IMG/VR virus record: IMGVR_UViG_3300045988_060547 | Coordinates: 1 to 38,216 of that record | Origin: a virus | DNA length: 38,216 nucleotides | Reading direction: 5' to 3' (one strand) | Shown: positions 1-38,216 of the stretch, piece after piece | How the letters are laid out: each line of letters starts with the position of its first letter | How positions within the stretch are numbered: position 1 is the first letter of the stretch | Program-made: the position numbers and the translations under genes | Notes under the pieces: model-generated | Told to the model about the DNA's origin: nothing | The model's database searches: none | The model's input: the letters and a program-made list of their open reading frames with translations, nothing else

Positions 1-4
1 AAAC

Positions 5-50
5 AAAAATCCCCGAAAAGTCAGGCGCGAAGCCACTTTTCGGGGATTTT
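5..50 (-). terminator. Rho-independent terminator of the tRNA (copy inside attL)
   Basis: The minus-strand stem is CCCCGAAAAGT (45-35 pairs 11-21) with a 13-nt loop, followed by ATTTTTGTTT. Confidence 0.75.
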
Positions 51-54
51 ACTT

Positions 55-95
55 TGGAGCTACTGATCCGATTCGAACGGACGACCTGCTCATTA
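55..95 (-). tRNA. tRNA 3' fragment at attL (variable loop, T-arm, acceptor 3' strand, CCA); probably the displaced copy
   Basis: The minus-strand read is ...TAATGAGC-AGGTC-GTCCG-TTCGAAT-CGGAT-CAGTAGC-T-CCA. It has a canonical TTCGAAT T-loop and a 5-bp T-stem. Beyond base 100 the sequence cannot form an anticodon stem or D-arm. Confidence 0.7.
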
Positions 96-152
96 CGAGG
101 CTGTCAATATTTCCGATTTTATAACATATCTTCGTTAAAACAGAAACTACCT

Positions 153-194
153 GCGCCACCTCTTGCGCCACCTCCCTTGCGCGGAAGGTGGCGC
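153..194. promoter_or_regulatory. Candidate integrase arm-type sites (GCGCCACCT x2 direct plus one inverted copy)
   Basis: The sequence gcgccacctcttgcgccacct lies at 153-173 and aggtggcgc at 186-194. The same 21-mer, with 1 mismatch, recurs at 38031-38051 on the other side of the core. Confidence 0.45.
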
Positions 195-379
195 AGTTTT
201 TGCGTATTTACCGGTCGCTTGCCGCCCGTCCGCCTCACTTCACACTCTTCCGCAGCCGCTCAAACTCAGCGTCGGCCTGAATGGCCTCCTTGGTAAAGCT
301 GTTATTGAACCACCAGTTGACCAGCGCAGACACGGTGGTGAAGCCGGTGGAGATGAGCTGTTCGAGCTGGGCGCTCTCG

Positions 380-523
380 ATGGGCAGCACGGGCTTGTCT
401 CAGACTGCATTTGCAAAGCAGGCAGGCGTCCCGCTGCGCACCGTGCAGGACTGGCGTGCAGCCCGCCGCAGCTGTCCCGGCTGGGTCCGCTTCCTTCTGG
501 CGGAGCACTACCGGCTCCTGTGA
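380..523 (+). CDS. Short HTH-like protein (47 aa), possibly a truncated XRE-type gene
   Basis: The translation is MGSTGLSQTAFAKQAGVPLRTVQDWRAARRSCPGWVRFLLAEHYRLL. It has the helix-turn-helix signature (LSQ..FA...GV..RTVQDW) but lacks the first helix. No clear SD is present. Confidence 0.3.
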   Translation: MGSTGLSQTAFAKQAGVPLRTVQDWRAARRSCPGWVRFLLAEHYRLL

Positions 524-534
524 GCTGACGCCGC

Positions 535-608
535 AGTAAAACAAAAATCCCCCACTTTGCCTACAAAGTACCCCGCGTGGCACGCAGGGCTTCGGCAAAG
601 CAGGGGAT
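535..608 (-). terminator. Long imperfect hairpin plus T-run; terminator closing the minus-strand late operon
   Basis: ATCCCCCACTTTGCC (547-561) pairs with GGCAAAGCAGGGGAT (594-608). On the minus strand the stem is followed by TTTTTGTTTT. Confidence 0.6.
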
Positions 609-778
609 TATTTGCGTTTCCCGCATGGTACGCACTATAAGTAGGCGTGCGGGAGACTGGTCGGCGCCTATCTGGCAACCGCTTTTTTCATTCCCAGATA
701 AAGCACTGGGTTAACTGGCAAATATCCACCCTAATGCGCTTCTTCGAGAGGCCGGGTAGATTTGTTGGTTTAATTTTA

Positions 779-1169
779 TCACACATCAAGCATTTTTTCA
801 ATACCTTTCAGCCGATAGCCTATCGCAGTCCGGCTGTAATGTGTCTGCGCTGCAATGTCCGGCAGCGGAAGCCGCTCCACGTACCGCAGTAAGGCTATCT
901 TACGGTCTACCCTCCCAAGCGGTGCGCTTTTGATGGCGGCGGTCATCTGCTGTCGGTCAAGTCCTTGCAGCGCAGCGGGCAGCACTACACGAGCCGCCGC
1001 CACAGGCAGCACCGAGCCAAAAAGGCTGCGGCAGCTGTCCGGCGTTGCGTACCATATTGCCAATGACGGCAAAACGGTGACAAAACGTCACCAGTTTGAT
1101 GGCATTGCCGAGGTGGTATGTTTTCGTGAGGTCAAGAAAACATCCGCGTGCGTATGTAGTGCTTGCCAT
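779..1169 (-). pseudogene. Sigma-70 region-4 / ArpU-RinA-like regulator split over two reading frames (+1 shift needed)
   Basis: A strong SD (AAGGAGG) lies 7 nt before the ATG at 1169, and that frame is open only to 957. The HTH part (LPAALQGLDRQQ...RKIALLRYVERLPLPDIAAQTHYSRTAIGYRLKGIEKML) lies in the +1 frame (1087-779). A T5/A5 run sits at 1019-1023 within the overlap. Confidence 0.5.
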
Positions 1170-1179
1170 AATATCCTCC

Positions 1180-1632
1180 TTACTGCTTTTTTGAAATTTT
1201 AACCCAGCGGGTTTTCATTTGGCGCGGGTATTGCTCCGGGTTTTTAGGCTTTCTTTTTCCTGTCCACTCAACACCGCCTGCTTTGCCTTCGCATTTATAC
1301 CCGGCCGCCTTTAGCGAGTTGCCTGTCTCGGTGTCCAAAATGTACGTTACGACCTTTTTGTAACCCATTGCTCTTGCGGCGCGATATGCTGCGCCATATA
1401 GCATACTGCATACATCCGGCGTGCCATCTGTGCAAAGACGTGTGATCTCCAGTGTATAGCCATCGTCTAAAAATCTTGACACCGGTCTGCCGCAAATTGC
1501 GACACCGACAAGCATACCGTCCTTCGTGGCGCCGATAGAGAACTTGTGTCCAACAACGACTCCGTGATGTCTGTGATGCTCTTTGACGTACTCGTTTGCA
1601 GCCTTTAAAGTGACAGGGCATAACTCCAGCAT
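1180..1632 (-). CDS. GNAT-fold acetyltransferase-like protein (recalled as the XF1762 family)
   Basis: The 150-aa product carries motifs EHHRHH, GHKFSIG, GVAICGRPVSR, EITRLCTDG, CSMLYGAA and GYKKVVTY. The gene is tightly packed in the late operon. Confidence 0.7.
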   Translation of the reverse strand: MLELCPVTLKAANEYVKEHHRHHGVVVGHKFSIGATKDGMLVGVAICGRPVSRFLDDGYTLEITRLCTDGTPDVCSMLYGAAYRAARAMGYKKVVTYILDTETGNSLKAAGYKCEGKAGGVEWTGKRKPKNPEQYPRQMKTRWVKISKKQ

Positions 1633-1637
1633 TTTTG

Positions 1638-1979
1638 TTACACTTCCTTTCTTAAAACCGCTTTTGCGCGGTCAAAGAAAAACTGGATGACCGCACCGAT
1701 GGTCTCATCGGTGATGGCCCAGCTGATGAGCCTGCCGTATTTGCTGGTACTCAGGGCGGCCCGGAGCATCTTGACGACCCACGCCTTGCGCTCTGCGCCC
1801 CGCTTGGTACCCTGAATCTCCTGCTCTGCCCTCTCGATGAGGTCCAGCACCAGCGGCTTTACCGCGGCACCATAGCCCAGCCGGATGCAGCCCAGGGCGT
1901 AAAAGATAAAGCCGCCCAGCATCAGCACTGCCGCCACCGGGGCGGGAATGACGCCCAAAATGTTATTGATCGTTGCCAT
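1638..1979 (-). CDS. Holin, LL-H-like
   Basis: The 113-aa product has an N-terminal TM segment (VIPAPVAAVLMLGGFIFYALGCI) followed by a charged helical tail. The gene lies in the lysis cassette next to the endolysin. Confidence 0.55.
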   Translation of the reverse strand: MATINNILGVIPAPVAAVLMLGGFIFYALGCIRLGYGAAVKPLVLDLIERAEQEIQGTKRGAERKAWVVKMLRAALSTSKYGRLISWAITDETIGAVIQFFFDRAKAVLRKEV

Positions 1980-1982
1980 GTA

Positions 1983-2240
1983 TTACTCTCCTCTCTCTTT
2001 TTCGAGGTCTGCAATGCGGTGGTTCGCCACCTTGATTTGTTCTTCCATCACCGGGATACGCTGGGCAAAGTTGTTGTGCATTCGCACCTCCCGGGTCAGC
2101 TCTTCCAGCTTTGTGTCCATAATCGCCTGCTGCTTGTCCAGCTTGGCGTCCATGCTCTGGGCGGTGTGGTTGTTGGAGACGATCACGCCGATCAGGCTCA
2201 GACCGCCGGTGATAATGGCTACGATGATTGCTTCACTCAT
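1983..2240 (-). CDS. Membrane-anchored coiled-coil protein of the lysis cassette (holin-associated or XhlA-like role)
   Basis: The 85-aa product has an N-terminal TM segment (AIIVAIITGGLSLIGVIV) followed by heptad-like charged sequence. Its ATG overlaps the endolysin stop (ATGA). Confidence 0.55.
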   Translation of the reverse strand: MSEAIIVAIITGGLSLIGVIVSNNHTAQSMDAKLDKQQAIMDTKLEELTREVRMHNNFAQRIPVMEEQIKVANHRIADLEKERGE

Positions 2241-3025
2241 ACACCCTCCCGAAGACGGGTCAGACCCTTCTTCTTGATGATACGGGGGTAGTTGAGGGTG
2301 GTGACGTTGAGGTCTACGTTGCCGGAGATGCCCGGCACGCTACCTTTGCTGGTGTGCTGGTGAGCGTTGTAGCTAAACGTCACGTTGGGCGTCTCGCCCG
2401 TGTAGTCGGCCAGCCAGACGTCCCACCGAGAGGACAGCCGAGCCATGTCCAGCTCATACTTGTAACCGGTGTAGGTGTAGAGCTGGGCGTAAAAGCCCAT
2501 CTTCTCCACCTGTTCCAGCGCGTAAGCGGTAAGGTTGGACAGGTCAAGCGTGGACAGCTGCTTGAGCTTGTTTTCCTCCACGTCCACGCAAACGGGGAGA
2601 GAAAACTCCTTGCCCCGCACCGCCTGCCGCAGCAGGGCAAGCTCTGCATCGGCCATCGCCTCGCTGGTGGCGTAGGTGTAGTAGTAGACGCCCACGTCCA
2701 GCCCGGCAGCCCGGGCGTTGCGGTAGTTGGTCTCAAAGGTGGGGTCGATGTACAGGCCGTCTGCCCGCTTGGAGAGCTTGCGGTTGGTGCTCACCGTCTT
2801 GAGCATTGCTCCCTTGTAGCCCGCCGCTGCCACCTGCGCCCAGTCGATGAGGCCCTGATACCGGCTCACGTCGATGTACCGGTAGGGCGGGTCTCCCTCC
2901 CAGCCGGTGACAGCCTCTGCCTCGGGGACTGCGGGTGCGGGTGTTGCCTCGCCGGTGTCCTGCTTGTCCCCCGGGCCAAAGATGGCCCGCACCAGCTTTT
3001 CCAGCAGTTCCAGCAACTTACCCAT
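2237..3025 (-). CDS. Endolysin, glycoside hydrolase family 25 muramidase
   Basis: The product contains YIDVSRYQGLIDWAQVAAAGYKGAMLK...GVYYYTYA...DVWLADY. The start was moved to ATG 3025, preceded by GGGGGAGGA. The Arg-rich N-terminal extension in the ORF track overlaps the upstream gene. Confidence 0.9.
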   Translation of the reverse strand: MGKLLELLEKLVRAIFGPGDKQDTGEATPAPAVPEAEAVTGWEGDPPYRYIDVSRYQGLIDWAQVAAAGYKGAMLKTVSTNRKLSKRADGLYIDPTFETNYRNARAAGLDVGVYYYTYATSEAMADAELALLRQAVRGKEFSLPVCVDVEENKLKQLSTLDLSNLTAYALEQVEKMGFYAQLYTYTGYKYELDMARLSSRWDVWLADYTGETPNVTFSYNAHQHTSKGSVPGISGNVDLNVTTLNYPRIIKKKGLTRLREGV

Positions 3026-3185
3026 CGTAGTCCTCCCCCGTGATCTCTTTGTACTGCGCTGCGGTGATCTCGTCCTCGGCCACCCGCTTGGCCAGCTCCG
3101 CTTTGACTCCGGCATGGCGGCGTGCGGGCATCTCTGCCCACGTCTTGGTACCGGCGATGAGCCGGTTCGCCCAGATTTTATCCAT
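3018..3185 (-). CDS. XkdX-like small phage protein
   Basis: The product is MDKIWANRLIAGTKTW...EDEITAAQYKEITGEDY (55 aa). An AAGGAGG SD is present. The gene sits between the fibre genes and the lysin, as in PBSX-type cassettes. Confidence 0.55.
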   Translation of the reverse strand: MDKIWANRLIAGTKTWAEMPARRHAGVKAELAKRVAEDEITAAQYKEITGEDYDG

Positions 3186-3198
3186 TTTGATGTCCTCC

Positions 3199-3393
3199 TT
3201 ATTTGTTGACGGCGGCATCCAGCTCGCACAGCGAGTCCTCGATAGCCGCCAGCCGCTCCTGTGATGCCATATCCTGCTCACACAGGGCGTCCTCGATCTC
3301 CGCCACGAGGCCGGGCAGCTCCCTGAGCTTCTGCTCCTCTTCCAGCTTCCGGTGGAGCTCTTTCAGGCTCTTTTCTGTTTTGTGCAGACTCAT
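3199..3393 (-). CDS. Small coiled-coil protein, unknown function
   Basis: The 64-aa product has an internal repeat (AEIEDALCEQD / AAIEDSLCELD). Its ATG overlaps the upstream stop (ATGA). Confidence 0.5.
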   Translation of the reverse strand: MSLHKTEKSLKELHRKLEEEQKLRELPGLVAEIEDALCEQDMASQERLAAIEDSLCELDAAVNK

Positions 3394-4709
3394 CCGATAA
3401 CACCTCCGATCATGGTGATATTGCCGCCGACGCCGGAAGCTCCCCGGGTGATCGTCACCTTGTAGTTAAAGGCCGCTCCCTTGGCGGCGGTCTTGTTGGC
3501 AAAGGCGTGGTGTGCAAAGGCCCGGCTCTCGCCGCGCTGGATGTCGGTGCAGTTCTCCCACACGGGAGCATCGTCCCGTGCGTTATTGGTCATCTCCACG
3601 CTGAGGCTCATATCTGCCGGGAAACTGCCCTCCAGCGTCAGCGCAGCCACCGTAATGGTGTCGTCCGCCGTCAGGGGCTGGGCCAGCGAGAGGACGGCGC
3701 TTGTCACATTTTTAGTAAAGGTCGCCGTCCACTCTGTCGAGGTCTTGCCGTCGTCCGCTTCCAGCACCAATGTGTTTTCTCCGTTGAGGATCTGCTGGAA
3801 CAGGGCTTTCTCGCTCAGGCACTGTACCGTGAGTTCGGTGCCGGAGGCCATGTTCTCGCGGACGGCCAGCGCCACGCCGTTCACCTTTTCGGTGATGGTC
3901 ATGGGGTCTCCGTCGCCGTCGGTCACGGTGTAGGGCAGTGCAAACGGCTCGTTTTTCTCGCCCAGTGCCACGCCGCTCTCGCCCACAGCGGAAGTCACTT
4001 CCGGCGGCTGGTTCACAGTCGGGAAGCCGTCCTTGTCGATGTACAGTGTCTCCGGCAGAGTGAAACAGGGCAGGTAGCCGTAACTACTGCCGTAAGTTCC
4101 TTCGGCAGTCGAAAGACTGGAACCGCTTGCGGAAGCTATGTAGACGCTGTTGGCATAGTAATGGGTTTCCGGCCAATGCGACCCATCAGTATACGTATTG
4201 CGCATATCTGGACTTCTCGTCCAGATACCGCTTCCGTAGTGGTTTCGAATGTTGCTGATTCTGCTGATTGCGGCTGAGGAAAGCGCAGAGCCGTCGGAGA
4301 AGCCCGATGCCCCGACTTCCGCTGCCGAAATAGGGAAAAAGCTTGACTTGTATGTGTCGCTGCCAAGTGCTGCTCCGCTACCACCGCCAGTACTGGAATG
4401 GTCATAATGGTAAACATAATGACCGACATATTTTGTCGTGCCGATCAAGTTCCGTACTTCGTCGGAAAACTTATTCACATAGGTGTTTTTGTACCAGGTG
4501 GCCTCACCGCTTTTATCGACAACGTAAGTATCTTTTTTAGACACATTATGGACCCCGCTCGTCACCGGACTCTCCCGGCAAAACAGCGTCCGTCCCTTGC
4601 CGTTCAGGCCGCTCTCGTAGTTGTAGGCCAGCACGTAAAACTTGACTTTGGTGCTGCCTTCCATCAGGTAGACATATCCGTCCCCGATGGCTAAGTCTTT
4701 GATTTGCAT
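3390..4709 (-). CDS. Receptor-binding / tail fibre protein with a DUF6273-like N-terminal domain
   Basis: The 439-aa product has motifs FFPISAAEV, GIWTRSPD and YLPCFTLP in its N-terminal half. A GGAGG SD is present. The gene occupies the distal tail position. Confidence 0.65.
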   Translation of the reverse strand: MQIKDLAIGDGYVYLMEGSTKVKFYVLAYNYESGLNGKGRTLFCRESPVTSGVHNVSKKDTYVVDKSGEATWYKNTYVNKFSDEVRNLIGTTKYVGHYVYHYDHSSTGGGSGAALGSDTYKSSFFPISAAEVGASGFSDGSALSSAAISRISNIRNHYGSGIWTRSPDMRNTYTDGSHWPETHYYANSVYIASASGSSLSTAEGTYGSSYGYLPCFTLPETLYIDKDGFPTVNQPPEVTSAVGESGVALGEKNEPFALPYTVTDGDGDPMTITEKVNGVALAVRENMASGTELTVQCLSEKALFQQILNGENTLVLEADDGKTSTEWTATFTKNVTSAVLSLAQPLTADDTITVAALTLEGSFPADMSLSVEMTNNARDDAPVWENCTDIQRGESRAFAHHAFANKTAAKGAAFNYKVTITRGASGVGGNITMIGGVIG

Positions 4710-4726
4710 TCAAATCCTCCTTTCTC

Positions 4727-5293
4727 TTAAAAATCGATGCGGCTCGCTGCCTTGTTCCACACACCAGTCAGCTCTATACCATCCATCGTATCAAATGCCG
4801 ATACGAAACTGATACCGTTTATATCTGTGCCATGTACCATCTCCAACAGTTTGATGCGCACGCCGGTAGCCGCAGCGTCCGCCGCCGCGCCGGAGATGGT
4901 GAGGGTGGGGTCCACCCTCACGCCGCTCCCCGCCACCAGTCCTGTCACTACAGTGCCGCCCGCGTTGCCCAGCAGCGTTACCTGCACCCGGATGTCTCCG
5001 GAGGGCTTCGCCCTGGCGTAAAAGCGGACAAAGCCGTCCCGCGCCTCGCAGTAGGCCGGGCATCCCGCCTCCTGCGCCGCTGCGCCGTAGTTGTCCGGGT
5101 AGGAGCCGAGAGCCGCATAGCCGGTCTTTGCTTCCGGCACCGGTGCGTCCTGCATCAGGGGCCAAGCCCCCTCTGCCTCCTCCCAGCTCTCCGTCGTCAG
5201 GGTCACGAGGCGGCTTCCCCGGTATCCGGCCCCGTCGCCCGCAAGGCCCGGGTACAGCACCTCGCCTGCGCTGTTGTAGATAGGTTCACTCAT
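4727..5293 (-). CDS. Tail-fibre-associated protein, unknown function
   Basis: The product is 188 aa counted from ATG 5293, which overlaps the upstream stop (ATGA). The longer ORF-track start is an Arg-rich overlap artefact. Confidence 0.6.
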   Translation of the reverse strand: MSEPIYNSAGEVLYPGLAGDGAGYRGSRLVTLTTESWEEAEGAWPLMQDAPVPEAKTGYAALGSYPDNYGAAAQEAGCPAYCEARDGFVRFYARAKPSGDIRVQVTLLGNAGGTVVTGLVAGSGVRVDPTLTISGAAADAAATGVRIKLLEMVHGTDINGISFVSAFDTMDGIELTGVWNKAASRIDF

Positions 5294-7545
5294 TCTTTTA
5301 CCTCCGCCTTTGCCGTGACGACCACATTTCCGGTCACGGCCTCGATGTTCACGCAGCCCTCTTCGGCATTCCACGCCGTTTTCGTAATGTCCTCGCTGCC
5401 CATCTTCACGCTCACTTCGGTCAGGGTGTACCCGCTCTCGGCGGTCAGGGCGGCTTTGTAGGCCCGGCCCTTCGCCACCACGACGGCGGTCTGGTCGGTG
5501 GTCACATGGCTCAGCCGGTTCACCACGCTGCACCACACCAGCGCCTGGCTCACCGTCACGCTGCATTCGGCCTTTGCGCCGCCTGCCGTGGCGCTGATGA
5601 GTGCGCTGCCCTCGGCCACGCCCCGCACGATGCCGCCGCTCACGGTGGCCACGTCCTCCCGGCTGCTCTGCCACACCACGGTGCGGTCGTCGGCGTTCTC
5701 GGGCCGCACGGTAGCCGTCAGCCGGGCCGTGCCGTCCACGCTCAGCTCAAGGGTGCTGCGGTCCAGCGTCACGCTGCTCACCGGCACCCTCGCCGCCTTT
5801 ACGGTCACGGTGCAGCTGGCCGTCTTGCCGCCCACGCTGGCCCGGATGATGGCCGCGCCGGCGGCGCGGGCCGTCACCACGCCGCCGTCCACCACGGCAG
5901 CCTCTTCGTTGGAGCTGGTCCATGCGATGCTGCTCTGGGGGATGCTGGTGGGCAGCACCGTGGCCGTCAGGGTGGCAGTCCTGCCCTCCGTCAGCTCCAG
6001 CGTCCCGGCGCTCAGCATCAGGCTGGCGGCTTTCAGGCCGTCCTCGGCCACCGTTACGTTGCACGCCGCCTTCACGCCGCCCGCAATGGCTGCGATCTCA
6101 GCAGTACCGGCGCAGATGGCCACCACCTCGCCCCCGGTCACGCTGGCGGTCTCCGGGTCGGCGCTGTACCACACCACAGCCTGATCAGCGTTCTCCGGGC
6201 TGACTGTGGCCGTCAGGGCCGCAGTCTCCCCCGGCTTCAGTGTCAGGGTGGTCTGGCTCAGGGTCACAGCCTCTACCGGCACCTCTGCCTCCCGCACCCG
6301 GACGGTGCAGCAGGCGTATTTCCCGCCGCTGGCGGCGAGGATGGCCGCAGCGCCCGGCTTCTTGGCCGTCACGGTGCCGTCGCTCACCTCGGCCACGGTC
6401 TCGTCGCTGCTCAGCCACGCTACGTCGCCCTCCGGGTCGGCGGCTGCGTCCAGCACCGCCGTCTCACCCGCCGTCAGGGCCAGGGCGTCGGCGCTCAGGC
6501 TCACCCGCTCCACTGCCGGCTTCACCAGCACGGCGCACTCTGCGCTGCACCCGTCTGCCCGGGCCGTGATCCGTGTCCCGCCGGGGGTCTTTGCCGTAAT
6601 GACGCCGTCCTCCACAGCGGCCACAGCCTCGTCGCTGCTCTCCCACAGCACGGTCTGCTCCGTTGCATTCTCGGGGCTGATCCGGACTCCCAGCGCCGTC
6701 CGCTCTCCCGCATACAGGGTCAGGCTGTCCCGGGTCAGCCGCACGGCCTCCACCGGCACCTCGGCCCATACCCCGCTCAGCTGGTCCAGCAGGGTGTCGG
6801 CGGTCCTGGTCTGGTAGGCAGCTTCCCGCAGCAGACGCATCAGCAGGCGGCGCTCCTCCTTTTTCGGGGCAAGGTTCGCCGCCCGGTTCGCCGCCTGGGT
6901 GGCAGCGGTGCAGGCATCCAGTGTCTCATTTGCCGCGCCCAGTGCGCTGGCAGCACTCGCTGCCGCAGCTGTGATGTCTGCCTGCGTCCTTGCCGCCGCA
7001 AGGGCAGCAGCGCTCTCGGCGTCCTCGGCATCCATCCGCTCCTTCTGGGTGGCGGCTGCGCCTTTCTGGGCGGCATCCATCGCCGCCTGCGCCGTCTTGG
7101 CCGCGTCCTTTGCGGCTGCACCCTCGTTCATGGCCGTGTTCACGGCCTGCTGCACCAGCGCCACAAACTGGGCGTATACGCTGGGGTCTACGTCCTCCAC
7201 CGTACCTGACAGCCCAATGGTCTCGTAGCAGTCGTATTTCGCCGGGCAGCTCATGGCCGTGTAGCCGTCCGCGCTCTGGGCCAGCAGCATCCACAGCCCC
7301 TGCCGGGCGGCCGTAAAGCGTCGGTCGATGGTCACTTCCCGGCTCTCGTCCAGCAGCACCGGCTGGGGCAGCGTGCCGCCCTCCTGCTCGATGTGCAGGG
7401 TCACGGCCATCCCGCTCCACTCCTCCGGCAGCGCGAAGCTCAGGCTCTCCACGCCCGCCGTTCCTACGCCGCCCAGATGCAGCACGCCCGGCTCGGCCCG
7501 CCAGCCCATCCCGCCAAACCGGTCTTTGATGATCCTTACTTTCAC
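5290..7545 (-). CDS. Tail fibre / adhesin: BppU-like N-terminus, Ala-rich coiled coil, five Big_2 Ig-like domains
   Basis: The 751-aa product starts at a GTG with an AGGAG SD. It has five repeats of about 80 aa with the pattern V..V.L....L.L..G.T..L.A.V.PENA....V.W.SS...VA.V..G.V.A...G.A.I.A..GG..A.C.V.V. Confidence 0.8.
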   Translation of the reverse strand: MKVRIIKDRFGGMGWRAEPGVLHLGGVGTAGVESLSFALPEEWSGMAVTLHIEQEGGTLPQPVLLDESREVTIDRRFTAARQGLWMLLAQSADGYTAMSCPAKYDCYETIGLSGTVEDVDPSVYAQFVALVQQAVNTAMNEGAAAKDAAKTAQAAMDAAQKGAAATQKERMDAEDAESAAALAAARTQADITAAAASAASALGAANETLDACTAATQAANRAANLAPKKEERRLLMRLLREAAYQTRTADTLLDQLSGVWAEVPVEAVRLTRDSLTLYAGERTALGVRISPENATEQTVLWESSDEAVAAVEDGVITAKTPGGTRITARADGCSAECAVLVKPAVERVSLSADALALTAGETAVLDAAADPEGDVAWLSSDETVAEVSDGTVTAKKPGAAAILAASGGKYACCTVRVREAEVPVEAVTLSQTTLTLKPGETAALTATVSPENADQAVVWYSADPETASVTGGEVVAICAGTAEIAAIAGGVKAACNVTVAEDGLKAASLMLSAGTLELTEGRTATLTATVLPTSIPQSSIAWTSSNEEAAVVDGGVVTARAAGAAIIRASVGGKTASCTVTVKAARVPVSSVTLDRSTLELSVDGTARLTATVRPENADDRTVVWQSSREDVATVSGGIVRGVAEGSALISATAGGAKAECSVTVSQALVWCSVVNRLSHVTTDQTAVVVAKGRAYKAALTAESGYTLTEVSVKMGSEDITKTAWNAEEGCVNIEAVTGNVVVTAKAEVKE
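5545..6759 (-). repeat. Tandem array of five diverged Ig-like (Big_2) coding repeats
   Basis: It covers aa 263-667 of the fibre protein. The periodicity is about 240-250 nt. Confidence 0.7.
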
Positions 7546-7570
7546 TCTGAGGCTCCTTCCTTTGAGAAAG

Positions 7571-7633
7571 GCTCCCCTCGCCAGGGGAGCTGCTTTGCAG
7601 CGCCGCCGTCAGGCGGACTGCAAAGCTGAGAGG
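7571..7633 (-). repeat. Bipartite hairpin element copy 1 (BHE-1)
   Basis: GCTCCCC (7571-7577) pairs with GGGGAGC (7584-7590). CTTTGCAG (7593-7600) pairs with CTGCAAAG (7618-7625), enclosing an inner CCGCC/GGCGG stem. CTGAGAGG follows at 7626-7633. The element lies 26 nt upstream of the fibre gene start. Confidence 0.85.
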
Positions 7634-7676
7634 TTCCCTTCCGGTCCGCTGCCGTTTCCAAAGGCCTCTTCTTCTC

Positions 7677-7716
7677 CAGCCTACCACGTCCCCTGCTTCA
7701 AAACTACTGCGGACAT
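7677..7716 (-). promoter_or_regulatory. Conserved two-box motif (candidate late promoter or activator site), copy 1
   Basis: The + strand reads cagcctaccacg, then 10 nt, then caaaactactgcggacat. The same boxes with the same 10-nt spacing occur at 29670-29709. This copy lies directly after the TA terminator. Confidence 0.45.
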
Positions 7717-7760
7717 ATAAAAAGAACGAGCACCCCGGCTCACAGCCAGAGTGCTCGTTC
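7715..7760 (-). terminator. Rho-independent terminator of the toxin-antitoxin cassette
   Basis: GAACGAGCAC (7724-7733) pairs with GTGCTCGTTC (7751-7760). On the minus strand the stem is followed by TTTTTAT. It begins 6 nt after the toxin stop. Confidence 0.8.
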
Positions 7761-7765
7761 TTTTC

Positions 7766-8032
7766 TTAAAACTGATTCAGAATATCGTGGTGTCCGATGT
7801 CCAGCAGCAGTATGATGGTGTCTCCGTCGTATTGCCATATGACCCGAACATCCATATTGACGCTGAATTCGAACAGGTCTGTTGTTCCCTGTATCCGCTT
7901 TGTTCGCAGTGACGGGTATAGCGGATCCTGCATCAGCAGTTCCAGCTTCTTTTTCAGCTGTGTCCGTTCTGCTGCCGACAGCCGTTTCACGTTCTTGACG
8001 AACCGCTTGGTAAATGTGATCTTGTACGCCAT
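7766..8032 (-). CDS. Type II toxin, RelE/ParE superfamily
   Basis: The 88-aa product contains LLMQDPLYPSLRTKRIQGTTDLFEFSVNMDVRVIWQYDGDTIILLLDIGHHD. Its ATG overlaps the antitoxin stop (ATGA). Confidence 0.85.
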   Translation of the reverse strand: MAYKITFTKRFVKNVKRLSAAERTQLKKKLELLMQDPLYPSLRTKRIQGTTDLFEFSVNMDVRVIWQYDGDTIILLLDIGHHDILNQF

Positions 8033-8295
8033 CAGCTCACTCCATCCAACATCTCAAACAGCTCGTCAACGGTATCAAAGACCGGCTGTTCACCGGCTGC
8101 GATCTTCGCCTTTGTTTCATTGATCTCGCTGCGCAGCTCGTCCAGATACTTCTTGGGGTACACGGCCACCGGCATGATCTGGATGGTTCCGTCTTTTTCC
8201 ACGATTTCCAGCTTGTCGCCCTCGTGCAGGCCCAGCCGTGCCACGATGTCCTTCGGGATAGTGATCTGCGACTTTGTTCTCAACTCTGTCAGCAT
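8032..8295 (-). CDS. Type II antitoxin, AbrB/MazE/SpoVT-type
   Basis: The product contains KSQITIPKDIVARLGLHEGDKLEIVEKDGTIQIMP. The start was set at ATG 8295, with an AAGGAG SD 9 nt upstream, rather than the TTG at 8355. Confidence 0.85.
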   Translation of the reverse strand: MLTELRTKSQITIPKDIVARLGLHEGDKLEIVEKDGTIQIMPVAVYPKKYLDELRSEINETKAKIAAGEQPVFDTVDELFEMLDGVS

Positions 8296-8316
8296 ATCTG
8301 TCAGCTCCTTTGCATC

Positions 8317-8372
8317 GTTGGATTTTCCAACTTTCTTACCATCAGTATACGCCAACTGCGCCGAAATATCAA
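8317..8372 (-). promoter_or_regulatory. Sigma-A-type promoter and palindromic operator of the TA cassette
   Basis: The minus strand reads TTGATA (8372-8367), a 17-nt spacer, then TATACT (8349-8344). Downstream lies the palindrome GTTGGA-AAA-TCCAAC (8331-8317). Confidence 0.7.
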
Positions 8373-8379
8373 GTCATTC

Positions 8380-11300
8380 TTATTTCACCCCCTCCCACCA
8401 GTTCTTCTCGTTCTTCGCCTTCTCCGCCTTCTTGTCCGCATCCTTCACCCACTGCGCAAAGTTCTTTTCCTCGTACAGCGGATTCCCGTCTGCCTCCTCG
8501 AGGGCCAGCAGCTTCTTTTCCAGCCTCTCCCGGTCGCCGTCGCTTCCGGCCAGATACTCTTCCTTCACGGCCTCGGTGATCTTGCTCTTGATGCTGCCCT
8601 TGTCCTTGCCTGCGGTCATCAGGCGGTCAAGCTCCTCCTGCGCGTCCTTTGCCCGGCCATTTTTCACTTCGTCCAGGAGCGCGTCGTATATGCCGCCGTC
8701 CTTGCTGCCCGCCAGCAGTTCGTCCGCCTTGCCGTCCACCGCCTTGTTCACCACGTCGATGAGCTGCGCCCGCCGGGCCGCGTCCGCTTTGCCCTTGGCT
8801 CTGTCCGTCGCGGGGGCGACGCCCAGCCCCTCCCGCAGCTTCTCGAATACGGCCTGCCGGGCCTTTTCCTCGGCCCGGGTCTTCCCGGCGTTCCGGGCCT
8901 CGGCCGCCGCCAGCACGTCGGCGTCGTACTGCTTCAGCCGCCTTGCCAGCTCGCTGTCCACCTTGTCCGTCTTGTTCATCTGTTCCAGCTTCTTCATCGC
9001 CGCAGCAGCTTCCTCGCTGTCCCCGCTCTGGATGGCGTTGTACAGCCGGTCGTACTGCCCGGTAGCCGAAGAGGGGGCAGAGTTAAAGCTGAACCCTTCG
9101 CCTCTGCCGATGGCCTGTGCATCCTCCCAGTAGCCTTCAAACGCCTGCATCACCTTCCGGATGTTGGCCGCCGGTACGCCGTACAGCTCAAGGCCGCACT
9201 GGATGTCCTTCAGCACCGCCTTGTTCAGCTTCTGGTGGTGCGCCGCCAGCTCTTCCTCGCTCATCTCGCCGGTGTCCGTCCGCAGCAGCTTGGCGGTCTT
9301 GGTAAAGGCGGCAAACAGATCGTTCACCGCACTGATATTGGTGGCGCTCACCACGTCGTAGTCCGCGCCGCTTGCAGCGTTCGAGATAACGCTGTAGATC
9401 TCCGCTCCGTACAAAAAGTTTCCAGCTGCGCTTTCGGTGTACAGGTCGAAGAACCGCTTGCCCACGCTGGCCGCCGTGATGTCGCCGTTCTCGTCCTGCT
9501 CCCTGTCCCACCGGTGGAGCAAGAAGTCCGCGCCGATCTTCATCAGGGCAAATACCGCCGTCTGCACCGCCTGGCTTGCCGCCGCCCGGCGCAGGCTCTG
9601 CCCGGCCCGCTGTACCTCGGCCTTGTTCTCGGCGCTCTGGTCGGCAGCGTACCGGGATTTCTGGGCCTTGTAGTCGCCTACTGCGTCGGCCAGGATGCCG
9701 TAGTTCTGGAAGCGCTGGGTGGTAAACATGGTCAGCGTCTTTACAAACTCATTGTCGCTGCGCTGGATGCCCGCCCGCTGCATGGTGGTGTAGTTGGGCT
9801 GGGTCTCCTCGATGACCCGCTGGTACATCTTGTTCACGGCTTCCCAGTAGGCTTCGCTGCCCTTCTCCGCGGCACCCTCGCCGAATTCCGCTGCGTGGTG
9901 CTCCACATATCGCTTCGCGCCCTCCCACAGCGCCGCCACCGTGATCTCGTCCATGCCGGTGATCCAGCCGGTCACGGCAGGCATGGCTTCCGAGGCCTTC
10001 GCCACAAGGTTTTTGTGCGCGCCGATGGAGCTCATCTCGCCCCGCTTTGTCCCCCGCAGTCGGTATTGCAGCAGGGCGTCTCCGTGCCGGCGGATCTCTG
10101 CTTCCACCGCGGCCCGCTGCTTGCCCGAGAAATTCTTCACGAAGGGCAGCACCGCCGCCATGGTGTCTGCTCCCAGCACAGCGCCCGCCGTGGGCAGACT
10201 GGCTGCCTGCGCGATGGCCACGCCCGGGTTCACGGTCAGGATGGCCCCGGCGTAGTTGCCCCGCATCCGGTCCAGCGCCCGGCTCATGGTGCTGCTGCGG
10301 TGCCGCTGCCTGGTCTGCAGGTCGGTCAGCAGGTCATTGATGTAGCTTACCGTCTCCCTGCCCCACTTCTCGCCGATGATCTTGTCCTTCAGCACACCGA
10401 TGCCCTCTGCCGTCTCCACGGTGCTGTTCAGTACCCGCTGCACGTCCCGGATGGGGGCTGCAAGGCCCGCATAGGCTGCCGTGTCCCGCAGGCTCCGCTT
10501 CACCACGTTCTGACACTCTTCCAGCAAAATGGGCTTGTCGCTCTTCACGCGCTCCTTCAAAAAGCCCCGGCCCTCGATGGTGGCATCCATCTTCACGCCC
10601 TCGATCTCCGTCGCCAGCGTGCTCCGGTCTACCGCGATGGGGTAGTAGTTCTTCACGGTGGCCCGGTCGTAGCCCAGCAGCTTCATGCTGGTCTCGTTGA
10701 TGAGGTTCGTGGTGTACCGCCCGAAAAAGTCCTCCATGTCCTCGCACCATGCCCGGTCATAGTCCGTCATGGCGTCCTGTACCGTCTGCAAAATGGTGTC
10801 GGCCATGGGGACGCCGTCGGCGTTCACCAGTGTCCCCAGCATCACGGTCTGGCTGCGCTGGTAGGCCCTCTCGATGTTGCCCTTGGCGTACTGGACAGCG
10901 TCCGGCAGGGTCAGGCCGCCGGTCATCAGGTGGTGGCGGCTGTCCTCGTTGCGCAGCAGCATGTACAGGCTGCACAGCTGTGCGTGGTTCAGCGGCACGG
11001 CATTGCCCTTGCTGTCCTTCAGGCCGATGTCAACCAGCTCCGCCCCCGGCCCGGCAAAAGCCTCCACCTCTTTCAGGTGTTCCTTGCCGGTCACGTTGGC
11101 AAACAGGCTTTCGCCTTCTACCAGGATCTCCGTCTGCCGCCGCTGGCCGTCGTTCAGCATCTGCCCCAGCTTCTCCATCTGGCCGTTTTTAGTGTAGCCG
11201 CCCAGGCGCCGGAACATTCTCGTGCCGCCCAGCATGTCCAGCTGGTAGCGGTTCATCGCGCCCTTCGCCTTCTCAAATTTCTCCCCGAAACCGTTGCCCT

Positions 11301-14300
11301 CAGAGTTCAGCACCTCGTGGGCGGCCTTCATGGCCATGCTGTCCACTTCTTCGGCTCTCGCAAGGCTCAGGGTCTTGTTCTCGGTCCGGATCATGTGCAG
11401 GGTGCTGGCCGTGATGGCCTTCAGCATCCGCAGCTGGTCCACCGTCATGGGCAGATAGGTGCGGTTCTCCGTCTCCCGGATGCGCTGGCGCAGCCGGTCC
11501 CGCAGCTGTTCGGCCTTGTCGCCGTCCGGCAGAGCCCTGGCTTCTTCCAGCTGCTTGTTCAGCCGGTCCAGCTTTGCCTGCTTGCTGGCGCTCATGTCGT
11601 CCCGCAGCATCTGGATGAGGTTTTCCACGCCGCTGTTTTCCCAGTCGGCGTGGATGCCGGCGTCCATCTCTCCGCTGCGCCGGATGCTGTCCTGCAGGGC
11701 GGTCAGCTTGACCACGGCGTTGTTGTTCAGCACCGTCATGTCCGCCAGCTTCGCCACCTCGGCGGCCTGCACGATGAGGCTCTTCTGTACATATTTCCCG
11801 GGCTTCGGCCGCAGCACCATCTGGTTGAGCTGGGCGGCATTGTTCCGGATGCTCCGTTTCAGTTCGTCCGCCTTCCGTCCTTCCCGGGCTTTCTGTACCC
11901 GCTTTTCGGCCAGTGCCTTTGCCACGGCCACGTCTTCGTCCCGCTGCTGCCGGGCCGTTTCAATGGCGATTGCATTCCTCTGAGCCTGTTTTTCCTGCCA
12001 CGCTTCGGCCTTGCGCTGGTTCTCGGCCTCCCACTCCATGATCTCGTTTTCCTGTATCAGCAGCTGATGCTCCGCCCGGTCGGCCCGCTGCTGCTCTCCG
12101 GCCACCTGCCGGGAAAGGTCGTCGATCTGGGAGCGCAGCTGTCGGCGCTCCAGCTTTATCTCGTCCAGCATCTCCTGCCGGGCCTGCTTCATCCGGTTCT
12201 TTTCGGCCTTCCATTCCCGCTCGTAGGCTTCCCGCAGAGCAGTCATCTTCTCGTCGAGACCCGCCGCTGTGCTCACCTGTGCGCCCAGCGTTTCCAGATT
12301 CTCGTTGAGCTGTCGTTCTGCCCGGCTCACGCTCTTGACCTCGGCGCTCTGGCTGCGGCTGTTTTCCCGCATCCGGTCGGCAAAAGCCTTCCGCTGGGCC
12401 TGCTGCACGCTCTTCAGCCCCTTCGTCACCTCAGCCGCCCGCTCCTCGCTGCCGGCGGCCATGGCAGCCACCTCCCGGTTATGCTTTAAGATGCCCTCGA
12501 ACACCGCCTCGGCATCGGTCATCTCCGGGTGGCTCATGATGTCGCCGATCATCCGGCCCGCCAGCTCCACCTTGGCGTCCTCGTATTCGGCAGCGTCCGC
12601 GAACCGGCTCATCATCTTGGGCTTGATGGTGTCGTGTACGTTCATCAGCACATCGAGCCATTCCGTGCTCTCCATGACGGCTGCGCCCGCCACGCCCGCT
12701 TCCTGTGCCGCCGAGCGGAAGAGTGCCGCAGCGCTCTCCTTCACGCCGCCCACGGCCCGGGTGTCGTTCACGATGGCCTCGTACTGTTCCGCCGGGTTGC
12801 CGTCCCGGTATCCCTCCGCCTGCCGCAGCTTCACGCCGTGGCGCCGGGCCTCGGCCACCGCCTCTGTCCAGCTTCCGTACCGCTTCACAAGCTCGGCCTT
12901 GGCCTTGCCGTTCTTGTCTACCGTGTAGGTCAGGTCATGCAGGTCGGGGTACTCATCCCAGAGTTCCGTGTTCCGGTAGGTTGCCTCATCCAGCACCTCG
13001 CCTGCCAGCGTCTCGGCCAGTCCCTGCGCCTTGGCCATGTCCGCGCCCTCCGAGCGCAGATACTCCACCAGCGCCCGTGTCTCGTTTGCCAGCTTCGTCC
13101 GGTCGGTCCGGCTGCCGTTGGTCTTGGTCCACCGGATGGCGAGGCTTTCGAGGGCAGCGTCCGAGAGCCGGGTGTTCTTCGTCAGGCCGAAGAACTGGTT
13201 CAGGGTGTCAAAGGCCGCTGCCTTCTCCGCCAGTACCCGGCTGGCCTGCCGCTGCTGGTTCTGCTTGGCGTCCCGGTCGGCCTGCTCGGCCAGCTGAAAG
13301 CGGGTGGTTTTCTTCACAGGTTCGTCTGTTCTATTGCGTTCGGCAGAGGTTTGTGCTATACTCTGTTTAGAAGATACTTCCTGGGTGTCTGCAAAGGCAC
13401 TCAGCATCGCTTTCGGGAGCGATGTGGCGGTATCTTCTTTTTTTATTGGTAAGCCTTGAGTATTCAGTGTTACATAGCTTCCATCCGTCCAGCAGACTTC
13501 ATGTACATAGAACGCCCTTCGATTATCATGACGGTAAGAATTGACGATAACACTTTCATAAAGTCTTGCTCCATTGATCTCAACAGGTGCTGCAAAAACA
13601 TAGGTATCATAGCCTCTGCCCTGCCAGTTCTTTTCGTATCCAATTTGACGGCCATTTTTGATGATCTCAGGAATTGCGCCTACTGCTGCCTGTTTTGCGG
13701 CGCTGTTGCCGTGTTGGACGGTCGTTCTTGCACCTTTCACAGTCAATTCTACTGTTCCAAATCCCGACCTCTCAACACGATTTCCGAGAGAATCAAAATA
13801 AGCTGCAACATTCGCAATGTTTTCTTTTCGGCTTGTGCCAAACGAGACTTCTGTTCCCTTAATGACTGCTACCGTTTCCATCTGCTCGAGCTGTGTAAGA
13901 TTTTTATTCATCCGCTCAACAAGGGAATCTTTACCCTCATGCAGCTGAAACCGCACCCCTTTCTTTTCCGCCGCGCTCTCAGTCTTGAGAGCAGCGGCGT
14001 TTTCTTTTGCCGTCCGCAGGTTGTCCATGGCCTTTTCTGCGTGGGCGAAATACTCGTCCTGCAAAGTGCGCTTTTCGGCCTCGGCCAGGCGCTTCGCTTT
14101 CAGGGCGGCGCGGTCGTCCGGGTCGATGGTCAGCACTTCCTTCGCCCGGCTGATGAGCCCATCCAGCATCTGCCGCACCTGCTCCATCACCTTATGGATG
14201 GCGCCGCTCTTGCCTGCGTTCTTCTCTGCCTGCCCGCGCTGGAACGTCACCCAGCGCTTGAAGCTCTCCTCGCTGTCAAAGATGCCCCGCCATGCGTCGG

Positions 14301-17300
14301 CCACCAGCTCTTCCGCTGCCTGCTCGTAGGTCAGACTCTGGGCGCTGTAGTCCTCGAGCTTTGCCCGGATCATCTCGTCCAGGCTTTCGTAGCCGCTGCT
14401 CTTCGCCAGATATTCCAGCGCGTGCTCCTGCAAAGTCCTTGCGCCCTCGGCGTCCAGCGCGTTGTACCAGTGGTAGTCCTCGTGCAGCACCGTGCCGAAG
14501 ATGTCCTGCGCACTGTCGCCGAAGAAGATCCGGGCCGTCTCGGTGTCCACATAGGCCCTGATGCTCCGGTCGTTCTGCAGCACATCCCTCAGCACAGCAT
14601 CCGTGCCGGTGGCCGCCGCGTTCAGGCTGATGATCTGGCTGGCCGGGTCGCTCTCCTGCCGCATCGTACCCTTGGCGTATACCTCGCCCCTGCCGCTGGT
14701 ACTCTCGCTGCCAAGCGCGCCGCCCAGTTCGGTCATCTTTTCGGCATACAGCATCCGTTCGCCCTTGCCCTGGGTGTAGGCGATTTCAAGGGCCGTCCGG
14801 CCGGCGTCGGTGCTCAGGATATAATTGATGTCCGCCGCCGTGCCGCTCATGCTGCCCGCCAGCTCCAGCGCCTGCGCAAAGGTGGCAGCGCCTCTCCGGC
14901 CCAGCCGGTACAGCGGCGACGCTGCGGCCGCATACCGGTCGGCGTCCACCCTGTCCGGCATATTTTTGCTGATGGTCTGGGCTGCCTTATCCGTTACCCG
15001 CCAGCCTTCCAGCGCCCGCTGCACCTCAGCCTCCCGCTGGGTCTTCGGTGCTTCCGGCCGGAGACCCAGCGTCTCCCGCAGCGGGGCGTTCTCGTAGCTG
15101 TCGGTTTCAGCTGCGGCGGCAGTCGCTTCACGCACGTTGTCCGGTGCAGCCGTTTCCGGCATGGCATCGGCGGTTTCTGCGGGAGCATCCTGTACTGTCT
15201 GCGGCACATCCACAGCTTCGCCGGCCAGCTCTGCTCTCTGTGCAGCAGGCACTGCTTCGCTTTTTACGTTCTGCTGTGCGGCGATCTCCTGCAGCATCCG
15301 GCGGGTCGCGGCCGCAGTGTCGGGCAGCGTCACGCCGTAAGCCTGCTCAAAAGCCGCACGGTTTTCCCGGTTCTCGGCGTTCGGCGTAAACAGTCCGATG
15401 GTCTTGCCCGTCAGGCTGTCGCTCGCCGCCACCTCGGCAAACTGCCGCACCGCCGGGTTTTCCGACTGTGCAGCAGCCTCGTTTACGCTGCTGTTTACTC
15501 CTTCCGTCTGCGCCTGCGGCGCATCCGCCCGCTGCATACTTTCAGTGGAGCTCCGCTCTCGCGCGGCGTCAGCCGACGGGACCGGTGAGAGGTTTTCTTC
15601 CCGCCCGCTGATGTTTTCAGTGGCCGCAGGTGCAGCCTGGCTGAGAGGTTCTCCCCCCGCCAGCGCTCTATCAGTAGATCTATCCGCAGCCGGCTGAGAG
15701 GGCTCCGCCGCCCGGGCCTCCCACTCCTTCTGCCGGGCAGCGGCCCGTTTCCTCCGGTCCATCTGGTCATAATGCTCTGTCTGTCCCAGCAGGCTTGCGT
15801 CTCCTCCGTTCAGCTTTGCCAGCCCCGTGCCGACTGCGCCGCCCAACGCACCGGACGCGCCGCCGGAAAGTCCGCTTTCCAGCGCGGTGAGGAAGGTGTC
15901 TTTGGTAAACAGGTTCTTCGCCGCCTCGCTGTCCCCCAGCGCAGCGTCGATGGCCATGTCCGCATAGGTCTCCGCAAAGGCCTGCATCGAGTTGTCGATG
16001 CCGCCCGAGATGGCCGCAGCCACCGCCGGGTAGCGCTGCGCCAGCTCCGAGCTGCCCGCAAGCCCCTGCACCCAGTCCGCGATCTGCCCTGCCAGTGTGT
16101 CCTTCGCGTAGTCCGAGCCCATGGTCTTTGCAAGGTCGGCTGCGCCCACCGAGTTGATGGCCCATCCCGCGCCGAACTTGGCGAGGCCGCCGCCCAATGC
16201 CTTGCCGGCGCTCTCGCCCTTCTCCGCGCTCTGGCCCATGGCCTCTGCCGCTCCCTGTGCGCTCAGGACAGGCAGCACTGCCGCCGGGTTCACGCCCGCC
16301 ACAGCCAGGTTCTCCGCTGCGCTGGTCACGGCCCCCGCCACGGCCCGCTGGGTCGGGCTCAGGCCGCTCTGGGCCGCAGCCGTCAGCTGCTGGCCGCGGT
16401 CATAGAGCTGGTAGCCCACGCTCTGGTTCTTGTCTATGCCGTCGCTCACTTCCAGCCCCGCCAGCCTCTGGCGCATCTCCCGGATCTCCTTGGAGTTGTA
16501 CCCCATCGAGATCAGCTCCCGGTTCCGGCTCTCCGGCCAGGTGGGGTTATAATCCATGTCCATGTCGGTCAAAAGGTCAAAAAGGCTCTGGGCGTGTTCG
16601 TCGCCCTTTACCTCCTGCTCCACCTGTTTCCAGTTCTTCAGGGTGGCGTCAATGTTCTTTCCCGCCTGTACGCCGTACTCCGCGCCCAGCACCGGGGCAG
16701 CTGCCACCGTGTCCGCGATTCCGCCGATGGTGTTCGCCGTCCGGCGCACGCCCCGCTGCCATGCGGGGATGGCGTCCAGCGCAGCGTTCATCCGCCGGGC
16801 CTCGTTGATCTGCTCCTGTGTCCAGCCGCCCTTTTGGATGAGGTCGGCGTCCGTGTAGATGCCCGCGTTGTCCACCCGGCGCACCGCGTCGGCCAGATTC
16901 TTGTTGTCCCCGGTGTCCATCCACTGGTTGATCCGGTCAAACTCGTCCGGTACGCTGTCCTTGGCAAAGCTGGCTCTCAGCTCCTGCGCCGGGCCGGTGC
17001 CGTAAGCCATGGCCCCGCTGCCCACGTTCTCCAGCACGTTCCCGCTCTTCGCAGGTACGCCCCACTTCTGCCCCATGTCCAGCGCCCGGGCTGCCGCTTC
17101 CGGCATCTGCTGTGCCGGGCCGCTGCCCTCTGTAGCAGCGCCCGCCATTTTACGCCCCACAGAGCTTCCAGCGTCCAGCGGAAACTTGCCCGACACGCCA
17201 GTGGCTCCCACTCTGGGGGAGCTGGCGCGCAGCGCCTGAGAGGGCTCGTTCCTCGCATCCACTTCCCCCATGTCGCTGGAGTGCCGCTCGGTGTACTGCT

Positions 17301-17475
17301 GCAGGGCATCTGCATAGATGTTGCTTTTGGGCAGCACTGTGCTCGATGCAGTGGACGGATTCGGCGTCTTGGTGCGGATAGCTCTCACCTTTTCCGCCGT
17401 CCACCCAGAGCTTTCTGCCGCCTTCGACGGGTTGCTTTCTCTCATTTCCTTAACTTTTTCCGCTGTCCATGCCAT
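8380..17475 (-). CDS. Giant (3,031 aa) polyvalent virion / ejection protein
   Basis: It is an uninterrupted ORF whose ATG overlaps the upstream stop. The N-terminal third is Gly/Ala-rich. An HExxH motif (VLHEDYHW) lies at aa 998-1002 (14470-14484). An LPD/PBECR-like module covers roughly aa 1190-1340. The C-terminal half is long and helical. Confidence 0.9.
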   Translation of the reverse strand: MAWTAEKVKEMRESNPSKAAESSGWTAEKVRAIRTKTPNPSTASSTVLPKSNIYADALQQYTERHSSDMGEVDARNEPSQALRASSPRVGATGVSGKFPLDAGSSVGRKMAGAATEGSGPAQQMPEAAARALDMGQKWGVPAKSGNVLENVGSGAMAYGTGPAQELRASFAKDSVPDEFDRINQWMDTGDNKNLADAVRRVDNAGIYTDADLIQKGGWTQEQINEARRMNAALDAIPAWQRGVRRTANTIGGIADTVAAAPVLGAEYGVQAGKNIDATLKNWKQVEQEVKGDEHAQSLFDLLTDMDMDYNPTWPESRNRELISMGYNSKEIREMRQRLAGLEVSDGIDKNQSVGYQLYDRGQQLTAAAQSGLSPTQRAVAGAVTSAAENLAVAGVNPAAVLPVLSAQGAAEAMGQSAEKGESAGKALGGGLAKFGAGWAINSVGAADLAKTMGSDYAKDTLAGQIADWVQGLAGSSELAQRYPAVAAAISGGIDNSMQAFAETYADMAIDAALGDSEAAKNLFTKDTFLTALESGLSGGASGALGGAVGTGLAKLNGGDASLLGQTEHYDQMDRRKRAAARQKEWEARAAEPSQPAADRSTDRALAGGEPLSQAAPAATENISGREENLSPVPSADAARERSSTESMQRADAPQAQTEGVNSSVNEAAAQSENPAVRQFAEVAASDSLTGKTIGLFTPNAENRENRAAFEQAYGVTLPDTAAATRRMLQEIAAQQNVKSEAVPAAQRAELAGEAVDVPQTVQDAPAETADAMPETAAPDNVREATAAAAETDSYENAPLRETLGLRPEAPKTQREAEVQRALEGWRVTDKAAQTISKNMPDRVDADRYAAAASPLYRLGRRGAATFAQALELAGSMSGTAADINYILSTDAGRTALEIAYTQGKGERMLYAEKMTELGGALGSESTSGRGEVYAKGTMRQESDPASQIISLNAAATGTDAVLRDVLQNDRSIRAYVDTETARIFFGDSAQDIFGTVLHEDYHWYNALDAEGARTLQEHALEYLAKSSGYESLDEMIRAKLEDYSAQSLTYEQAAEELVADAWRGIFDSEESFKRWVTFQRGQAEKNAGKSGAIHKVMEQVRQMLDGLISRAKEVLTIDPDDRAALKAKRLAEAEKRTLQDEYFAHAEKAMDNLRTAKENAAALKTESAAEKKGVRFQLHEGKDSLVERMNKNLTQLEQMETVAVIKGTEVSFGTSRKENIANVAAYFDSLGNRVERSGFGTVELTVKGARTTVQHGNSAAKQAAVGAIPEIIKNGRQIGYEKNWQGRGYDTYVFAAPVEINGARLYESVIVNSYRHDNRRAFYVHEVCWTDGSYVTLNTQGLPIKKEDTATSLPKAMLSAFADTQEVSSKQSIAQTSAERNRTDEPVKKTTRFQLAEQADRDAKQNQQRQASRVLAEKAAAFDTLNQFFGLTKNTRLSDAALESLAIRWTKTNGSRTDRTKLANETRALVEYLRSEGADMAKAQGLAETLAGEVLDEATYRNTELWDEYPDLHDLTYTVDKNGKAKAELVKRYGSWTEAVAEARRHGVKLRQAEGYRDGNPAEQYEAIVNDTRAVGGVKESAAALFRSAAQEAGVAGAAVMESTEWLDVLMNVHDTIKPKMMSRFADAAEYEDAKVELAGRMIGDIMSHPEMTDAEAVFEGILKHNREVAAMAAGSEERAAEVTKGLKSVQQAQRKAFADRMRENSRSQSAEVKSVSRAERQLNENLETLGAQVSTAAGLDEKMTALREAYEREWKAEKNRMKQARQEMLDEIKLERRQLRSQIDDLSRQVAGEQQRADRAEHQLLIQENEIMEWEAENQRKAEAWQEKQAQRNAIAIETARQQRDEDVAVAKALAEKRVQKAREGRKADELKRSIRNNAAQLNQMVLRPKPGKYVQKSLIVQAAEVAKLADMTVLNNNAVVKLTALQDSIRRSGEMDAGIHADWENSGVENLIQMLRDDMSASKQAKLDRLNKQLEEARALPDGDKAEQLRDRLRQRIRETENRTYLPMTVDQLRMLKAITASTLHMIRTENKTLSLARAEEVDSMAMKAAHEVLNSEGNGFGEKFEKAKGAMNRYQLDMLGGTRMFRRLGGYTKNGQMEKLGQMLNDGQRRQTEILVEGESLFANVTGKEHLKEVEAFAGPGAELVDIGLKDSKGNAVPLNHAQLCSLYMLLRNEDSRHHLMTGGLTLPDAVQYAKGNIERAYQRSQTVMLGTLVNADGVPMADTILQTVQDAMTDYDRAWCEDMEDFFGRYTTNLINETSMKLLGYDRATVKNYYPIAVDRSTLATEIEGVKMDATIEGRGFLKERVKSDKPILLEECQNVVKRSLRDTAAYAGLAAPIRDVQRVLNSTVETAEGIGVLKDKIIGEKWGRETVSYINDLLTDLQTRQRHRSSTMSRALDRMRGNYAGAILTVNPGVAIAQAASLPTAGAVLGADTMAAVLPFVKNFSGKQRAAVEAEIRRHGDALLQYRLRGTKRGEMSSIGAHKNLVAKASEAMPAVTGWITGMDEITVAALWEGAKRYVEHHAAEFGEGAAEKGSEAYWEAVNKMYQRVIEETQPNYTTMQRAGIQRSDNEFVKTLTMFTTQRFQNYGILADAVGDYKAQKSRYAADQSAENKAEVQRAGQSLRRAAASQAVQTAVFALMKIGADFLLHRWDREQDENGDITAASVGKRFFDLYTESAAGNFLYGAEIYSVISNAASGADYDVVSATNISAVNDLFAAFTKTAKLLRTDTGEMSEEELAAHHQKLNKAVLKDIQCGLELYGVPAANIRKVMQAFEGYWEDAQAIGRGEGFSFNSAPSSATGQYDRLYNAIQSGDSEEAAAAMKKLEQMNKTDKVDSELARRLKQYDADVLAAAEARNAGKTRAEEKARQAVFEKLREGLGVAPATDRAKGKADAARRAQLIDVVNKAVDGKADELLAGSKDGGIYDALLDEVKNGRAKDAQEELDRLMTAGKDKGSIKSKITEAVKEEYLAGSDGDRERLEKKLLALEEADGNPLYEEKNFAQWVKDADKKAEKAKNEKNWWEGVK

Positions 17476-18800
17476 CAGCCCTTCACCCCCGCCTTCTCAA
17501 GCGCTCTTGCGATTTCTTCATCGCTGTACCCGTTCTGGTTCATATTGTTCATGATAGCCCACGCGCTATAACCTTTTTTCGCATAGTTCTTTGCCAGCAT
17601 TTCCGCCATATCTACGCCGCCGCTCTGGCTTGCGCTCTGGACGTTCGCAGTATCCGCATTGAGCCACCCATTATCCGTTAAGGTCTTCTTGTAAAAATCG
17701 TACAGCGGCTCATTTCCCTTCATAGAAGAAAATGTCTTTGCCATACTTTGCAGTTGGCTGTTCGTCCAGCTGTTTCCGCTGCCTTTCGTGCTGCTGCTCC
17801 TTCTGCCCGAAGACCCGCCCGAGCTCCCTGCGCTCTTTTTCGCCAGCGCCGTTGCAAGCTGCCGTCCTGCGATCGTCCTGTAATTCCCCACAGAGTTTGG
17901 ATCCAGGCCGTACAGTTCCAGCACCGCCCGTGCAGCCTCGTCGCTGCCGCCGCCTGCCAGCCCGGCTGCGGTCGTGAGCGCACCCGCCTTGTCTGCGCGG
18001 GTGATGGGTGCGCCGCTGTAATTGTCAAAAATGCCGGTGTCCAGACCATACCGGCCCAGAACGGCGTTCGCGGCATCGCCCGCTCCCTGCTGGTACAGGT
18101 TGAACGCCTGCTCGTAGGCATTCAGTGCATCGCTCTGGCCGGTGCGCTCTTTGTTGTACTCCCACTGTTCCCGGGCAAACTCGTTCTCCCACTGCTGCTG
18201 GGTGTAGCCCTTGTAGGTGTCGTAGGCCGTCAGACCGGCTCTGCCCACACTCTTCGCCATCTCCCACAGGTTCGAGAGAAAGTCGCTCTTCTCCTGCGCC
18301 GCCTGATCTGCCCGGCTCTTCTTGTAGTCCCTCCAGTCCTGCGCGTTGGCCACAGCCCCCTGATGCTCCGCCGCCTCAAGGCTGTCCTGATTCTGCAGCG
18401 CACTCAGCAGCCCCGAGAGGCCGTTCTGCTTCAGCTGGTACATGGTCAGGGCCTTGTCCCGCAGCCCGGCCAGCCCGCTGTCCACGTTCGCCATGGCCTG
18501 CTGGTAGCCCTGCTGGGCCACACTGTTTGCGTAGCTCGAGCCGTACCCGCCGCTCAGCGCGGCAGCGCCCGCAGCGGCGTTCTCAGCCGCCGCCCTGGCA
18601 TTCGCCTGCGCGCCCGCGCGGTACTGCCGGTAGAGTTCGCTGTCCGTGCCTACGTCATAGCCCGCATTGCTGGCTGCGCCCATGCTGTCCAGTGCCTCGT
18701 TGATCCGGTTGCCGTAGTTGCTCTGGTACGCCCCCGGCATCGCGTTCTCCGCTTCCTTCTGTGCCGCCTGCGCGTTCCTGTATCTCTTAAAAACTCCCAT
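17475..18800 (-). CDS. Putative internal virion / ejection protein (441 aa)
   Basis: The product is Q/N/A/G-rich and carries SGGYGSSY. Its N-terminal region is paralogous to the 193-aa protein upstream. The gene is translationally coupled to the giant gene. Confidence 0.55.
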   Translation of the reverse strand: MGVFKRYRNAQAAQKEAENAMPGAYQSNYGNRINEALDSMGAASNAGYDVGTDSELYRQYRAGAQANARAAAENAAAGAAALSGGYGSSYANSVAQQGYQQAMANVDSGLAGLRDKALTMYQLKQNGLSGLLSALQNQDSLEAAEHQGAVANAQDWRDYKKSRADQAAQEKSDFLSNLWEMAKSVGRAGLTAYDTYKGYTQQQWENEFAREQWEYNKERTGQSDALNAYEQAFNLYQQGAGDAANAVLGRYGLDTGIFDNYSGAPITRADKAGALTTAAGLAGGGSDEAARAVLELYGLDPNSVGNYRTIAGRQLATALAKKSAGSSGGSSGRRSSSTKGSGNSWTNSQLQSMAKTFSSMKGNEPLYDFYKKTLTDNGWLNADTANVQSASQSGGVDMAEMLAKNYAKKGYSAWAIMNNMNQNGYSDEEIARALEKAGVKG

Positions 18801-18823
18801 TTTCTAATCTCCTTTCCTCTTAG

Positions 18824-18871
18824 CCTCCCCTTATTAGGGGAGGTGTCGCGCCGTCAGGCGTGACGGAGAGG
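18824..18871 (-). repeat. Bipartite hairpin element copy 2 (BHE-2)
   Basis: CCTCCCC (18824-18830) pairs with GGGGAGG (18837-18843). GTCGCGCC (18845-18852) pairs with GGCGTGAC (18857-18864). GGAGAGG follows at 18865-18871. The element lies 24 nt upstream of the 441-aa gene start. Confidence 0.85.
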
Positions 18872-18912
18872 TTTTTGACCGCTCAGCCCCTTCCGGGCTG
18901 GGCGCTTTTTCT

Positions 18913-19494
18913 TTACAACAGAAACGGCAGCAGGCTTGCGGCAACGCTCAGGATCGTCCCAAAGAGGCCCGTCCCCCGGCTCTTCTTCGCCTGGCTTTCG
19001 CTGGCCGCCTGATTGTACGCGCTCTGATAGTAGTTGCGCTGGTTCTCCCAGTTCTGGTAGTTGGTCTGGTACTTCTCGTAGTCCTGCGCCTCGGCCTGCT
19101 GGTATCCGCTCAGCTGGTTCTGCAGGTCGCTCTTTTTCTGGGTGTACTGGTTCAGCGCCTGGCTGTACAGACCGTTCGTGGCGCTGCTCAGGCCCGCCAT
19201 GGCGTTCTGGTAGGCGCTCTGACCCGCCTGGGTGCCGTAGCTGGAGCCGTACCCGCCCGAGATGGCGCTGGCGTTGGCCTGGGCGTTCTCGTTAGCCAGC
19301 TTCGCCTGCCGGGTGTAGCTGTTCTTATACTGCTCGTAGGCCGCATCCCGGGTGGGGTCGTAGCTAAAATCCTTCATCCCGTCCAGCTTGCCCATCACGC
19401 CGTCGATCTTGTCCTTGTATTTGCTGGTGTAGTCGCCCGGCTTCTTCGCCTCCCAAGCATCCAGCTGCACTCTCGCATCGCTCACTCTGCTCAT
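18913..19494 (-). CDS. Putative internal virion / ejection protein (193 aa) with a C-terminal TM segment
   Basis: The product carries SGGYGSSYGTQAGQSAYQNAMAGL and is paralogous to the 441-aa protein. It ends in GLFGTILSVAASLLPFLL. A GGAGGA SD is present. Confidence 0.55.
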   Translation of the reverse strand: MSRVSDARVQLDAWEAKKPGDYTSKYKDKIDGVMGKLDGMKDFSYDPTRDAAYEQYKNSYTRQAKLANENAQANASAISGGYGSSYGTQAGQSAYQNAMAGLSSATNGLYSQALNQYTQKKSDLQNQLSGYQQAEAQDYEKYQTNYQNWENQRNYYQSAYNQAASESQAKKSRGTGLFGTILSVAASLLPFLL

Positions 19495-19518
19495 GTTCTC
19501 TGTCCTCCTGTCAATGTG

Positions 19519-19707
19519 TTATTTCAGCTTCTCCTGCAGATCCCCCGCAAGGTTCTCCGTGTCAATGTTGCTCAAAATGTATTCCAGCTGCTCCTGCATC
19601 TGGTACAGATAATTTCTCAGCTCCCGGGCGCTGGCCGTATCCAGCCCATCCAGCCTCGGCATGGAGATCTTCGAAAGTCCCACAATGCTAGCCACGTCTC
19701 GGCACAC
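19519..19707 (-). CDS. Small helical protein, unknown function (start uncertain)
   Basis: The product is 62 aa or shorter and contains ...ARELRNYLYQMQEQLEYILSNIDTENL... The GTG start abuts its SD. An internal ATG at 19662 is possible. Confidence 0.4.
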   Translation of the reverse strand: MCRDVASIVGLSKISMPRLDGLDTASARELRNYLYQMQEQLEYILSNIDTENLAGDLQEKLK

Positions 19708-21553
19708 CTCCGTTCACTCTTCCGCCCTCGCTGCTGCTCAGCGTCATGGCGATGCTCCTCACTGCGATCTGCCCTTTTCCGGTCAGGCGCAGCCGCATGG
19801 TGTCGTGCCGGGTCGGGACAAAGGGCAGGTTCACCTGCACCCGCCTGTCCCGGGTGTCCACCCGGCCCTTTTCTTCCCACTCGCCGCCGTCGAAGCTGGC
19901 CCACAGCGTCACTACGGTCCGCTCCATCGCGTCCAGCCGCACCGTCACCCGGCTGCAGTACTTGTCGTCCGGATCTCCGAGTCCGATGTCTCCGGTCACG
20001 GCCTCGTATTCCACCGTGTCCTCTTCGCCGCCGGCTTCCCGGCTCCCGTCTGCGGCCCAGATGGCCTCTTTGTCCCAGAGGTAGAGCTGCCGCCCGGTGG
20101 AGCACATGGCCCAGCCGGTGGCGTCCTCCTCGTGCCAGAGTCCCTTTTCTGTGTCGTAGACCAGCAGCCGCTGCCCGCCGGGGCTTTCGGTGTGCAGGTA
20201 GTACCGTCCCACCAGCCCGCCGGCGGCCGCTCTTGTCACCCGGCTCATGGCCGTCTCGTCCAGCGAGGCCGACACCTTGGTGGGCAGGCTGCCGTCCCAC
20301 GCCATGACGCCGTCCATCGAGAGGTAGTACAGTGTCTCGTTGATGACGCAGAGGCTCTGGTGGGCGCCCTTGGCCACGCCCGAGCACTGGATGCTGCTCA
20401 TCTGGTAGTCGCTGGGCTTGGTGCCGTAGAGCTTGTGTAAGCCGTTCTCCTTGAAGAAAAGCACGTATCCCATGCAGGTAGCCGCGCCGGTAAAGGCTCC
20501 GTCGCTGCCCACGGTCACGGCATAGCTGTCCGCTGCCGTGCCGCGATAGGAGAACCAGTTGGTGGCGTCACCCAGCTTGCAGGCATAGATGACGTTCTCG
20601 GTGCTCGAGCAGCCCCAGACACGGTTGTTGTGCTCTGTCAGCCAGTCCAGATCCGGCACCCGCCGCTGGGCCGTCACGTCCGGGAAAGGCCCGTCGAAGG
20701 TCTGGGTGGTCTTGCCGTCCATGGCCGTCCACACCACGCTCTGCCCCGTCACCACACAGGTGCCGTAGTACAAAACGCTCTCAATGTCCGGCGCGATGGA
20801 GAGGATCACCGAGTCCCCGGCCACGTCGTCCACCACCACGTCCCCGCCGAAATCGGCGGAATAGGCGTTCTTCACCACGCCGGGGATGCCCGTCAGGGTC
20901 ACAGTGTCCCCAGCCTTGAACGCTTTGCCCAGCCCCTCGCAGGTCACGCGGCAGTAGTTCAGCAGGATGTTCTGCCACCCGCCCGCCGTGCTGTAGAGCT
21001 TCAGGGCGTCGCGGTAGCTCCACGGGGCATCTTCGGCCTGCTTGAGCCAGACGTCGCCGTTCTCGGGGTTTTCCGGCTCGGTCGCGCCGAATTTGTTCGG
21101 CGTGTACACCACGCCCGCAGCGTCGCAGGGGGTCACAGTCAGGCTTTTACCTCCCTGCTGCCAGCCGGATCCCAGCGCGCTCAGCGTCCCCGCTGCGGTA
21201 TCAAAGGACATCTTATCCGGCCAGATGAGCACTTTGGTCCCCATGCCCACCATCTTCTTCTCGCCGTCCGTCAGGGCGTCCTTCAGCTCCACGGTGTCGC
21301 CGCCGTCATCCGGGGCATACCGCAGAGTCGTGCCTTCCACGGTCACAAGGCCGTTCAGGTGGTACATCCCGTTCATTCCGGCTGCATCCCGCACTTTCCG
21401 CCGGGGCTTACGGGTCTCGAGGGCCGGGTATCCCCGCGAAGAAAAGTTCTTCTCCTTGCTCAGCTCTGCCTCGCTGCACGCATACCCCTCGTTCAGCCCG
21501 CCGAATGCCCGCAGCAGCTGCCGCTGACTGTTGATCTGGTTCAGGTTCGTCAC
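19688..21553 (-). CDS. Large tail structural protein (nozzle / tubular-protein-B-like, beta-rich)
   Basis: The product is 621 aa counted from GTG 21553, which overlaps the upstream stop (GTGA) and has a GGGAGG SD. Repeated beta-strand-like segments are present (LYYLSMDGVMAWDG, LYLWDKEAIWA). The call rests mainly on position and size. Confidence 0.45.
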   Translation of the reverse strand: MTNLNQINSQRQLLRAFGGLNEGYACSEAELSKEKNFSSRGYPALETRKPRRKVRDAAGMNGMYHLNGLVTVEGTTLRYAPDDGGDTVELKDALTDGEKKMVGMGTKVLIWPDKMSFDTAAGTLSALGSGWQQGGKSLTVTPCDAAGVVYTPNKFGATEPENPENGDVWLKQAEDAPWSYRDALKLYSTAGGWQNILLNYCRVTCEGLGKAFKAGDTVTLTGIPGVVKNAYSADFGGDVVVDDVAGDSVILSIAPDIESVLYYGTCVVTGQSVVWTAMDGKTTQTFDGPFPDVTAQRRVPDLDWLTEHNNRVWGCSSTENVIYACKLGDATNWFSYRGTAADSYAVTVGSDGAFTGAATCMGYVLFFKENGLHKLYGTKPSDYQMSSIQCSGVAKGAHQSLCVINETLYYLSMDGVMAWDGSLPTKVSASLDETAMSRVTRAAAGGLVGRYYLHTESPGGQRLLVYDTEKGLWHEEDATGWAMCSTGRQLYLWDKEAIWAADGSREAGGEEDTVEYEAVTGDIGLGDPDDKYCSRVTVRLDAMERTVVTLWASFDGGEWEEKGRVDTRDRRVQVNLPFVPTRHDTMRLRLTGKGQIAVRSIAMTLSSSEGGRVNGGVPRRG

Positions 21554-21936
21554 GTCATCAGCCTCCCGCCGCCTACCGGCATATAATTTCGCCTCACCCA
21601 CGCCGCAAACTCCTGCACATAGCTCGTGTAGAGCTGCAATTCGTTCGCCGCCCGGGCTGTCTCGCCGAGGGCGAGGTCCATCTGCGCCGCCAGCCAGTGG
21701 GGGTAGAGCGCTTCCGCCGCGCCGTCTGCCAGCAGCGGCGTGTCGTATTCCAACCCCTCCTCCCACAAAATATCCGCGCCGCGGCCCTCAAAGTCGCCGT
21801 CGGTGTCGCTGCGCTCCACCACGCTCCGGCGTAAGCCGCTGTCGGCCTGCCGCAGCCACAGCTGCTTCATCTCGTCTGAAAAGCTGTTGTTCGGCCTCAG
21901 CTCGTCGGCCATCTTTATCGCTTCGCCTGCTGTCAT
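21550..21936 (-). CDS. Possible head-tail adaptor (128 aa)
   Basis: The start was set at ATG 21936, preceded by GGAGGT. The gene lies between the capsid-associated gene and the large tail protein. The call is from synteny only. Confidence 0.4.
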   Translation of the reverse strand: MTAGEAIKMADELRPNNSFSDEMKQLWLRQADSGLRRSVVERSDTDGDFEGRGADILWEEGLEYDTPLLADGAAEALYPHWLAAQMDLALGETARAANELQLYTSYVQEFAAWVRRNYMPVGGGRLMT

Positions 21937-21998
21937 AAAACCTCCAAAACAAAATCCCCCGGCGCAGCAAGCGCCTGCAAGCTGTACCGGGGGAAATA

Positions 21999-22340
21999 TC
22001 AAATGGTCATCATCTGGGTTCCGGCCGCCGCCTGCATGGCCTGGCTCTTCCGAGCCGCCTCGGCGTCCTGCTTGATGCTGTGCTCCAGCACCTCGGCCAC
22101 CGCTTTCGGCACCTTCACGTCGATGCCGCGCTGGATGAGGTAGCTGTCGCCGTTGACGCCCACGAACACCGGCGCCGAGTAGCGGTCGTCATCCTTGAAC
22201 AGGTGGATGGTCACCATGCCGTCGTCCTTTGCTTCGCCCTTTGCTTCGGCCTTCTCTTCGGCCTTTGCCTCGGTCTTCTCCACAGTCTCCACCGCGTTCT
22301 CCACGGCATCCGCCGCAGCAGTCTCTTTCTTAGTCGCCAT
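21999..22340 (-). CDS. Capsid-associated small protein (113 aa), unknown function
   Basis: The N-terminus is Ala/Glu/Lys-rich, followed by VTIHLFKDDDRYSAPVFVGVNGDSYLIQRGIDVKVPKAVAEVLEHS. The gene lies directly downstream of the capsid gene. Confidence 0.55.
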   Translation of the reverse strand: MATKKETAAADAVENAVETVEKTEAKAEEKAEAKGEAKDDGMVTIHLFKDDDRYSAPVFVGVNGDSYLIQRGIDVKVPKAVAEVLEHSIKQDAEAARKSQAMQAAAGTQMMTI

Positions 22341-22391
22341 AGTATCCTTCTTTCTGCCCTCTGTCGCAGGGCTATTCCTTTTGCGCTATAG

Positions 22392-22434
22392 CCTCTCCCT
22401 TTGGGAGAGGTGTCACCGTAGGTGACGGAGAGGG
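22392..22434 (-). repeat. Bipartite hairpin element copy 3 (BHE-3)
   Basis: CCTCTCCC (22392-22399) pairs with GGGAGAGG (22403-22410). GTCACC (22412-22417) pairs with GGTGAC (22421-22426). GGAGAGGG follows at 22427-22434. Confidence 0.85.
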
Positions 22435-22530
22435 CAAGCCCGTTGCGATAGCGCTATCATGCGTCGATAAGCAGGCTCTTTGTCAGAGCTATACTATCCG
22501 CCGCGTCCATGCCTATCTGTCAGCATCCTT

Positions 22531-22575
22531 GCCCTCTCAGGCCACTTCGTGTCCAGCTCTCCCAAAGGGAGAGCC
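22531..22575 (+). repeat. Bipartite hairpin element copy 4 (BHE-4), inverted orientation
   Basis: The + strand reads GCCCTCTCAG-GGCCAC/GTGTCC-CA-GCTCTCCC-AAA-GGGAGAGC. Its reverse complement aligns along the full length of copy 3. Confidence 0.8.
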
Positions 22576-22587
22576 ATCAGAGGTGCG

Positions 22588-23580
22588 TCAGTTCGCCTTC
22601 GCCTTCGCGCTGTACTTCGGGCTGACGCTCTCGATGCGCACCATGTACTGCTCACACAGCCGCTCTGCGGTCTTGATAGCCTTCCAGCCCACGGACGCGC
22701 GCTGGTTCAGCGGGTCTTCGCCTGCGCCCAGCTGCTTGACGATGTGCTGCAGGCCGCCGCCCTCCACCTCGGTCACAGCGTAGGCGTGAGCCGCCAGCAC
22801 CAGCGTACCGAACACGGCCAGACCGCTCGGGCAGCCGGTGCCGGTCCAGATCTTCGCCTCGCTGGTCTCGATGAAGCGCACACCGGCCAGCTTGCCGATC
22901 TCGCCGTTGTAGATGTTCTCGGGGGTAGAGTACTTGTGGACGTCGATCCACTCCGGGTTGCGGCGCAGGTCATAGGCCACATAGGGGTGGACGATGGCCA
23001 CATAGCTCTCGCCGATGGCGTCGGCATTCTGGGCCTTCAGGGCAGTGGCCGCCTGGTCGATAAGATCCGGCGTCAGCACACTGGCAGTGGTCAGGTTGGC
23101 GCGGCTGGTCACAGCAGTGTCGCCCGCCGGGGCGTAGATGACATTGGTGCCGCCCGCCAGCACCTCACGGGTCACGGTGTCCAGCGTGCGGCCTGCCTGA
23201 GACGCCAGCACCTTGGTGGCCTGGGTGATGTTGTTGTCGATGGCGGTCAGCTGCAGCACGTCGGTGATGGCTGCCCAGCCGCCGTACTGCTTCACGGTGG
23301 CGGTCATGGGGGTGACGGTCAGGGCCTGAGCATTGGGGGTCACGCCCTCGGTCAGCGGTTCGGTAGCCTTGGGCAGGCTCTCGTACTTGCGGAACTCGAT
23401 GGTCTTGCCGTTGTTGGCCGGGATGGGGTACTTGTCGCCGAACTGGTCATGCACCAGCAGCGGCTCTGCCTGATCCAGCAGACGCTTCTCGTAGTAGGTC
23501 TTCATTTCGGCGCTCATGCCAGTCGCGCCGGTGTGGTTTGCAGGCTGCGCAAACAGCTGCAGATTCATGTGGTTCTTCAT
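22588..23580 (-). CDS. Major capsid protein, N4-gp56 / HK97-fold type, with an N-terminal LQLFA propeptide motif
   Basis: The 330-aa product begins MKNHMNLQLFAQPAN and continues TYYEKRLLDQAEPLLVHDQFG...NNGKTIEFRKYESLP...PLTEGVTP. Confidence 0.85.
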   Translation of the reverse strand: MKNHMNLQLFAQPANHTGATGMSAEMKTYYEKRLLDQAEPLLVHDQFGDKYPIPANNGKTIEFRKYESLPKATEPLTEGVTPNAQALTVTPMTATVKQYGGWAAITDVLQLTAIDNNITQATKVLASQAGRTLDTVTREVLAGGTNVIYAPAGDTAVTSRANLTTASVLTPDLIDQAATALKAQNADAIGESYVAIVHPYVAYDLRRNPEWIDVHKYSTPENIYNGEIGKLAGVRFIETSEAKIWTGTGCPSGLAVFGTLVLAAHAYAVTEVEGGGLQHIVKQLGAGEDPLNQRASVGWKAIKTAERLCEQYMVRIESVSPKYSAKAKAN

Positions 23581-23642
23581 GTTTCTTACTCCCTTCGTTT
23601 ACTCTTGTGCTTTATTGAGAGCCGCCATTTCCTTTAAGAAAG

Positions 23643-23705
23643 GCTCTCCTTTCTAGGAGAGCTGCTTTGCAGCGCCGCCGTCAGGCGGACTGCAAAGCTG
23701 AGAGG
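23643..23705 (-). repeat. Bipartite hairpin element copy 5 (BHE-5)
   Basis: GCTCTCC (23643-23649) pairs with GGAGAGC (23656-23662). The second hairpin and the CTGAGAGG box are identical to copy 1. The element lies 63 nt upstream of the capsid start. Confidence 0.85.
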
Positions 23706-23732
23706 TTTCCTCCGGGCAGCGGCAGCTTTCGG

Positions 23733-25016
23733 TTAAAAAGTGATGATCTGTCCCCGCATGGCGCGGCGCTCCAGCTCTTCGCACTGCTGGGGCGTCAGCT
23801 TGGAGACGTCGGTCTTCAGCACCGCCGCACCGCCGGGGTTGGTGCCGTTCTCGGCAGGCCGTGCGCCCCGCTGGCGGATCCGGGCCTCCACGCCTTTCTC
23901 GACGGTCTTGGCCGTCTGGGTGGTGCGCCGGGTCATGATGTCGTCAAAGTAGCGGGCCTTGTAAGCGTCCTCCATCTTCACGCCCAGCTTGAGCATCTGG
24001 GCAAAGTCCGGGTCAGCCAGCGCCGTCTTGATGTCAAAGCCCGGGTCCTCGGCCCGGATGCGCTCCGCAGCGGCGTCCCACTCCTGCTGGATGGCTTCCA
24101 TCTTGGCGGCTTCCGCCCGCTGCTGCTCTGCGGCGCGGTGCTTGGCGTTCTCGCTTTCCAGCGCGTCCATCTCCTTGGCCAGCTGGACGCTGATGCCCTT
24201 CTTCATGGCCATGTCTTCGTAGTAGGCGTCATCCTTCACCACGCCGCCCTCCACGGCCGCAGCCAGTGCCTCGTAGTCGCCGGGAGCAGTGCCGTACTTC
24301 TGGCCCAGAGCGTTCAGGATACGCCCCACCGGCCCCTGCTCGTTCAGGATGCTGTCGTAGGCTTTCTGGGTGGCCTGCACGATCATCTCGCCAAACTCCC
24401 GGTTGTACTCGCCCCGCATCAGCTCTCCAAACGCTTTCCGGTGCGCCTCCGGGTCGGTGCTGCTCTTGTCTGCCGCACCGTCCTGTTCCTCGCCTTCAGC
24501 AGCATCTTCCTCTGCGTCCGGCTCTTCCGCCGGGCTCAGCATCTCATCCACCTCGGCGGCAGCAGCCTCCCGGCCTTTGCCCTGGGCGGGAGCAGACGCC
24601 GCCTTTTCTGCCGCCGCGGGGGCGGCACCATCGCCGCCAGCAGCCGCTGCACCGTCACCGCCCTCCGCAAACAGCTGCAAGTCCACCGCCGGGCTGCACT
24701 TGCATCTTTTCTTGAAGTTCACATTCTCCGGGTACTGTTCGGCCAGCAGGTCCAGACCGTCGGCCACAAGCTCGAACTTGTCCCGCATGAGAACGCTGTC
24801 GCCCGCCTCCACATTCAACACCGGGCCTTCCTCACCCTGATAGATGCAGCTCGAGGTTTTCTCGTCCTCCGCAGCGCTGTACGCCAGCGTCTGCATCAGG
24901 CAGCTCACCGCAGCACATACGATGTCCTGTCCCGCCGGGGCATACCCCGCGTGGCCCTCGGCCCTCATCGTCAGCTTCCCGCCCTCCGGGTCTGCCACAT
25001 AAATAATTTTGATCAT
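23733..25016 (-). CDS. Prp-like cysteine protease fused to a scaffolding-type protein
   Basis: The N-terminal roughly 110 aa carry GHAGYAPAGQDIVCAAVSCLMQTL (the Prp/YsxB signature). VDLQLFAEGG sits at the domain junction. An acidic, helical region of about 310 aa follows. ATG 25016 is preceded by GAGGAGG. Confidence 0.75.
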   Translation of the reverse strand: MIKIIYVADPEGGKLTMRAEGHAGYAPAGQDIVCAAVSCLMQTLAYSAAEDEKTSSCIYQGEEGPVLNVEAGDSVLMRDKFELVADGLDLLAEQYPENVNFKKRCKCSPAVDLQLFAEGGDGAAAAGGDGAAPAAAEKAASAPAQGKGREAAAAEVDEMLSPAEEPDAEEDAAEGEEQDGAADKSSTDPEAHRKAFGELMRGEYNREFGEMIVQATQKAYDSILNEQGPVGRILNALGQKYGTAPGDYEALAAAVEGGVVKDDAYYEDMAMKKGISVQLAKEMDALESENAKHRAAEQQRAEAAKMEAIQQEWDAAAERIRAEDPGFDIKTALADPDFAQMLKLGVKMEDAYKARYFDDIMTRRTTQTAKTVEKGVEARIRQRGARPAENGTNPGGAAVLKTDVSKLTPQQCEELERRAMRGQIITF

Positions 25017-25027
25017 GTAGAACCTCC

Positions 25028-26971
25028 TCACTTATTCGGGTTGTTGATGTTCATCGCCCTCTCGGCTGCCTTCGTGGCCAGCGGGTTCGTTCCGCCGCCC
25101 ACCTGTCCGCCCAGAGAGTTTGTTACCGTCTTTGCGCTGGTCTCTCCGCCGCCTCCGCCGCCGGTCATGGCAGCGGCCGCAGCCCCCGCCTGCTCGCTCA
25201 GGTTCGAGCCGTTCTGCTGGTCGATGACCGCCGCCATCTGCTGGATCTGTGCCATCGCCTGCTGCAGCTGCTGGTACAGGGTGCCGTTCTGAGCCACCCT
25301 CTGGCGCACCTTCTCGATGCCCTCGAAGTCCATCATGTCCAGACACGCCAGGGCTGCGTCCGCGTTGGCCGGAGCAAAGAATCCCAGCTGATAGCACTCC
25401 TTCGCCGTCTCGTTCTGACTAAGGCGGCTGAAGGTGCTCTTCTTGGCCGCGCTCACCGTGATGTCGAACACCGGCTCATGGGCGCCCAGCTCCACGCCGC
25501 CCACGCTCTCCACCGGCTGCGGCCGCAGCATCTGTCCCGAGAACTCCCGGTACTCCGTGCCGCCCTGCTGGCCGGTGATCCGGTAGACGCGGCTCTCGTC
25601 GTAGAACTGCCGCATCAGGTCGATGATGAAGTAGCATTCTTTTGCAAAGGAGCGGTAAGAGCTCTTCAGCATATCCCGGCTGAGCTTCGAGCCTGCTTCC
25701 TGCAGCGCCGCAATGGCCGAAGCAGCGGTCAGGCCGCTGGTCGCGCCGCCCTGGTTCACGTCCCGGTTGCCGCTGATCTCCTTCAGCTCGGCCACACGGT
25801 TCTGCTGGTAGGCGATGGTGTTGGAGGGCAGCGGGGCGGTATCCAGCTCCATAAAGCCCCGCTCGTCCAGTCGTCCCGTGATATGCACCACATCTTTCGC
25901 CGTGTCCAGCAGCTCGTCCTCGTTCACGCCCGCCGTGTCCGAGATAAGGTAGCGTTTCTTGGCCGCTGCCAGCGTGTTCTCGTCCATGGCCTGCGTCATC
26001 CGGTCGATGGCGTCCTGGGTGTCCTTCATCACGTCGATGTACCCGAAGCCCGCCGGGCTGTTCTCTTCCACAAAGAGCGGGTCGAACACAAAGGGATATT
26101 TTCCGTGGTCGTAGAAGCCCGTCTCGGCCATCGCCGGGTCGTTCTCGCTGGCGTAGAGCACCACGCCGTTGCAGAACTTGCAGTAATGCACCACGGTCTG
26201 ACCGCCGGGCTTCTCCCGCTTGTAATACCAGTCCACCACCACGCTCTTTTCGCTGGTGTCGATGTTCCGGTCGCTGACGTACTGCCCCACGGTGATGCCG
26301 CTGCTGCCCGCCTTGCCCTCCAGCTGAGGCCACCGGGCCGCCAGACGGTCGTTGTCGGCCAGTGCCAGCGAGAAAAAGTTTGCCGAGTCCTGGATGTCCT
26401 CCACGCCCGGCTCCCAGTAGAGCATCAGAAGATCCATGCTCCGGATGGCGATGTCCCCAAGGCCCTCCCGCAGCGCCGGGTCCCAAAAAATGCCCTTGAC
26501 GCCGGTACCCTGCTTGAGCTTGCGCCACCAGGTGTCGCTGTACACGCTCTCGTAGTCGGCCTGTTCCAGCAGCACCGGCAGGATCTCGGAGAGGAGCTTT
26601 GCCGTCTCCTCGTCGTCCTGCGCTCTCGGCAGCACGTTCGGCTCCGGGTAGTTGTCCATGGCGTCGGCGTGTTTGTTGGCGATGGAGTTGAACAGCCACC
26701 CCGTGCTGGGGGCGCGCTTGCCCTCCATCACCCGGTTGCCGTACTGCTTCCAGTGGCCCAGCTTGTACCATTCTTCGTTGTCGATGATCCGCTTGTCGAG
26801 GCTGGCCTTGGCCGACTTGTACTTCTCCAGCACAGCCATCGCCTCGCTGATCTCCTTCTCGCCGATCGCCGGTTCACCATCCAGCACCCCGGCCAGACTG
26901 ACTCCTTCTGTCTGTGCCTGCGGCTCGTTGTCGGCGACCGCCGCCATCATATCTGTTTCTCTTTCGTTCAA
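25028..26971 (-). CDS. Portal protein
   Basis: The product is 647 aa. The gene lies between terL and the scaffold gene. The N-terminus carries IIDNEEWYKLGHWKQYG, and the C-terminal tail is Gly/Gln-rich. The TTG start has an AAGGTGA SD. Confidence 0.8.
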   Translation of the reverse strand: MNERETDMMAAVADNEPQAQTEGVSLAGVLDGEPAIGEKEISEAMAVLEKYKSAKASLDKRIIDNEEWYKLGHWKQYGNRVMEGKRAPSTGWLFNSIANKHADAMDNYPEPNVLPRAQDDEETAKLLSEILPVLLEQADYESVYSDTWWRKLKQGTGVKGIFWDPALREGLGDIAIRSMDLLMLYWEPGVEDIQDSANFFSLALADNDRLAARWPQLEGKAGSSGITVGQYVSDRNIDTSEKSVVVDWYYKREKPGGQTVVHYCKFCNGVVLYASENDPAMAETGFYDHGKYPFVFDPLFVEENSPAGFGYIDVMKDTQDAIDRMTQAMDENTLAAAKKRYLISDTAGVNEDELLDTAKDVVHITGRLDERGFMELDTAPLPSNTIAYQQNRVAELKEISGNRDVNQGGATSGLTAASAIAALQEAGSKLSRDMLKSSYRSFAKECYFIIDLMRQFYDESRVYRITGQQGGTEYREFSGQMLRPQPVESVGGVELGAHEPVFDITVSAAKKSTFSRLSQNETAKECYQLGFFAPANADAALACLDMMDFEGIEKVRQRVAQNGTLYQQLQQAMAQIQQMAAVIDQQNGSNLSEQAGAAAAAMTGGGGGGETSAKTVTNSLGGQVGGGTNPLATKAAERAMNINNPNK

Positions 26972-27234
26972 CTATTCTCACCTTCTGGTCCTTCTAAAGC
27001 CTGAAATCATCGGCAAAGCCGTAAATCAGAGAAACGAGAAAAAAGCGTTTAGCGCAGCGGCTAGCTTTTTTCCGTTTCGACTTCTTCTTTGGGGTCTGAA
27101 AGGGGCGAGTAGCCCCTTTCTCGTGGATCCAGCGCGTCGAAATCGCTGGTGGTTTTCTGGTTCTCTTTTGACACCAAAAGAGAACATTAGCCTTAATGCA
27201 AAAGTGCTCTGACCTGCGCGGAGCGCAAAACAAT

Positions 27235-28695
27235 TCAAATCCTCATAAACCTCGTCTTGTCCTTCCTCGGATCCATATCCAGCGGGTCGTCCAGCATGGG
27301 CGGCGGCTGGGTGTGCTTTGCGGCGCTGATGGGGTTCTCCATCAGCACATACCGGCACTCGTCGTAGATGTGGTCTTCCTGCGTGGTGTCGATGTCCTCC
27401 ACATTGCTCTCGTCATAGACGAGGTTCGGGATGGTGCGGATGAAGTGCTTGCAGGTGTTGAAGACCTGCAGCATCGGCCTGCCGTCTTCGCCGAAAGCCA
27501 GTCGGTAGTGAAACTGCATCTTTCCCGCCAGACGGGTGTGGTCGCCGGGCATCCAGTGTAGAAAGTTCGGGCTTTTCTCCTGCATGTCCGCGATGCTCTC
27601 GCCCCGGCTCTCGTCAAAGATGGCCGGGTCGGCCACGCCCAGGATGACCCGGCCTTTCAGCAGCGGGTCGTTCTGCTCCGCTTCCCGGATCATCCGTGCC
27701 TGTTCCATCGGGTCCTTCCTCAGGCCCTCGTTGGGTGTGCCGGTGCAGCCGTAAAGCTCCTTGATGCGGTAGAGCCGCCCGCGCTCGTCCGCTGCATACC
27801 ACCCCACCGAAAACGGCTTCGAGAAACCAAAGTCGTATCCCCGCCAGATCTTCCAGTGCTCCGGGATGGGGAACGGTTCGATGACGTGGGTCCAGCGCTG
27901 GTCTTCATAGTGGTTCGGGTCGTTCCGCCACTCGGTGAACACCTGTCCCGAAAAGCTGTCCCAGTTTCCGTAGAGCAGTGCCTGCTTTTCGGCCTCCGGC
28001 AGCGAGGCCAGTGTGCCGATGTAGCCCGGGTCATTTTCCAGCAGCGCCGGGTTGTCAAAGACGGTGGACGGGATAAAAATGCGGGTGCGCCGCCGGGTGA
28101 TCTCTTCTCCGTCCGGCGCTTTCACTTTCACCAGCTGCACCATCCGCGTCCCGGCAGGTGCCGGACTGATGAACCGTGCCTTCACCCAGCCATGCCCCAC
28201 GCCGCCGGGGTTAGCCGTGGCCCGGATGTAGACCCGGGTGCCGGGGCCGGAAGGGCGGTTGCGGCTCATGACATAGCTGTATTCGTCCCAAGTAAAGTGC
28301 GTCAGCTCGTCCACGCCGATAAAGTCGAAGGCTTTGCCCTGATAGTTGTACTTGTCCTGCGCATGGTTCAGGCTGCCGAAATAGATCTTCGCCCCGCTGG
28401 GGAAAGTCCAGCAGTGGCTCGAGCCGTTGTACCTCGCTTTGGGAAACACCGGCTTGTAGTACCGCATGGTCTTGTCGATGAGCTCCGAAAGCTGCGGGTA
28501 AGTCTTTCGCAGGATGAGCGCCCGGTAGTGCGGGATGTGTACCTGCCGCAGTGCCTCGATGACGAGGGCGTCGCTCTTACCGCCTCCGGCAGCGCCCCCG
28601 TACAGAGCCTCGTCCTCGGTGCGCGCCATAAAAGCGGCCTGTCTCGGCTGCGGCGACCAGATCACCGGTCGTCCTCCGCGCCTTTTCTCCTCCAC
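27235..28695 (-). CDS. terL: Terminase large subunit
   Basis: The 486-aa product has a Walker A motif (GGAAGGGKS), a Walker B-like motif (FIGVDELTHF) and a C-terminal nuclease-type half. The GTG start follows GGGGAGG. Confidence 0.92.
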   Translation of the reverse strand: MEEKRRGGRPVIWSPQPRQAAFMARTEDEALYGGAAGGGKSDALVIEALRQVHIPHYRALILRKTYPQLSELIDKTMRYYKPVFPKARYNGSSHCWTFPSGAKIYFGSLNHAQDKYNYQGKAFDFIGVDELTHFTWDEYSYVMSRNRPSGPGTRVYIRATANPGGVGHGWVKARFISPAPAGTRMVQLVKVKAPDGEEITRRRTRIFIPSTVFDNPALLENDPGYIGTLASLPEAEKQALLYGNWDSFSGQVFTEWRNDPNHYEDQRWTHVIEPFPIPEHWKIWRGYDFGFSKPFSVGWYAADERGRLYRIKELYGCTGTPNEGLRKDPMEQARMIREAEQNDPLLKGRVILGVADPAIFDESRGESIADMQEKSPNFLHWMPGDHTRLAGKMQFHYRLAFGEDGRPMLQVFNTCKHFIRTIPNLVYDESNVEDIDTTQEDHIYDECRYVLMENPISAAKHTQPPPMLDDPLDMDPRKDKTRFMRI

Positions 28696-28785
28696 TCTGT
28701 CTGCCTCCCCTCTGTCGCAAGGCCCGGTGCTTCACGCCCCGCCAAGCTCTTCTTGTCCCGCCCAGACTTCCCCGGCCTGCCAATG

Positions 28786-28832
28786 CCTCGCCCTCTGGGA
28801 GAGGTGGCAGCGCGCAGCGCTGACGGAGAGGG
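28786..28832 (-). repeat. Bipartite hairpin element copy 6 (BHE-6)
   Basis: CCTCGCCC (28786-28793) pairs with GGGAGAGG (28797-28804) with one mismatch. CAGCGC (28808-28813) pairs with GCGCTG (28817-28822). GGAGAGGG follows at 28825-28832. The element starts immediately after the terS stop. Confidence 0.8.
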
Positions 28833-29525
28833 CTACTCCACCATCACCTCCGGCCCTTTTTCTTCCCGGCCCTCGGCCCCGATCTCCACCAGCGGTGGGG
28901 CATCGCCCTCGCTCTGGCTCTGGGCCGGTACCATCGCAGCAGCCTTTTCGGCCACGGTCATCAGCACGGTGGCCATGGCGGCTGCATTTTTGTCGCTCAT
29001 CACCCGGCCGCTGTACCGTTCCAGCTGGGCGTCCAGTAGTTTTCGCTCTTCGCTGTCCAGCTGCCGGTCGTAGCTGTCCTCGGCAGCGTACAGCACAAGC
29101 CCTGTCTCCGTGGCGTCTGCCAGCTCCTCGGCGTCGCTCTTGAGCAGTGTGCCTACCGCAAAGCAGCGGGCTCGAGCGTCCTCGTCCAGCTGCCGATGGA
29201 GCTTGGCCTGTACCTGCGCGGCCCGCTGGCTCTCGTCCACACGGCTCTGCAAATAGCTCACCTGCGCCCTCGCCCCGAGGCTGGCCCGGATCGCGATCTC
29301 CCGCGCAGCAGCCTGCCGCTCTTTTGCAAAGGCGTCGCTCCGGCCGGCTTCCTCGGCCATCCACGAGCGGATGGTGCTCTCCGGTACGCCGTACCGCCGG
29401 GCTACCGCACAGATGGATCCAGACGACAGCATGGCCATCAGCACCTCGGCCCGCACCTTCGGCGGGTACTTCCGCCCCCGCTGGGAGCCCTTTACCGTGT
29501 TTTTGCAATACCTGCGCCCTGCCAT
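28833..29525 (-). CDS. terS: Terminase small subunit (HTH-containing)
   Basis: The product is 230 aa counted from ATG 29525, preceded by GGGGAGG. It contains RKYPPKVRAEVLMAMLSSGSICAVARRYGVPESTIRSW. The gene lies immediately upstream of terL. Confidence 0.65.
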   Translation of the reverse strand: MAGRRYCKNTVKGSQRGRKYPPKVRAEVLMAMLSSGSICAVARRYGVPESTIRSWMAEEAGRSDAFAKERQAAAREIAIRASLGARAQVSYLQSRVDESQRAAQVQAKLHRQLDEDARARCFAVGTLLKSDAEELADATETGLVLYAAEDSYDRQLDSEERKLLDAQLERYSGRVMSDKNAAAMATVLMTVAEKAAAMVPAQSQSEGDAPPLVEIGAEGREEKGPEVMVE

Positions 29526-29613
29526 GCTCTGCCTCCCCTCTGCCGCAAGGCCCACGTTTTTGCGCTTCGTCGGGCCTGTTTCGTCCCGCTCAGGCCTGCC
29601 CGGTCTGCCAAGG

Positions 29614-29658
29614 GCTCCCCTCGGTAGGGGAGCTGGCGAGCGAAGCGAGACTGAGAGG
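29614..29658 (-). repeat. Bipartite hairpin element copy 7 (BHE-7), second hairpin degenerate
   Basis: GCTCCCC (29614-29620) pairs with GGGGAGC (29627-29633). CTGAGAGG follows at 29651-29658. The intervening GGCGAGCGAAGCGAGA no longer pairs. Confidence 0.7.
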
Positions 29659-29669
29659 TTCTTCCTTCT

Positions 29670-29729
29670 CAGCCTACCACGCCTCACGGGGCAAAACTAC
29701 TGCGGACATTTTGCCCGCAGTAGTTTTGC
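29670..29729 (-). promoter_or_regulatory. Conserved two-box motif copy 2, embedded in a 15-bp-arm perfect palindrome (candidate late promoter or operator upstream of terS)
   Basis: The boxes are cagcctaccacg (29670-29681) and caaaactactgcggacat (29692-29709). The arms gcaaaactactgcgg (29691-29705) and ccgcagtagttttgc (29715-29729) pair perfectly. Confidence 0.5.
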
Positions 29730-29847
29730 AAGGTCTCGCCGCAGGCGAGCACGGGTTGCGGCTCCCAGCGGTCATTTCGCTGCCGCTCATGCCCTGCTGG
29801 CCGCTGCCCCAACAACTCCTCCCTGTTTCCGCCACTGGCGGCGGTCG

Positions 29848-30165
29848 TCATCGTTGCCCCTTCGGGGGAGCTGTCGGCGCAGCCGACTGAGAGGGCATCA
29901 GCCCCGCCGCCGCCGCATACACTGCCACGGTGCTCAGCGCCTCCAGCTCCTTGTGGTAGTAGGTCGTTCTCCCGATGTGCAGCTTCGCCACCACCCGCTC
30001 CTCCGGCATCCCGTCCAGATACCTCAGCTCCAAAAGCCGCCTGCATACCGGATCTTCGGCCTCGTAGTAGTCCATCGCCAGCGCGATCACACCCGCCCAG
30101 TCGCTTTTTCCCTGTCCACAAGCCCGCAGCTCCGCCCGCACCCGTCGCTTCTGCTCTCTGGTCAA
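29848..30165 (-). CDS. Sigma-70 region-4-like HTH protein; probable late-gene activator
   Basis: The product contains RRLLELRYLDGMPEERVVAKLHIGRTTYYHKELEALSTVAVY. The gene lies directly upstream of the terS leader. The TTG start is uncertain. The C-terminal 15 aa are read through a hairpin element. Confidence 0.55.
   Translation of the reverse strand: MTREQKRRVRAELRACGQGKSDWAGVIALAMDYYEAEDPVCRRLLELRYLDGMPEERVVAKLHIGRTTYYHKELEALSTVAVYAAAAGLMPSQSAAPTAPPKGQR
29857..29895 (-). repeat. Bipartite hairpin element copy 8 (BHE-8), first hairpin shortened
   Basis: CCCC (29857-29860) pairs with GGGG (29865-29868). GTCGGC (29873-29878) pairs with GCCGAC (29882-29887). TGAGAGGG follows at 29888-29895. 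The element overlaps the last codons of CDS 29848-30165. Confidence 0.65.
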
Positions 30166-30222
30166 TCCCTCGCCGCCTTTCTTCCGCGCGCGTTAAAACG
30201 CAAAATACCGGTACTTTGTCTG

Positions 30223-31071
30223 TCAGGTGCGAACTTTCGCACCCTCCCGCTTTACCATCACCACATAGCAGCGCAGCTCGTCTGCGTCCCATCCCTCTTT
30301 TTCGTCGCCCGGCGCGTCCGGCTCCGGCACGACGCACCGCACGAACTTCCAGCCCGGATACCGCTGCTCCCACCAGTAGGCGTTGTCCTTGCAGTCGGTG
30401 CAGCCTTTGCGCAGCTGCTTGCGGCTCCATCGGGTGTCGTTGGGGGCGTGCTCCACCGGCAGCTGAAGGTTTCTCGTCTCGTACCACCGCATCTGCCCGT
30501 GCTTCTCGAAGTAGGTGATCAGGTCATCCAGCCTGTTTTGCAGATTTAACCGGTCGGCGTTGGCTGTGCCGAGGCTCTCCACGCTGCCGTCCGGCCAGCG
30601 CACGGCCCATTTGTCCTCCAGCAGCTGCCGAAAGTCTGCGTTCTGCCGCATGGTCAGCCCTTTGCACTCCACCAGCAGGTGATGGTGGTAGCGCCCGCTC
30701 TTTCGTCCGCAGCCGGTCAGGCCCATCACCCGCAGCTCAGCGTCTGGGCCGTACAGCTTTGCGATGGCAGCCTTCACCCGGCGGATGTAGTTGCGCAGAT
30801 CTCGCTGGGCCTGCTCCATGCTCTCGGGCAAAAATCCCTCTATGTAGGTCAGGGTCAGATAAAATCCCAGCACGGTAAAGTTTGCGTTGGCTTTCTGTAC
30901 CCTTCGCCGGTGTGCGTGCTGGGCGTTCCGCTTCTTCTGCCGCTCGCTGCTGGGCTTTGTTTTCTTCCCCCGCTTGGCCGCATGCTCCTCGGGCGTGATG
31001 GGGTAGAGGTCTACTTCCATGTACCCCTCTCCGCAGAGCGTTTTCTTTTCCCGGGTGTAGGTCTGCTTCAC
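30223..31071 (-). CDS. HUH-superfamily rolling-circle replication initiator (Rep)
   Basis: The 282-aa product has motif 1 (FYLTLTY, aa 70-76), motif 2 (RYHHHLLV, aa 127-134, nt 30670-30693) and motif 3 (ITYFEKH, containing YxxK). The GTG start has a GGAGGG SD. Confidence 0.65.
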   Translation of the reverse strand: MKQTYTREKKTLCGEGYMEVDLYPITPEEHAAKRGKKTKPSSERQKKRNAQHAHRRRVQKANANFTVLGFYLTLTYIEGFLPESMEQAQRDLRNYIRRVKAAIAKLYGPDAELRVMGLTGCGRKSGRYHHHLLVECKGLTMRQNADFRQLLEDKWAVRWPDGSVESLGTANADRLNLQNRLDDLITYFEKHGQMRWYETRNLQLPVEHAPNDTRWSRKQLRKGCTDCKDNAYWWEQRYPGWKFVRCVVPEPDAPGDEKEGWDADELRCYVVMVKREGAKVRT

Positions 31072-31320
31072 GTTGTACCCTCCTGCTGCCTTAAGCTGGT
31101 AGTGTAGTTTTCTCTTCCGTGGTCATCACCGTCACAGAAATAACGGGTATACTAGCTCCCCCAAAGCGCCCGCCCGGACGCTTTATTTGAGAGAGGTTCT
31201 ACCTTTATATAAACCGATATGCCTGCCGCCGAGCCTCCTCGGCAGCACCCATCCCGCCTTATATTTTTTGTCGAAGACGCCCCCGATGGTTTCCCATCGG
31301 GGGCTTACCTGTCTGTATTT

Positions 31321-31935
31321 TTATGGCCTCGCCGGCTTTCCCGCCGCTGCCCAGTAGCCGTAGGTCAGCTCCGGTCGGCCCTCTTTTTTGGCGATGGCGT
31401 TGTAGGTCATCAGGTCGTGGACGTCGTAGTCCAGCGGCGTCGGGTCTTTTATCTTCCGCAGGACGGGCAGCTCCGGCTTCTTTGCGGCGCAGTCTGCCTT
31501 TTCACCTCGGGTATTGTTCTGGCCGACCTTCCGCATCTCTTTTCGGCAGGTCATTTTTGCGATGCCGCGCTTTATGCAGCGCCCGCCCTGCTGGTTGTAG
31601 GCGTAGTAGGCCCCGTTGTCGTCGCCAAAGACGCCCGCCTCCCACAGCTCCCGGGACGTACCCTCGCCCATTACGTTTCCGGCTGCATCGTAGCAGGTGT
31701 AGACGCTCATCACCCGGCCTTTTTCTCCCCGCCGGGGACTGTCCTCCGGATGCAGCAGCTCGCTGCTGATGTTGTACTTCCGGCCCCTCATCCGGTTATT
31801 CTCGTGCTTGGCCCACTCGCTGGTGTGGTAGCCCTTCGGCACGATGCCGCTGGCCTCCAGCTCTCCGGCTGTGCCTTTTGCGAGGACTTCCCCGGTCAGG
31901 TAGTCCTTTACGGTGTAGAGATTCGCTTTGCCCAT
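31321..31935 (-). CDS. Hypothetical protein (204 aa) with an internal duplication
   Basis: ATG 31935 follows AAGGAGAG. The product has repeats LYTVKDYLTGEVLAKGTAGELEASG and VYTCYDAAGNVMGEGTSRELWEAG. Confidence 0.5.
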   Translation of the reverse strand: MGKANLYTVKDYLTGEVLAKGTAGELEASGIVPKGYHTSEWAKHENNRMRGRKYNISSELLHPEDSPRRGEKGRVMSVYTCYDAAGNVMGEGTSRELWEAGVFGDDNGAYYAYNQQGGRCIKRGIAKMTCRKEMRKVGQNNTRGEKADCAAKKPELPVLRKIKDPTPLDYDVHDLMTYNAIAKKEGRPELTYGYWAAAGKPARP

Positions 31936-32666
31936 GTGCTCTCCTTCAGCTGCGCCATTGCAGCCGTAGCCTTTTCTTCCAGCTTCTTTTCGCTCAGCAC
32001 CCGCAGGCTGCCCTTCCCGGCCCGGCGTCCCGGCTCCTGCATCACGGCCCGCTTCAAAAAGGCCCGTTTCTGCTCCTCGTAGTCCCGTTCGCTCTGTCGG
32101 ACCCGGTCTTCGTCCGGCTGATTCTCCACCATGATGTCTTCCTTCAGCGCAGCCTGCGCGCACCGGCGCAGATGCTCCATCGCCACATCCAGCCCGTCCG
32201 CGTGTCCTTCTTCGTTCACCTGCCGGTAGTTGGCCAGCGCCTCTTCCTTCAGGCGGTTCAGCCGCCCGGCGCCGAAGCCCAGCTCCTCGATGCAGGCCTC
32301 AGCGCACAGCGTCCAGACCATGCTGGCTGCCACATCGCCCGCCATCCGCAGCTGCTCTTCCCGCCGGGTGCGGGGGCTGCGCAGCACCGGCACCCGGAAG
32401 TCCGGGTCCACGCCCTCCGGCATCCAGCTGCGCCGCAACGCAAGGCTCCTGTCCGTCGAGGGCATCCCCCGGTCATTCACTGTCATGGCCACATCCAGAC
32501 TCTCCTGCCCCAGCTTTTCCGCCCGGGCCAGGATCTTGTTCAGCCGCGCCGCGCCAACGCCGAAGCTCTGGTGCAGCGCGATGAGGATGCACCACCTCGT
32601 CATCTCCGCCGTCCCCTCCCGCGTCAGATCAAGCTCTGTCGTGAGGCTCATCTTGTTTTTCTTCAT
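31908..32666 (-). CDS. Hypothetical early protein (252 aa) with two related helical halves
   Basis: The two halves contain HQSFGVGAARLNKILARAEKL and IEELGFGAGRLNRLKEEALANY. I recognise no family. Confidence 0.55.
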   Translation of the reverse strand: MKKNKMSLTTELDLTREGTAEMTRWCILIALHQSFGVGAARLNKILARAEKLGQESLDVAMTVNDRGMPSTDRSLALRRSWMPEGVDPDFRVPVLRSPRTRREEQLRMAGDVAASMVWTLCAEACIEELGFGAGRLNRLKEEALANYRQVNEEGHADGLDVAMEHLRRCAQAALKEDIMVENQPDEDRVRQSERDYEEQKRAFLKRAVMQEPGRRAGKGSLRVLSEKKLEEKATAAMAQLKESTWAKRISTP

Positions 32667-32696
32667 ACCCTTTGTACTCCCTGCATTTTTCTCCCT

Positions 32697-32972
32697 TTAC
32701 GCACTGTGCCTGTCGTTCTTCTCTTCCGCCGCCCTCTGGCAGCTCTTCAGCTTCCGGCAGTACCGGCGCAGCTGCGCCTTCTCCGCCCGCTCGATCTCGA
32801 GCCCCCGGCCATAGCCCCAGCAGACGATGCCGCCGGCGGCCAGCAGCACGGCCAGGATGGCCGCGCCCGTCCAGCTGCCCACGGCGTCAAAGACGATGCT
32901 GTCGCCCACCCCCGCCGCGCCGATCAGCAGCGCAGTGCCGGTCAGGTAAAGCGCCTGTATCTTCATTTTCAT
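32697..32972 (-). CDS. Small membrane protein (two TM segments)
   Basis: The 91-aa product has hydrophobic segments ALYLTGTALLIGAAGV and WTGAAILAVLLAAGGIVCW. An AAGGGAG SD is present. Confidence 0.5.
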   Translation of the reverse strand: MKMKIQALYLTGTALLIGAAGVGDSIVFDAVGSWTGAAILAVLLAAGGIVCWGYGRGLEIERAEKAQLRRYCRKLKSCQRAAEEKNDRHSA

Positions 32973-33020
32973 TGCAATTCTCCCTTCTCTGTGGTAAAAT
33001 CATTCTGGTGATAGGCCCTT

Positions 33021-33314
33021 TCAACCTGTCACTCGGAGGCTCGTCGGTGTTCCAGCACCGGCGGGCTTTTTGTTTTTCGGGGCCTTCCTGGCGTTCCGCT
33101 GGCAGATTTCCATGGTCTCCTGCCGCTGCTCCAGCGCGGCGTTCTTGTCGATGCGCCACAGCCTCGGCCCCTCCTTGTGGGCGGGCAGCTCGCCCCGCTG
33201 GCACATCCGCCGCACCGTCTTCGGGCAGATGCCCATCAGCTCGCCGTACTGCGCCACGGTCAGATACGCGGGCAGCTGCCTCGCGTCCCAGACCTTCGCC
33301 TTCCGCATGGTCAT
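33021..33314 (-). CDS. Excisionase / MerR-type HTH DNA-binding protein
   Basis: The product contains LTVAQYGELMGICPKTVRRMCQRGELPAHKEGPRLWRIDKNAL. An alternative ATG at 33308 has better SD spacing. Confidence 0.7.
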   Translation of the reverse strand: MTMRKAKVWDARQLPAYLTVAQYGELMGICPKTVRRMCQRGELPAHKEGPRLWRIDKNAALEQRQETMEICQRNARKAPKNKKPAGAGTPTSLRVTG

Positions 33315-33321
33315 CCCCTCC

Positions 33322-33678
33322 TCACAGCCACTCGCTGCAAATGGTGTCGGCCACGTGCTTTGTAAACCCCAGCAGCTCGTCTCCCCGCTGGAACATCAGC
33401 ACGGCAGCGCCCACGATGGGCAGCTTAACGTCCGCCGGGGCAAGCTGCGTGGCCTTCTGGTTCGCGGCCTTGCACTTCAGACGCCCTTCCTCGTCCACCA
33501 GCAGCACCAACCGGTCAGCCTCCTCCCGCGCCCAGGTGGCGTCCAGCGCCGACGGCACGGTCTCCACATATCCGCTCACCAGCTTCTGCAGGGTCTCCAG
33601 CTTCGCGCCGTCCCCCTCGTCGCACTTGAGCACAAAACTCCGGTTCTTCGCCGGGATCACGATCATGTAACGGTTCAT
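33322..33678 (-). CDS. DUF3846-like protein
   Basis: The 118-aa product contains LETLQKLVSGYVETV...LLVDEEGRLKCKAANQKAT...IVGAAVLM. A GGAGGG SD is present. Confidence 0.6.
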   Translation of the reverse strand: MNRYMIVIPAKNRSFVLKCDEGDGAKLETLQKLVSGYVETVPSALDATWAREEADRLVLLVDEEGRLKCKAANQKATQLAPADVKLPIVGAAVLMFQRGDELLGFTKHVADTICSEWL

Positions 33679-33681
33679 TGC

Positions 33682-33876
33682 TTATCCCTCCGTATTGTCA
33701 TATCCGGCCTTCTCGGCCTTCTCCACACTCACATCGTCGAACACCCCTTCCAGCACCCGCAGCATCCGGCGCTGTGCCGTGGGCCTCAGCCCCGCCCGCC
33801 GCATTGCGATCAGACAGTAGCCCATGCAGGCCGCGTTGCTCCACGGCCCGTTCAGATCCTTCAGCATTTCGTCCAT
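33682..33876 (-). CDS. Small hypothetical protein (64 aa)
   Basis: The product begins MDEMLKDLNGPWSNAACMGYCLIAMRRAG... It shares its 5' leader with the gene at 34238-34486. Confidence 0.5.
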   Translation of the reverse strand: MDEMLKDLNGPWSNAACMGYCLIAMRRAGLRPTAQRRMLRVLEGVFDDVSVEKAEKAGYDNTEG

Positions 33877-33914
33877 CTTTTTCTCCTTCCTCCCGCACTC
33901 TTCGGCGGGTCAGC
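33871..33914. repeat. 44-bp direct repeat, copy 1 (start codon plus leader)
   Basis: The sequence gtccatctttttctccttcctcccgcactcttcggcgggtcagc matches 34481-34524 with 2 mismatches. Confidence 0.85.
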
Positions 33915-33969
33915 GGCCCGTTTCGTGGCCAAACTTTTTGAACTATGATACAATACCCCCAGAAAGGAG

Positions 33970-34290
33970 GTGATTGTCACGTCTTGTGTAATCGATTTCC
34001 ATATTCGCTGCCCTCAGTACTTTTCCTTTGAACAACCACCCTATCATGTGTCTATTGCATGGGTCGAAACGCCCGATACTCCCGAACCATTTTTCACGTA
34101 CCCGGGAGGTTGTGGCGGCTACCGGGATTGTTATGAGTGCAGATGGTGCCTGCGGACTGTTCAAGAAATGTTCACTCGTGGCGAGATCAGCTTTTATTGC
34201 GACCCTCGTTCCGTTTATGGAACATATCATGTAAAGCTCAATCAGATAATTTGTCCTCGTCCCGCAGGACCCGTTTCAGACCTGCCTTGA
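33970..34290 (+). CDS. Possible Cys-rich small protein (weak call)
   Basis: The ORF contains GGCGGYRDCYECRWC and lies in an AT-richer patch. GGAGG is present, but the only in-frame start (GTG) abuts it. A competing minus-strand ORF occupies 33943-34230. Confidence 0.2.
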   Translation: MIVTSCVIDFHIRCPQYFSFEQPPYHVSIAWVETPDTPEPFFTYPGGCGGYRDCYECRWCLRTVQEMFTRGEISFYCDPRSVYGTYHVKLNQIICPRPAGPVSDLP

Positions 34291-34486
34291 CTGCCTGAGC
34301 CAGTTTCTTCCGGTACTCCCTGTCTTCCCGCTGCCACGGGTTGTTCATGGAGCCGTACCAGAAATTCAGTGTGTAGCAAAACTCGTCCAGTGCAGCACAA
34401 AGCGGGTCTTCTTCCCGAAATACGGTGGTCGTGTCCCTGCCCTCCTCTTCCACAGGAGCGCAGGGCTTTTTGCTTTCGTTGTCCAT
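34238..34486 (-). CDS. Small hypothetical protein (82 aa)
   Basis: The product begins MDNESKKPCAPVEEEG... ATG 34486 is preceded by AAAGGAGAAAAAG. Confidence 0.5.
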   Translation of the reverse strand: MDNESKKPCAPVEEEGRDTTTVFREEDPLCAALDEFCYTLNFWYGSMNNPWQREDREYRKKLAQAVKAGLKRVLRDEDKLSD

Positions 34487-34524
34487 CTTTTTCTCCTTTC
34501 TCACGCACTCTTCGGCGGGTCAGC
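34481..34524. repeat. 44-bp direct repeat, copy 2
   Basis: The sequence gtccatctttttctcctttctcacgcactcttcggcgggtcagc is the partner of 33871-33914. Confidence 0.85.
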
Positions 34525-34540
34525 ACGAACAGTCTTGAAT

Positions 34541-34568
34541 TTGCTATCTTTCTGTGTTATCTTAAAAT
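34541..34568 (+). promoter_or_regulatory. Candidate sigma-A promoter of the double-glycine peptide gene
   Basis: TTGCTA (34541-34546) is followed by a 16-nt spacer and TAAAAT (34563-34568). Confidence 0.45.
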
Positions 34569-34598
34569 TAAGAGATGGATTTTAAGAAAGGAATTTTT

Positions 34599-34886
34599 AT
34601 GATTTGCTATCCTGCGTCTTCTTCGATTCTTTCTGCGGATGAAATCGAATATATTTCTGGTGGCTCTAGTGATGCCGGTGCAGTTTTTTCCTTAGTTGGT
34701 GCCGTGTTCTCAGTCATTAACGCAATAAATGTCGTTAATATCAAACATGACCTTCGCGAAAAAAATCCCGACAAAGATAATGTTGCACTCACACGTGATG
34801 CATATAACGCCTATATGGAAAAGCCCTACGGCAGTTTAATGATGATTAGCAGTGTGGTACTTTTGATTGGTGGCATTGCTTTGTAA
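34599..34886 (+). CDS. Peptide with a double-glycine (bacteriocin-type) leader and a two-TM mature part
   Basis: The product is MICYPASSSILSADEIEYISGG followed by SSDAGAVFSLVGAVFSVINAINVV...GSLMMISSVVLLIGGIAL. The leader fits LSxxELxxIxGG at positions -12, -11, -8, -7, -4, -2 and -1. An AAAGGA SD lies 8 nt upstream. Confidence 0.6.
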   Translation: MICYPASSSILSADEIEYISGGSSDAGAVFSLVGAVFSVINAINVVNIKHDLREKNPDKDNVALTRDAYNAYMEKPYGSLMMISSVVLLIGGIAL

Positions 34887-34908
34887 GTCTCAATTTCGTC
34901 CATCTCTC

Positions 34909-34932
34909 CCCCTCTTGAACTTTCAAGAGGGG
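34909..34932. terminator. 10-bp hairpin between convergent genes (likely terminator)
   Basis: CCCCTCTTGA (34909-34918) pairs with TCAAGAGGGG (34923-34932). On the + strand the stem is followed by AAATTTTAT. Confidence 0.5.
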
Positions 34933-34937
34933 AAATT

Positions 34938-35177
34938 TTATGTGTTCGTTGTGTCTTTTCGGGACACTGCTGAGGCAAAAAATATTTCGTTGACCTCTTC
35001 CGCCGACAAACCATAGTGCTCCTGGATCGCTGCAATTTCATTCTGCCGAAATTGCGCCCCACGGTACTCATTGATTTTAGCATTCAGACGGGAAAGACTC
35101 ATCTGCAGATAGTCCGCCAAATTCTGTTGTGACTCGCCATGTAACTGCATCACCGCATTCAGTTTTCGTTTATTCAT
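34938..35177 (-). CDS. Cro-like / antirepressor-type HTH protein
   Basis: The product is MNKRKLNAVMQLHGESQQNLADYLQMSLSRLNAKINEYRGAQFRQNEIAAIQEHYGLSAEEVNEIFF. A GGAGGTG SD is present. The gene is divergent from the CI-like gene. Confidence 0.8.
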   Translation of the reverse strand: MNKRKLNAVMQLHGESQQNLADYLQMSLSRLNAKINEYRGAQFRQNEIAAIQEHYGLSAEEVNEIFFASAVSRKDTTNT

Positions 35178-35211
35178 CTCTATCACCTCCGTATCTTTTT
35201 AGGATACTTAG

Positions 35212-35240
35212 ATATTAGCATCTTTCTCGAATCCTGTCAA
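35212..35240 (-). promoter_or_regulatory. Lytic (cro-side) sigma-A promoter
   Basis: The minus strand reads TTGACA (35240-35235), a 17-nt spacer, then TAATAT (35217-35212). Confidence 0.75.
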
Positions 35241-35251
35241 GATATTTTTTC

Positions 35252-35279
35252 TTGCTTTTTAGATTTTATGTGGTATTAT
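35252..35279 (+). promoter_or_regulatory. Lysogenic (cI-side) promoter with an extended -10
   Basis: TTGCTT (35252-35257) is followed by a 16-nt spacer and TGgTATTAT (the -10 hexamer is 35274-35279). The inverted repeat CAAGA/TCTTG (35238-35254) lies between the two promoters. Confidence 0.6.
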
Positions 35280-35311
35280 TAAGACACAATAAACAAAAGA
35301 GGTGATGCTTC

Positions 35312-35686
35312 ATGACCACTGGCGAACGGATACGCCAGCTTCGCATCGAGCACCAGATGACGCAGGAAGAACTGGGTGCGCGAGTTGGCGTGCAAAAGGC
35401 AGCCATCTACAAATATGAAAACGGCCTTGTCGTCAATCTCAAACGCTCTATTTTGGAAAAACTCGCCATCGTTTTGGATACCACTCCCACTTATTTGATG
35501 GGCATGGAAGATTCTGAGCAGCAGGCCAATATGCAGCTCACTCCCCAGCAGTCCACTCTTTTAGCAGCCTTCGACCAGCTCAACGAGGAAGGCCAGGTCA
35601 AGGCGGTGGAGTATGTCGAAGACCTCGTCCTCACCGGACGTTATAAAAAATGTCCTGCGTCTGGTCTGGACGCAAAGGAAGCATAA
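35312..35686 (+). CDS. CI-like repressor, XRE-family HTH
   Basis: The product contains MTTGERIRQLRIEHQMTQEELGARVGVQKAAIYKYENG. It is 124 aa and has an AGAGGTG SD. Confidence 0.9.
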   Translation: MTTGERIRQLRIEHQMTQEELGARVGVQKAAIYKYENGLVVNLKRSILEKLAIVLDTTPTYLMGMEDSEQQANMQLTPQQSTLLAAFDQLNEEGQVKAVEYVEDLVLTGRYKKCPASGLDAKEA

Positions 35687-35738
35687 AAAATAACCGCTCT
35701 GGCTAAACCAAAGCGGCTGATCAGTATGGTGGTTTTTT

Positions 35739-36416
35739 ATGATTGATGATTTTTACGCTCGTCCACTTTATGAGCGCTCGGCAATTATTCACGCCGAAAC
35801 AATCAAATTTAATGTTAATGAACTCCTTTTGGGAATTTCTTTCCCCAATGAAGAGTTAAAAAGCCAAGTTCTTATTGATCTGTACTCGTTCTTTATTGCT
35901 TGCAACGAAGAAATTCTACATTTTTCTGATGATGAAAACACTCAAATTTTTCTTCGTCTTTCCAAGTCAATTTCTGATGAAGATAATTTCTCGAAAATCA
36001 TAAAAAAAGAAAGTCAGTATGTCTCTTTGTGGATGAACTCCCTTCCGGATGATATTCTTTCCCCTCGCTGTGAAGATGTCCCCATTTTGTGTTCTGTAGT
36101 TTCTAGTGACCTCGCCTCGCTTTTAGTCATCTCGCAATCAGCTTTATTTTCTTGTTTTCAACAATATCTTAGAGATCTTTCATGCGAAGACTCCTCAAGG
36201 TATAAGCAGATTCTAAACGGTATACTTCCGTCATCACAAGCGGATTACCTTAGTACGCCGCATACTTTTTCATGTTCAATTTCTTCCCTGAATTCTCCAA
36301 AATCATTTTTGTCTACTGTAAAGAAAAAACATGTTTCTAACGAAACCGCCAAAGGTTGCGGTTGCCTTTCGGTGCTTCTTGTAATTTATCTTCTCATTGC
36401 CTTTTTCGGAGATTAA
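35739..36416 (+). CDS. Tail-anchored (C-terminal TM) protein of unknown function in the lysogeny operon
   Basis: The 225-aa product comes from AT-rich DNA and is predicted helical. Its C-terminus is GCGCLSVLLVIYLLIAFFGD. I recognise no family. Confidence 0.6.
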   Translation: MIDDFYARPLYERSAIIHAETIKFNVNELLLGISFPNEELKSQVLIDLYSFFIACNEEILHFSDDENTQIFLRLSKSISDEDNFSKIIKKESQYVSLWMNSLPDDILSPRCEDVPILCSVVSSDLASLLVISQSALFSCFQQYLRDLSCEDSSRYKQILNGILPSSQADYLSTPHTFSCSISSLNSPKSFLSTVKKKHVSNETAKGCGCLSVLLVIYLLIAFFGD

Positions 36417-36429
36417 ATAATTTTGAATC

Positions 36430-36660
36430 GTGGTGAATCTTATGTCTACCCGCAGCCACCCCGAATCTGCCCGCATCATCCGGGAGGCACGGCACGCCGC
36501 CGGGCTGACGCAGCTGGAGCTTGCGGAGAAGCTTGGTGTCACCATCGGCACGATCAGCTATTATGAGCGAGGCGCAGGCCAGCCCAAAATCGATAATCTC
36601 TTTGCACTCTGCGACATCCTGCACATCAGACCCGCCGACCTCCTGAGTGCCGATACATAA
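36430..36660 (+). CDS. Second XRE-family HTH protein
   Basis: The product contains ARIIREARHAAGLTQLELAEKLGVTIGTISYYERG. An alternative start is ATG 36442. Confidence 0.75.
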   Translation: MVNLMSTRSHPESARIIREARHAAGLTQLELAEKLGVTIGTISYYERGAGQPKIDNLFALCDILHIRPADLLSADT

Positions 36661-36663
36661 CCT

Positions 36664-36699
36664 AACGCCCCCGCCAGTGTTTCCACCAGCGGGGGCGTT
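36664..36699 (+). terminator. 11-bp GC-rich hairpin after the XRE gene (weak T-run)
   Basis: AACGCCCCCGC (36664-36674) pairs with GCGGGGGCGTT (36689-36699). Only TTTGT follows the stem. Confidence 0.4.
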
Positions 36700-36860
36700 T
36701 GTACAAAAAATCCCGGCAGCCTTGTACGATAAAAGCTGCCGGGGCGCGCATGGGGTGCATGTCGGAGAAAAACAACGCAGTCAATGACTCTCTGCCTGCT
36801 GACACATCCAGTATACCATACCTCATGTGCATCGGCAAGCGGAGTCGGAAAGGAGTTTTT

Positions 36861-38006
36861 ATGGCCAAAAATAAAAAAGGTTCTGACGGCCGCTACCGCT
36901 ACCGTATCTATCTGGGCAAAGCGGACGATGGCAGCAAAAAGTTTAAGTCCTTTTACGGCTCCACGGAGCGTGAGGCCCGTGCAGCTGCCGAAGCTTACCG
37001 CACCGCCATCGCCAAAGGTATGGACCCCCAGCAGGCCGAAGCCACCTTAGGTACCCTGTACGATAATCTCATCGCGTCCAAAAAGGCAAAGGGCATCAGC
37101 CAAAAAAGCATTGACCGGCTGGCCACCAATAAAGCCCACTGGGGCGAGCTGGTGGACGTTCCCGCCTCTGAGCTGCGGGCGTCCGACTTCCAGCAGGTGC
37201 TCAACACGCTGGCCGGCTGGCACGACGGCAAGCCGCCCCTCTCCCACTTTACCCTCACCAATCTGCGCGGCAGCGCCAAGGCAGCGTATGACCTCGCCAT
37301 CCCGGAGATCGTGATGTACAACCCTCTGATCAAGACCATCACCCCCGCCGGGGCTGCGCCGGAACCGCGCGACCCCCTCACCGAGGCGCAGCAGCTCTGG
37401 ATCCGGGAGACGCCCCACGCCGCCCAGCGAGCCGCCATGCTCCTGCTCTACTCCGGCCTCCGCCGCAGCGAGGCCACTGCCCTCACTTGGGCCGACATCG
37501 ACCTCGACGACGCCACCATCACGGTCAGCAAGGGCTACGACTTCCGCGCCAAAAAGGTCAAGATCCCCAAGACGCCTGCCGGCGTCCGCGTCGTCAGTAT
37601 CCCCAAGGTCCTTGTCGATTATCTCCGCACCCAGCAGGACGGCTGCCTCTATGTGCTCCACAACCCCAAAGGCCAGCAGATGACCGAGCAGGGCTGGAAG
37701 CGCCTGTGGGAGAGCTATATGCGCGACCTGAACGTCAAGTACGGCTACGACGGCCAGCAAAATAAAAACCGCCCGGGCGGCCTGCCCATGCGCATCGATA
37801 CCTTTACCCCGCACCAGCTCCGCCATACCTTCTGCACCCTGATGTACTTCGCCGGTGTGGACGTCATGACCGCCCGCGATCAGATGGGCCACAAGGACAT
37901 CTCGGTCACGCTGGGCATCTACACCGCCCTCGATAAAAAATTTAAGAAAAAGAAAATCAATCGTCTGGATACCTACCTCAAAAAATCCTGTGCTAACTCG
38001 GGCTGA
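36861..38006 (+). CDS. int: Tyrosine recombinase / phage integrase
   Basis: The product is 381 aa counted from ATG 36861, preceded by AAAGGAG. It contains LLLYSGLRRSEATAL, TPHQLRHTF, GHKDISVTLGIYT and an N-terminal SAM-like arm-binding region. The gene is adjacent to attR. Confidence 0.93.
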   Translation: MAKNKKGSDGRYRYRIYLGKADDGSKKFKSFYGSTEREARAAAEAYRTAIAKGMDPQQAEATLGTLYDNLIASKKAKGISQKSIDRLATNKAHWGELVDVPASELRASDFQQVLNTLAGWHDGKPPLSHFTLTNLRGSAKAAYDLAIPEIVMYNPLIKTITPAGAAPEPRDPLTEAQQLWIRETPHAAQRAAMLLLYSGLRRSEATALTWADIDLDDATITVSKGYDFRAKKVKIPKTPAGVRVVSIPKVLVDYLRTQQDGCLYVLHNPKGQQMTEQGWKRLWESYMRDLNVKYGYDGQQNKNRPGGLPMRIDTFTPHQLRHTFCTLMYFAGVDVMTARDQMGHKDISVTLGIYTALDKKFKKKKINRLDTYLKKSCANSG

Positions 38007-38030
38007 TCCTCTTGTTTCTCTCCCCTTTTT

Positions 38031-38051
38031 GCGCCACCTCTTGAGCCACCT
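38031..38051. promoter_or_regulatory. Candidate integrase arm-type sites (GCGCCACCT / GAGCCACCT)
   Basis: The sequence gcgccacctcttgagccacct lies between the integrase stop and the att core. It pairs with 153-173. Confidence 0.45.
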
Positions 38052-38125
38052 TTTTGAAAAACTTTCCCGGAAATTAGGGCAATCAGCGCCCACATCCCCC
38101 TCGAAAGGCATTTTCCCAGCCAAAC

Positions 38126-38171
38126 AAAAATCCCCGAAAAGTCAGGCGCGAAGCCACTTTTCGGGGATTTT
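38126..38171 (-). terminator. Rho-independent terminator of the tRNA (copy inside attR)
   Basis: It is identical to 5-50. Confidence 0.75.
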
Positions 38172-38175
38172 ACTT

Positions 38176-38216
38176 TGGAGCTACTGATCCGATTCGAACG
38201 GACGACCTGCTCATTA
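38176..38216 (-). tRNA. tRNA gene, 3' part only; the 5' part lies beyond the window edge
   Basis: It has the same 41 nt as 55-95. The gene runs leftwards into the window and ends in CCA at 38176. The isotype cannot be read because the window stops at the third anticodon base. Confidence 0.7.

Follow-up and report, generated by a model that had tools for sequence, protein, structure and literature searches.

A structured repeat between phage late genes whose distal box co-varies with its first hairpin in mirror register: a candidate relative of the BoxC/TMECO triplex repeats

The main new result of this analysis is that, in a repeat lying between the late genes of a prophage, the distal box co-varies with the first hairpin (HP1) in a mirror register. 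We analysed a window of 38,216 nt, that is, the whole stretch of DNA available. With a probability of roughly 0.6, we think that the late-gene element represents one family of widespread, interspersed and structure-constrained DNA repeats of bacteria and phages, with the capacity to form triplexes. Judged by its sequence, it appears to be a new relative of the BoxC/TMECO triplex repeats of E. coli. It is neither a phage-specific regulator nor an SD/anti-SD switch, the two interpretations offered in the initial annotation.

Copies of the element in the window

On the purine-rich strand, which here is the + strand and the template strand of the late operon, the blocks follow in the order pyrimidine arm, loop, purine arm, T, G-[variable second hairpin, HP2]-C, and purine/T box. 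The element thus has two hairpins, the second loop holding a hairpin of 9-39 nt, and its conserved flank is an 8-nt mirror box, CCYCTCMG. All eight copies listed in the initial annotation were recovered at the same positions and with the same architecture. A strict pattern (box, gap, CA, HP1) matched six times in the window and not once in 100 dinucleotide-preserving shuffles. A covariance model made from 47 copies of other loci found eight of eight, at 72 to 32 bits; once the model filters were disabled, the two copies with a long HP2 (1 and 4) aligned only from model position 8 (18-22 bits).

Copy 1 (7571-7633, minus strand; A/G-C type, 33-nt HP2, 32 bits) is separated by 25 nt from the start of the Big_2 fibre gene (751 aa), which lies downstream, and its purine strand, predicted to be the triplex-capable one, is the + strand. 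It shares an identical HP2 with copy 4 (23643-23705, minus strand; A/G-C type), found 62 nt upstream of the capsid gene. Copy 2 (18824-18871, minus strand; C/C-G type, 38 bits) precedes the 441-aa gene by 23 nt. Copy 3 (22392-22434, minus strand; C/C-G type, 72 bits) and copy 8 (22531-22575, plus strand; A/G-C type, 65.6 bits) are the right and left halves of a head-to-head doublet, which together with a spacer of ~100 nt fills the 248-nt gap between the capsid gene and the next gene. The box of copy 5 (28786-28832, minus strand; C/C-G type with one HP1 mismatch, 48.5 bits) begins directly after the terS stop codon, 90 nt away from terL. A conserved leader module of ~90 nt (28696-28785, minus strand) comes after copy 5, belongs to the same intercistronic cassette and ends in the terL ribosome-binding site. 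A second copy of this module (29527-29613, minus strand) separates copy 6 from the terS ATG at 29524. Copy 6 itself (29614-29658, minus strand; A/G-C type, 37.5 bits) is 89 nt from terS. The distances first given for the 441-aa gene, terL and terS agree with those that we read directly. Copies 6 and 7 had also been correctly described as decayed and shortened, respectively: copy 6 has a decayed HP2, while in copy 7 (29857-29895, minus strand; 48.6 bits) the HP1 3' arm is interrupted after GGGG and split by a nested insert of ~105 nt (29752-29856, minus strand). This insert is seen in the sequence and in relatives, where it recurs in other elements at the same position (GGGG^AGC).

The covariance model added a ninth copy that the initial annotation lacked (17200-17247, minus strand, core 17204-17243; 48.5 bits). 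It lies in frame in the 3031-aa virion gene, where it is translated as EPSQALRASSPRVGAT, and its site is a hypervariable hotspot occupied by a different element variant in each relative. Three decayed, box-bearing remnants are arranged in tandem in the same ORF, also in frame (15540-15705, minus strand; 13.7 bits); the third retains its box and an HP2 in which the G8-C26 pair is flipped, and has lost the HP1 3' arm. A further model match at 25054-25102 (plus strand) is a weak candidate.

Covariation of the hairpins and the distal box

The structure of the element is under selection, as shown by covariation in both HP1 and HP2. Among 100 distinct sequences, 96.4% of the stem cells are paired and 12 of the 14 pairs vary on both sides; none of 500 shuffles matched this, and slid controls reached 43-68%. 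The stem covariation claimed at first from the window is therefore real. G.T wobbles are nearly absent from the hairpins (18 of 1360 cells). When the DNA was folded with Watson-Crick pairs only, the two hairpins were significantly better than in shuffles in five of nine copies (z from -3.6 to -6.7, with -5.9, -6.7 and -6.0 for copies 1, 2 and 4). In those five, the 3' purine box was unpaired in four and weakly engaged in copy 8.

Hairpins between late genes could be intrinsic terminators or attenuators. CTTTCT comes after HP1 in copies 1 and 4, and copy 4 was flagged as terminator-like. However, the 14 terminator-like sites in the window are no enrichment over the 10.9 +/- 2.8 expected, only one of them coincides with an HP1, most copies lack the U-tract, and neither the conserved stem sequence nor the distal box is expected of terminators. 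The related PIT/TMECO elements are without terminator activity (PMC4666352). We consider this explanation very improbable.

Covariation between the box and HP1 was assessed by Fisher tests on 245 elements with distinct HP2, retrieved by patterns in which the HP1 core is fixed. The outer HP1 pair co-varies with box position 7 (127/1/2/113, p = 2e-66) and the innermost pair with the base that flanks the box on its 5' side (124/2/1/81, p = 2e-54). The third association is that of box position 3 with the Y/R pair (61/0/98/86, p = 3e-14), where C never occurs with T-A. The three sites are largely independent, an association being seen only between the flanking base and Y, and all 12 of their 12 state combinations are populated; consequently, two subfamilies cannot explain the pattern. 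Scans anchored in HP1 only gave the box CCCCTC 84 times and CCTCTC 27 times when R = G, and 0 and 59 times when R = A.

This register decides against the SD/anti-SD switch, a model in which a single SD-like purine box is contested by two pyrimidine boxes, the choice of partner toggling ribosome access or the fate of the RNA. In the C/C-G type, the box CCUCUCC can indeed pair with GGRGAGG over 7 bp, one G.U included. However, antiparallel pairing predicts that box position 5 tracks R and position 1 the outer pair, and the covariation observed runs parallel. Moreover, the alternative helix has only 5 bp in the A/G-C type, which makes up 57% of copies, CCCCTC boxes place C opposite A, and the CCTCCC boxes required by the antiparallel model were not seen among the elements retrieved. 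With the element present host-wide and in both orientations, we give the switch hardly any credence.

Read on the purine strand, the combinations are the purine-motif base triples G.G-C, A.A-T, T.A-T and T.C-G, the last at the inverted outer pair; work from the Dervan laboratory is said to rank T.C-G as a good purine-motif triple. In the register test, canonical purine-motif triples account for 88% at register 0 and 35-52% in shifted registers, against 77% for the pyrimidine motif and 68% for the best antiparallel Watson-Crick register. All 8 triples of copy 3 are canonical, and one mismatched triple (A.G-C, the box T facing G-C) is present in ~40% of canonical copies. The mirror rule is also obeyed by other cores in a generic scan, which was confined to loci retrieved with patterns that fix the HP1 core: ATCCCTCM/SCTCCCTT, CTCCCTCM/SCTCCCTC, CCCCACCC/ACCTCCCC and CCCTCATC/CTTCTCCC are examples. 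There, the box base at T-A pairs is T in 1428 cases, A in 439, C in 63 and G in 33, T and A being A or T on the purine strand as the purine-motif rule asks, and at the inverted outer pair it is A in 264 of 275 cases. The element thus shows the class II block order with purine-motif-compatible bases that is expected of a BoxC/PIT/TMECO triplex repeat.

We infer that this covariation pattern describes a class II intrastrand DNA triplex. On the single-stranded purine strand, the first two blocks would form HP1 and the distal box would return along the purine arm in antiparallel orientation, lying in the major groove and giving a purine-motif triplex in which HP2 is a hairpin inserted in the second loop. 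Such a triplex would presumably be transient, arising on DNA made single-stranded by replication, transcription or recombination.

The box bases also bear on an RNA-level cis element, whose GC-rich hairpins between cistrons would block exonucleases or mark processing, stabilising or insulating the downstream cistron. The box might add to it a pyrimidine-motif RNA triplex as the Hoogsteen strand. Pyrimidine-type intrastrand triplexes are possible in RNA, while purine-motif triplexes do not form in it (PMC4666352). However, whole sub-families have a box A facing T-A pairs (22% of such positions overall), which is a mismatch in the pyrimidine motif, and so is the box A at the inverted pair. Acidic pH would be needed for a third strand in which 5-6 of 8 positions are C+, G.U wobble is nearly absent, and the hairpins are not enriched as terminator-like sites.

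Genomic distribution, orientation and polymorphism

The same architecture was found in fetched loci of ~100 bacterial genomes, mostly gut Clostridia, with further hosts among Negativicutes, Caulobacter and Planctomycetota, and in several hundred viral-contig stretches. The flanking host ORFs (20 sampled) are housekeeping genes or have no Pfam match; transketolase, NrdD, ParC/GyrA, Pta, MetA and PheT are among the neighbours. Copies also occur in frame inside ORFs. Copy density in this prophage is several-fold above that in adjoining host DNA.

The cassettes that carry the element come and go. Prophages with an identical capsid protein have them present, absent or replaced, and the gap between the capsid gene and the next gene, 248 nt in the window, is only 14 nt in the relative L244. 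Such polymorphism, by presence/absence and by replacement, was seen when near-identical prophages were compared and also at one site in a host. What sets empty sites apart from filled ones is a whole cassette, ribosome-binding site included; their comparison revealed neither the clean ends nor the target duplication sought as marks of a MITE, and no mobilising gene was recognised. Copies beside housekeeping genes in ~100 bacterial genomes, together with this turnover, contradict the proposal of a phage-specific regulator. From the three analogies drawn initially, REP/BIME proved to be the nearest; a put-type antiterminator or an RNase III site would be phage-specific and required, whereas the element is host-wide, spans several phyla and is dispensable among the identical-capsid prophages.

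Orientation differs between phages and hosts. The single copies of the window, the in-ORF copy included, are all in mRNA sense (7 of 7). By crude ORF calls, single copies on phage contigs have the pyrimidine strand in the mRNA in 44 cases and the opposite in 15 (64 vs 24 with in-ORF copies counted), and many lie 5-25 nt upstream of a ribosome-binding site. An RNA-level cis element would account for these observations. However, host copies, mostly intergenic, are unbiased (12:19, also by crude ORF calls) and often form inverted doublets, and the cassettes are dispensable in near-identical prophages, down to the 14-nt gap of L244. Taking these points together with the mismatched box bases, we regard an RNA-level function as unlikely to explain the element. 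This reading is what is left of the punctuation idea of the initial annotation once the switch is removed. Given the copy richness of the prophage and the orientation bias in phages, the copies may have a side effect at the RNA level within the late operon.

Doublets follow a rule of their own: 40 of 54 inverted doublets are hetero-type (A/G-C plus C/C-G), while tandem pairs join copies of the same type in 13 of 14 cases. The inverted pairing of two types, reminiscent of the Y and Z REPs in BIMEs, could point to a non-autonomous element of the REP/RAYT or IS200/IS605 kind. An HUH (Y1) transposase would then recognise the hairpins and box on ssDNA, and the covariation would reflect protein-assisted DNA-DNA recognition instead of a free-standing triplex. 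The interspersed, intergenic placement, the nested insertion at a fixed HP1 position and the presence/absence polymorphism would fit. Against this, the element has no conserved GTAG-like tetranucleotide beside the palindrome, its flank being the CCYCTCMG box, and no RAYT or other transposase gene was found among the 20 flanking ORFs scanned. REP/RAYT pairs are lineage-specific, and the same core is found here across several phyla. HP2 differs in almost every copy, unlike what recent transposition from a master copy would leave. We find this kind of element quite improbable, more so than an RNA-level function. As an account of spread, it is partly compatible with a triplex repeat.

Relation to known repeats

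REP, BIME and REPIN sequences resemble the element in being short, interspersed, palindromic and strain-variable, in forming mosaic inverted doublets of two types and in possible mRNA stability effects as a side effect. They differ in being single imperfect palindromes of lineage-specific sequence, with no mirror-repeat third block. Rickettsia palindromic elements (RPE) are short structured repeats that insert in frame into genes and are translated; they are not known to be related to the present element in sequence, hosts or structure.

The closest likeness is to BoxC/PIT/TMECO, described from E. coli and other Proteobacteria (Hoyne et al. 2000, as cited in Holder et al. 2015, PMC4666352). 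Both have the block order pyrimidine arm-loop-purine arm-loop-purine/T third strand of the class II purine motif and a very similar G/C-rich core (CCCTCTCCC / GGGAGAGGG / GGGTGAGGG). Both are interspersed and intergenic, commonly have one mismatched triple, and vary in copy content between close strains. Inverted pairs combine two types in both, A and B in TMECO (PMC4666352). As NMR and CD demonstrate, TMECO/BoxC single strands fold into very stable triplexes in vitro. Their loci differ between strains to an unusual degree, and TMECO is linked to instability; in vivo, DMS footprinting gave no sign of a triplex, and tests for promoter, terminator or conjugation effects were negative (PMC4666352). 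However, the stems of TMECO measure 9 nt and its second loop 3 nt, whereas the new family has 7-8-nt stems and a second loop of T plus G-[5-14 bp hairpin]-C. Reports of TMECO repeats are confined to Proteobacteria, with none on phages, plasmids or transposons; they are always intergenic and show no strand bias. The new family is found mainly in gut Clostridia and their (pro)phages, lies in frame in ORFs and is orientation-biased in phages. The TMECO consensus CCCTCNCCC-N3-6-GGGNGAGGG-N3-GGGNGAGGG had 0 matches in the window, and BLAST of the element against 5,426 E. coli genomes gave no match. The ITxF finder permits loops of 1-6 nt, and would thus miss a hairpin-interrupted family.

For a triplex repeat of this kind, it is tempting to propose that the fold is needed for persistence or spread, either as the recognition structure for a putative mobilising activity or as a polymerase-stalling, recombination-prone joint. 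In this prophage, the copies would then ride along with intercistronic cassettes as tolerated passengers, and the orientation retained would be the one in which the purine strand falls on the template strand. A bolder version, which we put forward only tentatively and think somewhat doubtful, is that the triple covariation reflects an intrastrand DNA triplex under purifying selection in cells. The repeats would form a superfamily over at least 4-5 phyla and their phages, with several core sub-families, and phage copies would act as recombination joints driving cassette/moron exchange and in-frame hypervariability of virion proteins.

Such a superfamily would probably include the Whalefall-1 "RNA" (RF01762; Weinberg et al. 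2010, PMC2864571), which in its annotation is a non-coding RNA restricted to whale-fall metagenomes (PMC2864571) and may itself be a triplex DNA repeat. It shares the layout on the same (purine) strand: a UCuCuCC-loop-GGaGaGA hairpin, a second hairpin of ~23 nt and a conserved single-stranded GgGuGAGG box. Neither the window nor 10 variant loci gave a match at Rfam gathering level; the Whalefall-1 model scored 17.0 and 13.7 bits in the window, below its 37-bit gathering threshold, and best (25.9 and 23.4 bits) in the GGGTGAGG sub-family. When it is matched with the purine arm in antiparallel orientation, the box of the Whalefall-1 consensus can give purine-motif triples in 6 of 7 cases.

Architecture and covariation of the element

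The eight copies of the two-hairpin element lie where the initial annotation had placed them. In the mRNA sense (minus strand), the element is composed of a box, N0-CCYCTC-M-G, a variable GC-rich hairpin of 9-39 nt (HP2), the dinucleotide CA and a second hairpin (HP1) of the form S-CTCYCC-X' / loop / X-GGRGAG-S'. A strict pattern finds 6 matches in the window and 0 in 100 shuffles. A covariance model built on 47 copies from other loci, with rough E-values, recovers 8/8 window copies and adds a ninth at 17200-17247 (minus strand), in frame within the giant ORF. Three decayed remnants were also located at 15540-15705. The stem covariation claimed earlier is confirmed, as both hairpins are backed by compensatory change: in 100 distinct sequences, 96.4% of cells are paired (43-68% in slid controls), 12 of the 14 stem pairs vary on both sides, and 0/500 shuffles are as good. 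In 22/100 distinct copies, a T.C mismatch replaces the second base pair of HP2 (G-TC...GC-CA form; alignment A2, columns 14 and 66).

Three covarying positions show that the distal box mirrors the HP1 pyrimidine arm and is not its Watson-Crick competitor. Among 372 unique elements, an outer HP1 pair of G-C is accompanied by A at box position 7 (210) and one of C-G by C (155), with 7 exceptions. An innermost C-G pair goes with C as the base 5' of the box (183), and T-A goes with A (138); about 30 elements deviate. When HP1 alone served as the anchor of the scans, C at box position 3 was restricted to elements whose variable pair of CTCYCC/GGRGAG is C-G (CCCCTC 84 vs CCTCTC 27), the corresponding counts for T-A being 0 and 59. 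Fisher p values, obtained from 245 elements with distinct HP2, are 2e-66 for box position 7, 2e-54 for the base 5' of the box and 3e-14 for box position 3. Since these sites are largely independent of each other (the sole association is that of the flanking base with Y) and 12/12 state combinations occur, shared ancestry of two subfamilies cannot explain the covariation.

The initial annotation had proposed a switch in which anti-SD-like pyrimidine boxes compete for an SD-like purine box. In such antiparallel pairing, R would be tracked by position 5 and the outer pair by position 1, and CCTCCC boxes would be required; no such boxes were seen. The covarying positions face each other with the box parallel to the purine arm, a register that contradicts the switch. 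A generic scan for any all-pyrimidine arm followed by HP2 and a box revealed more sub-families, with cores such as ATCCCTCM/SCTCCCTT, ATCCCCCM/SCCCCCTT, CTCCCTCM/SCTCCCTC, CCCCACCC/ACCTCCCC, CCCTCATC/CTTCTCCC and CCCCTCAC/CTCTCCCC, all of which keep the mirror rule. A direct repeat of box and arm would predict that position 5, and not position 3, tracks Y, and it also fails for cores such as CCCTCATC/CTTCTCCC.

Strand and motif of the proposed triplex

A mirror arrangement can be read as a triplex on either strand. If the pyrimidine strand is taken, the box would act as the Hoogsteen strand, with C+.G-C and U.A-U triples. This motif cannot account for A at the terminal T-A pair (138, vs T once), for A at the inverted outer pair (264/275) or for sub-families with box A opposite internal T-A pairs; overall, the box base at T-A pairs is T in 1428 cases, A in 439, C in 63 and G in 33. 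On the purine strand, the same data give G.G-C, A.A-T or T.A-T, and T.C-G, that is, the purine-motif repertoire. T.C-G is said in the Dervan-lab literature to be a good purine-motif triple. The order along this strand (pyrimidine arm, purine arm, reverse-Hoogsteen strand) is that of class II, and canonical purine-motif triples fill 88% of positions at register 0 vs 35-52% in shifted registers. One A.G-C mismatch is tolerated in about 40% of canonical copies, as it also is in the commonest type of TMECO, the E. coli triplex repeat known as BoxC or PIT (PMC4666352).

RNA has been reported unable to form purine-motif triplexes (PMC4666352) and the stems are almost without G.T wobble; because of this, the selected structure would reside on single-stranded DNA. 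The G.T vs A.C asymmetry in the stems, taken as a test of the functional strand, is 7 vs 11 and favours neither strand. Compact elements without HP2, TTCCCCTCC-A-CCTCCCC-GCTA-GGGGAGG, present the triplex motif with a one-nucleotide loop in five environmental viral contigs (L295, L298, L328, L367 and L377).

Neither the formation nor the importance of intrastrand DNA triplexes in cells is settled. For BoxC/PIT/TMECO, the best-studied case, the triplex is proven in vitro only and a function beyond "instability" is not established (PMC4666352). The family described here amounts to a natural mutational experiment, with hundreds of diverged copies in several sub-families across which the third strand stays matched to the duplex by purine-motif rules. 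From these sequence comparisons, it is difficult to account for this match in any other way than by selection acting on the triplex or on an equivalent bound to protein.

Relatives and distribution of the repeat

TMECO, with the pattern CCCTCNCCC-N3-6-GGGNGAGGG-N3-GGGNGAGGG, forms a class II purine-motif intrastrand triplex in vitro according to NMR and CD (Holder et al. 2015, PMC4666352). E. coli MG1655 carries 23 copies, intergenic and without strand bias; inverted pairs always join type A to type B, and copy content is strongly strain-variable (PMC4666352). Neither promoter or terminator activity nor, by DMS footprinting, a triplex in vivo was detected, and the repeat was reported in Proteobacteria only and not on phages (PMC4666352). 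Our element shares its logic, a very similar core, strain variability and hetero-type inverted doublets (40/54), the type being defined by box position 7 and the outer HP1 pair. However, its second loop is T plus G-(hairpin)-C instead of three nucleotides, and thus it misses the TMECO consensus; TMECO pattern and BLAST searches were both negative. The finder of Holder et al. considers loops of 1-6 nt only (PMC4666352) and would therefore miss this family. Short-loop triplex finders overlook whole families, and triplex repeats reach gut Clostridia and their phages. No description of a comparable Faecalibacterium or Clostridia repeat was found in the literature searched.

Whalefall-1 (Rfam RF01762) shares the layout of the element and the strand on which it is read. 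The element scores 17-26 bits against a cut-off of 37; we suspect that Whalefall-1 is another sub-family. In E-value mode, Rfam gave sub-threshold matches only, to whalefall-1 and to the alphaproteobacterial serC leader (RF00517), the latter weakly (15 bits) at 22379-22418 (minus strand); the serC leader family may overlap a member of the element superfamily. A recurrent "two-hairpin RNA motif" of metagenomic phage operons may be a DNA repeat and not a regulator, and some Rfam motifs may likewise be DNA repeats. At gathering thresholds, the only Rfam match in the window is an unrelated DUF3800-VIII RNA near the left end of the prophage (546-609, minus strand), full-length and scoring 82 bits where the gathering score is 40.

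The window is a 38 kb, 61% GC prophage with podovirus-like late genes on the minus strand: terS (ATG at 29524), terL (27235-28695), portal (25028-26971), capsid (22588-23580) and an LPD3-type giant protein of 3031 aa (8380-17475), together with a Prp-like protease, an internal virion protein, a Big_2 fibre gene and an endolysin. Its nearest phage records are human faecal contigs without annotation. Metagenomic contigs of 146-348 kb encode proteins identical to three from the window, the capsid protein among them; beyond an integrase, these contigs carry sporulation and housekeeping genes (YabP, YqfD, Hsp33, EngB and Lon on one side; PhoH, YbeY, Era, RecO and MutS2 on the other). These flanks identify the host as a gut Clostridia bacterium.

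With the HP1 core fixed in the retrieval patterns, a full-pattern search returned at least 120 stretches in the viral collection and at least 120 in the genome collection, which holds one genome per species. About 100 different genomes appear among the genome matches listed, the majority from Oscillospiraceae, Faecalibacterium, Ruminococcaceae, Acutalibacteraceae and Christensenellales, and the remaining ones from Negativicutes, Caulobacter (three genomes), Hyphobacterium and MAGs of Planctomycetota, Acidimicrobiia and Longimicrobiaceae (one each). The covariance model confirmed these loci (212 matches in 100 genome loci). Pfam found 0 phage or transposase domains in 20 ORFs adjoining host copies, the matches including a GlmU-like enzyme, transketolase, topoisomerase IV/gyrase A, a DinG-like helicase, DegT, Pta, NrdD, MetA and PheT. 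ORF calls here are crude, as is the read-through and stop-anchored context analysis used (at 61% GC, ORFs extend through intergenic DNA). The notion of a phage-specific regulator does not survive copies in about 100 listed bacterial genomes with housekeeping matches beside those sampled.

Extra sites in retrieved 8-kb blocks suggest roughly 1 site per 15-30 kb in carrier genomes, a figure biased by block retrieval. Within about 8 kb on each side of the prophage in six contigs, only one doublet was seen, which one strain has and two lack, as against nine copies in the 38 kb of the prophage. The repeat therefore occurs host-wide and in several phyla, yet is enriched in the prophage.

Turnover, cassettes and orientation in phage operons

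Intergenic cassettes vary among prophages with an identical capsid protein. The gap between capsid and next gene is 14 nt in one related prophage (L244) and 248 nt in the window, where it is occupied by a head-to-head doublet of copy 8 (22531-22575, plus strand) and copy 3 (22392-22434, minus strand); L242 and L243 have other modules there. The 58-aa and 193-aa genes are 24 nt apart in the window, vs 131 nt, with an element in between, in four relatives. Between terL and portal, the window has an unrelated module of ~200 nt, L245 and L246 a triplex element, and L242 almost nothing. This hairpin-rich module (26972-27234, minus strand; GTTCTCTTTTGGTGTCAAAAGAGAAC ... GAAAGGGGCTACTCGCCCCTTTC ...) occurs at other gene junctions in L241, L243 and L244 and is missing from the terL-portal junction in L242. 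Two cassette types were recognized, an element with a ribosome-binding site and an element with a conserved leader of ~90 nt (CMTTGGCAGRCCGGG ... GGGCCTTGCGRCAGAGGGGAGGCAGA), the latter between the element and the start codons of terL (28696-28785) and terS (29527-29613), both on the minus strand. The leader end also occurs at 22357-22371; the leader start is common 3' of elements in other viral contigs, and its coding form (ATGVSGKF) lies in the giant ORF.

Copy 7 (29857-29895) is itself interrupted: a nested insert of ~105 nt (29752-29856, minus strand) splits its HP1 3' arm between GGGG and AGC. The insert is conserved (CAACGATGACGACCGCC ... GCTGGGAGCCGCAACCCG), is always found within an HP1 3' arm, with GGGG before and AGC after it, and has no Rfam match. 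It occurs in L241 (4527-4831), L242 (9737-10000) and L243 (14004-14283), and in L245 it is translated in frame within the giant virion ORF. A perfect 15-bp inverted repeat (GCAAAACTACTGCGG ... CCGCAGTAGTTTTGC; 29691-29729) lies between the insert and copy 6 (29614-29658). The giant protein has a hypervariable hotspot between ...DMGEVDARN and ATGVSGKFP (about 17190-17250, aa 76-97 of 3031), all versions of which are in frame; they are described both as different in each relative and as five element-derived peptide versions among seven relatives, and one variant includes the nested insert. On viral contigs, 48/259 elements fall in a reading frame that is open in the element's own sense; the proteins concerned include some of 3000 aa and some of ~500 aa with two copies. 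Comparison of empty and filled sites for ends or target duplications gave no clean boundaries. The polymorphic cassettes and the in-frame hotspot provide defined sites for studying repeats in phage mosaicism.

Our data favour a structured, selfish or recombination-prone DNA repeat, which would be carried along with intercistronic cassettes, over a dedicated regulator. Intrinsic terminators are not enriched. The purine strand is on the template strand in all seven single copies of the window and in 44 vs 15 cases on viral contigs (p = 2e-4). This bias may mean that a purine strand prone to triplex formation is selected against when it is the non-template strand of an operon under heavy transcription. 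Alternatively, it could reflect a beneficial effect of the RNA hairpins on neighbouring cistrons, which we consider unlikely.

Besides elements, the cassette junctions carry HicAB or MazE/YafQ morons. At 7766-8355 (minus strand), a MazE/YafQ toxin-antitoxin pair is flanked by the giant and fibre genes; in relatives (L241, L243 and L245, about 15188-17916), HicAB pairs occur at neighbouring junctions where the window has triplex elements.

Follow-up and report, generated by a model that had tools for sequence, protein, structure and literature searches.

A giant polyvalent-type protein of a temperate Faecalibacterium phage, with a conserved chassis and a single exchangeable cargo slot

The window analysed here (the whole stretch of DNA, 38,216 nt, of IMG/VR record IMGVR_UViG_3300045988_060547) belongs to a temperate Faecalibacterium phage of podovirus type that carries an integrase and a P22-type portal, and 23.8% of the window is taken up by one ORF encoding a protein of ~331 kDa. 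By its domain content this giant is a genuine polyvalent protein: it combines an LPD3 domain with a zincin-type site, and its relatives bear further cargo domains on the same scaffold. Whilst the kind is known, the architecture, a fixed chassis with one slot, is apparently undescribed. The chassis comprises an N-terminal helical domain, a putative ArdC-like gluzincin and a 1,640-aa C-terminal scaffold, with the cargo slot between peptidase and scaffold. On balance we lean towards an explanation in which this protein is packaged, ejected and cut by its own zincin at short motifs bordering the cargo. Feature coordinates are collected in Table 1.

Table 1. Features of the giant ORF and neighbouring genes, with positions in the window
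Feature	Residues (aa)	Position	Strand	Remarks
Whole giant ORF	3,031 + stop	8380..17475	minus	ATG start, one uninterrupted frame
Duplicated motif W-[TS]-x-[ED]-phi-x-x-x-R		17371..17475	minus	WTAEKV at aa 3 and aa 25
Conserved N-terminal helical domain	150-560	15796..17028	minus	Sequence conservation
Ala/Glu/Pro/Gln-rich low-complexity linker	561-800	15076..15795	minus	Low conservation, low alignment occupancy, pLDDT <50
Putative zincin-type metallopeptidase region	800-1170 (catalytic core ~930-1120)	13966..15078	minus	Conservation and ArdC profile match
HEDYH (HExxH)	998-1002	14470..14484	minus	Sole HExxH in the giant
E1056, candidate third zinc ligand	1056	14308..14310	minus	EELVAD helix; invariant; aligns with ArdC EELIAE
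Punctuation motif 1, VRFQL	1174-1178	13942..13956	minus	Left slot border; in 38 sequences at this alignment position
LPD3 domain	1221-1319	13519..13815	minus	Pfam PF18798, E 4e-8, above curated cutoff
Punctuation motif 2, TRFQL	1391-1395	13291..13305	minus	Right slot border; in 51 sequences at this position
Alpha-helical C-terminal scaffold	1396-3031 (1,640 aa)	8383..13290	minus	Conservation, PHROG 22978 and 28077
Highly charged long-helix zone	~1730-1900	11776..12288	minus	Includes 72-aa Pro/Gly-free run, aa 1794-1865
Most conserved scaffold core	~2110-2600	9676..11148	minus	Invariant TQPNY at aa 2558-2562
31-aa uncharged, weakly hydrophobic segment	2406-2436	10168..10260	minus	QAASLPTAGA; QAASYPTAAA in distant members
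Charged C-terminal tail	2800-3031	8383..9078	minus	Two copies of ~45-aa helical repeat YDxL..G..A..L..GK..IKSKI..EY
Upstream protein, candidate internal or ejection protein	441	17475..18800	minus	Stop overlaps the giant's ATG
Upstream paralogue of the 441-aa protein	193	18913..19494	minus	36% identity over 153 aa, E 3e-22
Protein matching PHROG 511 'internal virion protein'	692	19688..21766	minus	E 2.5e-46
Downstream Big_2/Ig-rich fibre or structural protein	751	5290..7545	minus	Family matches

Gene integrity, family and genomic setting

The initial annotation described a single uninterrupted 9.1-kb ORF filling a quarter of the genome, and this description was borne out. DNA of 53 complete loci showed that relatives keep the giant as one ORF of 3,020-3,630 aa; given this retention, the ORF is real and not a chance reading frame. 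Protein-database pieces of at most ~1,800 aa had suggested a split gene, a reading ruled out by the same 53 loci. Two-gene calls at prophage loci L001 and L002 are exceptions that reflect decay or assembly error, L001 having one in-frame stop at the equivalent of Trp-1449 and L002 a frame change within the cargo insert; the prophage context is visible in both. Since a stop or frameshift interrupts some prophage copies, certain lysogens may be losing the gene or able to do without it, provided that these interruptions are not assembly errors. Across ~40-kb temperate phage genomes, the giant takes up 24-32% of the sequence.

Searches with aa 1990-3031 matched at least 5,906 representative clusters (50% identity) with E<=1e-3, of which 2,411 reached E<=1e-30, and the predicted scaffold structure matched 49 BFVD predicted viral structures at TM 0.4-0.55. 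By fold, these relatives are C-terminal portions of giant proteins of viruses; cultured phages account for two of them, both labelled 'structural protein', and one of these phages, Gundel, is a podovirus (PMC8776804). The family is very large and unnamed, and characteristically occurs in temperate phages of podovirus type that have genomes of ~40 kb and a P22-type portal. The initial annotation could name no match for most of the length, which does not hold for the C-terminal half, although PHROG 22978, the 5,906 clusters and the 49 structures that match it are all uncharacterised. The family accounts for a large, uncharacterised portion of what gut phages encode, among them prophages of Faecalibacterium, an important commensal of the human gut.

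The gene order around the giant is TerL, P22-type portal, Prp/scaffold-like protein, MCP, PHROG 511 protein, two paralogues, the giant and an Ig-rich fibre. This is a phage late/virion gene context, running from the MCP and internal-protein genes to the fibre gene, and it places the giant in the internal-protein gene run of a podovirus-type genome. Members at ~20% identity to the giant retain the same synteny. The comparison drawn earlier with the position of T7 gp16 was upheld by this placement, and no tape measure, tail tube or sheath gene was found in the window. The proposed translational coupling to two upstream genes through ATGA needed correction: the junction is TGATG with a 1-nt overlap, and the 441-aa ORF, which had no family match in family searches, is the sole gene abutting the giant, the 193-aa ORF lying 112 nt further upstream. 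This tight junction is not conserved: L001 has a gap of 209 nt there and L002 one of 12 nt.

Chassis, peptidase and cargo slot

The duplicated WTAEKV noted previously at the N-terminus recurs in divergent clades, which are headed by variants of the W-[TS]-x-[ED] motif, usually in two copies (e.g. MGWSAQDIEKLRK, MAWTAADINRL...KKWTANDIAAL); a packaging signal is one possibility. The domain that follows has a Gly/Ala-rich core at aa 352-553, terminating in GGASGALGGAVG, and many of its residues are invariant among relatives. Identity to relatives was 74-88% over aa 351-550 versus 21-45% in the adjacent linkers, and even giants sharing only 15-22% identity could be aligned over this block, in which G420, G538 and G542 are invariant. 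A profile search found no PDB relative of this domain. AlphaFold2 confidence was low over it, and the model of the N-terminal half was poor overall (mean pLDDT 48.8). The description of the N-terminal third as Gly/Ala-rich and membrane-like was supported in its first part only: Gly plus Ala content is 26-39% across aa 100-900, whereas the maximum Kyte-Doolittle(19) value over the whole giant is 1.34, against ~1.6 usual for transmembrane segments. Weakly hydrophobic, uncharged Gly/Ala stretches occur at aa 389-410, 534-553 and 2406-2436, the last of which is, from its sequence, a candidate membrane-interacting element.

The C-terminal scaffold showed 61-98% identity to all relatives along its full length, and its core retains invariant columns even in members sharing just 17-23% identity. 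AlphaFold2 modelled aa 1840-3031 as ~72% helix with a mean pLDDT of 69, in agreement with the helical C-terminal half predicted earlier; the charged coiled coil had been placed at aa 1660-1800, but the charged zone fits better at aa ~1730-1900 (Table 1), where a model helix spans aa 1841-1888. PDB sequence and profile searches with the whole protein, N-terminal half, C-terminal half and N-terminal domain returned nothing informative. In the structure-prediction check proposed with the initial annotation, apart from the BFVD matches to the scaffold, neither AlphaFold2 model had a significant Foldseek match in the PDB, the best (E 0.19, TM <0.1, with a moderate-confidence model) being to generic helical repeats. 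A CW_7 (Cpl-7) peptidoglycan-binding repeat was considered for the tail and rejected, as the match to profile 5i8l was marginal (E 8e-5 for the whole sequence, 0.035-0.05 per repeat) and Pfam CW_7 matched none of nine tails scanned at E<=1.

The sole HExxH of the giant lies within VLHEDYHW (14467-14490), the motif singled out previously as zincin-type, and a conserved HExxH...E arrangement supports that assignment. The surrounding region showed 63-86% identity across clades. Among 22 homologues at 15-49% identity, H998, E999, H1002 and E1056 were the only invariant columns, the Glu lying 57 residues downstream of HExxH, and this catalytic set was also invariant in two wider alignments. Since an HExxH arises by chance in ~3% of shuffles of the giant, its significance lies in its conservation and not in its occurrence. 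Alignment with hhalign to ArdC from plasmid R7K gave 82% probability and an E-value of 1.1e-5, which is moderate support only; the best PDB profile matches were ArdC, an M3B peptidase and Wss1, each individually non-significant (E ~0.4), and the Pfam MPTase-PolyVal model did not match. The combination expected of polyvalent zincins, an HExxH helix with a Glu on a later helix, is indicated by the invariant residues and the ArdC alignment, whilst Foldseek with the AlphaFold2 model of this region (pLDDT 50-68 only) found no zincin. The order of secondary structure in that model (strands, HExxH helix, insert, Glu helix) nevertheless fits a zincin. A putative ArdC-like gluzincin metallopeptidase is the best explanation of these features.

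Alignment of 53 full-length relatives revealed one variable region, aa ~1174-1395, the single cargo slot. The only cargo module in this copy is LPD3, modelled as an alpha+beta module at pLDDT ~75 with weak, NTF2-like Foldseek matches. The initial annotation had read an LPD/PBECR-like module here; the LPD part stands, whereas Pfam detected no PBECR domain in this copy, such domains being confined to relatives. Cargo domains in 21 relatives were LPD3 (16), PBECR5 (8), MuF_C (4) and PBECR3 (2), and 13 distant giants carried ART-PolyVal (6), PBECR5 (3), PBECR3 (3), MuF_C (2) and one each of GNAT, methyltransferase and LPD3; the PBECR5, PBECR3 and MuF_C modules are of RNase fold. Nine slot types were seen. 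The earlier call of a polyvalent protein is supported by this cargo on the same scaffold and by two domains of the polyvalent repertoire, LPD3 and the putative zincin-type peptidase, in one polypeptide. Slots were only 29-50% identical between scaffolds that were 93-98% identical, a pattern that points to recent exchange and quick turnover of cargo. Such exchange suggests an arms race with host defences and could shape gut phage host range. Up to 526 extra residues were also inserted just after motif 2 in 47 of the 53 relatives.

A short punctuation motif flanks the slot and each cargo module on both sides; it reads (V/T)RFQL here and takes the form D-[IV]-R-[FY]-[SQ]-[LM] in more remote members. 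In close relatives it occurs at module borders only. Its core was found 123 times in 117 distant giants, compared to 52 +/- 6.5 in shuffles, where it has a conserved extended context, sits at 30-70% of protein length and shows domain-sized spacing. The motif may be a cutting site, and could help to place domain borders in giant phage proteins for which present annotation is empty.

Proposed delivery mechanism and competing explanations

In the explanation we lean towards, the giant would be made late with the virion proteins and packed into the capsid, and at infection would exit through the portal and short tail. Its chassis would aid passage of DNA across the wall and membrane, and the built-in zincin would then cut at the punctuation motifs, freeing the cargo in the new host. 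We infer packaging and delivery from gene context and from the analogues N4 vRNAP, the P1 Dar proteins and phi24B gp47, the giant probably entering the host together with the DNA; we likewise infer cleavage at the motif, any conduit role and an action of LPD3. The phage also encodes Prp, whose LQLFA-type sites are present in the MCP leader and the Prp fusion protein and absent from the giant, making Prp a less likely protease for it than the zincin in cis. Polyvalent proteins were predicted in 2017 to act as multi-tool proteins that are injected, and the invariant protease site, single slot and motif at every module border make this family a clean test case for how they might be cut up into functional pieces. 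A wider reading is more doubtful and is offered tentatively: the protein would be an effector-delivery chassis of temperate podoviruses of monoderm gut Firmicutes, a single giant replacing the classical three-protein ejectosome as the device for crossing wall and membrane, with one hot-swappable slot and in-cis zincin release at D-[IV]-R-[FY]-[SQ] followed by [LMI]. Were this true, polyvalent proteins would have in this motif their first defined processing signal, and it could serve to predict cargo boundaries in thousands of giants.

A competing explanation, possible though in our view rather unlikely, treats the motif as a flexible joint (a structural linker or a recombination patch for in-frame cassettes) and not as a protease site; the protein would act uncleaved and the zincin would serve elsewhere, in encapsidation, attack on host proteins or wall remodelling. 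The precedent is the 3,500-aa N4 virion RNA polymerase gp50, which is packaged unprocessed despite carrying a zincin MPTase (Iyer et al., PMC5512222). Identity between near-identical scaffolds breaks sharply at the motifs, as expected of recombination joints, and the motif sits in a low-confidence, probably disordered stretch of the AlphaFold2 model. Recombination, however, needs DNA identity, and the peptide motif survives with altered flanks in members so diverged (~20% identity) that no DNA homology is left. Processing is the simplest account of an invariant protease active site within the same polypeptide. Thermolysin-type zincins prefer a hydrophobic P1' residue, and a cut before the conserved L/M/I fits this preference.

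Two further explanations dispense with effector delivery by the virion. It is improbable, we consider, that the giant is a purely structural virion part, such as an internal core, tail plug or tape-measure-like ruler, with vestigial enzyme-like modules. Such a part would suit a gene between the head and fibre genes, a scaffold that is long, helical and partly very charged, and the 'structural protein' label of the two remote fold relatives. The invariance of the zincin catalytic residues over very wide divergence speaks against vestigial modules, and a fast turnover of ART, RNase-fold and acetyltransferase cargo makes sense only with action in a target cell. A tape measure in particular was indicated by a match of aa 2814-2869 to TIGR02675 (tape_meas_nterm; E 0.004), which we rejected at 17.3 bits against a curated cutoff of 21.35; no other tape-measure model in Pfam or PHROG matched the giant, and the portal is P22-type in a window where tube and sheath genes were not found. 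Profile searches, suggested with the initial annotation as a check for an ordinary tape measure devoid of enzymatic modules, yielded a sub-threshold hit alongside LPD3 and the zincin-type site. Less probable still is an unpackaged giant acting as a late cytoplasmic weapon, whether polymorphic-toxin-like, anti-defence or for superinfection exclusion, in the producing cell or after lysis. The cassette-like turnover of effectors does resemble that of polymorphic toxins, and a MazE/YafQ-like toxin-antitoxin pair adjoins the giant in this window; this pair, however, is present in eight loci only, independent of cargo type. No small downstream gene that could provide cargo-linked immunity co-varied with cargo type in the loci surveyed, and in most the fibre gene follows within 130-240 nt. 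Moreover, the variable part is internal and not C-terminal, the protein has no secretion signal or MuF N-domain, and the gene keeps its place among the virion genes even between very widely diverged members.

Comparison with known systems

By synteny, the giant invites comparison with the internal-protein gene runs of T7 (gp14/gp15/gp16) and P22 (gp7/gp20/gp16), which likewise follow the head genes and precede the fibre, with the last gene the largest and the products largely helical. It differs from these ejection proteins in having no lytic transglycosylase, in being 2.3 times the size of T7 gp16, in its putative protease and exchangeable cargo, and in its Firmicute host. The ejection conduit put forward in the initial annotation gained no direct support from these comparisons: PDB sequence and profile searches, and Foldseek with a moderate-confidence model, detected no resemblance in sequence or fold to T7 gp15/gp16 or to other ejection proteins of solved structure, and no segment attains the hydropathy usual for membrane spans. 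Ejection proteins are known to diverge beyond recognition, and classical sets are known from diderm phages and absent from phi29-like podoviruses (review PMC8954989).

As a giant podovirus protein with a zincin-type site the giant also resembles N4 gp50, which is capsid-packaged and injected, whilst Pfam, PHROGs, PDB profiles, Foldseek and BFVD identified no T7-like single-subunit RNAP domain in it. The 2,807-aa polyvalent protein gp47 (vb_24B_48) of the Stx phage phi24B, a podovirus, was identified in virions by mass spectrometry but does not appear in the cryo-EM map, and has been proposed as an ejection protein (bioRxiv 10.64898/2026.04.10.717836). Both are giant polyvalent proteins of temperate podoviruses with an HExxH, and a ~420-aa gene precedes gp47 in phi24B. 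Homology was considered and rejected: C-terminal and whole-protein profiles of the giant matched nothing in gp47, with weak matches at its HExxH sites only. We therefore treat gp47 as an analogue only, because the scaffold is not homologous; it differs further in its LPD5, LPD1 and LPD38 domains, its diderm host and the position of its gene at the genome end, not between head and fibre genes.

At the level of domains, the peptidase region resembles ArdC (IncW antirestriction; PDB 6i89, 6sna) in leading through a helix and strands into an HExTH(W/F) helix and a later EEL(I/V)A(E/D) helix. Unlike ArdC, a protein of 297 aa with an ArdC-N ssDNA-binding domain, the giant has an extra ~35-aa two-helix insert between the catalytic helices. 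MuF toxins consist of an N-terminal MuF (SPP1 gp7-like) domain and a C-terminal toxin, often with an immunity gene. Like these polymorphic toxins of temperate phages, which Jamet and colleagues are said to have described in 2017, the family comprises phage head-associated carriers of exchangeable RNase-fold and ART domains. The giant departs from them in that its cargo is internal with no cargo-linked downstream gene, MuF_C is confined to some relatives, where it forms internal cargo, and Pfam detected no Phage_Mu_F N-terminal domain.

The phage polyvalent proteins of Iyer, Burroughs, Anand, de Souza and Aravind (J Bacteriol 2017; PMC5512222), which are encoded next to virion genes, were proposed to be packaged, injected and processed by metallopeptidases. 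As in that set, the giant is very large, lies among late/virion genes, combines a zincin-type region with modules of the LPD/PBECR/ART repertoire across the family and varies in architecture between orthologues. That paper makes no mention of a punctuation motif between modules. The giant differs in that no Pfam LPD model matches its N-terminal domain or scaffold and its putative peptidase is missed by the MPTase-PolyVal model and, unlike those polyvalent proteins, its variable modules occupy one internal slot of a fixed ~2,800-aa chassis.

Extent and layout of the giant protein

The 3,031-aa polyvalent protein (hereafter the giant) is encoded, as proposed in the initial annotation, by a single uninterrupted, ATG-initiated frame, predicting a product of ~331 kDa and accounting for 23.8 % of the window. 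The N-terminal duplication of WTAEKV was also recovered, with copies at aa 3 and aa 25. The description of the N-terminal third as Gly/Ala-rich and membrane-like was borne out in composition (G+A 26-39 % over aa 100-900) but not in hydropathy, which peaked at 1.34 over 19 residues without any transmembrane-grade window. Similarly, the charged helical zone is present, but at aa ~1730-1900 rather than aa ~1660-1800. The proposed ATGA junction and coupling to two upstream genes did not stand: the upstream stop and the giant ATG overlap by one base in the sequence TGATG, and the 441-aa gene alone abuts the giant, the 193-aa gene ending 112 nt upstream of the 441-aa gene.

Related database proteins were all <=1,800 aa with scattered starts, and the region was called as two genes in two Faecalibacterium prophages. 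DNA was fetched for 88 related loci, and in the 53 that were complete the giant homologue was one ORF of 3,020-3,630 aa. The intact giant ORF is therefore the conserved form, and the short database entries are truncations. Interrupted copies were seen in L001, a prophage on a 911-kb contig, with one in-frame stop at about 9908-9910 (Trp-1449 equivalent, AIRW to AIR-stop); in L002, with a frame change within the cargo insert at about 9900-10100; and in L026, L038, L084 and L085, again through frame changes. These may represent gene decay or assembly error. A 90 %-clustered protein database (entries P0001-P0237) contained the family only as pieces of <=~1,800 aa starting at internal Met codons. 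Routine surveys may miss giant phage proteins where gene calls are length-limited.

A conserved chassis and a single hypervariable region, the cargo slot, emerged when the window protein and 53 relatives were aligned over their full length, with two sub-alignments in addition (table). Up to 526 extra residues directly followed aa 1395 in 47 of the 53 relatives. No informative PDB relative was found for the N-terminal domain.

Features of the phage genome and of the giant protein, with window coordinates or residues of the giant (aa)
Feature	Position	Strand	Remarks
Mom-like DNA modification protein	1180-1632	-	PHROG 1384, E 2e-37; near the genome's lysis end
MazE-like antitoxin and YafQ/ParE-like toxin	7766-8032 and 8032-8355	-	between giant and fibre genes
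Giant	8380..17475	-	3,031 aa
441-aa protein	17475-18800	-	upstream of giant
193-aa protein	18913-19494	-	upstream of giant
692-aa 'internal virion protein'	19688-21766	-	PHROG 511 match at aa 360-683
MCP	22588-23580	-	
LQLFA in MCP leader (MKNHMNLQLFAQ)	about 23548-23559		
432-aa Prp fusion protein	23733-25031	-	Prp cysteine protease aa 6-104, scaffold-like domain (PHROG 13908)
LQLFA at Prp/scaffold junction	about 24666-24677		L27-type Prp site
HTH regulator	35312-35686	+	within low-GC island
225-aa ORF	35739-36416	+	within low-GC island; no family match; just before integrase
Integrase	36699-38006	+	
Giant: N-terminal motif W-[TS]-x-[ED]-phi-x-x-x-R			usually two copies, divergent clades included
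Giant: conserved helical domain	aa 150-560		Gly/Ala-rich core aa 352-553, best-conserved part of N-half
Giant: low-complexity linker	aa 561-800		
Giant: conserved HExxH-bearing region	aa 800-1170		
Giant: HExxH	aa 998-1002 (14470-14484)		single copy
Giant: hypervariable region (slot)	aa ~1174-1395		
Giant: C-terminal scaffold	aa 1396-3031		61-98 % identity in all relatives

Cargo slot, bordering motif and peptidase region

The LPD-like module noted initially was identified as Pfam LPD3 (aa 1221-1319, E 4e-8, above the curated cutoff); weak NTF2-like fold matches of its predicted structure are the sole hint to what LPD3 might do. Nine types of slot content were distinguished across the window and its relatives: LPD3 alone (window and four loci), LPD3 with PBECR5 plus ~320 aa (15 loci), a divergent LPD3 with an unnamed 'module X' (14), LPD3 with module X (9 + 1), MuF_C with module X (four), MuF_C with PBECR5 (three), MuF_C alone (two) and module X alone (one). 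A Pfam scan of 21 N-halves of relatives returned LPD3 in 16, PBECR5 in eight, MuF_C in four and PBECR3 in two, MuF_C itself being a BECR-fold domain (Iyer et al. 2017, PMC5512222). Module X spans ~290 aa, has no Pfam match and is cargo in about 29 of 53 relatives (e.g. L016, L034); a coiled coil leads into its conserved GYILPDG...RDTDHREI...GNVRVMAEAPGVD block. All chassis blocks of the window protein share 97-98 % identity with those of L012, versus 50 % for the slot, and the corresponding values for L016 are 93-97 % and 29 %. Such near-identical scaffolds with different cargo indicate that cargo exchange is recent relative to scaffold divergence. No covariation with cargo type was seen among small downstream genes. 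The MazE/YafQ-like pair occurs in only 8 of ~54 related loci, irrespective of cargo, and so looks like a moron; both observations argue against a toxin-immunity cassette.

Among close relatives, the peptide [VIT]R[FY][QS]x is confined to module borders, at the aa 1174 equivalent (38 sequences), at the aa 1391 equivalent (51) and at the end of a second module (18); LPD3 of the window protein is flanked by VRFQL and TRFQL. This punctuation motif occurred 32 times, against 5.6 expected, in 49 distant giants, nearly all copies lying 150-1,500 aa downstream of HExxH. Across 117 giants, 123 copies of its four-residue core were counted, whereas shuffles gave 52 +/- 6.5 (z about 11). The core sits at 30-70 % of protein length, recurs at domain-sized intervals and has the extended context P-T-E-x-x-D-[IV]-R-[YF]-[SQ]-[LIM]-[KR].

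The zincin-type HExxH reported initially was confirmed as a single copy. Its mere occurrence is weak evidence, since HExxH arises by chance in about 3 % of shuffles of the window protein. The motif and a Glu about 56 residues downstream belong to the handful of N-half positions that are invariant across 13 giants at 20-41 % identity. When 22 sequences (15-49 % identity) were aligned over this domain only, H998, E999, H1002 and E1056 were the sole invariant columns, matching the metal-binding and catalytic residues of a gluzincin. A PDB profile search placed ArdC (6i89, 6sna) on top and also listed M3B oligoendopeptidase and Wss1, all non-significant at E about 0.4. In that search both the HExTH and EELIAE helices of ArdC align to the giant, in which EELIAE is replaced by EELVAD. 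A comparison of the peptidase profile with ArdC of plasmid R7K by hhalign gave 82 % probability and E 1.1e-5. AlphaFold2 predicted two strands, the HExxH helix, two insert helices and the Glu helix in that order (pLDDT 50-68); Foldseek with the peptidase-region model recovered no zincin, and the Pfam MPTase-PolyVal model did not match the giant. On the strength of conservation and the hhalign result, we accept the region as a putative zincin.

The punctuation motifs are interpreted as putative processing sites for this zincin acting in cis. A hydrophobic residue is preferred at P1' by thermolysin-type zincins, consistent with cleavage just before the conserved L/M/I of the motif. Alternatively, the motif may be a structural or recombination joint, although a purely DNA-level role is disfavoured by its persistence as a peptide at about 20 % identity.

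The C-terminal scaffold and its phage setting

In the AlphaFold2 model of aa 1840-3031 (mean pLDDT 69, pTM 0.55), helices make up ~72 % and a small alpha/beta region occupies aa ~2140-2370. The model resembled no PDB structure by Foldseek (best E 0.19), and the scaffold had no meaningful PDB sequence or profile match. Matches in a viral structure library numbered 49 at E<=1e-3 (TM 0.4-0.55 across about 1,000 residues), and every one is a piece from the downstream, non-N-terminal part of a giant phage protein. Annotations among them included PolyVal ADP-ribosyltransferase, LPD-containing, MuF C-terminal, nuclease and N-acetyltransferase; two were annotated 'structural protein', from Flavobacterium phage vB_FspP_elemoC and Tenacibaculum phage Gundel_1, Gundel being a podovirus (PMC8776804). 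An exhaustive HMMER search with aa 1990-3031 found 5,906 representative clusters at E<=1e-3 and 2,411 at E<=1e-30; among the matches listed, most were 2,200-5,189 aa with the scaffold match at the C-terminal end. Cargo in 13 distant giants comprised ART-PolyVal (six), PBECR5 (three), PBECR3 (three), MuF_C (two), GNAT, methyltransferase and LPD3 (one each). Two of these 13 lie in 40-43-kb temperate phage contigs, making up 29-32 % of the contig, and both contigs share with the window the gene order P22-type portal, Prp, capsid, mid-sized proteins, giant, fibre/lysin and integrase. The tail (aa 2800-3031) carries two copies of a ~45-aa helical repeat with a marginal match to the Cpl-7 wall-binding repeat; Pfam CW_7 was absent from nine tails and we therefore make no claim of wall binding. 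A tape-measure identity was rejected, the tail alone giving a sub-threshold match to a tape-measure N-terminus.

The window represents a temperate phage with an integrase and a replication initiator, and a low-GC island at 34000-37000 (GC 0.43-0.49 versus about 0.62 elsewhere). Its head genes encode the large terminase, a portal of P22 type (PF16510), a Prp protease fused to a scaffold-like domain and the MCP. LQLFA falls exactly at the fusion junction and again in the MCP leader; no Prp-type LQLFA site was found in the giant. The phage's own Prp probably trims the capsid protein and releases the scaffold. Prp also follows a P22-type portal in the distant locus L093. The 692-aa ORF has a GTG start and an implausible, Arg/Gly-rich stretch of ~70 residues at its beginning, and its true start is probably further downstream. 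The 441-aa and 193-aa proteins are related as paralogues, at 36 % identity over 153 aa (E 3e-22). Tyr, Gln, Asn, Ala and Gly abound in both (GGYGSSY), and neither matched a Pfam, PHROG or NCBIfam family. In distant loci, PG_binding_1 was identified in the gene immediately upstream of the giant (L093, 8669-9982, +) and CBM_5_12 two genes upstream (L092, 8602-8991, +), hinting that neighbouring internal proteins act on the cell wall. The MazE/YafQ-like pair is followed by an Ig-rich 751-aa fibre/structural protein, a Hoc-like protein and an endolysin. The layout is podovirus-like, since the window yielded no tube, sheath or tape-measure gene. Genome matches were Faecalibacterium MAGs, bar one labelled only uncultured Clostridiales bacterium; matches in the phage collection were solely unannotated human faecal virome fragments.

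Interpretation and comparison with known systems

In sum, the best-supported reading is that the giant is a virion-packaged, injected polyvalent protein, its conserved chassis bearing a protease and one exchangeable cargo slot. Packaging and ejection would accord with genomic context and with precedents in Iyer et al. (2017, PMC5512222), N4, P1 and phi24B; the giant may also assist in crossing the envelope, and its cargo would be released by cleavage at the punctuation motifs. Polyvalent proteins already form an established class, and there are precedents for giant virion proteins in podoviruses. We found no description in the literature of a fixed single-slot chassis, the punctuation motif or the size of the scaffold family; the founding paper (Iyer et al. 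2017, PMC5512222) makes no mention of a linker or cleavage motif, and parts of the scaffold may correspond to LPD families given solely in its supplement.

The phi24B protein gp47 is a 2,807-aa polyvalent protein detected by proteomics in podovirus virions and proposed as an ejection protein (bioRxiv 10.64898/2026.04.10.717836). Its scaffold is not homologous to that of the window giant, and only its two HExxH sites match the giant's peptidase profile, weakly; it is therefore an analogue. Classical ejection-protein sets are known from diderm phages and missing in phi29-like podoviruses (PMC8954989), and DNA delivery by Firmicutes podoviruses is therefore a question where the giant family may matter.

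Follow-up and report, generated by a model that had tools for sequence, protein, structure and literature searches.

Bacteria of the genus Faecalibacterium are among the most abundant and most health-associated members of the gut microbiota, their best-known effector being MAM, and Faecalibacterium phages have been linked to disease-associated shifts. MAM carries a double-glycine leader, which is described by the motif MMMPANx8-11VxGG and ends in G20G21, and the mam gene adjoins a gene encoding a C39-peptidase ABC exporter (PCAT), which co-occurs with MAM and is highly expressed (PMC12184118, PMC8836110). The leader is almost never detected, the MAM cargo represents the top envelope protein, and the PCAT was reported to process MAM on the basis of proteomic and in silico evidence (PMC12184118, PMC8836110). 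Docking at the C39 site was assigned to leader residues -1, -2, -4, -8 and -12 (PMC12184118). A published search for leaders of the MAM type used the literal pattern MMMPAN...VxGG and, because the MMMPAN motif was required, found only MAM (PMC12184118).

Prophage-encoded double-glycine peptides are represented by the bacteriocin sublancin (SunA) of the Bacillus subtilis prophage SPbeta (PMC4336743). SPbeta carries the sunT transporter, the sunI immunity gene and modification enzymes, whereas the phage described here encodes a precursor only, lacks modification genes and would need a chromosomal exporter; the sequences of SunA and of this precursor are dissimilar. PCAT-mediated export of a small protein with a double-glycine leader that is not an obvious bacteriocin is also exemplified by CtA, the cargo of PCAT1 of Clostridium (Acetivibrio) thermocellum (PMC12184118). 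When PDB sequences were subjected to a profile search, no match to the peptide family was obtained, CtA included. The CtA gene adjoins its transporter. The class II bacteriocins with double-glycine leaders, including those covered by TIGR03949, share with the present peptide the LSxxELxxIxGG leader and a small-xxx-small spacing at the start of the cargo, but differ in that the cargo of the peptide is longer and acidic and in that no second peptide, immunity or transporter genes accompany it. Finally, lactococcal Sie2009, Streptococcus thermophilus Ltp and lambda rexB/sieB are prophage morons or superinfection-exclusion genes of lysogeny modules; we know of no report that any of these makes use of a double-glycine leader.

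The locus analysed here is situated in a window of 38,216 nucleotides (i.e. the whole stretch of DNA under analysis, the numbering of which is used throughout), which was shown to represent a complete prophage: it encodes a large terminase, an integrase and a gene pair resembling CI and cro, and it is bounded by a 95-bp direct repeat (Table 1). In L001, which contains the same prophage, the host flank is 83% identical to a Faecalibacterium MAG and, as judged from this flank, the host of the prophage is Faecalibacterium. An earlier note on this DNA had drawn attention to an ORF of 95 codons with a double-glycine leader, and this ORF is indeed present, extending from an ATG at 34599 to a stop at 34886 on the + strand. 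The gene is placed between cro and the first early gene, inside the early operon and in antisense orientation. The explanation favoured here, with moderate confidence and from sequence data, is that its product is a helical-hairpin envelope peptide of lysogens, probably exported by the host PCAT and most likely functioning in superinfection exclusion or envelope remodelling.

Table 1. Features of the peptide locus and of the surrounding prophage, with window coordinates
Feature	Position	Strand	Evidence or remark
~40-bp repeat, left junction of the cassette	34482..34524	.	second copy at 33871-33917
426-bp AT-rich moron cassette, entire transcription unit	34525..34950	+	absent from L049
Promoter-like site, TTGCTA-16-TAAAAT	34541..34568	+	consensus match only, 9/12
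Ribosome-binding site AAAGGA, ending 6 nt before the ATG	34587..34592	+	read from the sequence
CDS of the 95-aa precursor (with stop codon)	34599..34886	+	ORF; relatives; dN/dS 0.12-0.28
22-codon double-glycine leader MICYPASSSILSADEIEYISGG, putatively of MAM type	34599..34664	+	invariant columns, hhalign, AF2 helix
Predicted 73-aa cargo, two hydrophobic helical segments with a charged loop between them	34665..34883	+	hydropathy, AF2
Terminator-like hairpin followed by AAATTTT	34909..34932	+	T-run on the + strand only, none on the - strand
cro-like HTH gene, transcribed towards the peptide gene; last codons inside the inserted cassette	34938..35186	-	
Promoter-like site of the early (cro) operon, TTGACA-17-TAATAT with TG extension	35212..35240	-	
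CI-like repressor (HTH_3)	35312..35686	+	
Tyrosine integrase	36861..38006	+	
att core, 95-bp direct repeat of window 1-95, including the 3' part of a tRNA and bounding the prophage	38122..38216	.	repeat comparison

Comparison with L049, a virome contig matching the window at 97% identity on either side of the cassette, revealed that window position 34524 is joined straight to 34951 in this relative, the cassette being absent. Since L049 lacks exactly this stretch, positions 34525-34950 represent a precise insertion of 426 bp, comprising promoter, gene and terminator, and hence a moron. The 433 bp between the flanking genes (34505-34937) exhibit a GC content of 40%, compared with 61% phage-wide, and the stretch 34525-34950 thus combines an autonomous cassette, a deviant composition and variability among near-identical phages, as is characteristic of morons. 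In the explanation favoured here, the peptide gene serves a Faecalibacterium prophage as a moron for lysogenic conversion. The ~40-bp repeat at the left junction was also observed upstream of other early genes in relatives.

The same slot is variably occupied in other phages. Copies of the peptide gene with 45-70% identity were found in this slot in the prophages L003, L010/L011 and L044 and directly downstream of the CI gene in L009, and a further diverged copy adjoins a SLATT-domain gene in L006. In L015 and L088, the slot is taken by a distinct membrane ORF, likewise on the + strand. Although the segment 34429-35717 co-travels in L001, L004 and L005, the view that the peptide gene belongs invariably to the CI/cro immunity module was rejected: a member of the family is present at only two of the 80 IMG/VR loci with related CI genes, the other 78 being without it. 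Recent capture from the host chromosome, as might be suggested by the paralogue located beside a tRNA-Thr attachment site in L007, was also discarded on account of the GC3 of the window gene (0.37 versus 0.73-0.79 for chromosomal members) and an identity of only 37%. In being an autonomous cassette of deviant GC content beside the repressor/cro switch, in the orientation of lysogen expression, encoding a small membrane protein and occurring in some related phages only, the locus resembles the exclusion morons mentioned above; unlike Sie2009, Ltp and rexB/sieB, however, the peptide displays no homology to any of these, nor a PHROG or PADLOC match.

The gene was shown to be subject to purifying selection, with dN/dS values of 0.12 to 0.28 against its relatives, and it is therefore a real protein-coding gene. 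An alternative in-frame ATG at 34575 would add eight residues, an extension that is not kept in relatives. AT-rich surroundings, a promoter-like sequence of its own and an orientation shared with the lysogeny genes had all been claimed previously, and these claims hold: the gene has a GC content of 40.6% (GC3 0.37), compared with 60.8% for the whole window, and the promoter-like site forms part of an autonomous unit. The earlier note placed the start of the feature at 34541 because the first hexamer of this site begins there. When the peptide promoter was compared with the intergenic region of cro and CI for operator-like repeats in common, nothing convincing was obtained. The position of the cassette, antisense within the early operon between cro and the first early gene, together with a hairpin whose T-run lies on the + strand only, could also fit a unit that acts mainly as RNA, in which case lytic transcription would be damped by transcripts that converge on cro and run antisense to the early operon, the peptide being incidental. 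In view of the strong purifying selection on the protein, and of the maintenance of the family at chromosomal and other prophage positions without any antisense relation, this is considered highly improbable.

The 95-aa product opens with MICYPASSSILSADEIEYISGG, followed by SS. The residues L-12, S-11, E-8, I-7, I-4, G-2 and G-1 listed previously for the leader were all correctly assigned, and the motif [LIVM]xxxE[LIVM]xx[LIVMT]xGG occurs only once in the six reading frames of the window. Block shuffling gave an expectation per window of 0.11 for this generic motif and of 0.003 for the form LSxxE...GG, and the MAM-like form with P-18 and Y-5 was encountered in 0 of 300 block shuffles. An alignment of 21 sequences, with identities down to 23%, revealed nine invariant columns (Y4, P5, E15, Y18, G21, G22, P57, L64 and G78), six of which (Y4, P5, E15, Y18, G21 and G22) are located in the leader, where L11 is nearly invariant; the double-glycine leader proposed previously is thus real and conserved. 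Its length of 22 residues, with G21 and G22 invariant in the 21 relatives, falls within the ~15-30 residues, ending in GG, of double-glycine leaders.

PCAT substrates are characterized by hydrophobic residues at -4, -7 and -12, an acidic residue at -8 and a short helix, and the leader presents I-4, I-7, L-12 and E-8, with a helix predicted by AF2 at residues 13-20 (-10 to -3). Among the family members, position -4 is occupied by [ITV] and -7 by [ILM], or by Q in a single member (P0139), while L is nearly invariant at -12 and E invariant at -8. The leader pattern of the family can be written as M-x-x-YP...LSxDE[IML]xY[IT]xGG.

Profile comparison by hhalign aligned residues 2-23 of the peptide family with residues 1-22 of MAM (Prob 87%, E 4.2e-6). 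This match is confined to the 22 leader columns and ends at the cleavage site; since, in addition, phmmer finds only the peptide's own family, a homologue of MAM as such was rejected. The leaders of both families have in common P-18, [YF]-15, a hydrophobic residue at -12, E-8, M/I/L-7, Y-5, V/I/T-4 and GG, except that the window leader carries S at -15, where Y or F is otherwise found. To our knowledge, P-18 and Y-5 do not form part of the generic double-glycine consensus. The literal MAM motif (MMMPANx8-11VxGG) is not matched by the peptide leader, in which YP replaces MP-A-N and I or T is present at -4, despite the hhalign E-value given above. A DNA pattern for MAM-type leaders identified 16 and 8 stretches in IMG/VR, corresponding to MAM, the peptide family and a few further candidates, and frame-broken control versions of the pattern (with one extra N) gave 1 and 0 matches. 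On these sequence grounds, the peptide leader is not a chance match and appears to be of the MAM type.

The conservation of the leader also bears on whether the protein could simply span the membrane twice, as a small, Sec/YidC-inserted protein that remains uncleaved, its N-terminal motif serving otherwise or resembling a double-glycine leader by descent. Such a protein would be consistent with the two TM-like segments, with a K/R-rich loop that suits a loop-in, N-out topology, with the fact that no transporter lies nearby and with the other small membrane proteins that hold the same slot in relatives. Conversely, no part of the family is better conserved than the leader, which can be matched column by column to that of MAM, the positions with a reported role in C39 docking among them (PMC12184118), and the motif would very rarely arise by chance; a segment dangling outside the cell would be unlikely to hold E-8, Y-5 and GG invariant to 23% identity. 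An uncleaved two-pass protein was consequently judged improbable. The same evidence bears on an alternative raised in the earlier note, i.e. a small membrane exclusion protein whose leader match is coincidental: the coincidence is contradicted by a leader that is both the most conserved part and MAM-like, and the two options need not be opposed, since a role in the envelope or in exclusion can coexist with a functional leader.

With respect to the exporter, the earlier note had stated that no C39 transporter is encoded in the window and that export would rely on a host system, and both statements are borne out. A tblastn search with the Faecalibacterium PCAT returned none in the window and none at any locus of the peptide family. 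Within the MAM family, for which 2191 proteins were retrieved, two contigs were observed to encode, directly upstream of mam, a protein of 785 aa that combines the domains Peptidase_C39, ABC_membrane and ABC_tran, and the catalytic residues Q8, C14 and H92 are all in place in this mam-adjacent PCAT. Since Faecalibacterium has this PCAT beside mam, a C39-peptidase ABC exporter of the kind on which the peptide would depend exists in the host genus. MAM with its adjacent PCAT and the peptide are therefore alike in leader type and length, in host genus and in presumed C39 cleavage after GG followed by export (PMC12184118). They differ in that mam lies beside the PCAT gene, whereas the peptide gene is an orphan on a prophage, and in their unrelated cargos, that of MAM having 114-120 aa and no TM-like segment and that of the peptide 73 aa and two such segments.

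Direct searches identified few relatives of the peptide, phmmer against 1.84 billion representatives giving six matches, all from the peptide's own family. A profile search extended the family to 78 clusters in three size classes of 95, 113 and 141 aa, and no match was obtained when species-representative genomes were scanned with an alignment of the close relatives. All named members are from Faecalibacterium, and the cluster to which the window protein itself belongs, which occurs on more than 1500 metagenomic contigs, comprises proteins annotated as hypothetical in Faecalibacterium longum and Faecalibacterium prausnitzii (accessions MDD7207109.1 and MDY5549383.1). The 141-aa paralogue is chromosomal, in the order lysA, a gene for a 131-aa membrane protein, the paralogue and then pyrH-frr-uppS-cdsA-dxr; it is named 'MULTISPECIES [Faecalibacterium]' and is a core gene, widespread in the genus. 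The 113-aa and 96/97-aa forms adjoin tRNA genes where, or next to which, prophages are located. The window gene is thus a phage-borne, AT-rich paralogue within a family that has to date been found in Faecalibacterium alone. As a separate observation, an unrelated chimera in L019 joins a similar leader to a holin C-terminus.

The cargo shows Kyte-Doolittle peaks of 2.1 and 2.0 (19-residue window) and AF2 helices at residues 25-55, 61-74 and 76-94 (pLDDT 76), in agreement with the two hydrophobic helices predicted previously. It is acidic (net charge -1, pI 5.5), and the cargos of nearly all family members are acidic to neutral (pI 4.5-6.8, with one at 8.3). Conservation in this part of the protein concerns P57, L64, G78 and a YMEKPYG block. 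Pfam, NCBIfam, PHROGs and PADLOC contain no family for the protein, the Pfam and NCBIfam searches being empty even at E 10, and Foldseek against the PDB and BFVD returned nothing better than E 0.9, the best resemblances being to generic helical hairpins, e.g. ATP-synthase c subunits, and uninformative. A holin was rejected as a candidate, the gene being located in the lysogeny module rather than in a lysis cassette and having no holin match in Pfam or PHROGs.

The earlier note had put forward a bacteriocin or a signal peptide. A peptide pheromone, whether of the ComC/BlpC type or of the arbitrium type, was dismissed: the mature part, with 73 aa and two TM-like helices, is far too long and hydrophobic, and neither a receptor nor a kinase is encoded in the cassette. 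A class II bacteriocin conferred by lysogeny would be a PCAT-cut 73-aa hairpin that kills related Faecalibacterium lacking the prophage, as sublancin does from SPbeta, and a precedent for a prophage-encoded double-glycine bacteriocin that inhibits non-lysogens is available (PMC4336743). The combination of a double-glycine leader with a small hydrophobic cargo of small-xxx-small spacing is in line with such a function, and one relative, P0004, weakly matches TIGR03949 (class IIb, lactobin A/cerein 7B; E 0.052, 13.3 bits); this score, however, lies below the cutoff of 21.5 bits and derives mostly from the leader, and the window protein has no match, so that no HMM was hit at cutoff.

Class II bacteriocins are typically cationic, which the acidic cargo is not. 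An immunity gene is likewise not apparent. The terminator-like hairpin directly 3' of the gene leaves no co-transcribed candidate, and a search for a conserved partner or immunity gene found that the neighbours of ~180-280 aa in the different contexts are mostly unrelated, only L001 and L006 sharing one. The 131-aa membrane protein encoded directly upstream of the 141-aa chromosomal paralogue could be an immunity protein, but no homologue of it was found in the window. Dedicated transporters are also lacking, with no PCAT near any family locus. Furthermore, the chromosomal paralogues are core genes rather than parts of strain-variable islands, so that an envelope protein suits them better than a strain-variable toxin. 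For these reasons, a bacteriocin is viewed as unlikely.

The fact that the peptide and MAM share the leader type alone, and not the cargo, is also compatible with a decoy, in which the peptide would compete with MAM for the PCAT or co-assemble with it, so that lysogens would differ in how much MAM their surface layer contains or in how it is arranged. This proposal is purely inferential, and MAM is found alongside host paralogues that bear this leader. Moreover, the cargo is conserved as well, which indicates that it does something itself, and a decoy appears even less probable than an uncleaved membrane protein.

The favoured explanation, i.e. an exported envelope peptide of the lysogen, can be set out as a series of steps. 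The lysogen would transcribe the peptide gene from its own promoter, rightward like CI and the integrase, as suggested by the promoter and terminator matches and by the orientation, and transcription would end at the hairpin before cro. The 95-aa product bears a 22-residue double-glycine leader, apparently of the type present on MAM, the major envelope protein of the host genus. As the leader is of the same kind as that of MAM, the phage probably uses the host exporter for surface delivery: the host PCAT beside mam would bind the leader helix, cut after G22 and export the 73-aa cargo, the hairpin of which would then reside in or on the cytoplasmic membrane or envelope. However, the strongly hydrophobic helices could enter the membrane via Sec/YidC before the PCAT encounters them, and by the positive-inside rule the K/R-rich loop would then be cytoplasmic and the acidic N-terminus outside, in which case the leader would stay uncleaved.

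The weakest step of the export proposal is the last one, namely that the peptide would function in the envelope of the lysogen, in superinfection exclusion or in remodelling of the MAM-containing surface, rather than in killing other cells; the exclusion role is suggested by gene position and by analogy. Action on the lysogen's own envelope would fit the organization of the locus as a moron next to the switch, the occupation of the slot by other membrane proteins and the existence of host paralogues. Exclusion or surface remodelling is seen as the likeliest role, with roughly double the probability of a bacteriocin. A more specific scenario is advanced only tentatively: Faecalibacterium phages may have adopted the genus-specific export tag of MAM, with the MAM exporter delivering the hairpin into a MAM-containing, S-layer-like surface, where the hairpin would prevent superinfection or change the way in which MAM is displayed.

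Neither double-glycine cargo nor prophage morons are new as kinds of element. What appears to be new is an orphan prophage precursor whose leader seemingly matches the MAM-type tag of the host genus, together with a previously undescribed protein family, so far restricted to Faecalibacterium, that carries the same tag. Further likely substrates of the MAM exporter would accordingly comprise a family of 95-, 113- and 141-aa proteins with a core chromosomal member and a prophage-borne member, implying that this exporter has several substrates. If exported as proposed, the peptide would represent a concrete case of a temperate phage that depends on a host PCAT and would offer a handle on the effect of lysogeny on the Faecalibacterium surface, while the precursor and the PCAT would constitute a simple test system for the still unproven processing step of MAM. 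If Faecalibacterium phages have indeed adopted the MAM tag, the MAM PCAT would be a general secretion route for small proteins, serving several cargo families of host and phage origin rather than a single substrate.

The window was shown to be a single entire prophage, extending from att to att, because the same 95 bases are found at both of its ends and match the att region adjoining tRNA-Thr in L001, one of the compared loci. Within this prophage, one open reading frame of 3031 aa was observed, for which LPD3 (large polyvalent-protein-associated domain) was the sole Pfam match. The coordinates of this and the other features considered here are listed below.

Positions of repeats, open reading frames and candidate leader-bearing products in the window and compared contigs
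Feature	Location	Strand	Remark
Direct repeat, 95 bases	window 1-95 and 38122-38216		identical at both ends
Single ORF, 3031 aa	window 8380-17475	-	~24% of the 38-kb prophage
Repeat, ~40 bp	window 33871-33917, 34481-34524; L049 924-965, 1497-1535, 2101-2138		
Second AT-rich moron slot	window 35739-36416	+	GC 0.37; downstream of CI
Leader-holin chimera, 139 aa	L019 879-1298	+	MAM-type leader MNYPADYAVLSNEEMTYTTGG
73-aa peptide	L016 (MT835974.1) 3761-3982	+	MKLPASYAVVDEEEMVYLDGG, then ASDAYNNF...
Hydrophilic protein, 123 aa	L021 801-1172; L023 5126; L025 10250; L029 1152		starts MEIPALVPTLSQSEIDYLLGG

The second moron slot encodes a 225-aa protein with a hydrophobic anchor at its C-terminus, for which no family match was found. 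In related loci, the corresponding slot was occupied by unrelated proteins, i.e. a lipoprotein-like protein in L001 and membrane proteins in L003, L009 and L015. The occupant in L004 was named by eye from its sequence as a Fic-like protein. In the host flank of the same locus (L004 11931-12077, + strand), a SCIFF-like six-cysteine peptide, MERIKTIATRDLTKSVVTGGCGECQTSCQSACKTSCGVANQKCENSNK, was likewise recognised by eye.

Further candidates with double-glycine leaders were identified on other contigs. In the L019 chimera, a leader of the type carried by MAM, the major Faecalibacterium envelope protein, and one helix are fused to a holin C-terminus (Phage_holin_4_1, 60 residues), which is joined at the position equivalent to that in the full-length holin. 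The leader of the L016 peptide is identical to the MAM leader at 11 of 21 positions, and precedes an unrelated, basic cargo of 52 aa. The region encoding this peptide may represent host DNA carried on a virome scaffold, since a gene resembling signal peptidase I, as judged by eye from the sequence, is located close by. The 123-aa protein, identical in four viral contigs, is either a further candidate double-glycine cargo or a chance match.

Relatives of the window peptide were found in several genomic settings. Downstream of P0007, a 58%-identical relative, a lipoprotein-like gene (238 aa) and then a gene with a SLATT domain lie in the same orientation (L006 197-1860), surroundings that look like a defence island. 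The chromosomal paralogue P0010 (37% identical; L007 10001-10291) directly adjoins tRNA-Thr (10467-10542); in L001, this tRNA gene (L001 13544-13619) is the integration site of the prophage. Similarly, a 113-aa paralogue adjoins a tRNA-Gly gene bordering prophage DNA (L034 and L037).

The peptide-cro-CI module, with 99% identity over window 34429-36697, was found in combination with two kinds of recombinase. In L004 and L005, its partner is a large serine recombinase, located at tRNA-Gln (L004 9656-11290); in the window (36861-38006) and L001, the same module is joined to a tyrosine integrase instead. The ~40-bp repeat, also present in L049, a virome contig without the peptide cassette, spans the ribosome-binding site and 5' region of several early genes that follow one another on the - strand. 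As one of its copies directly borders the cassette at the left junction, this repeat may serve as a recombination linker in module exchange.
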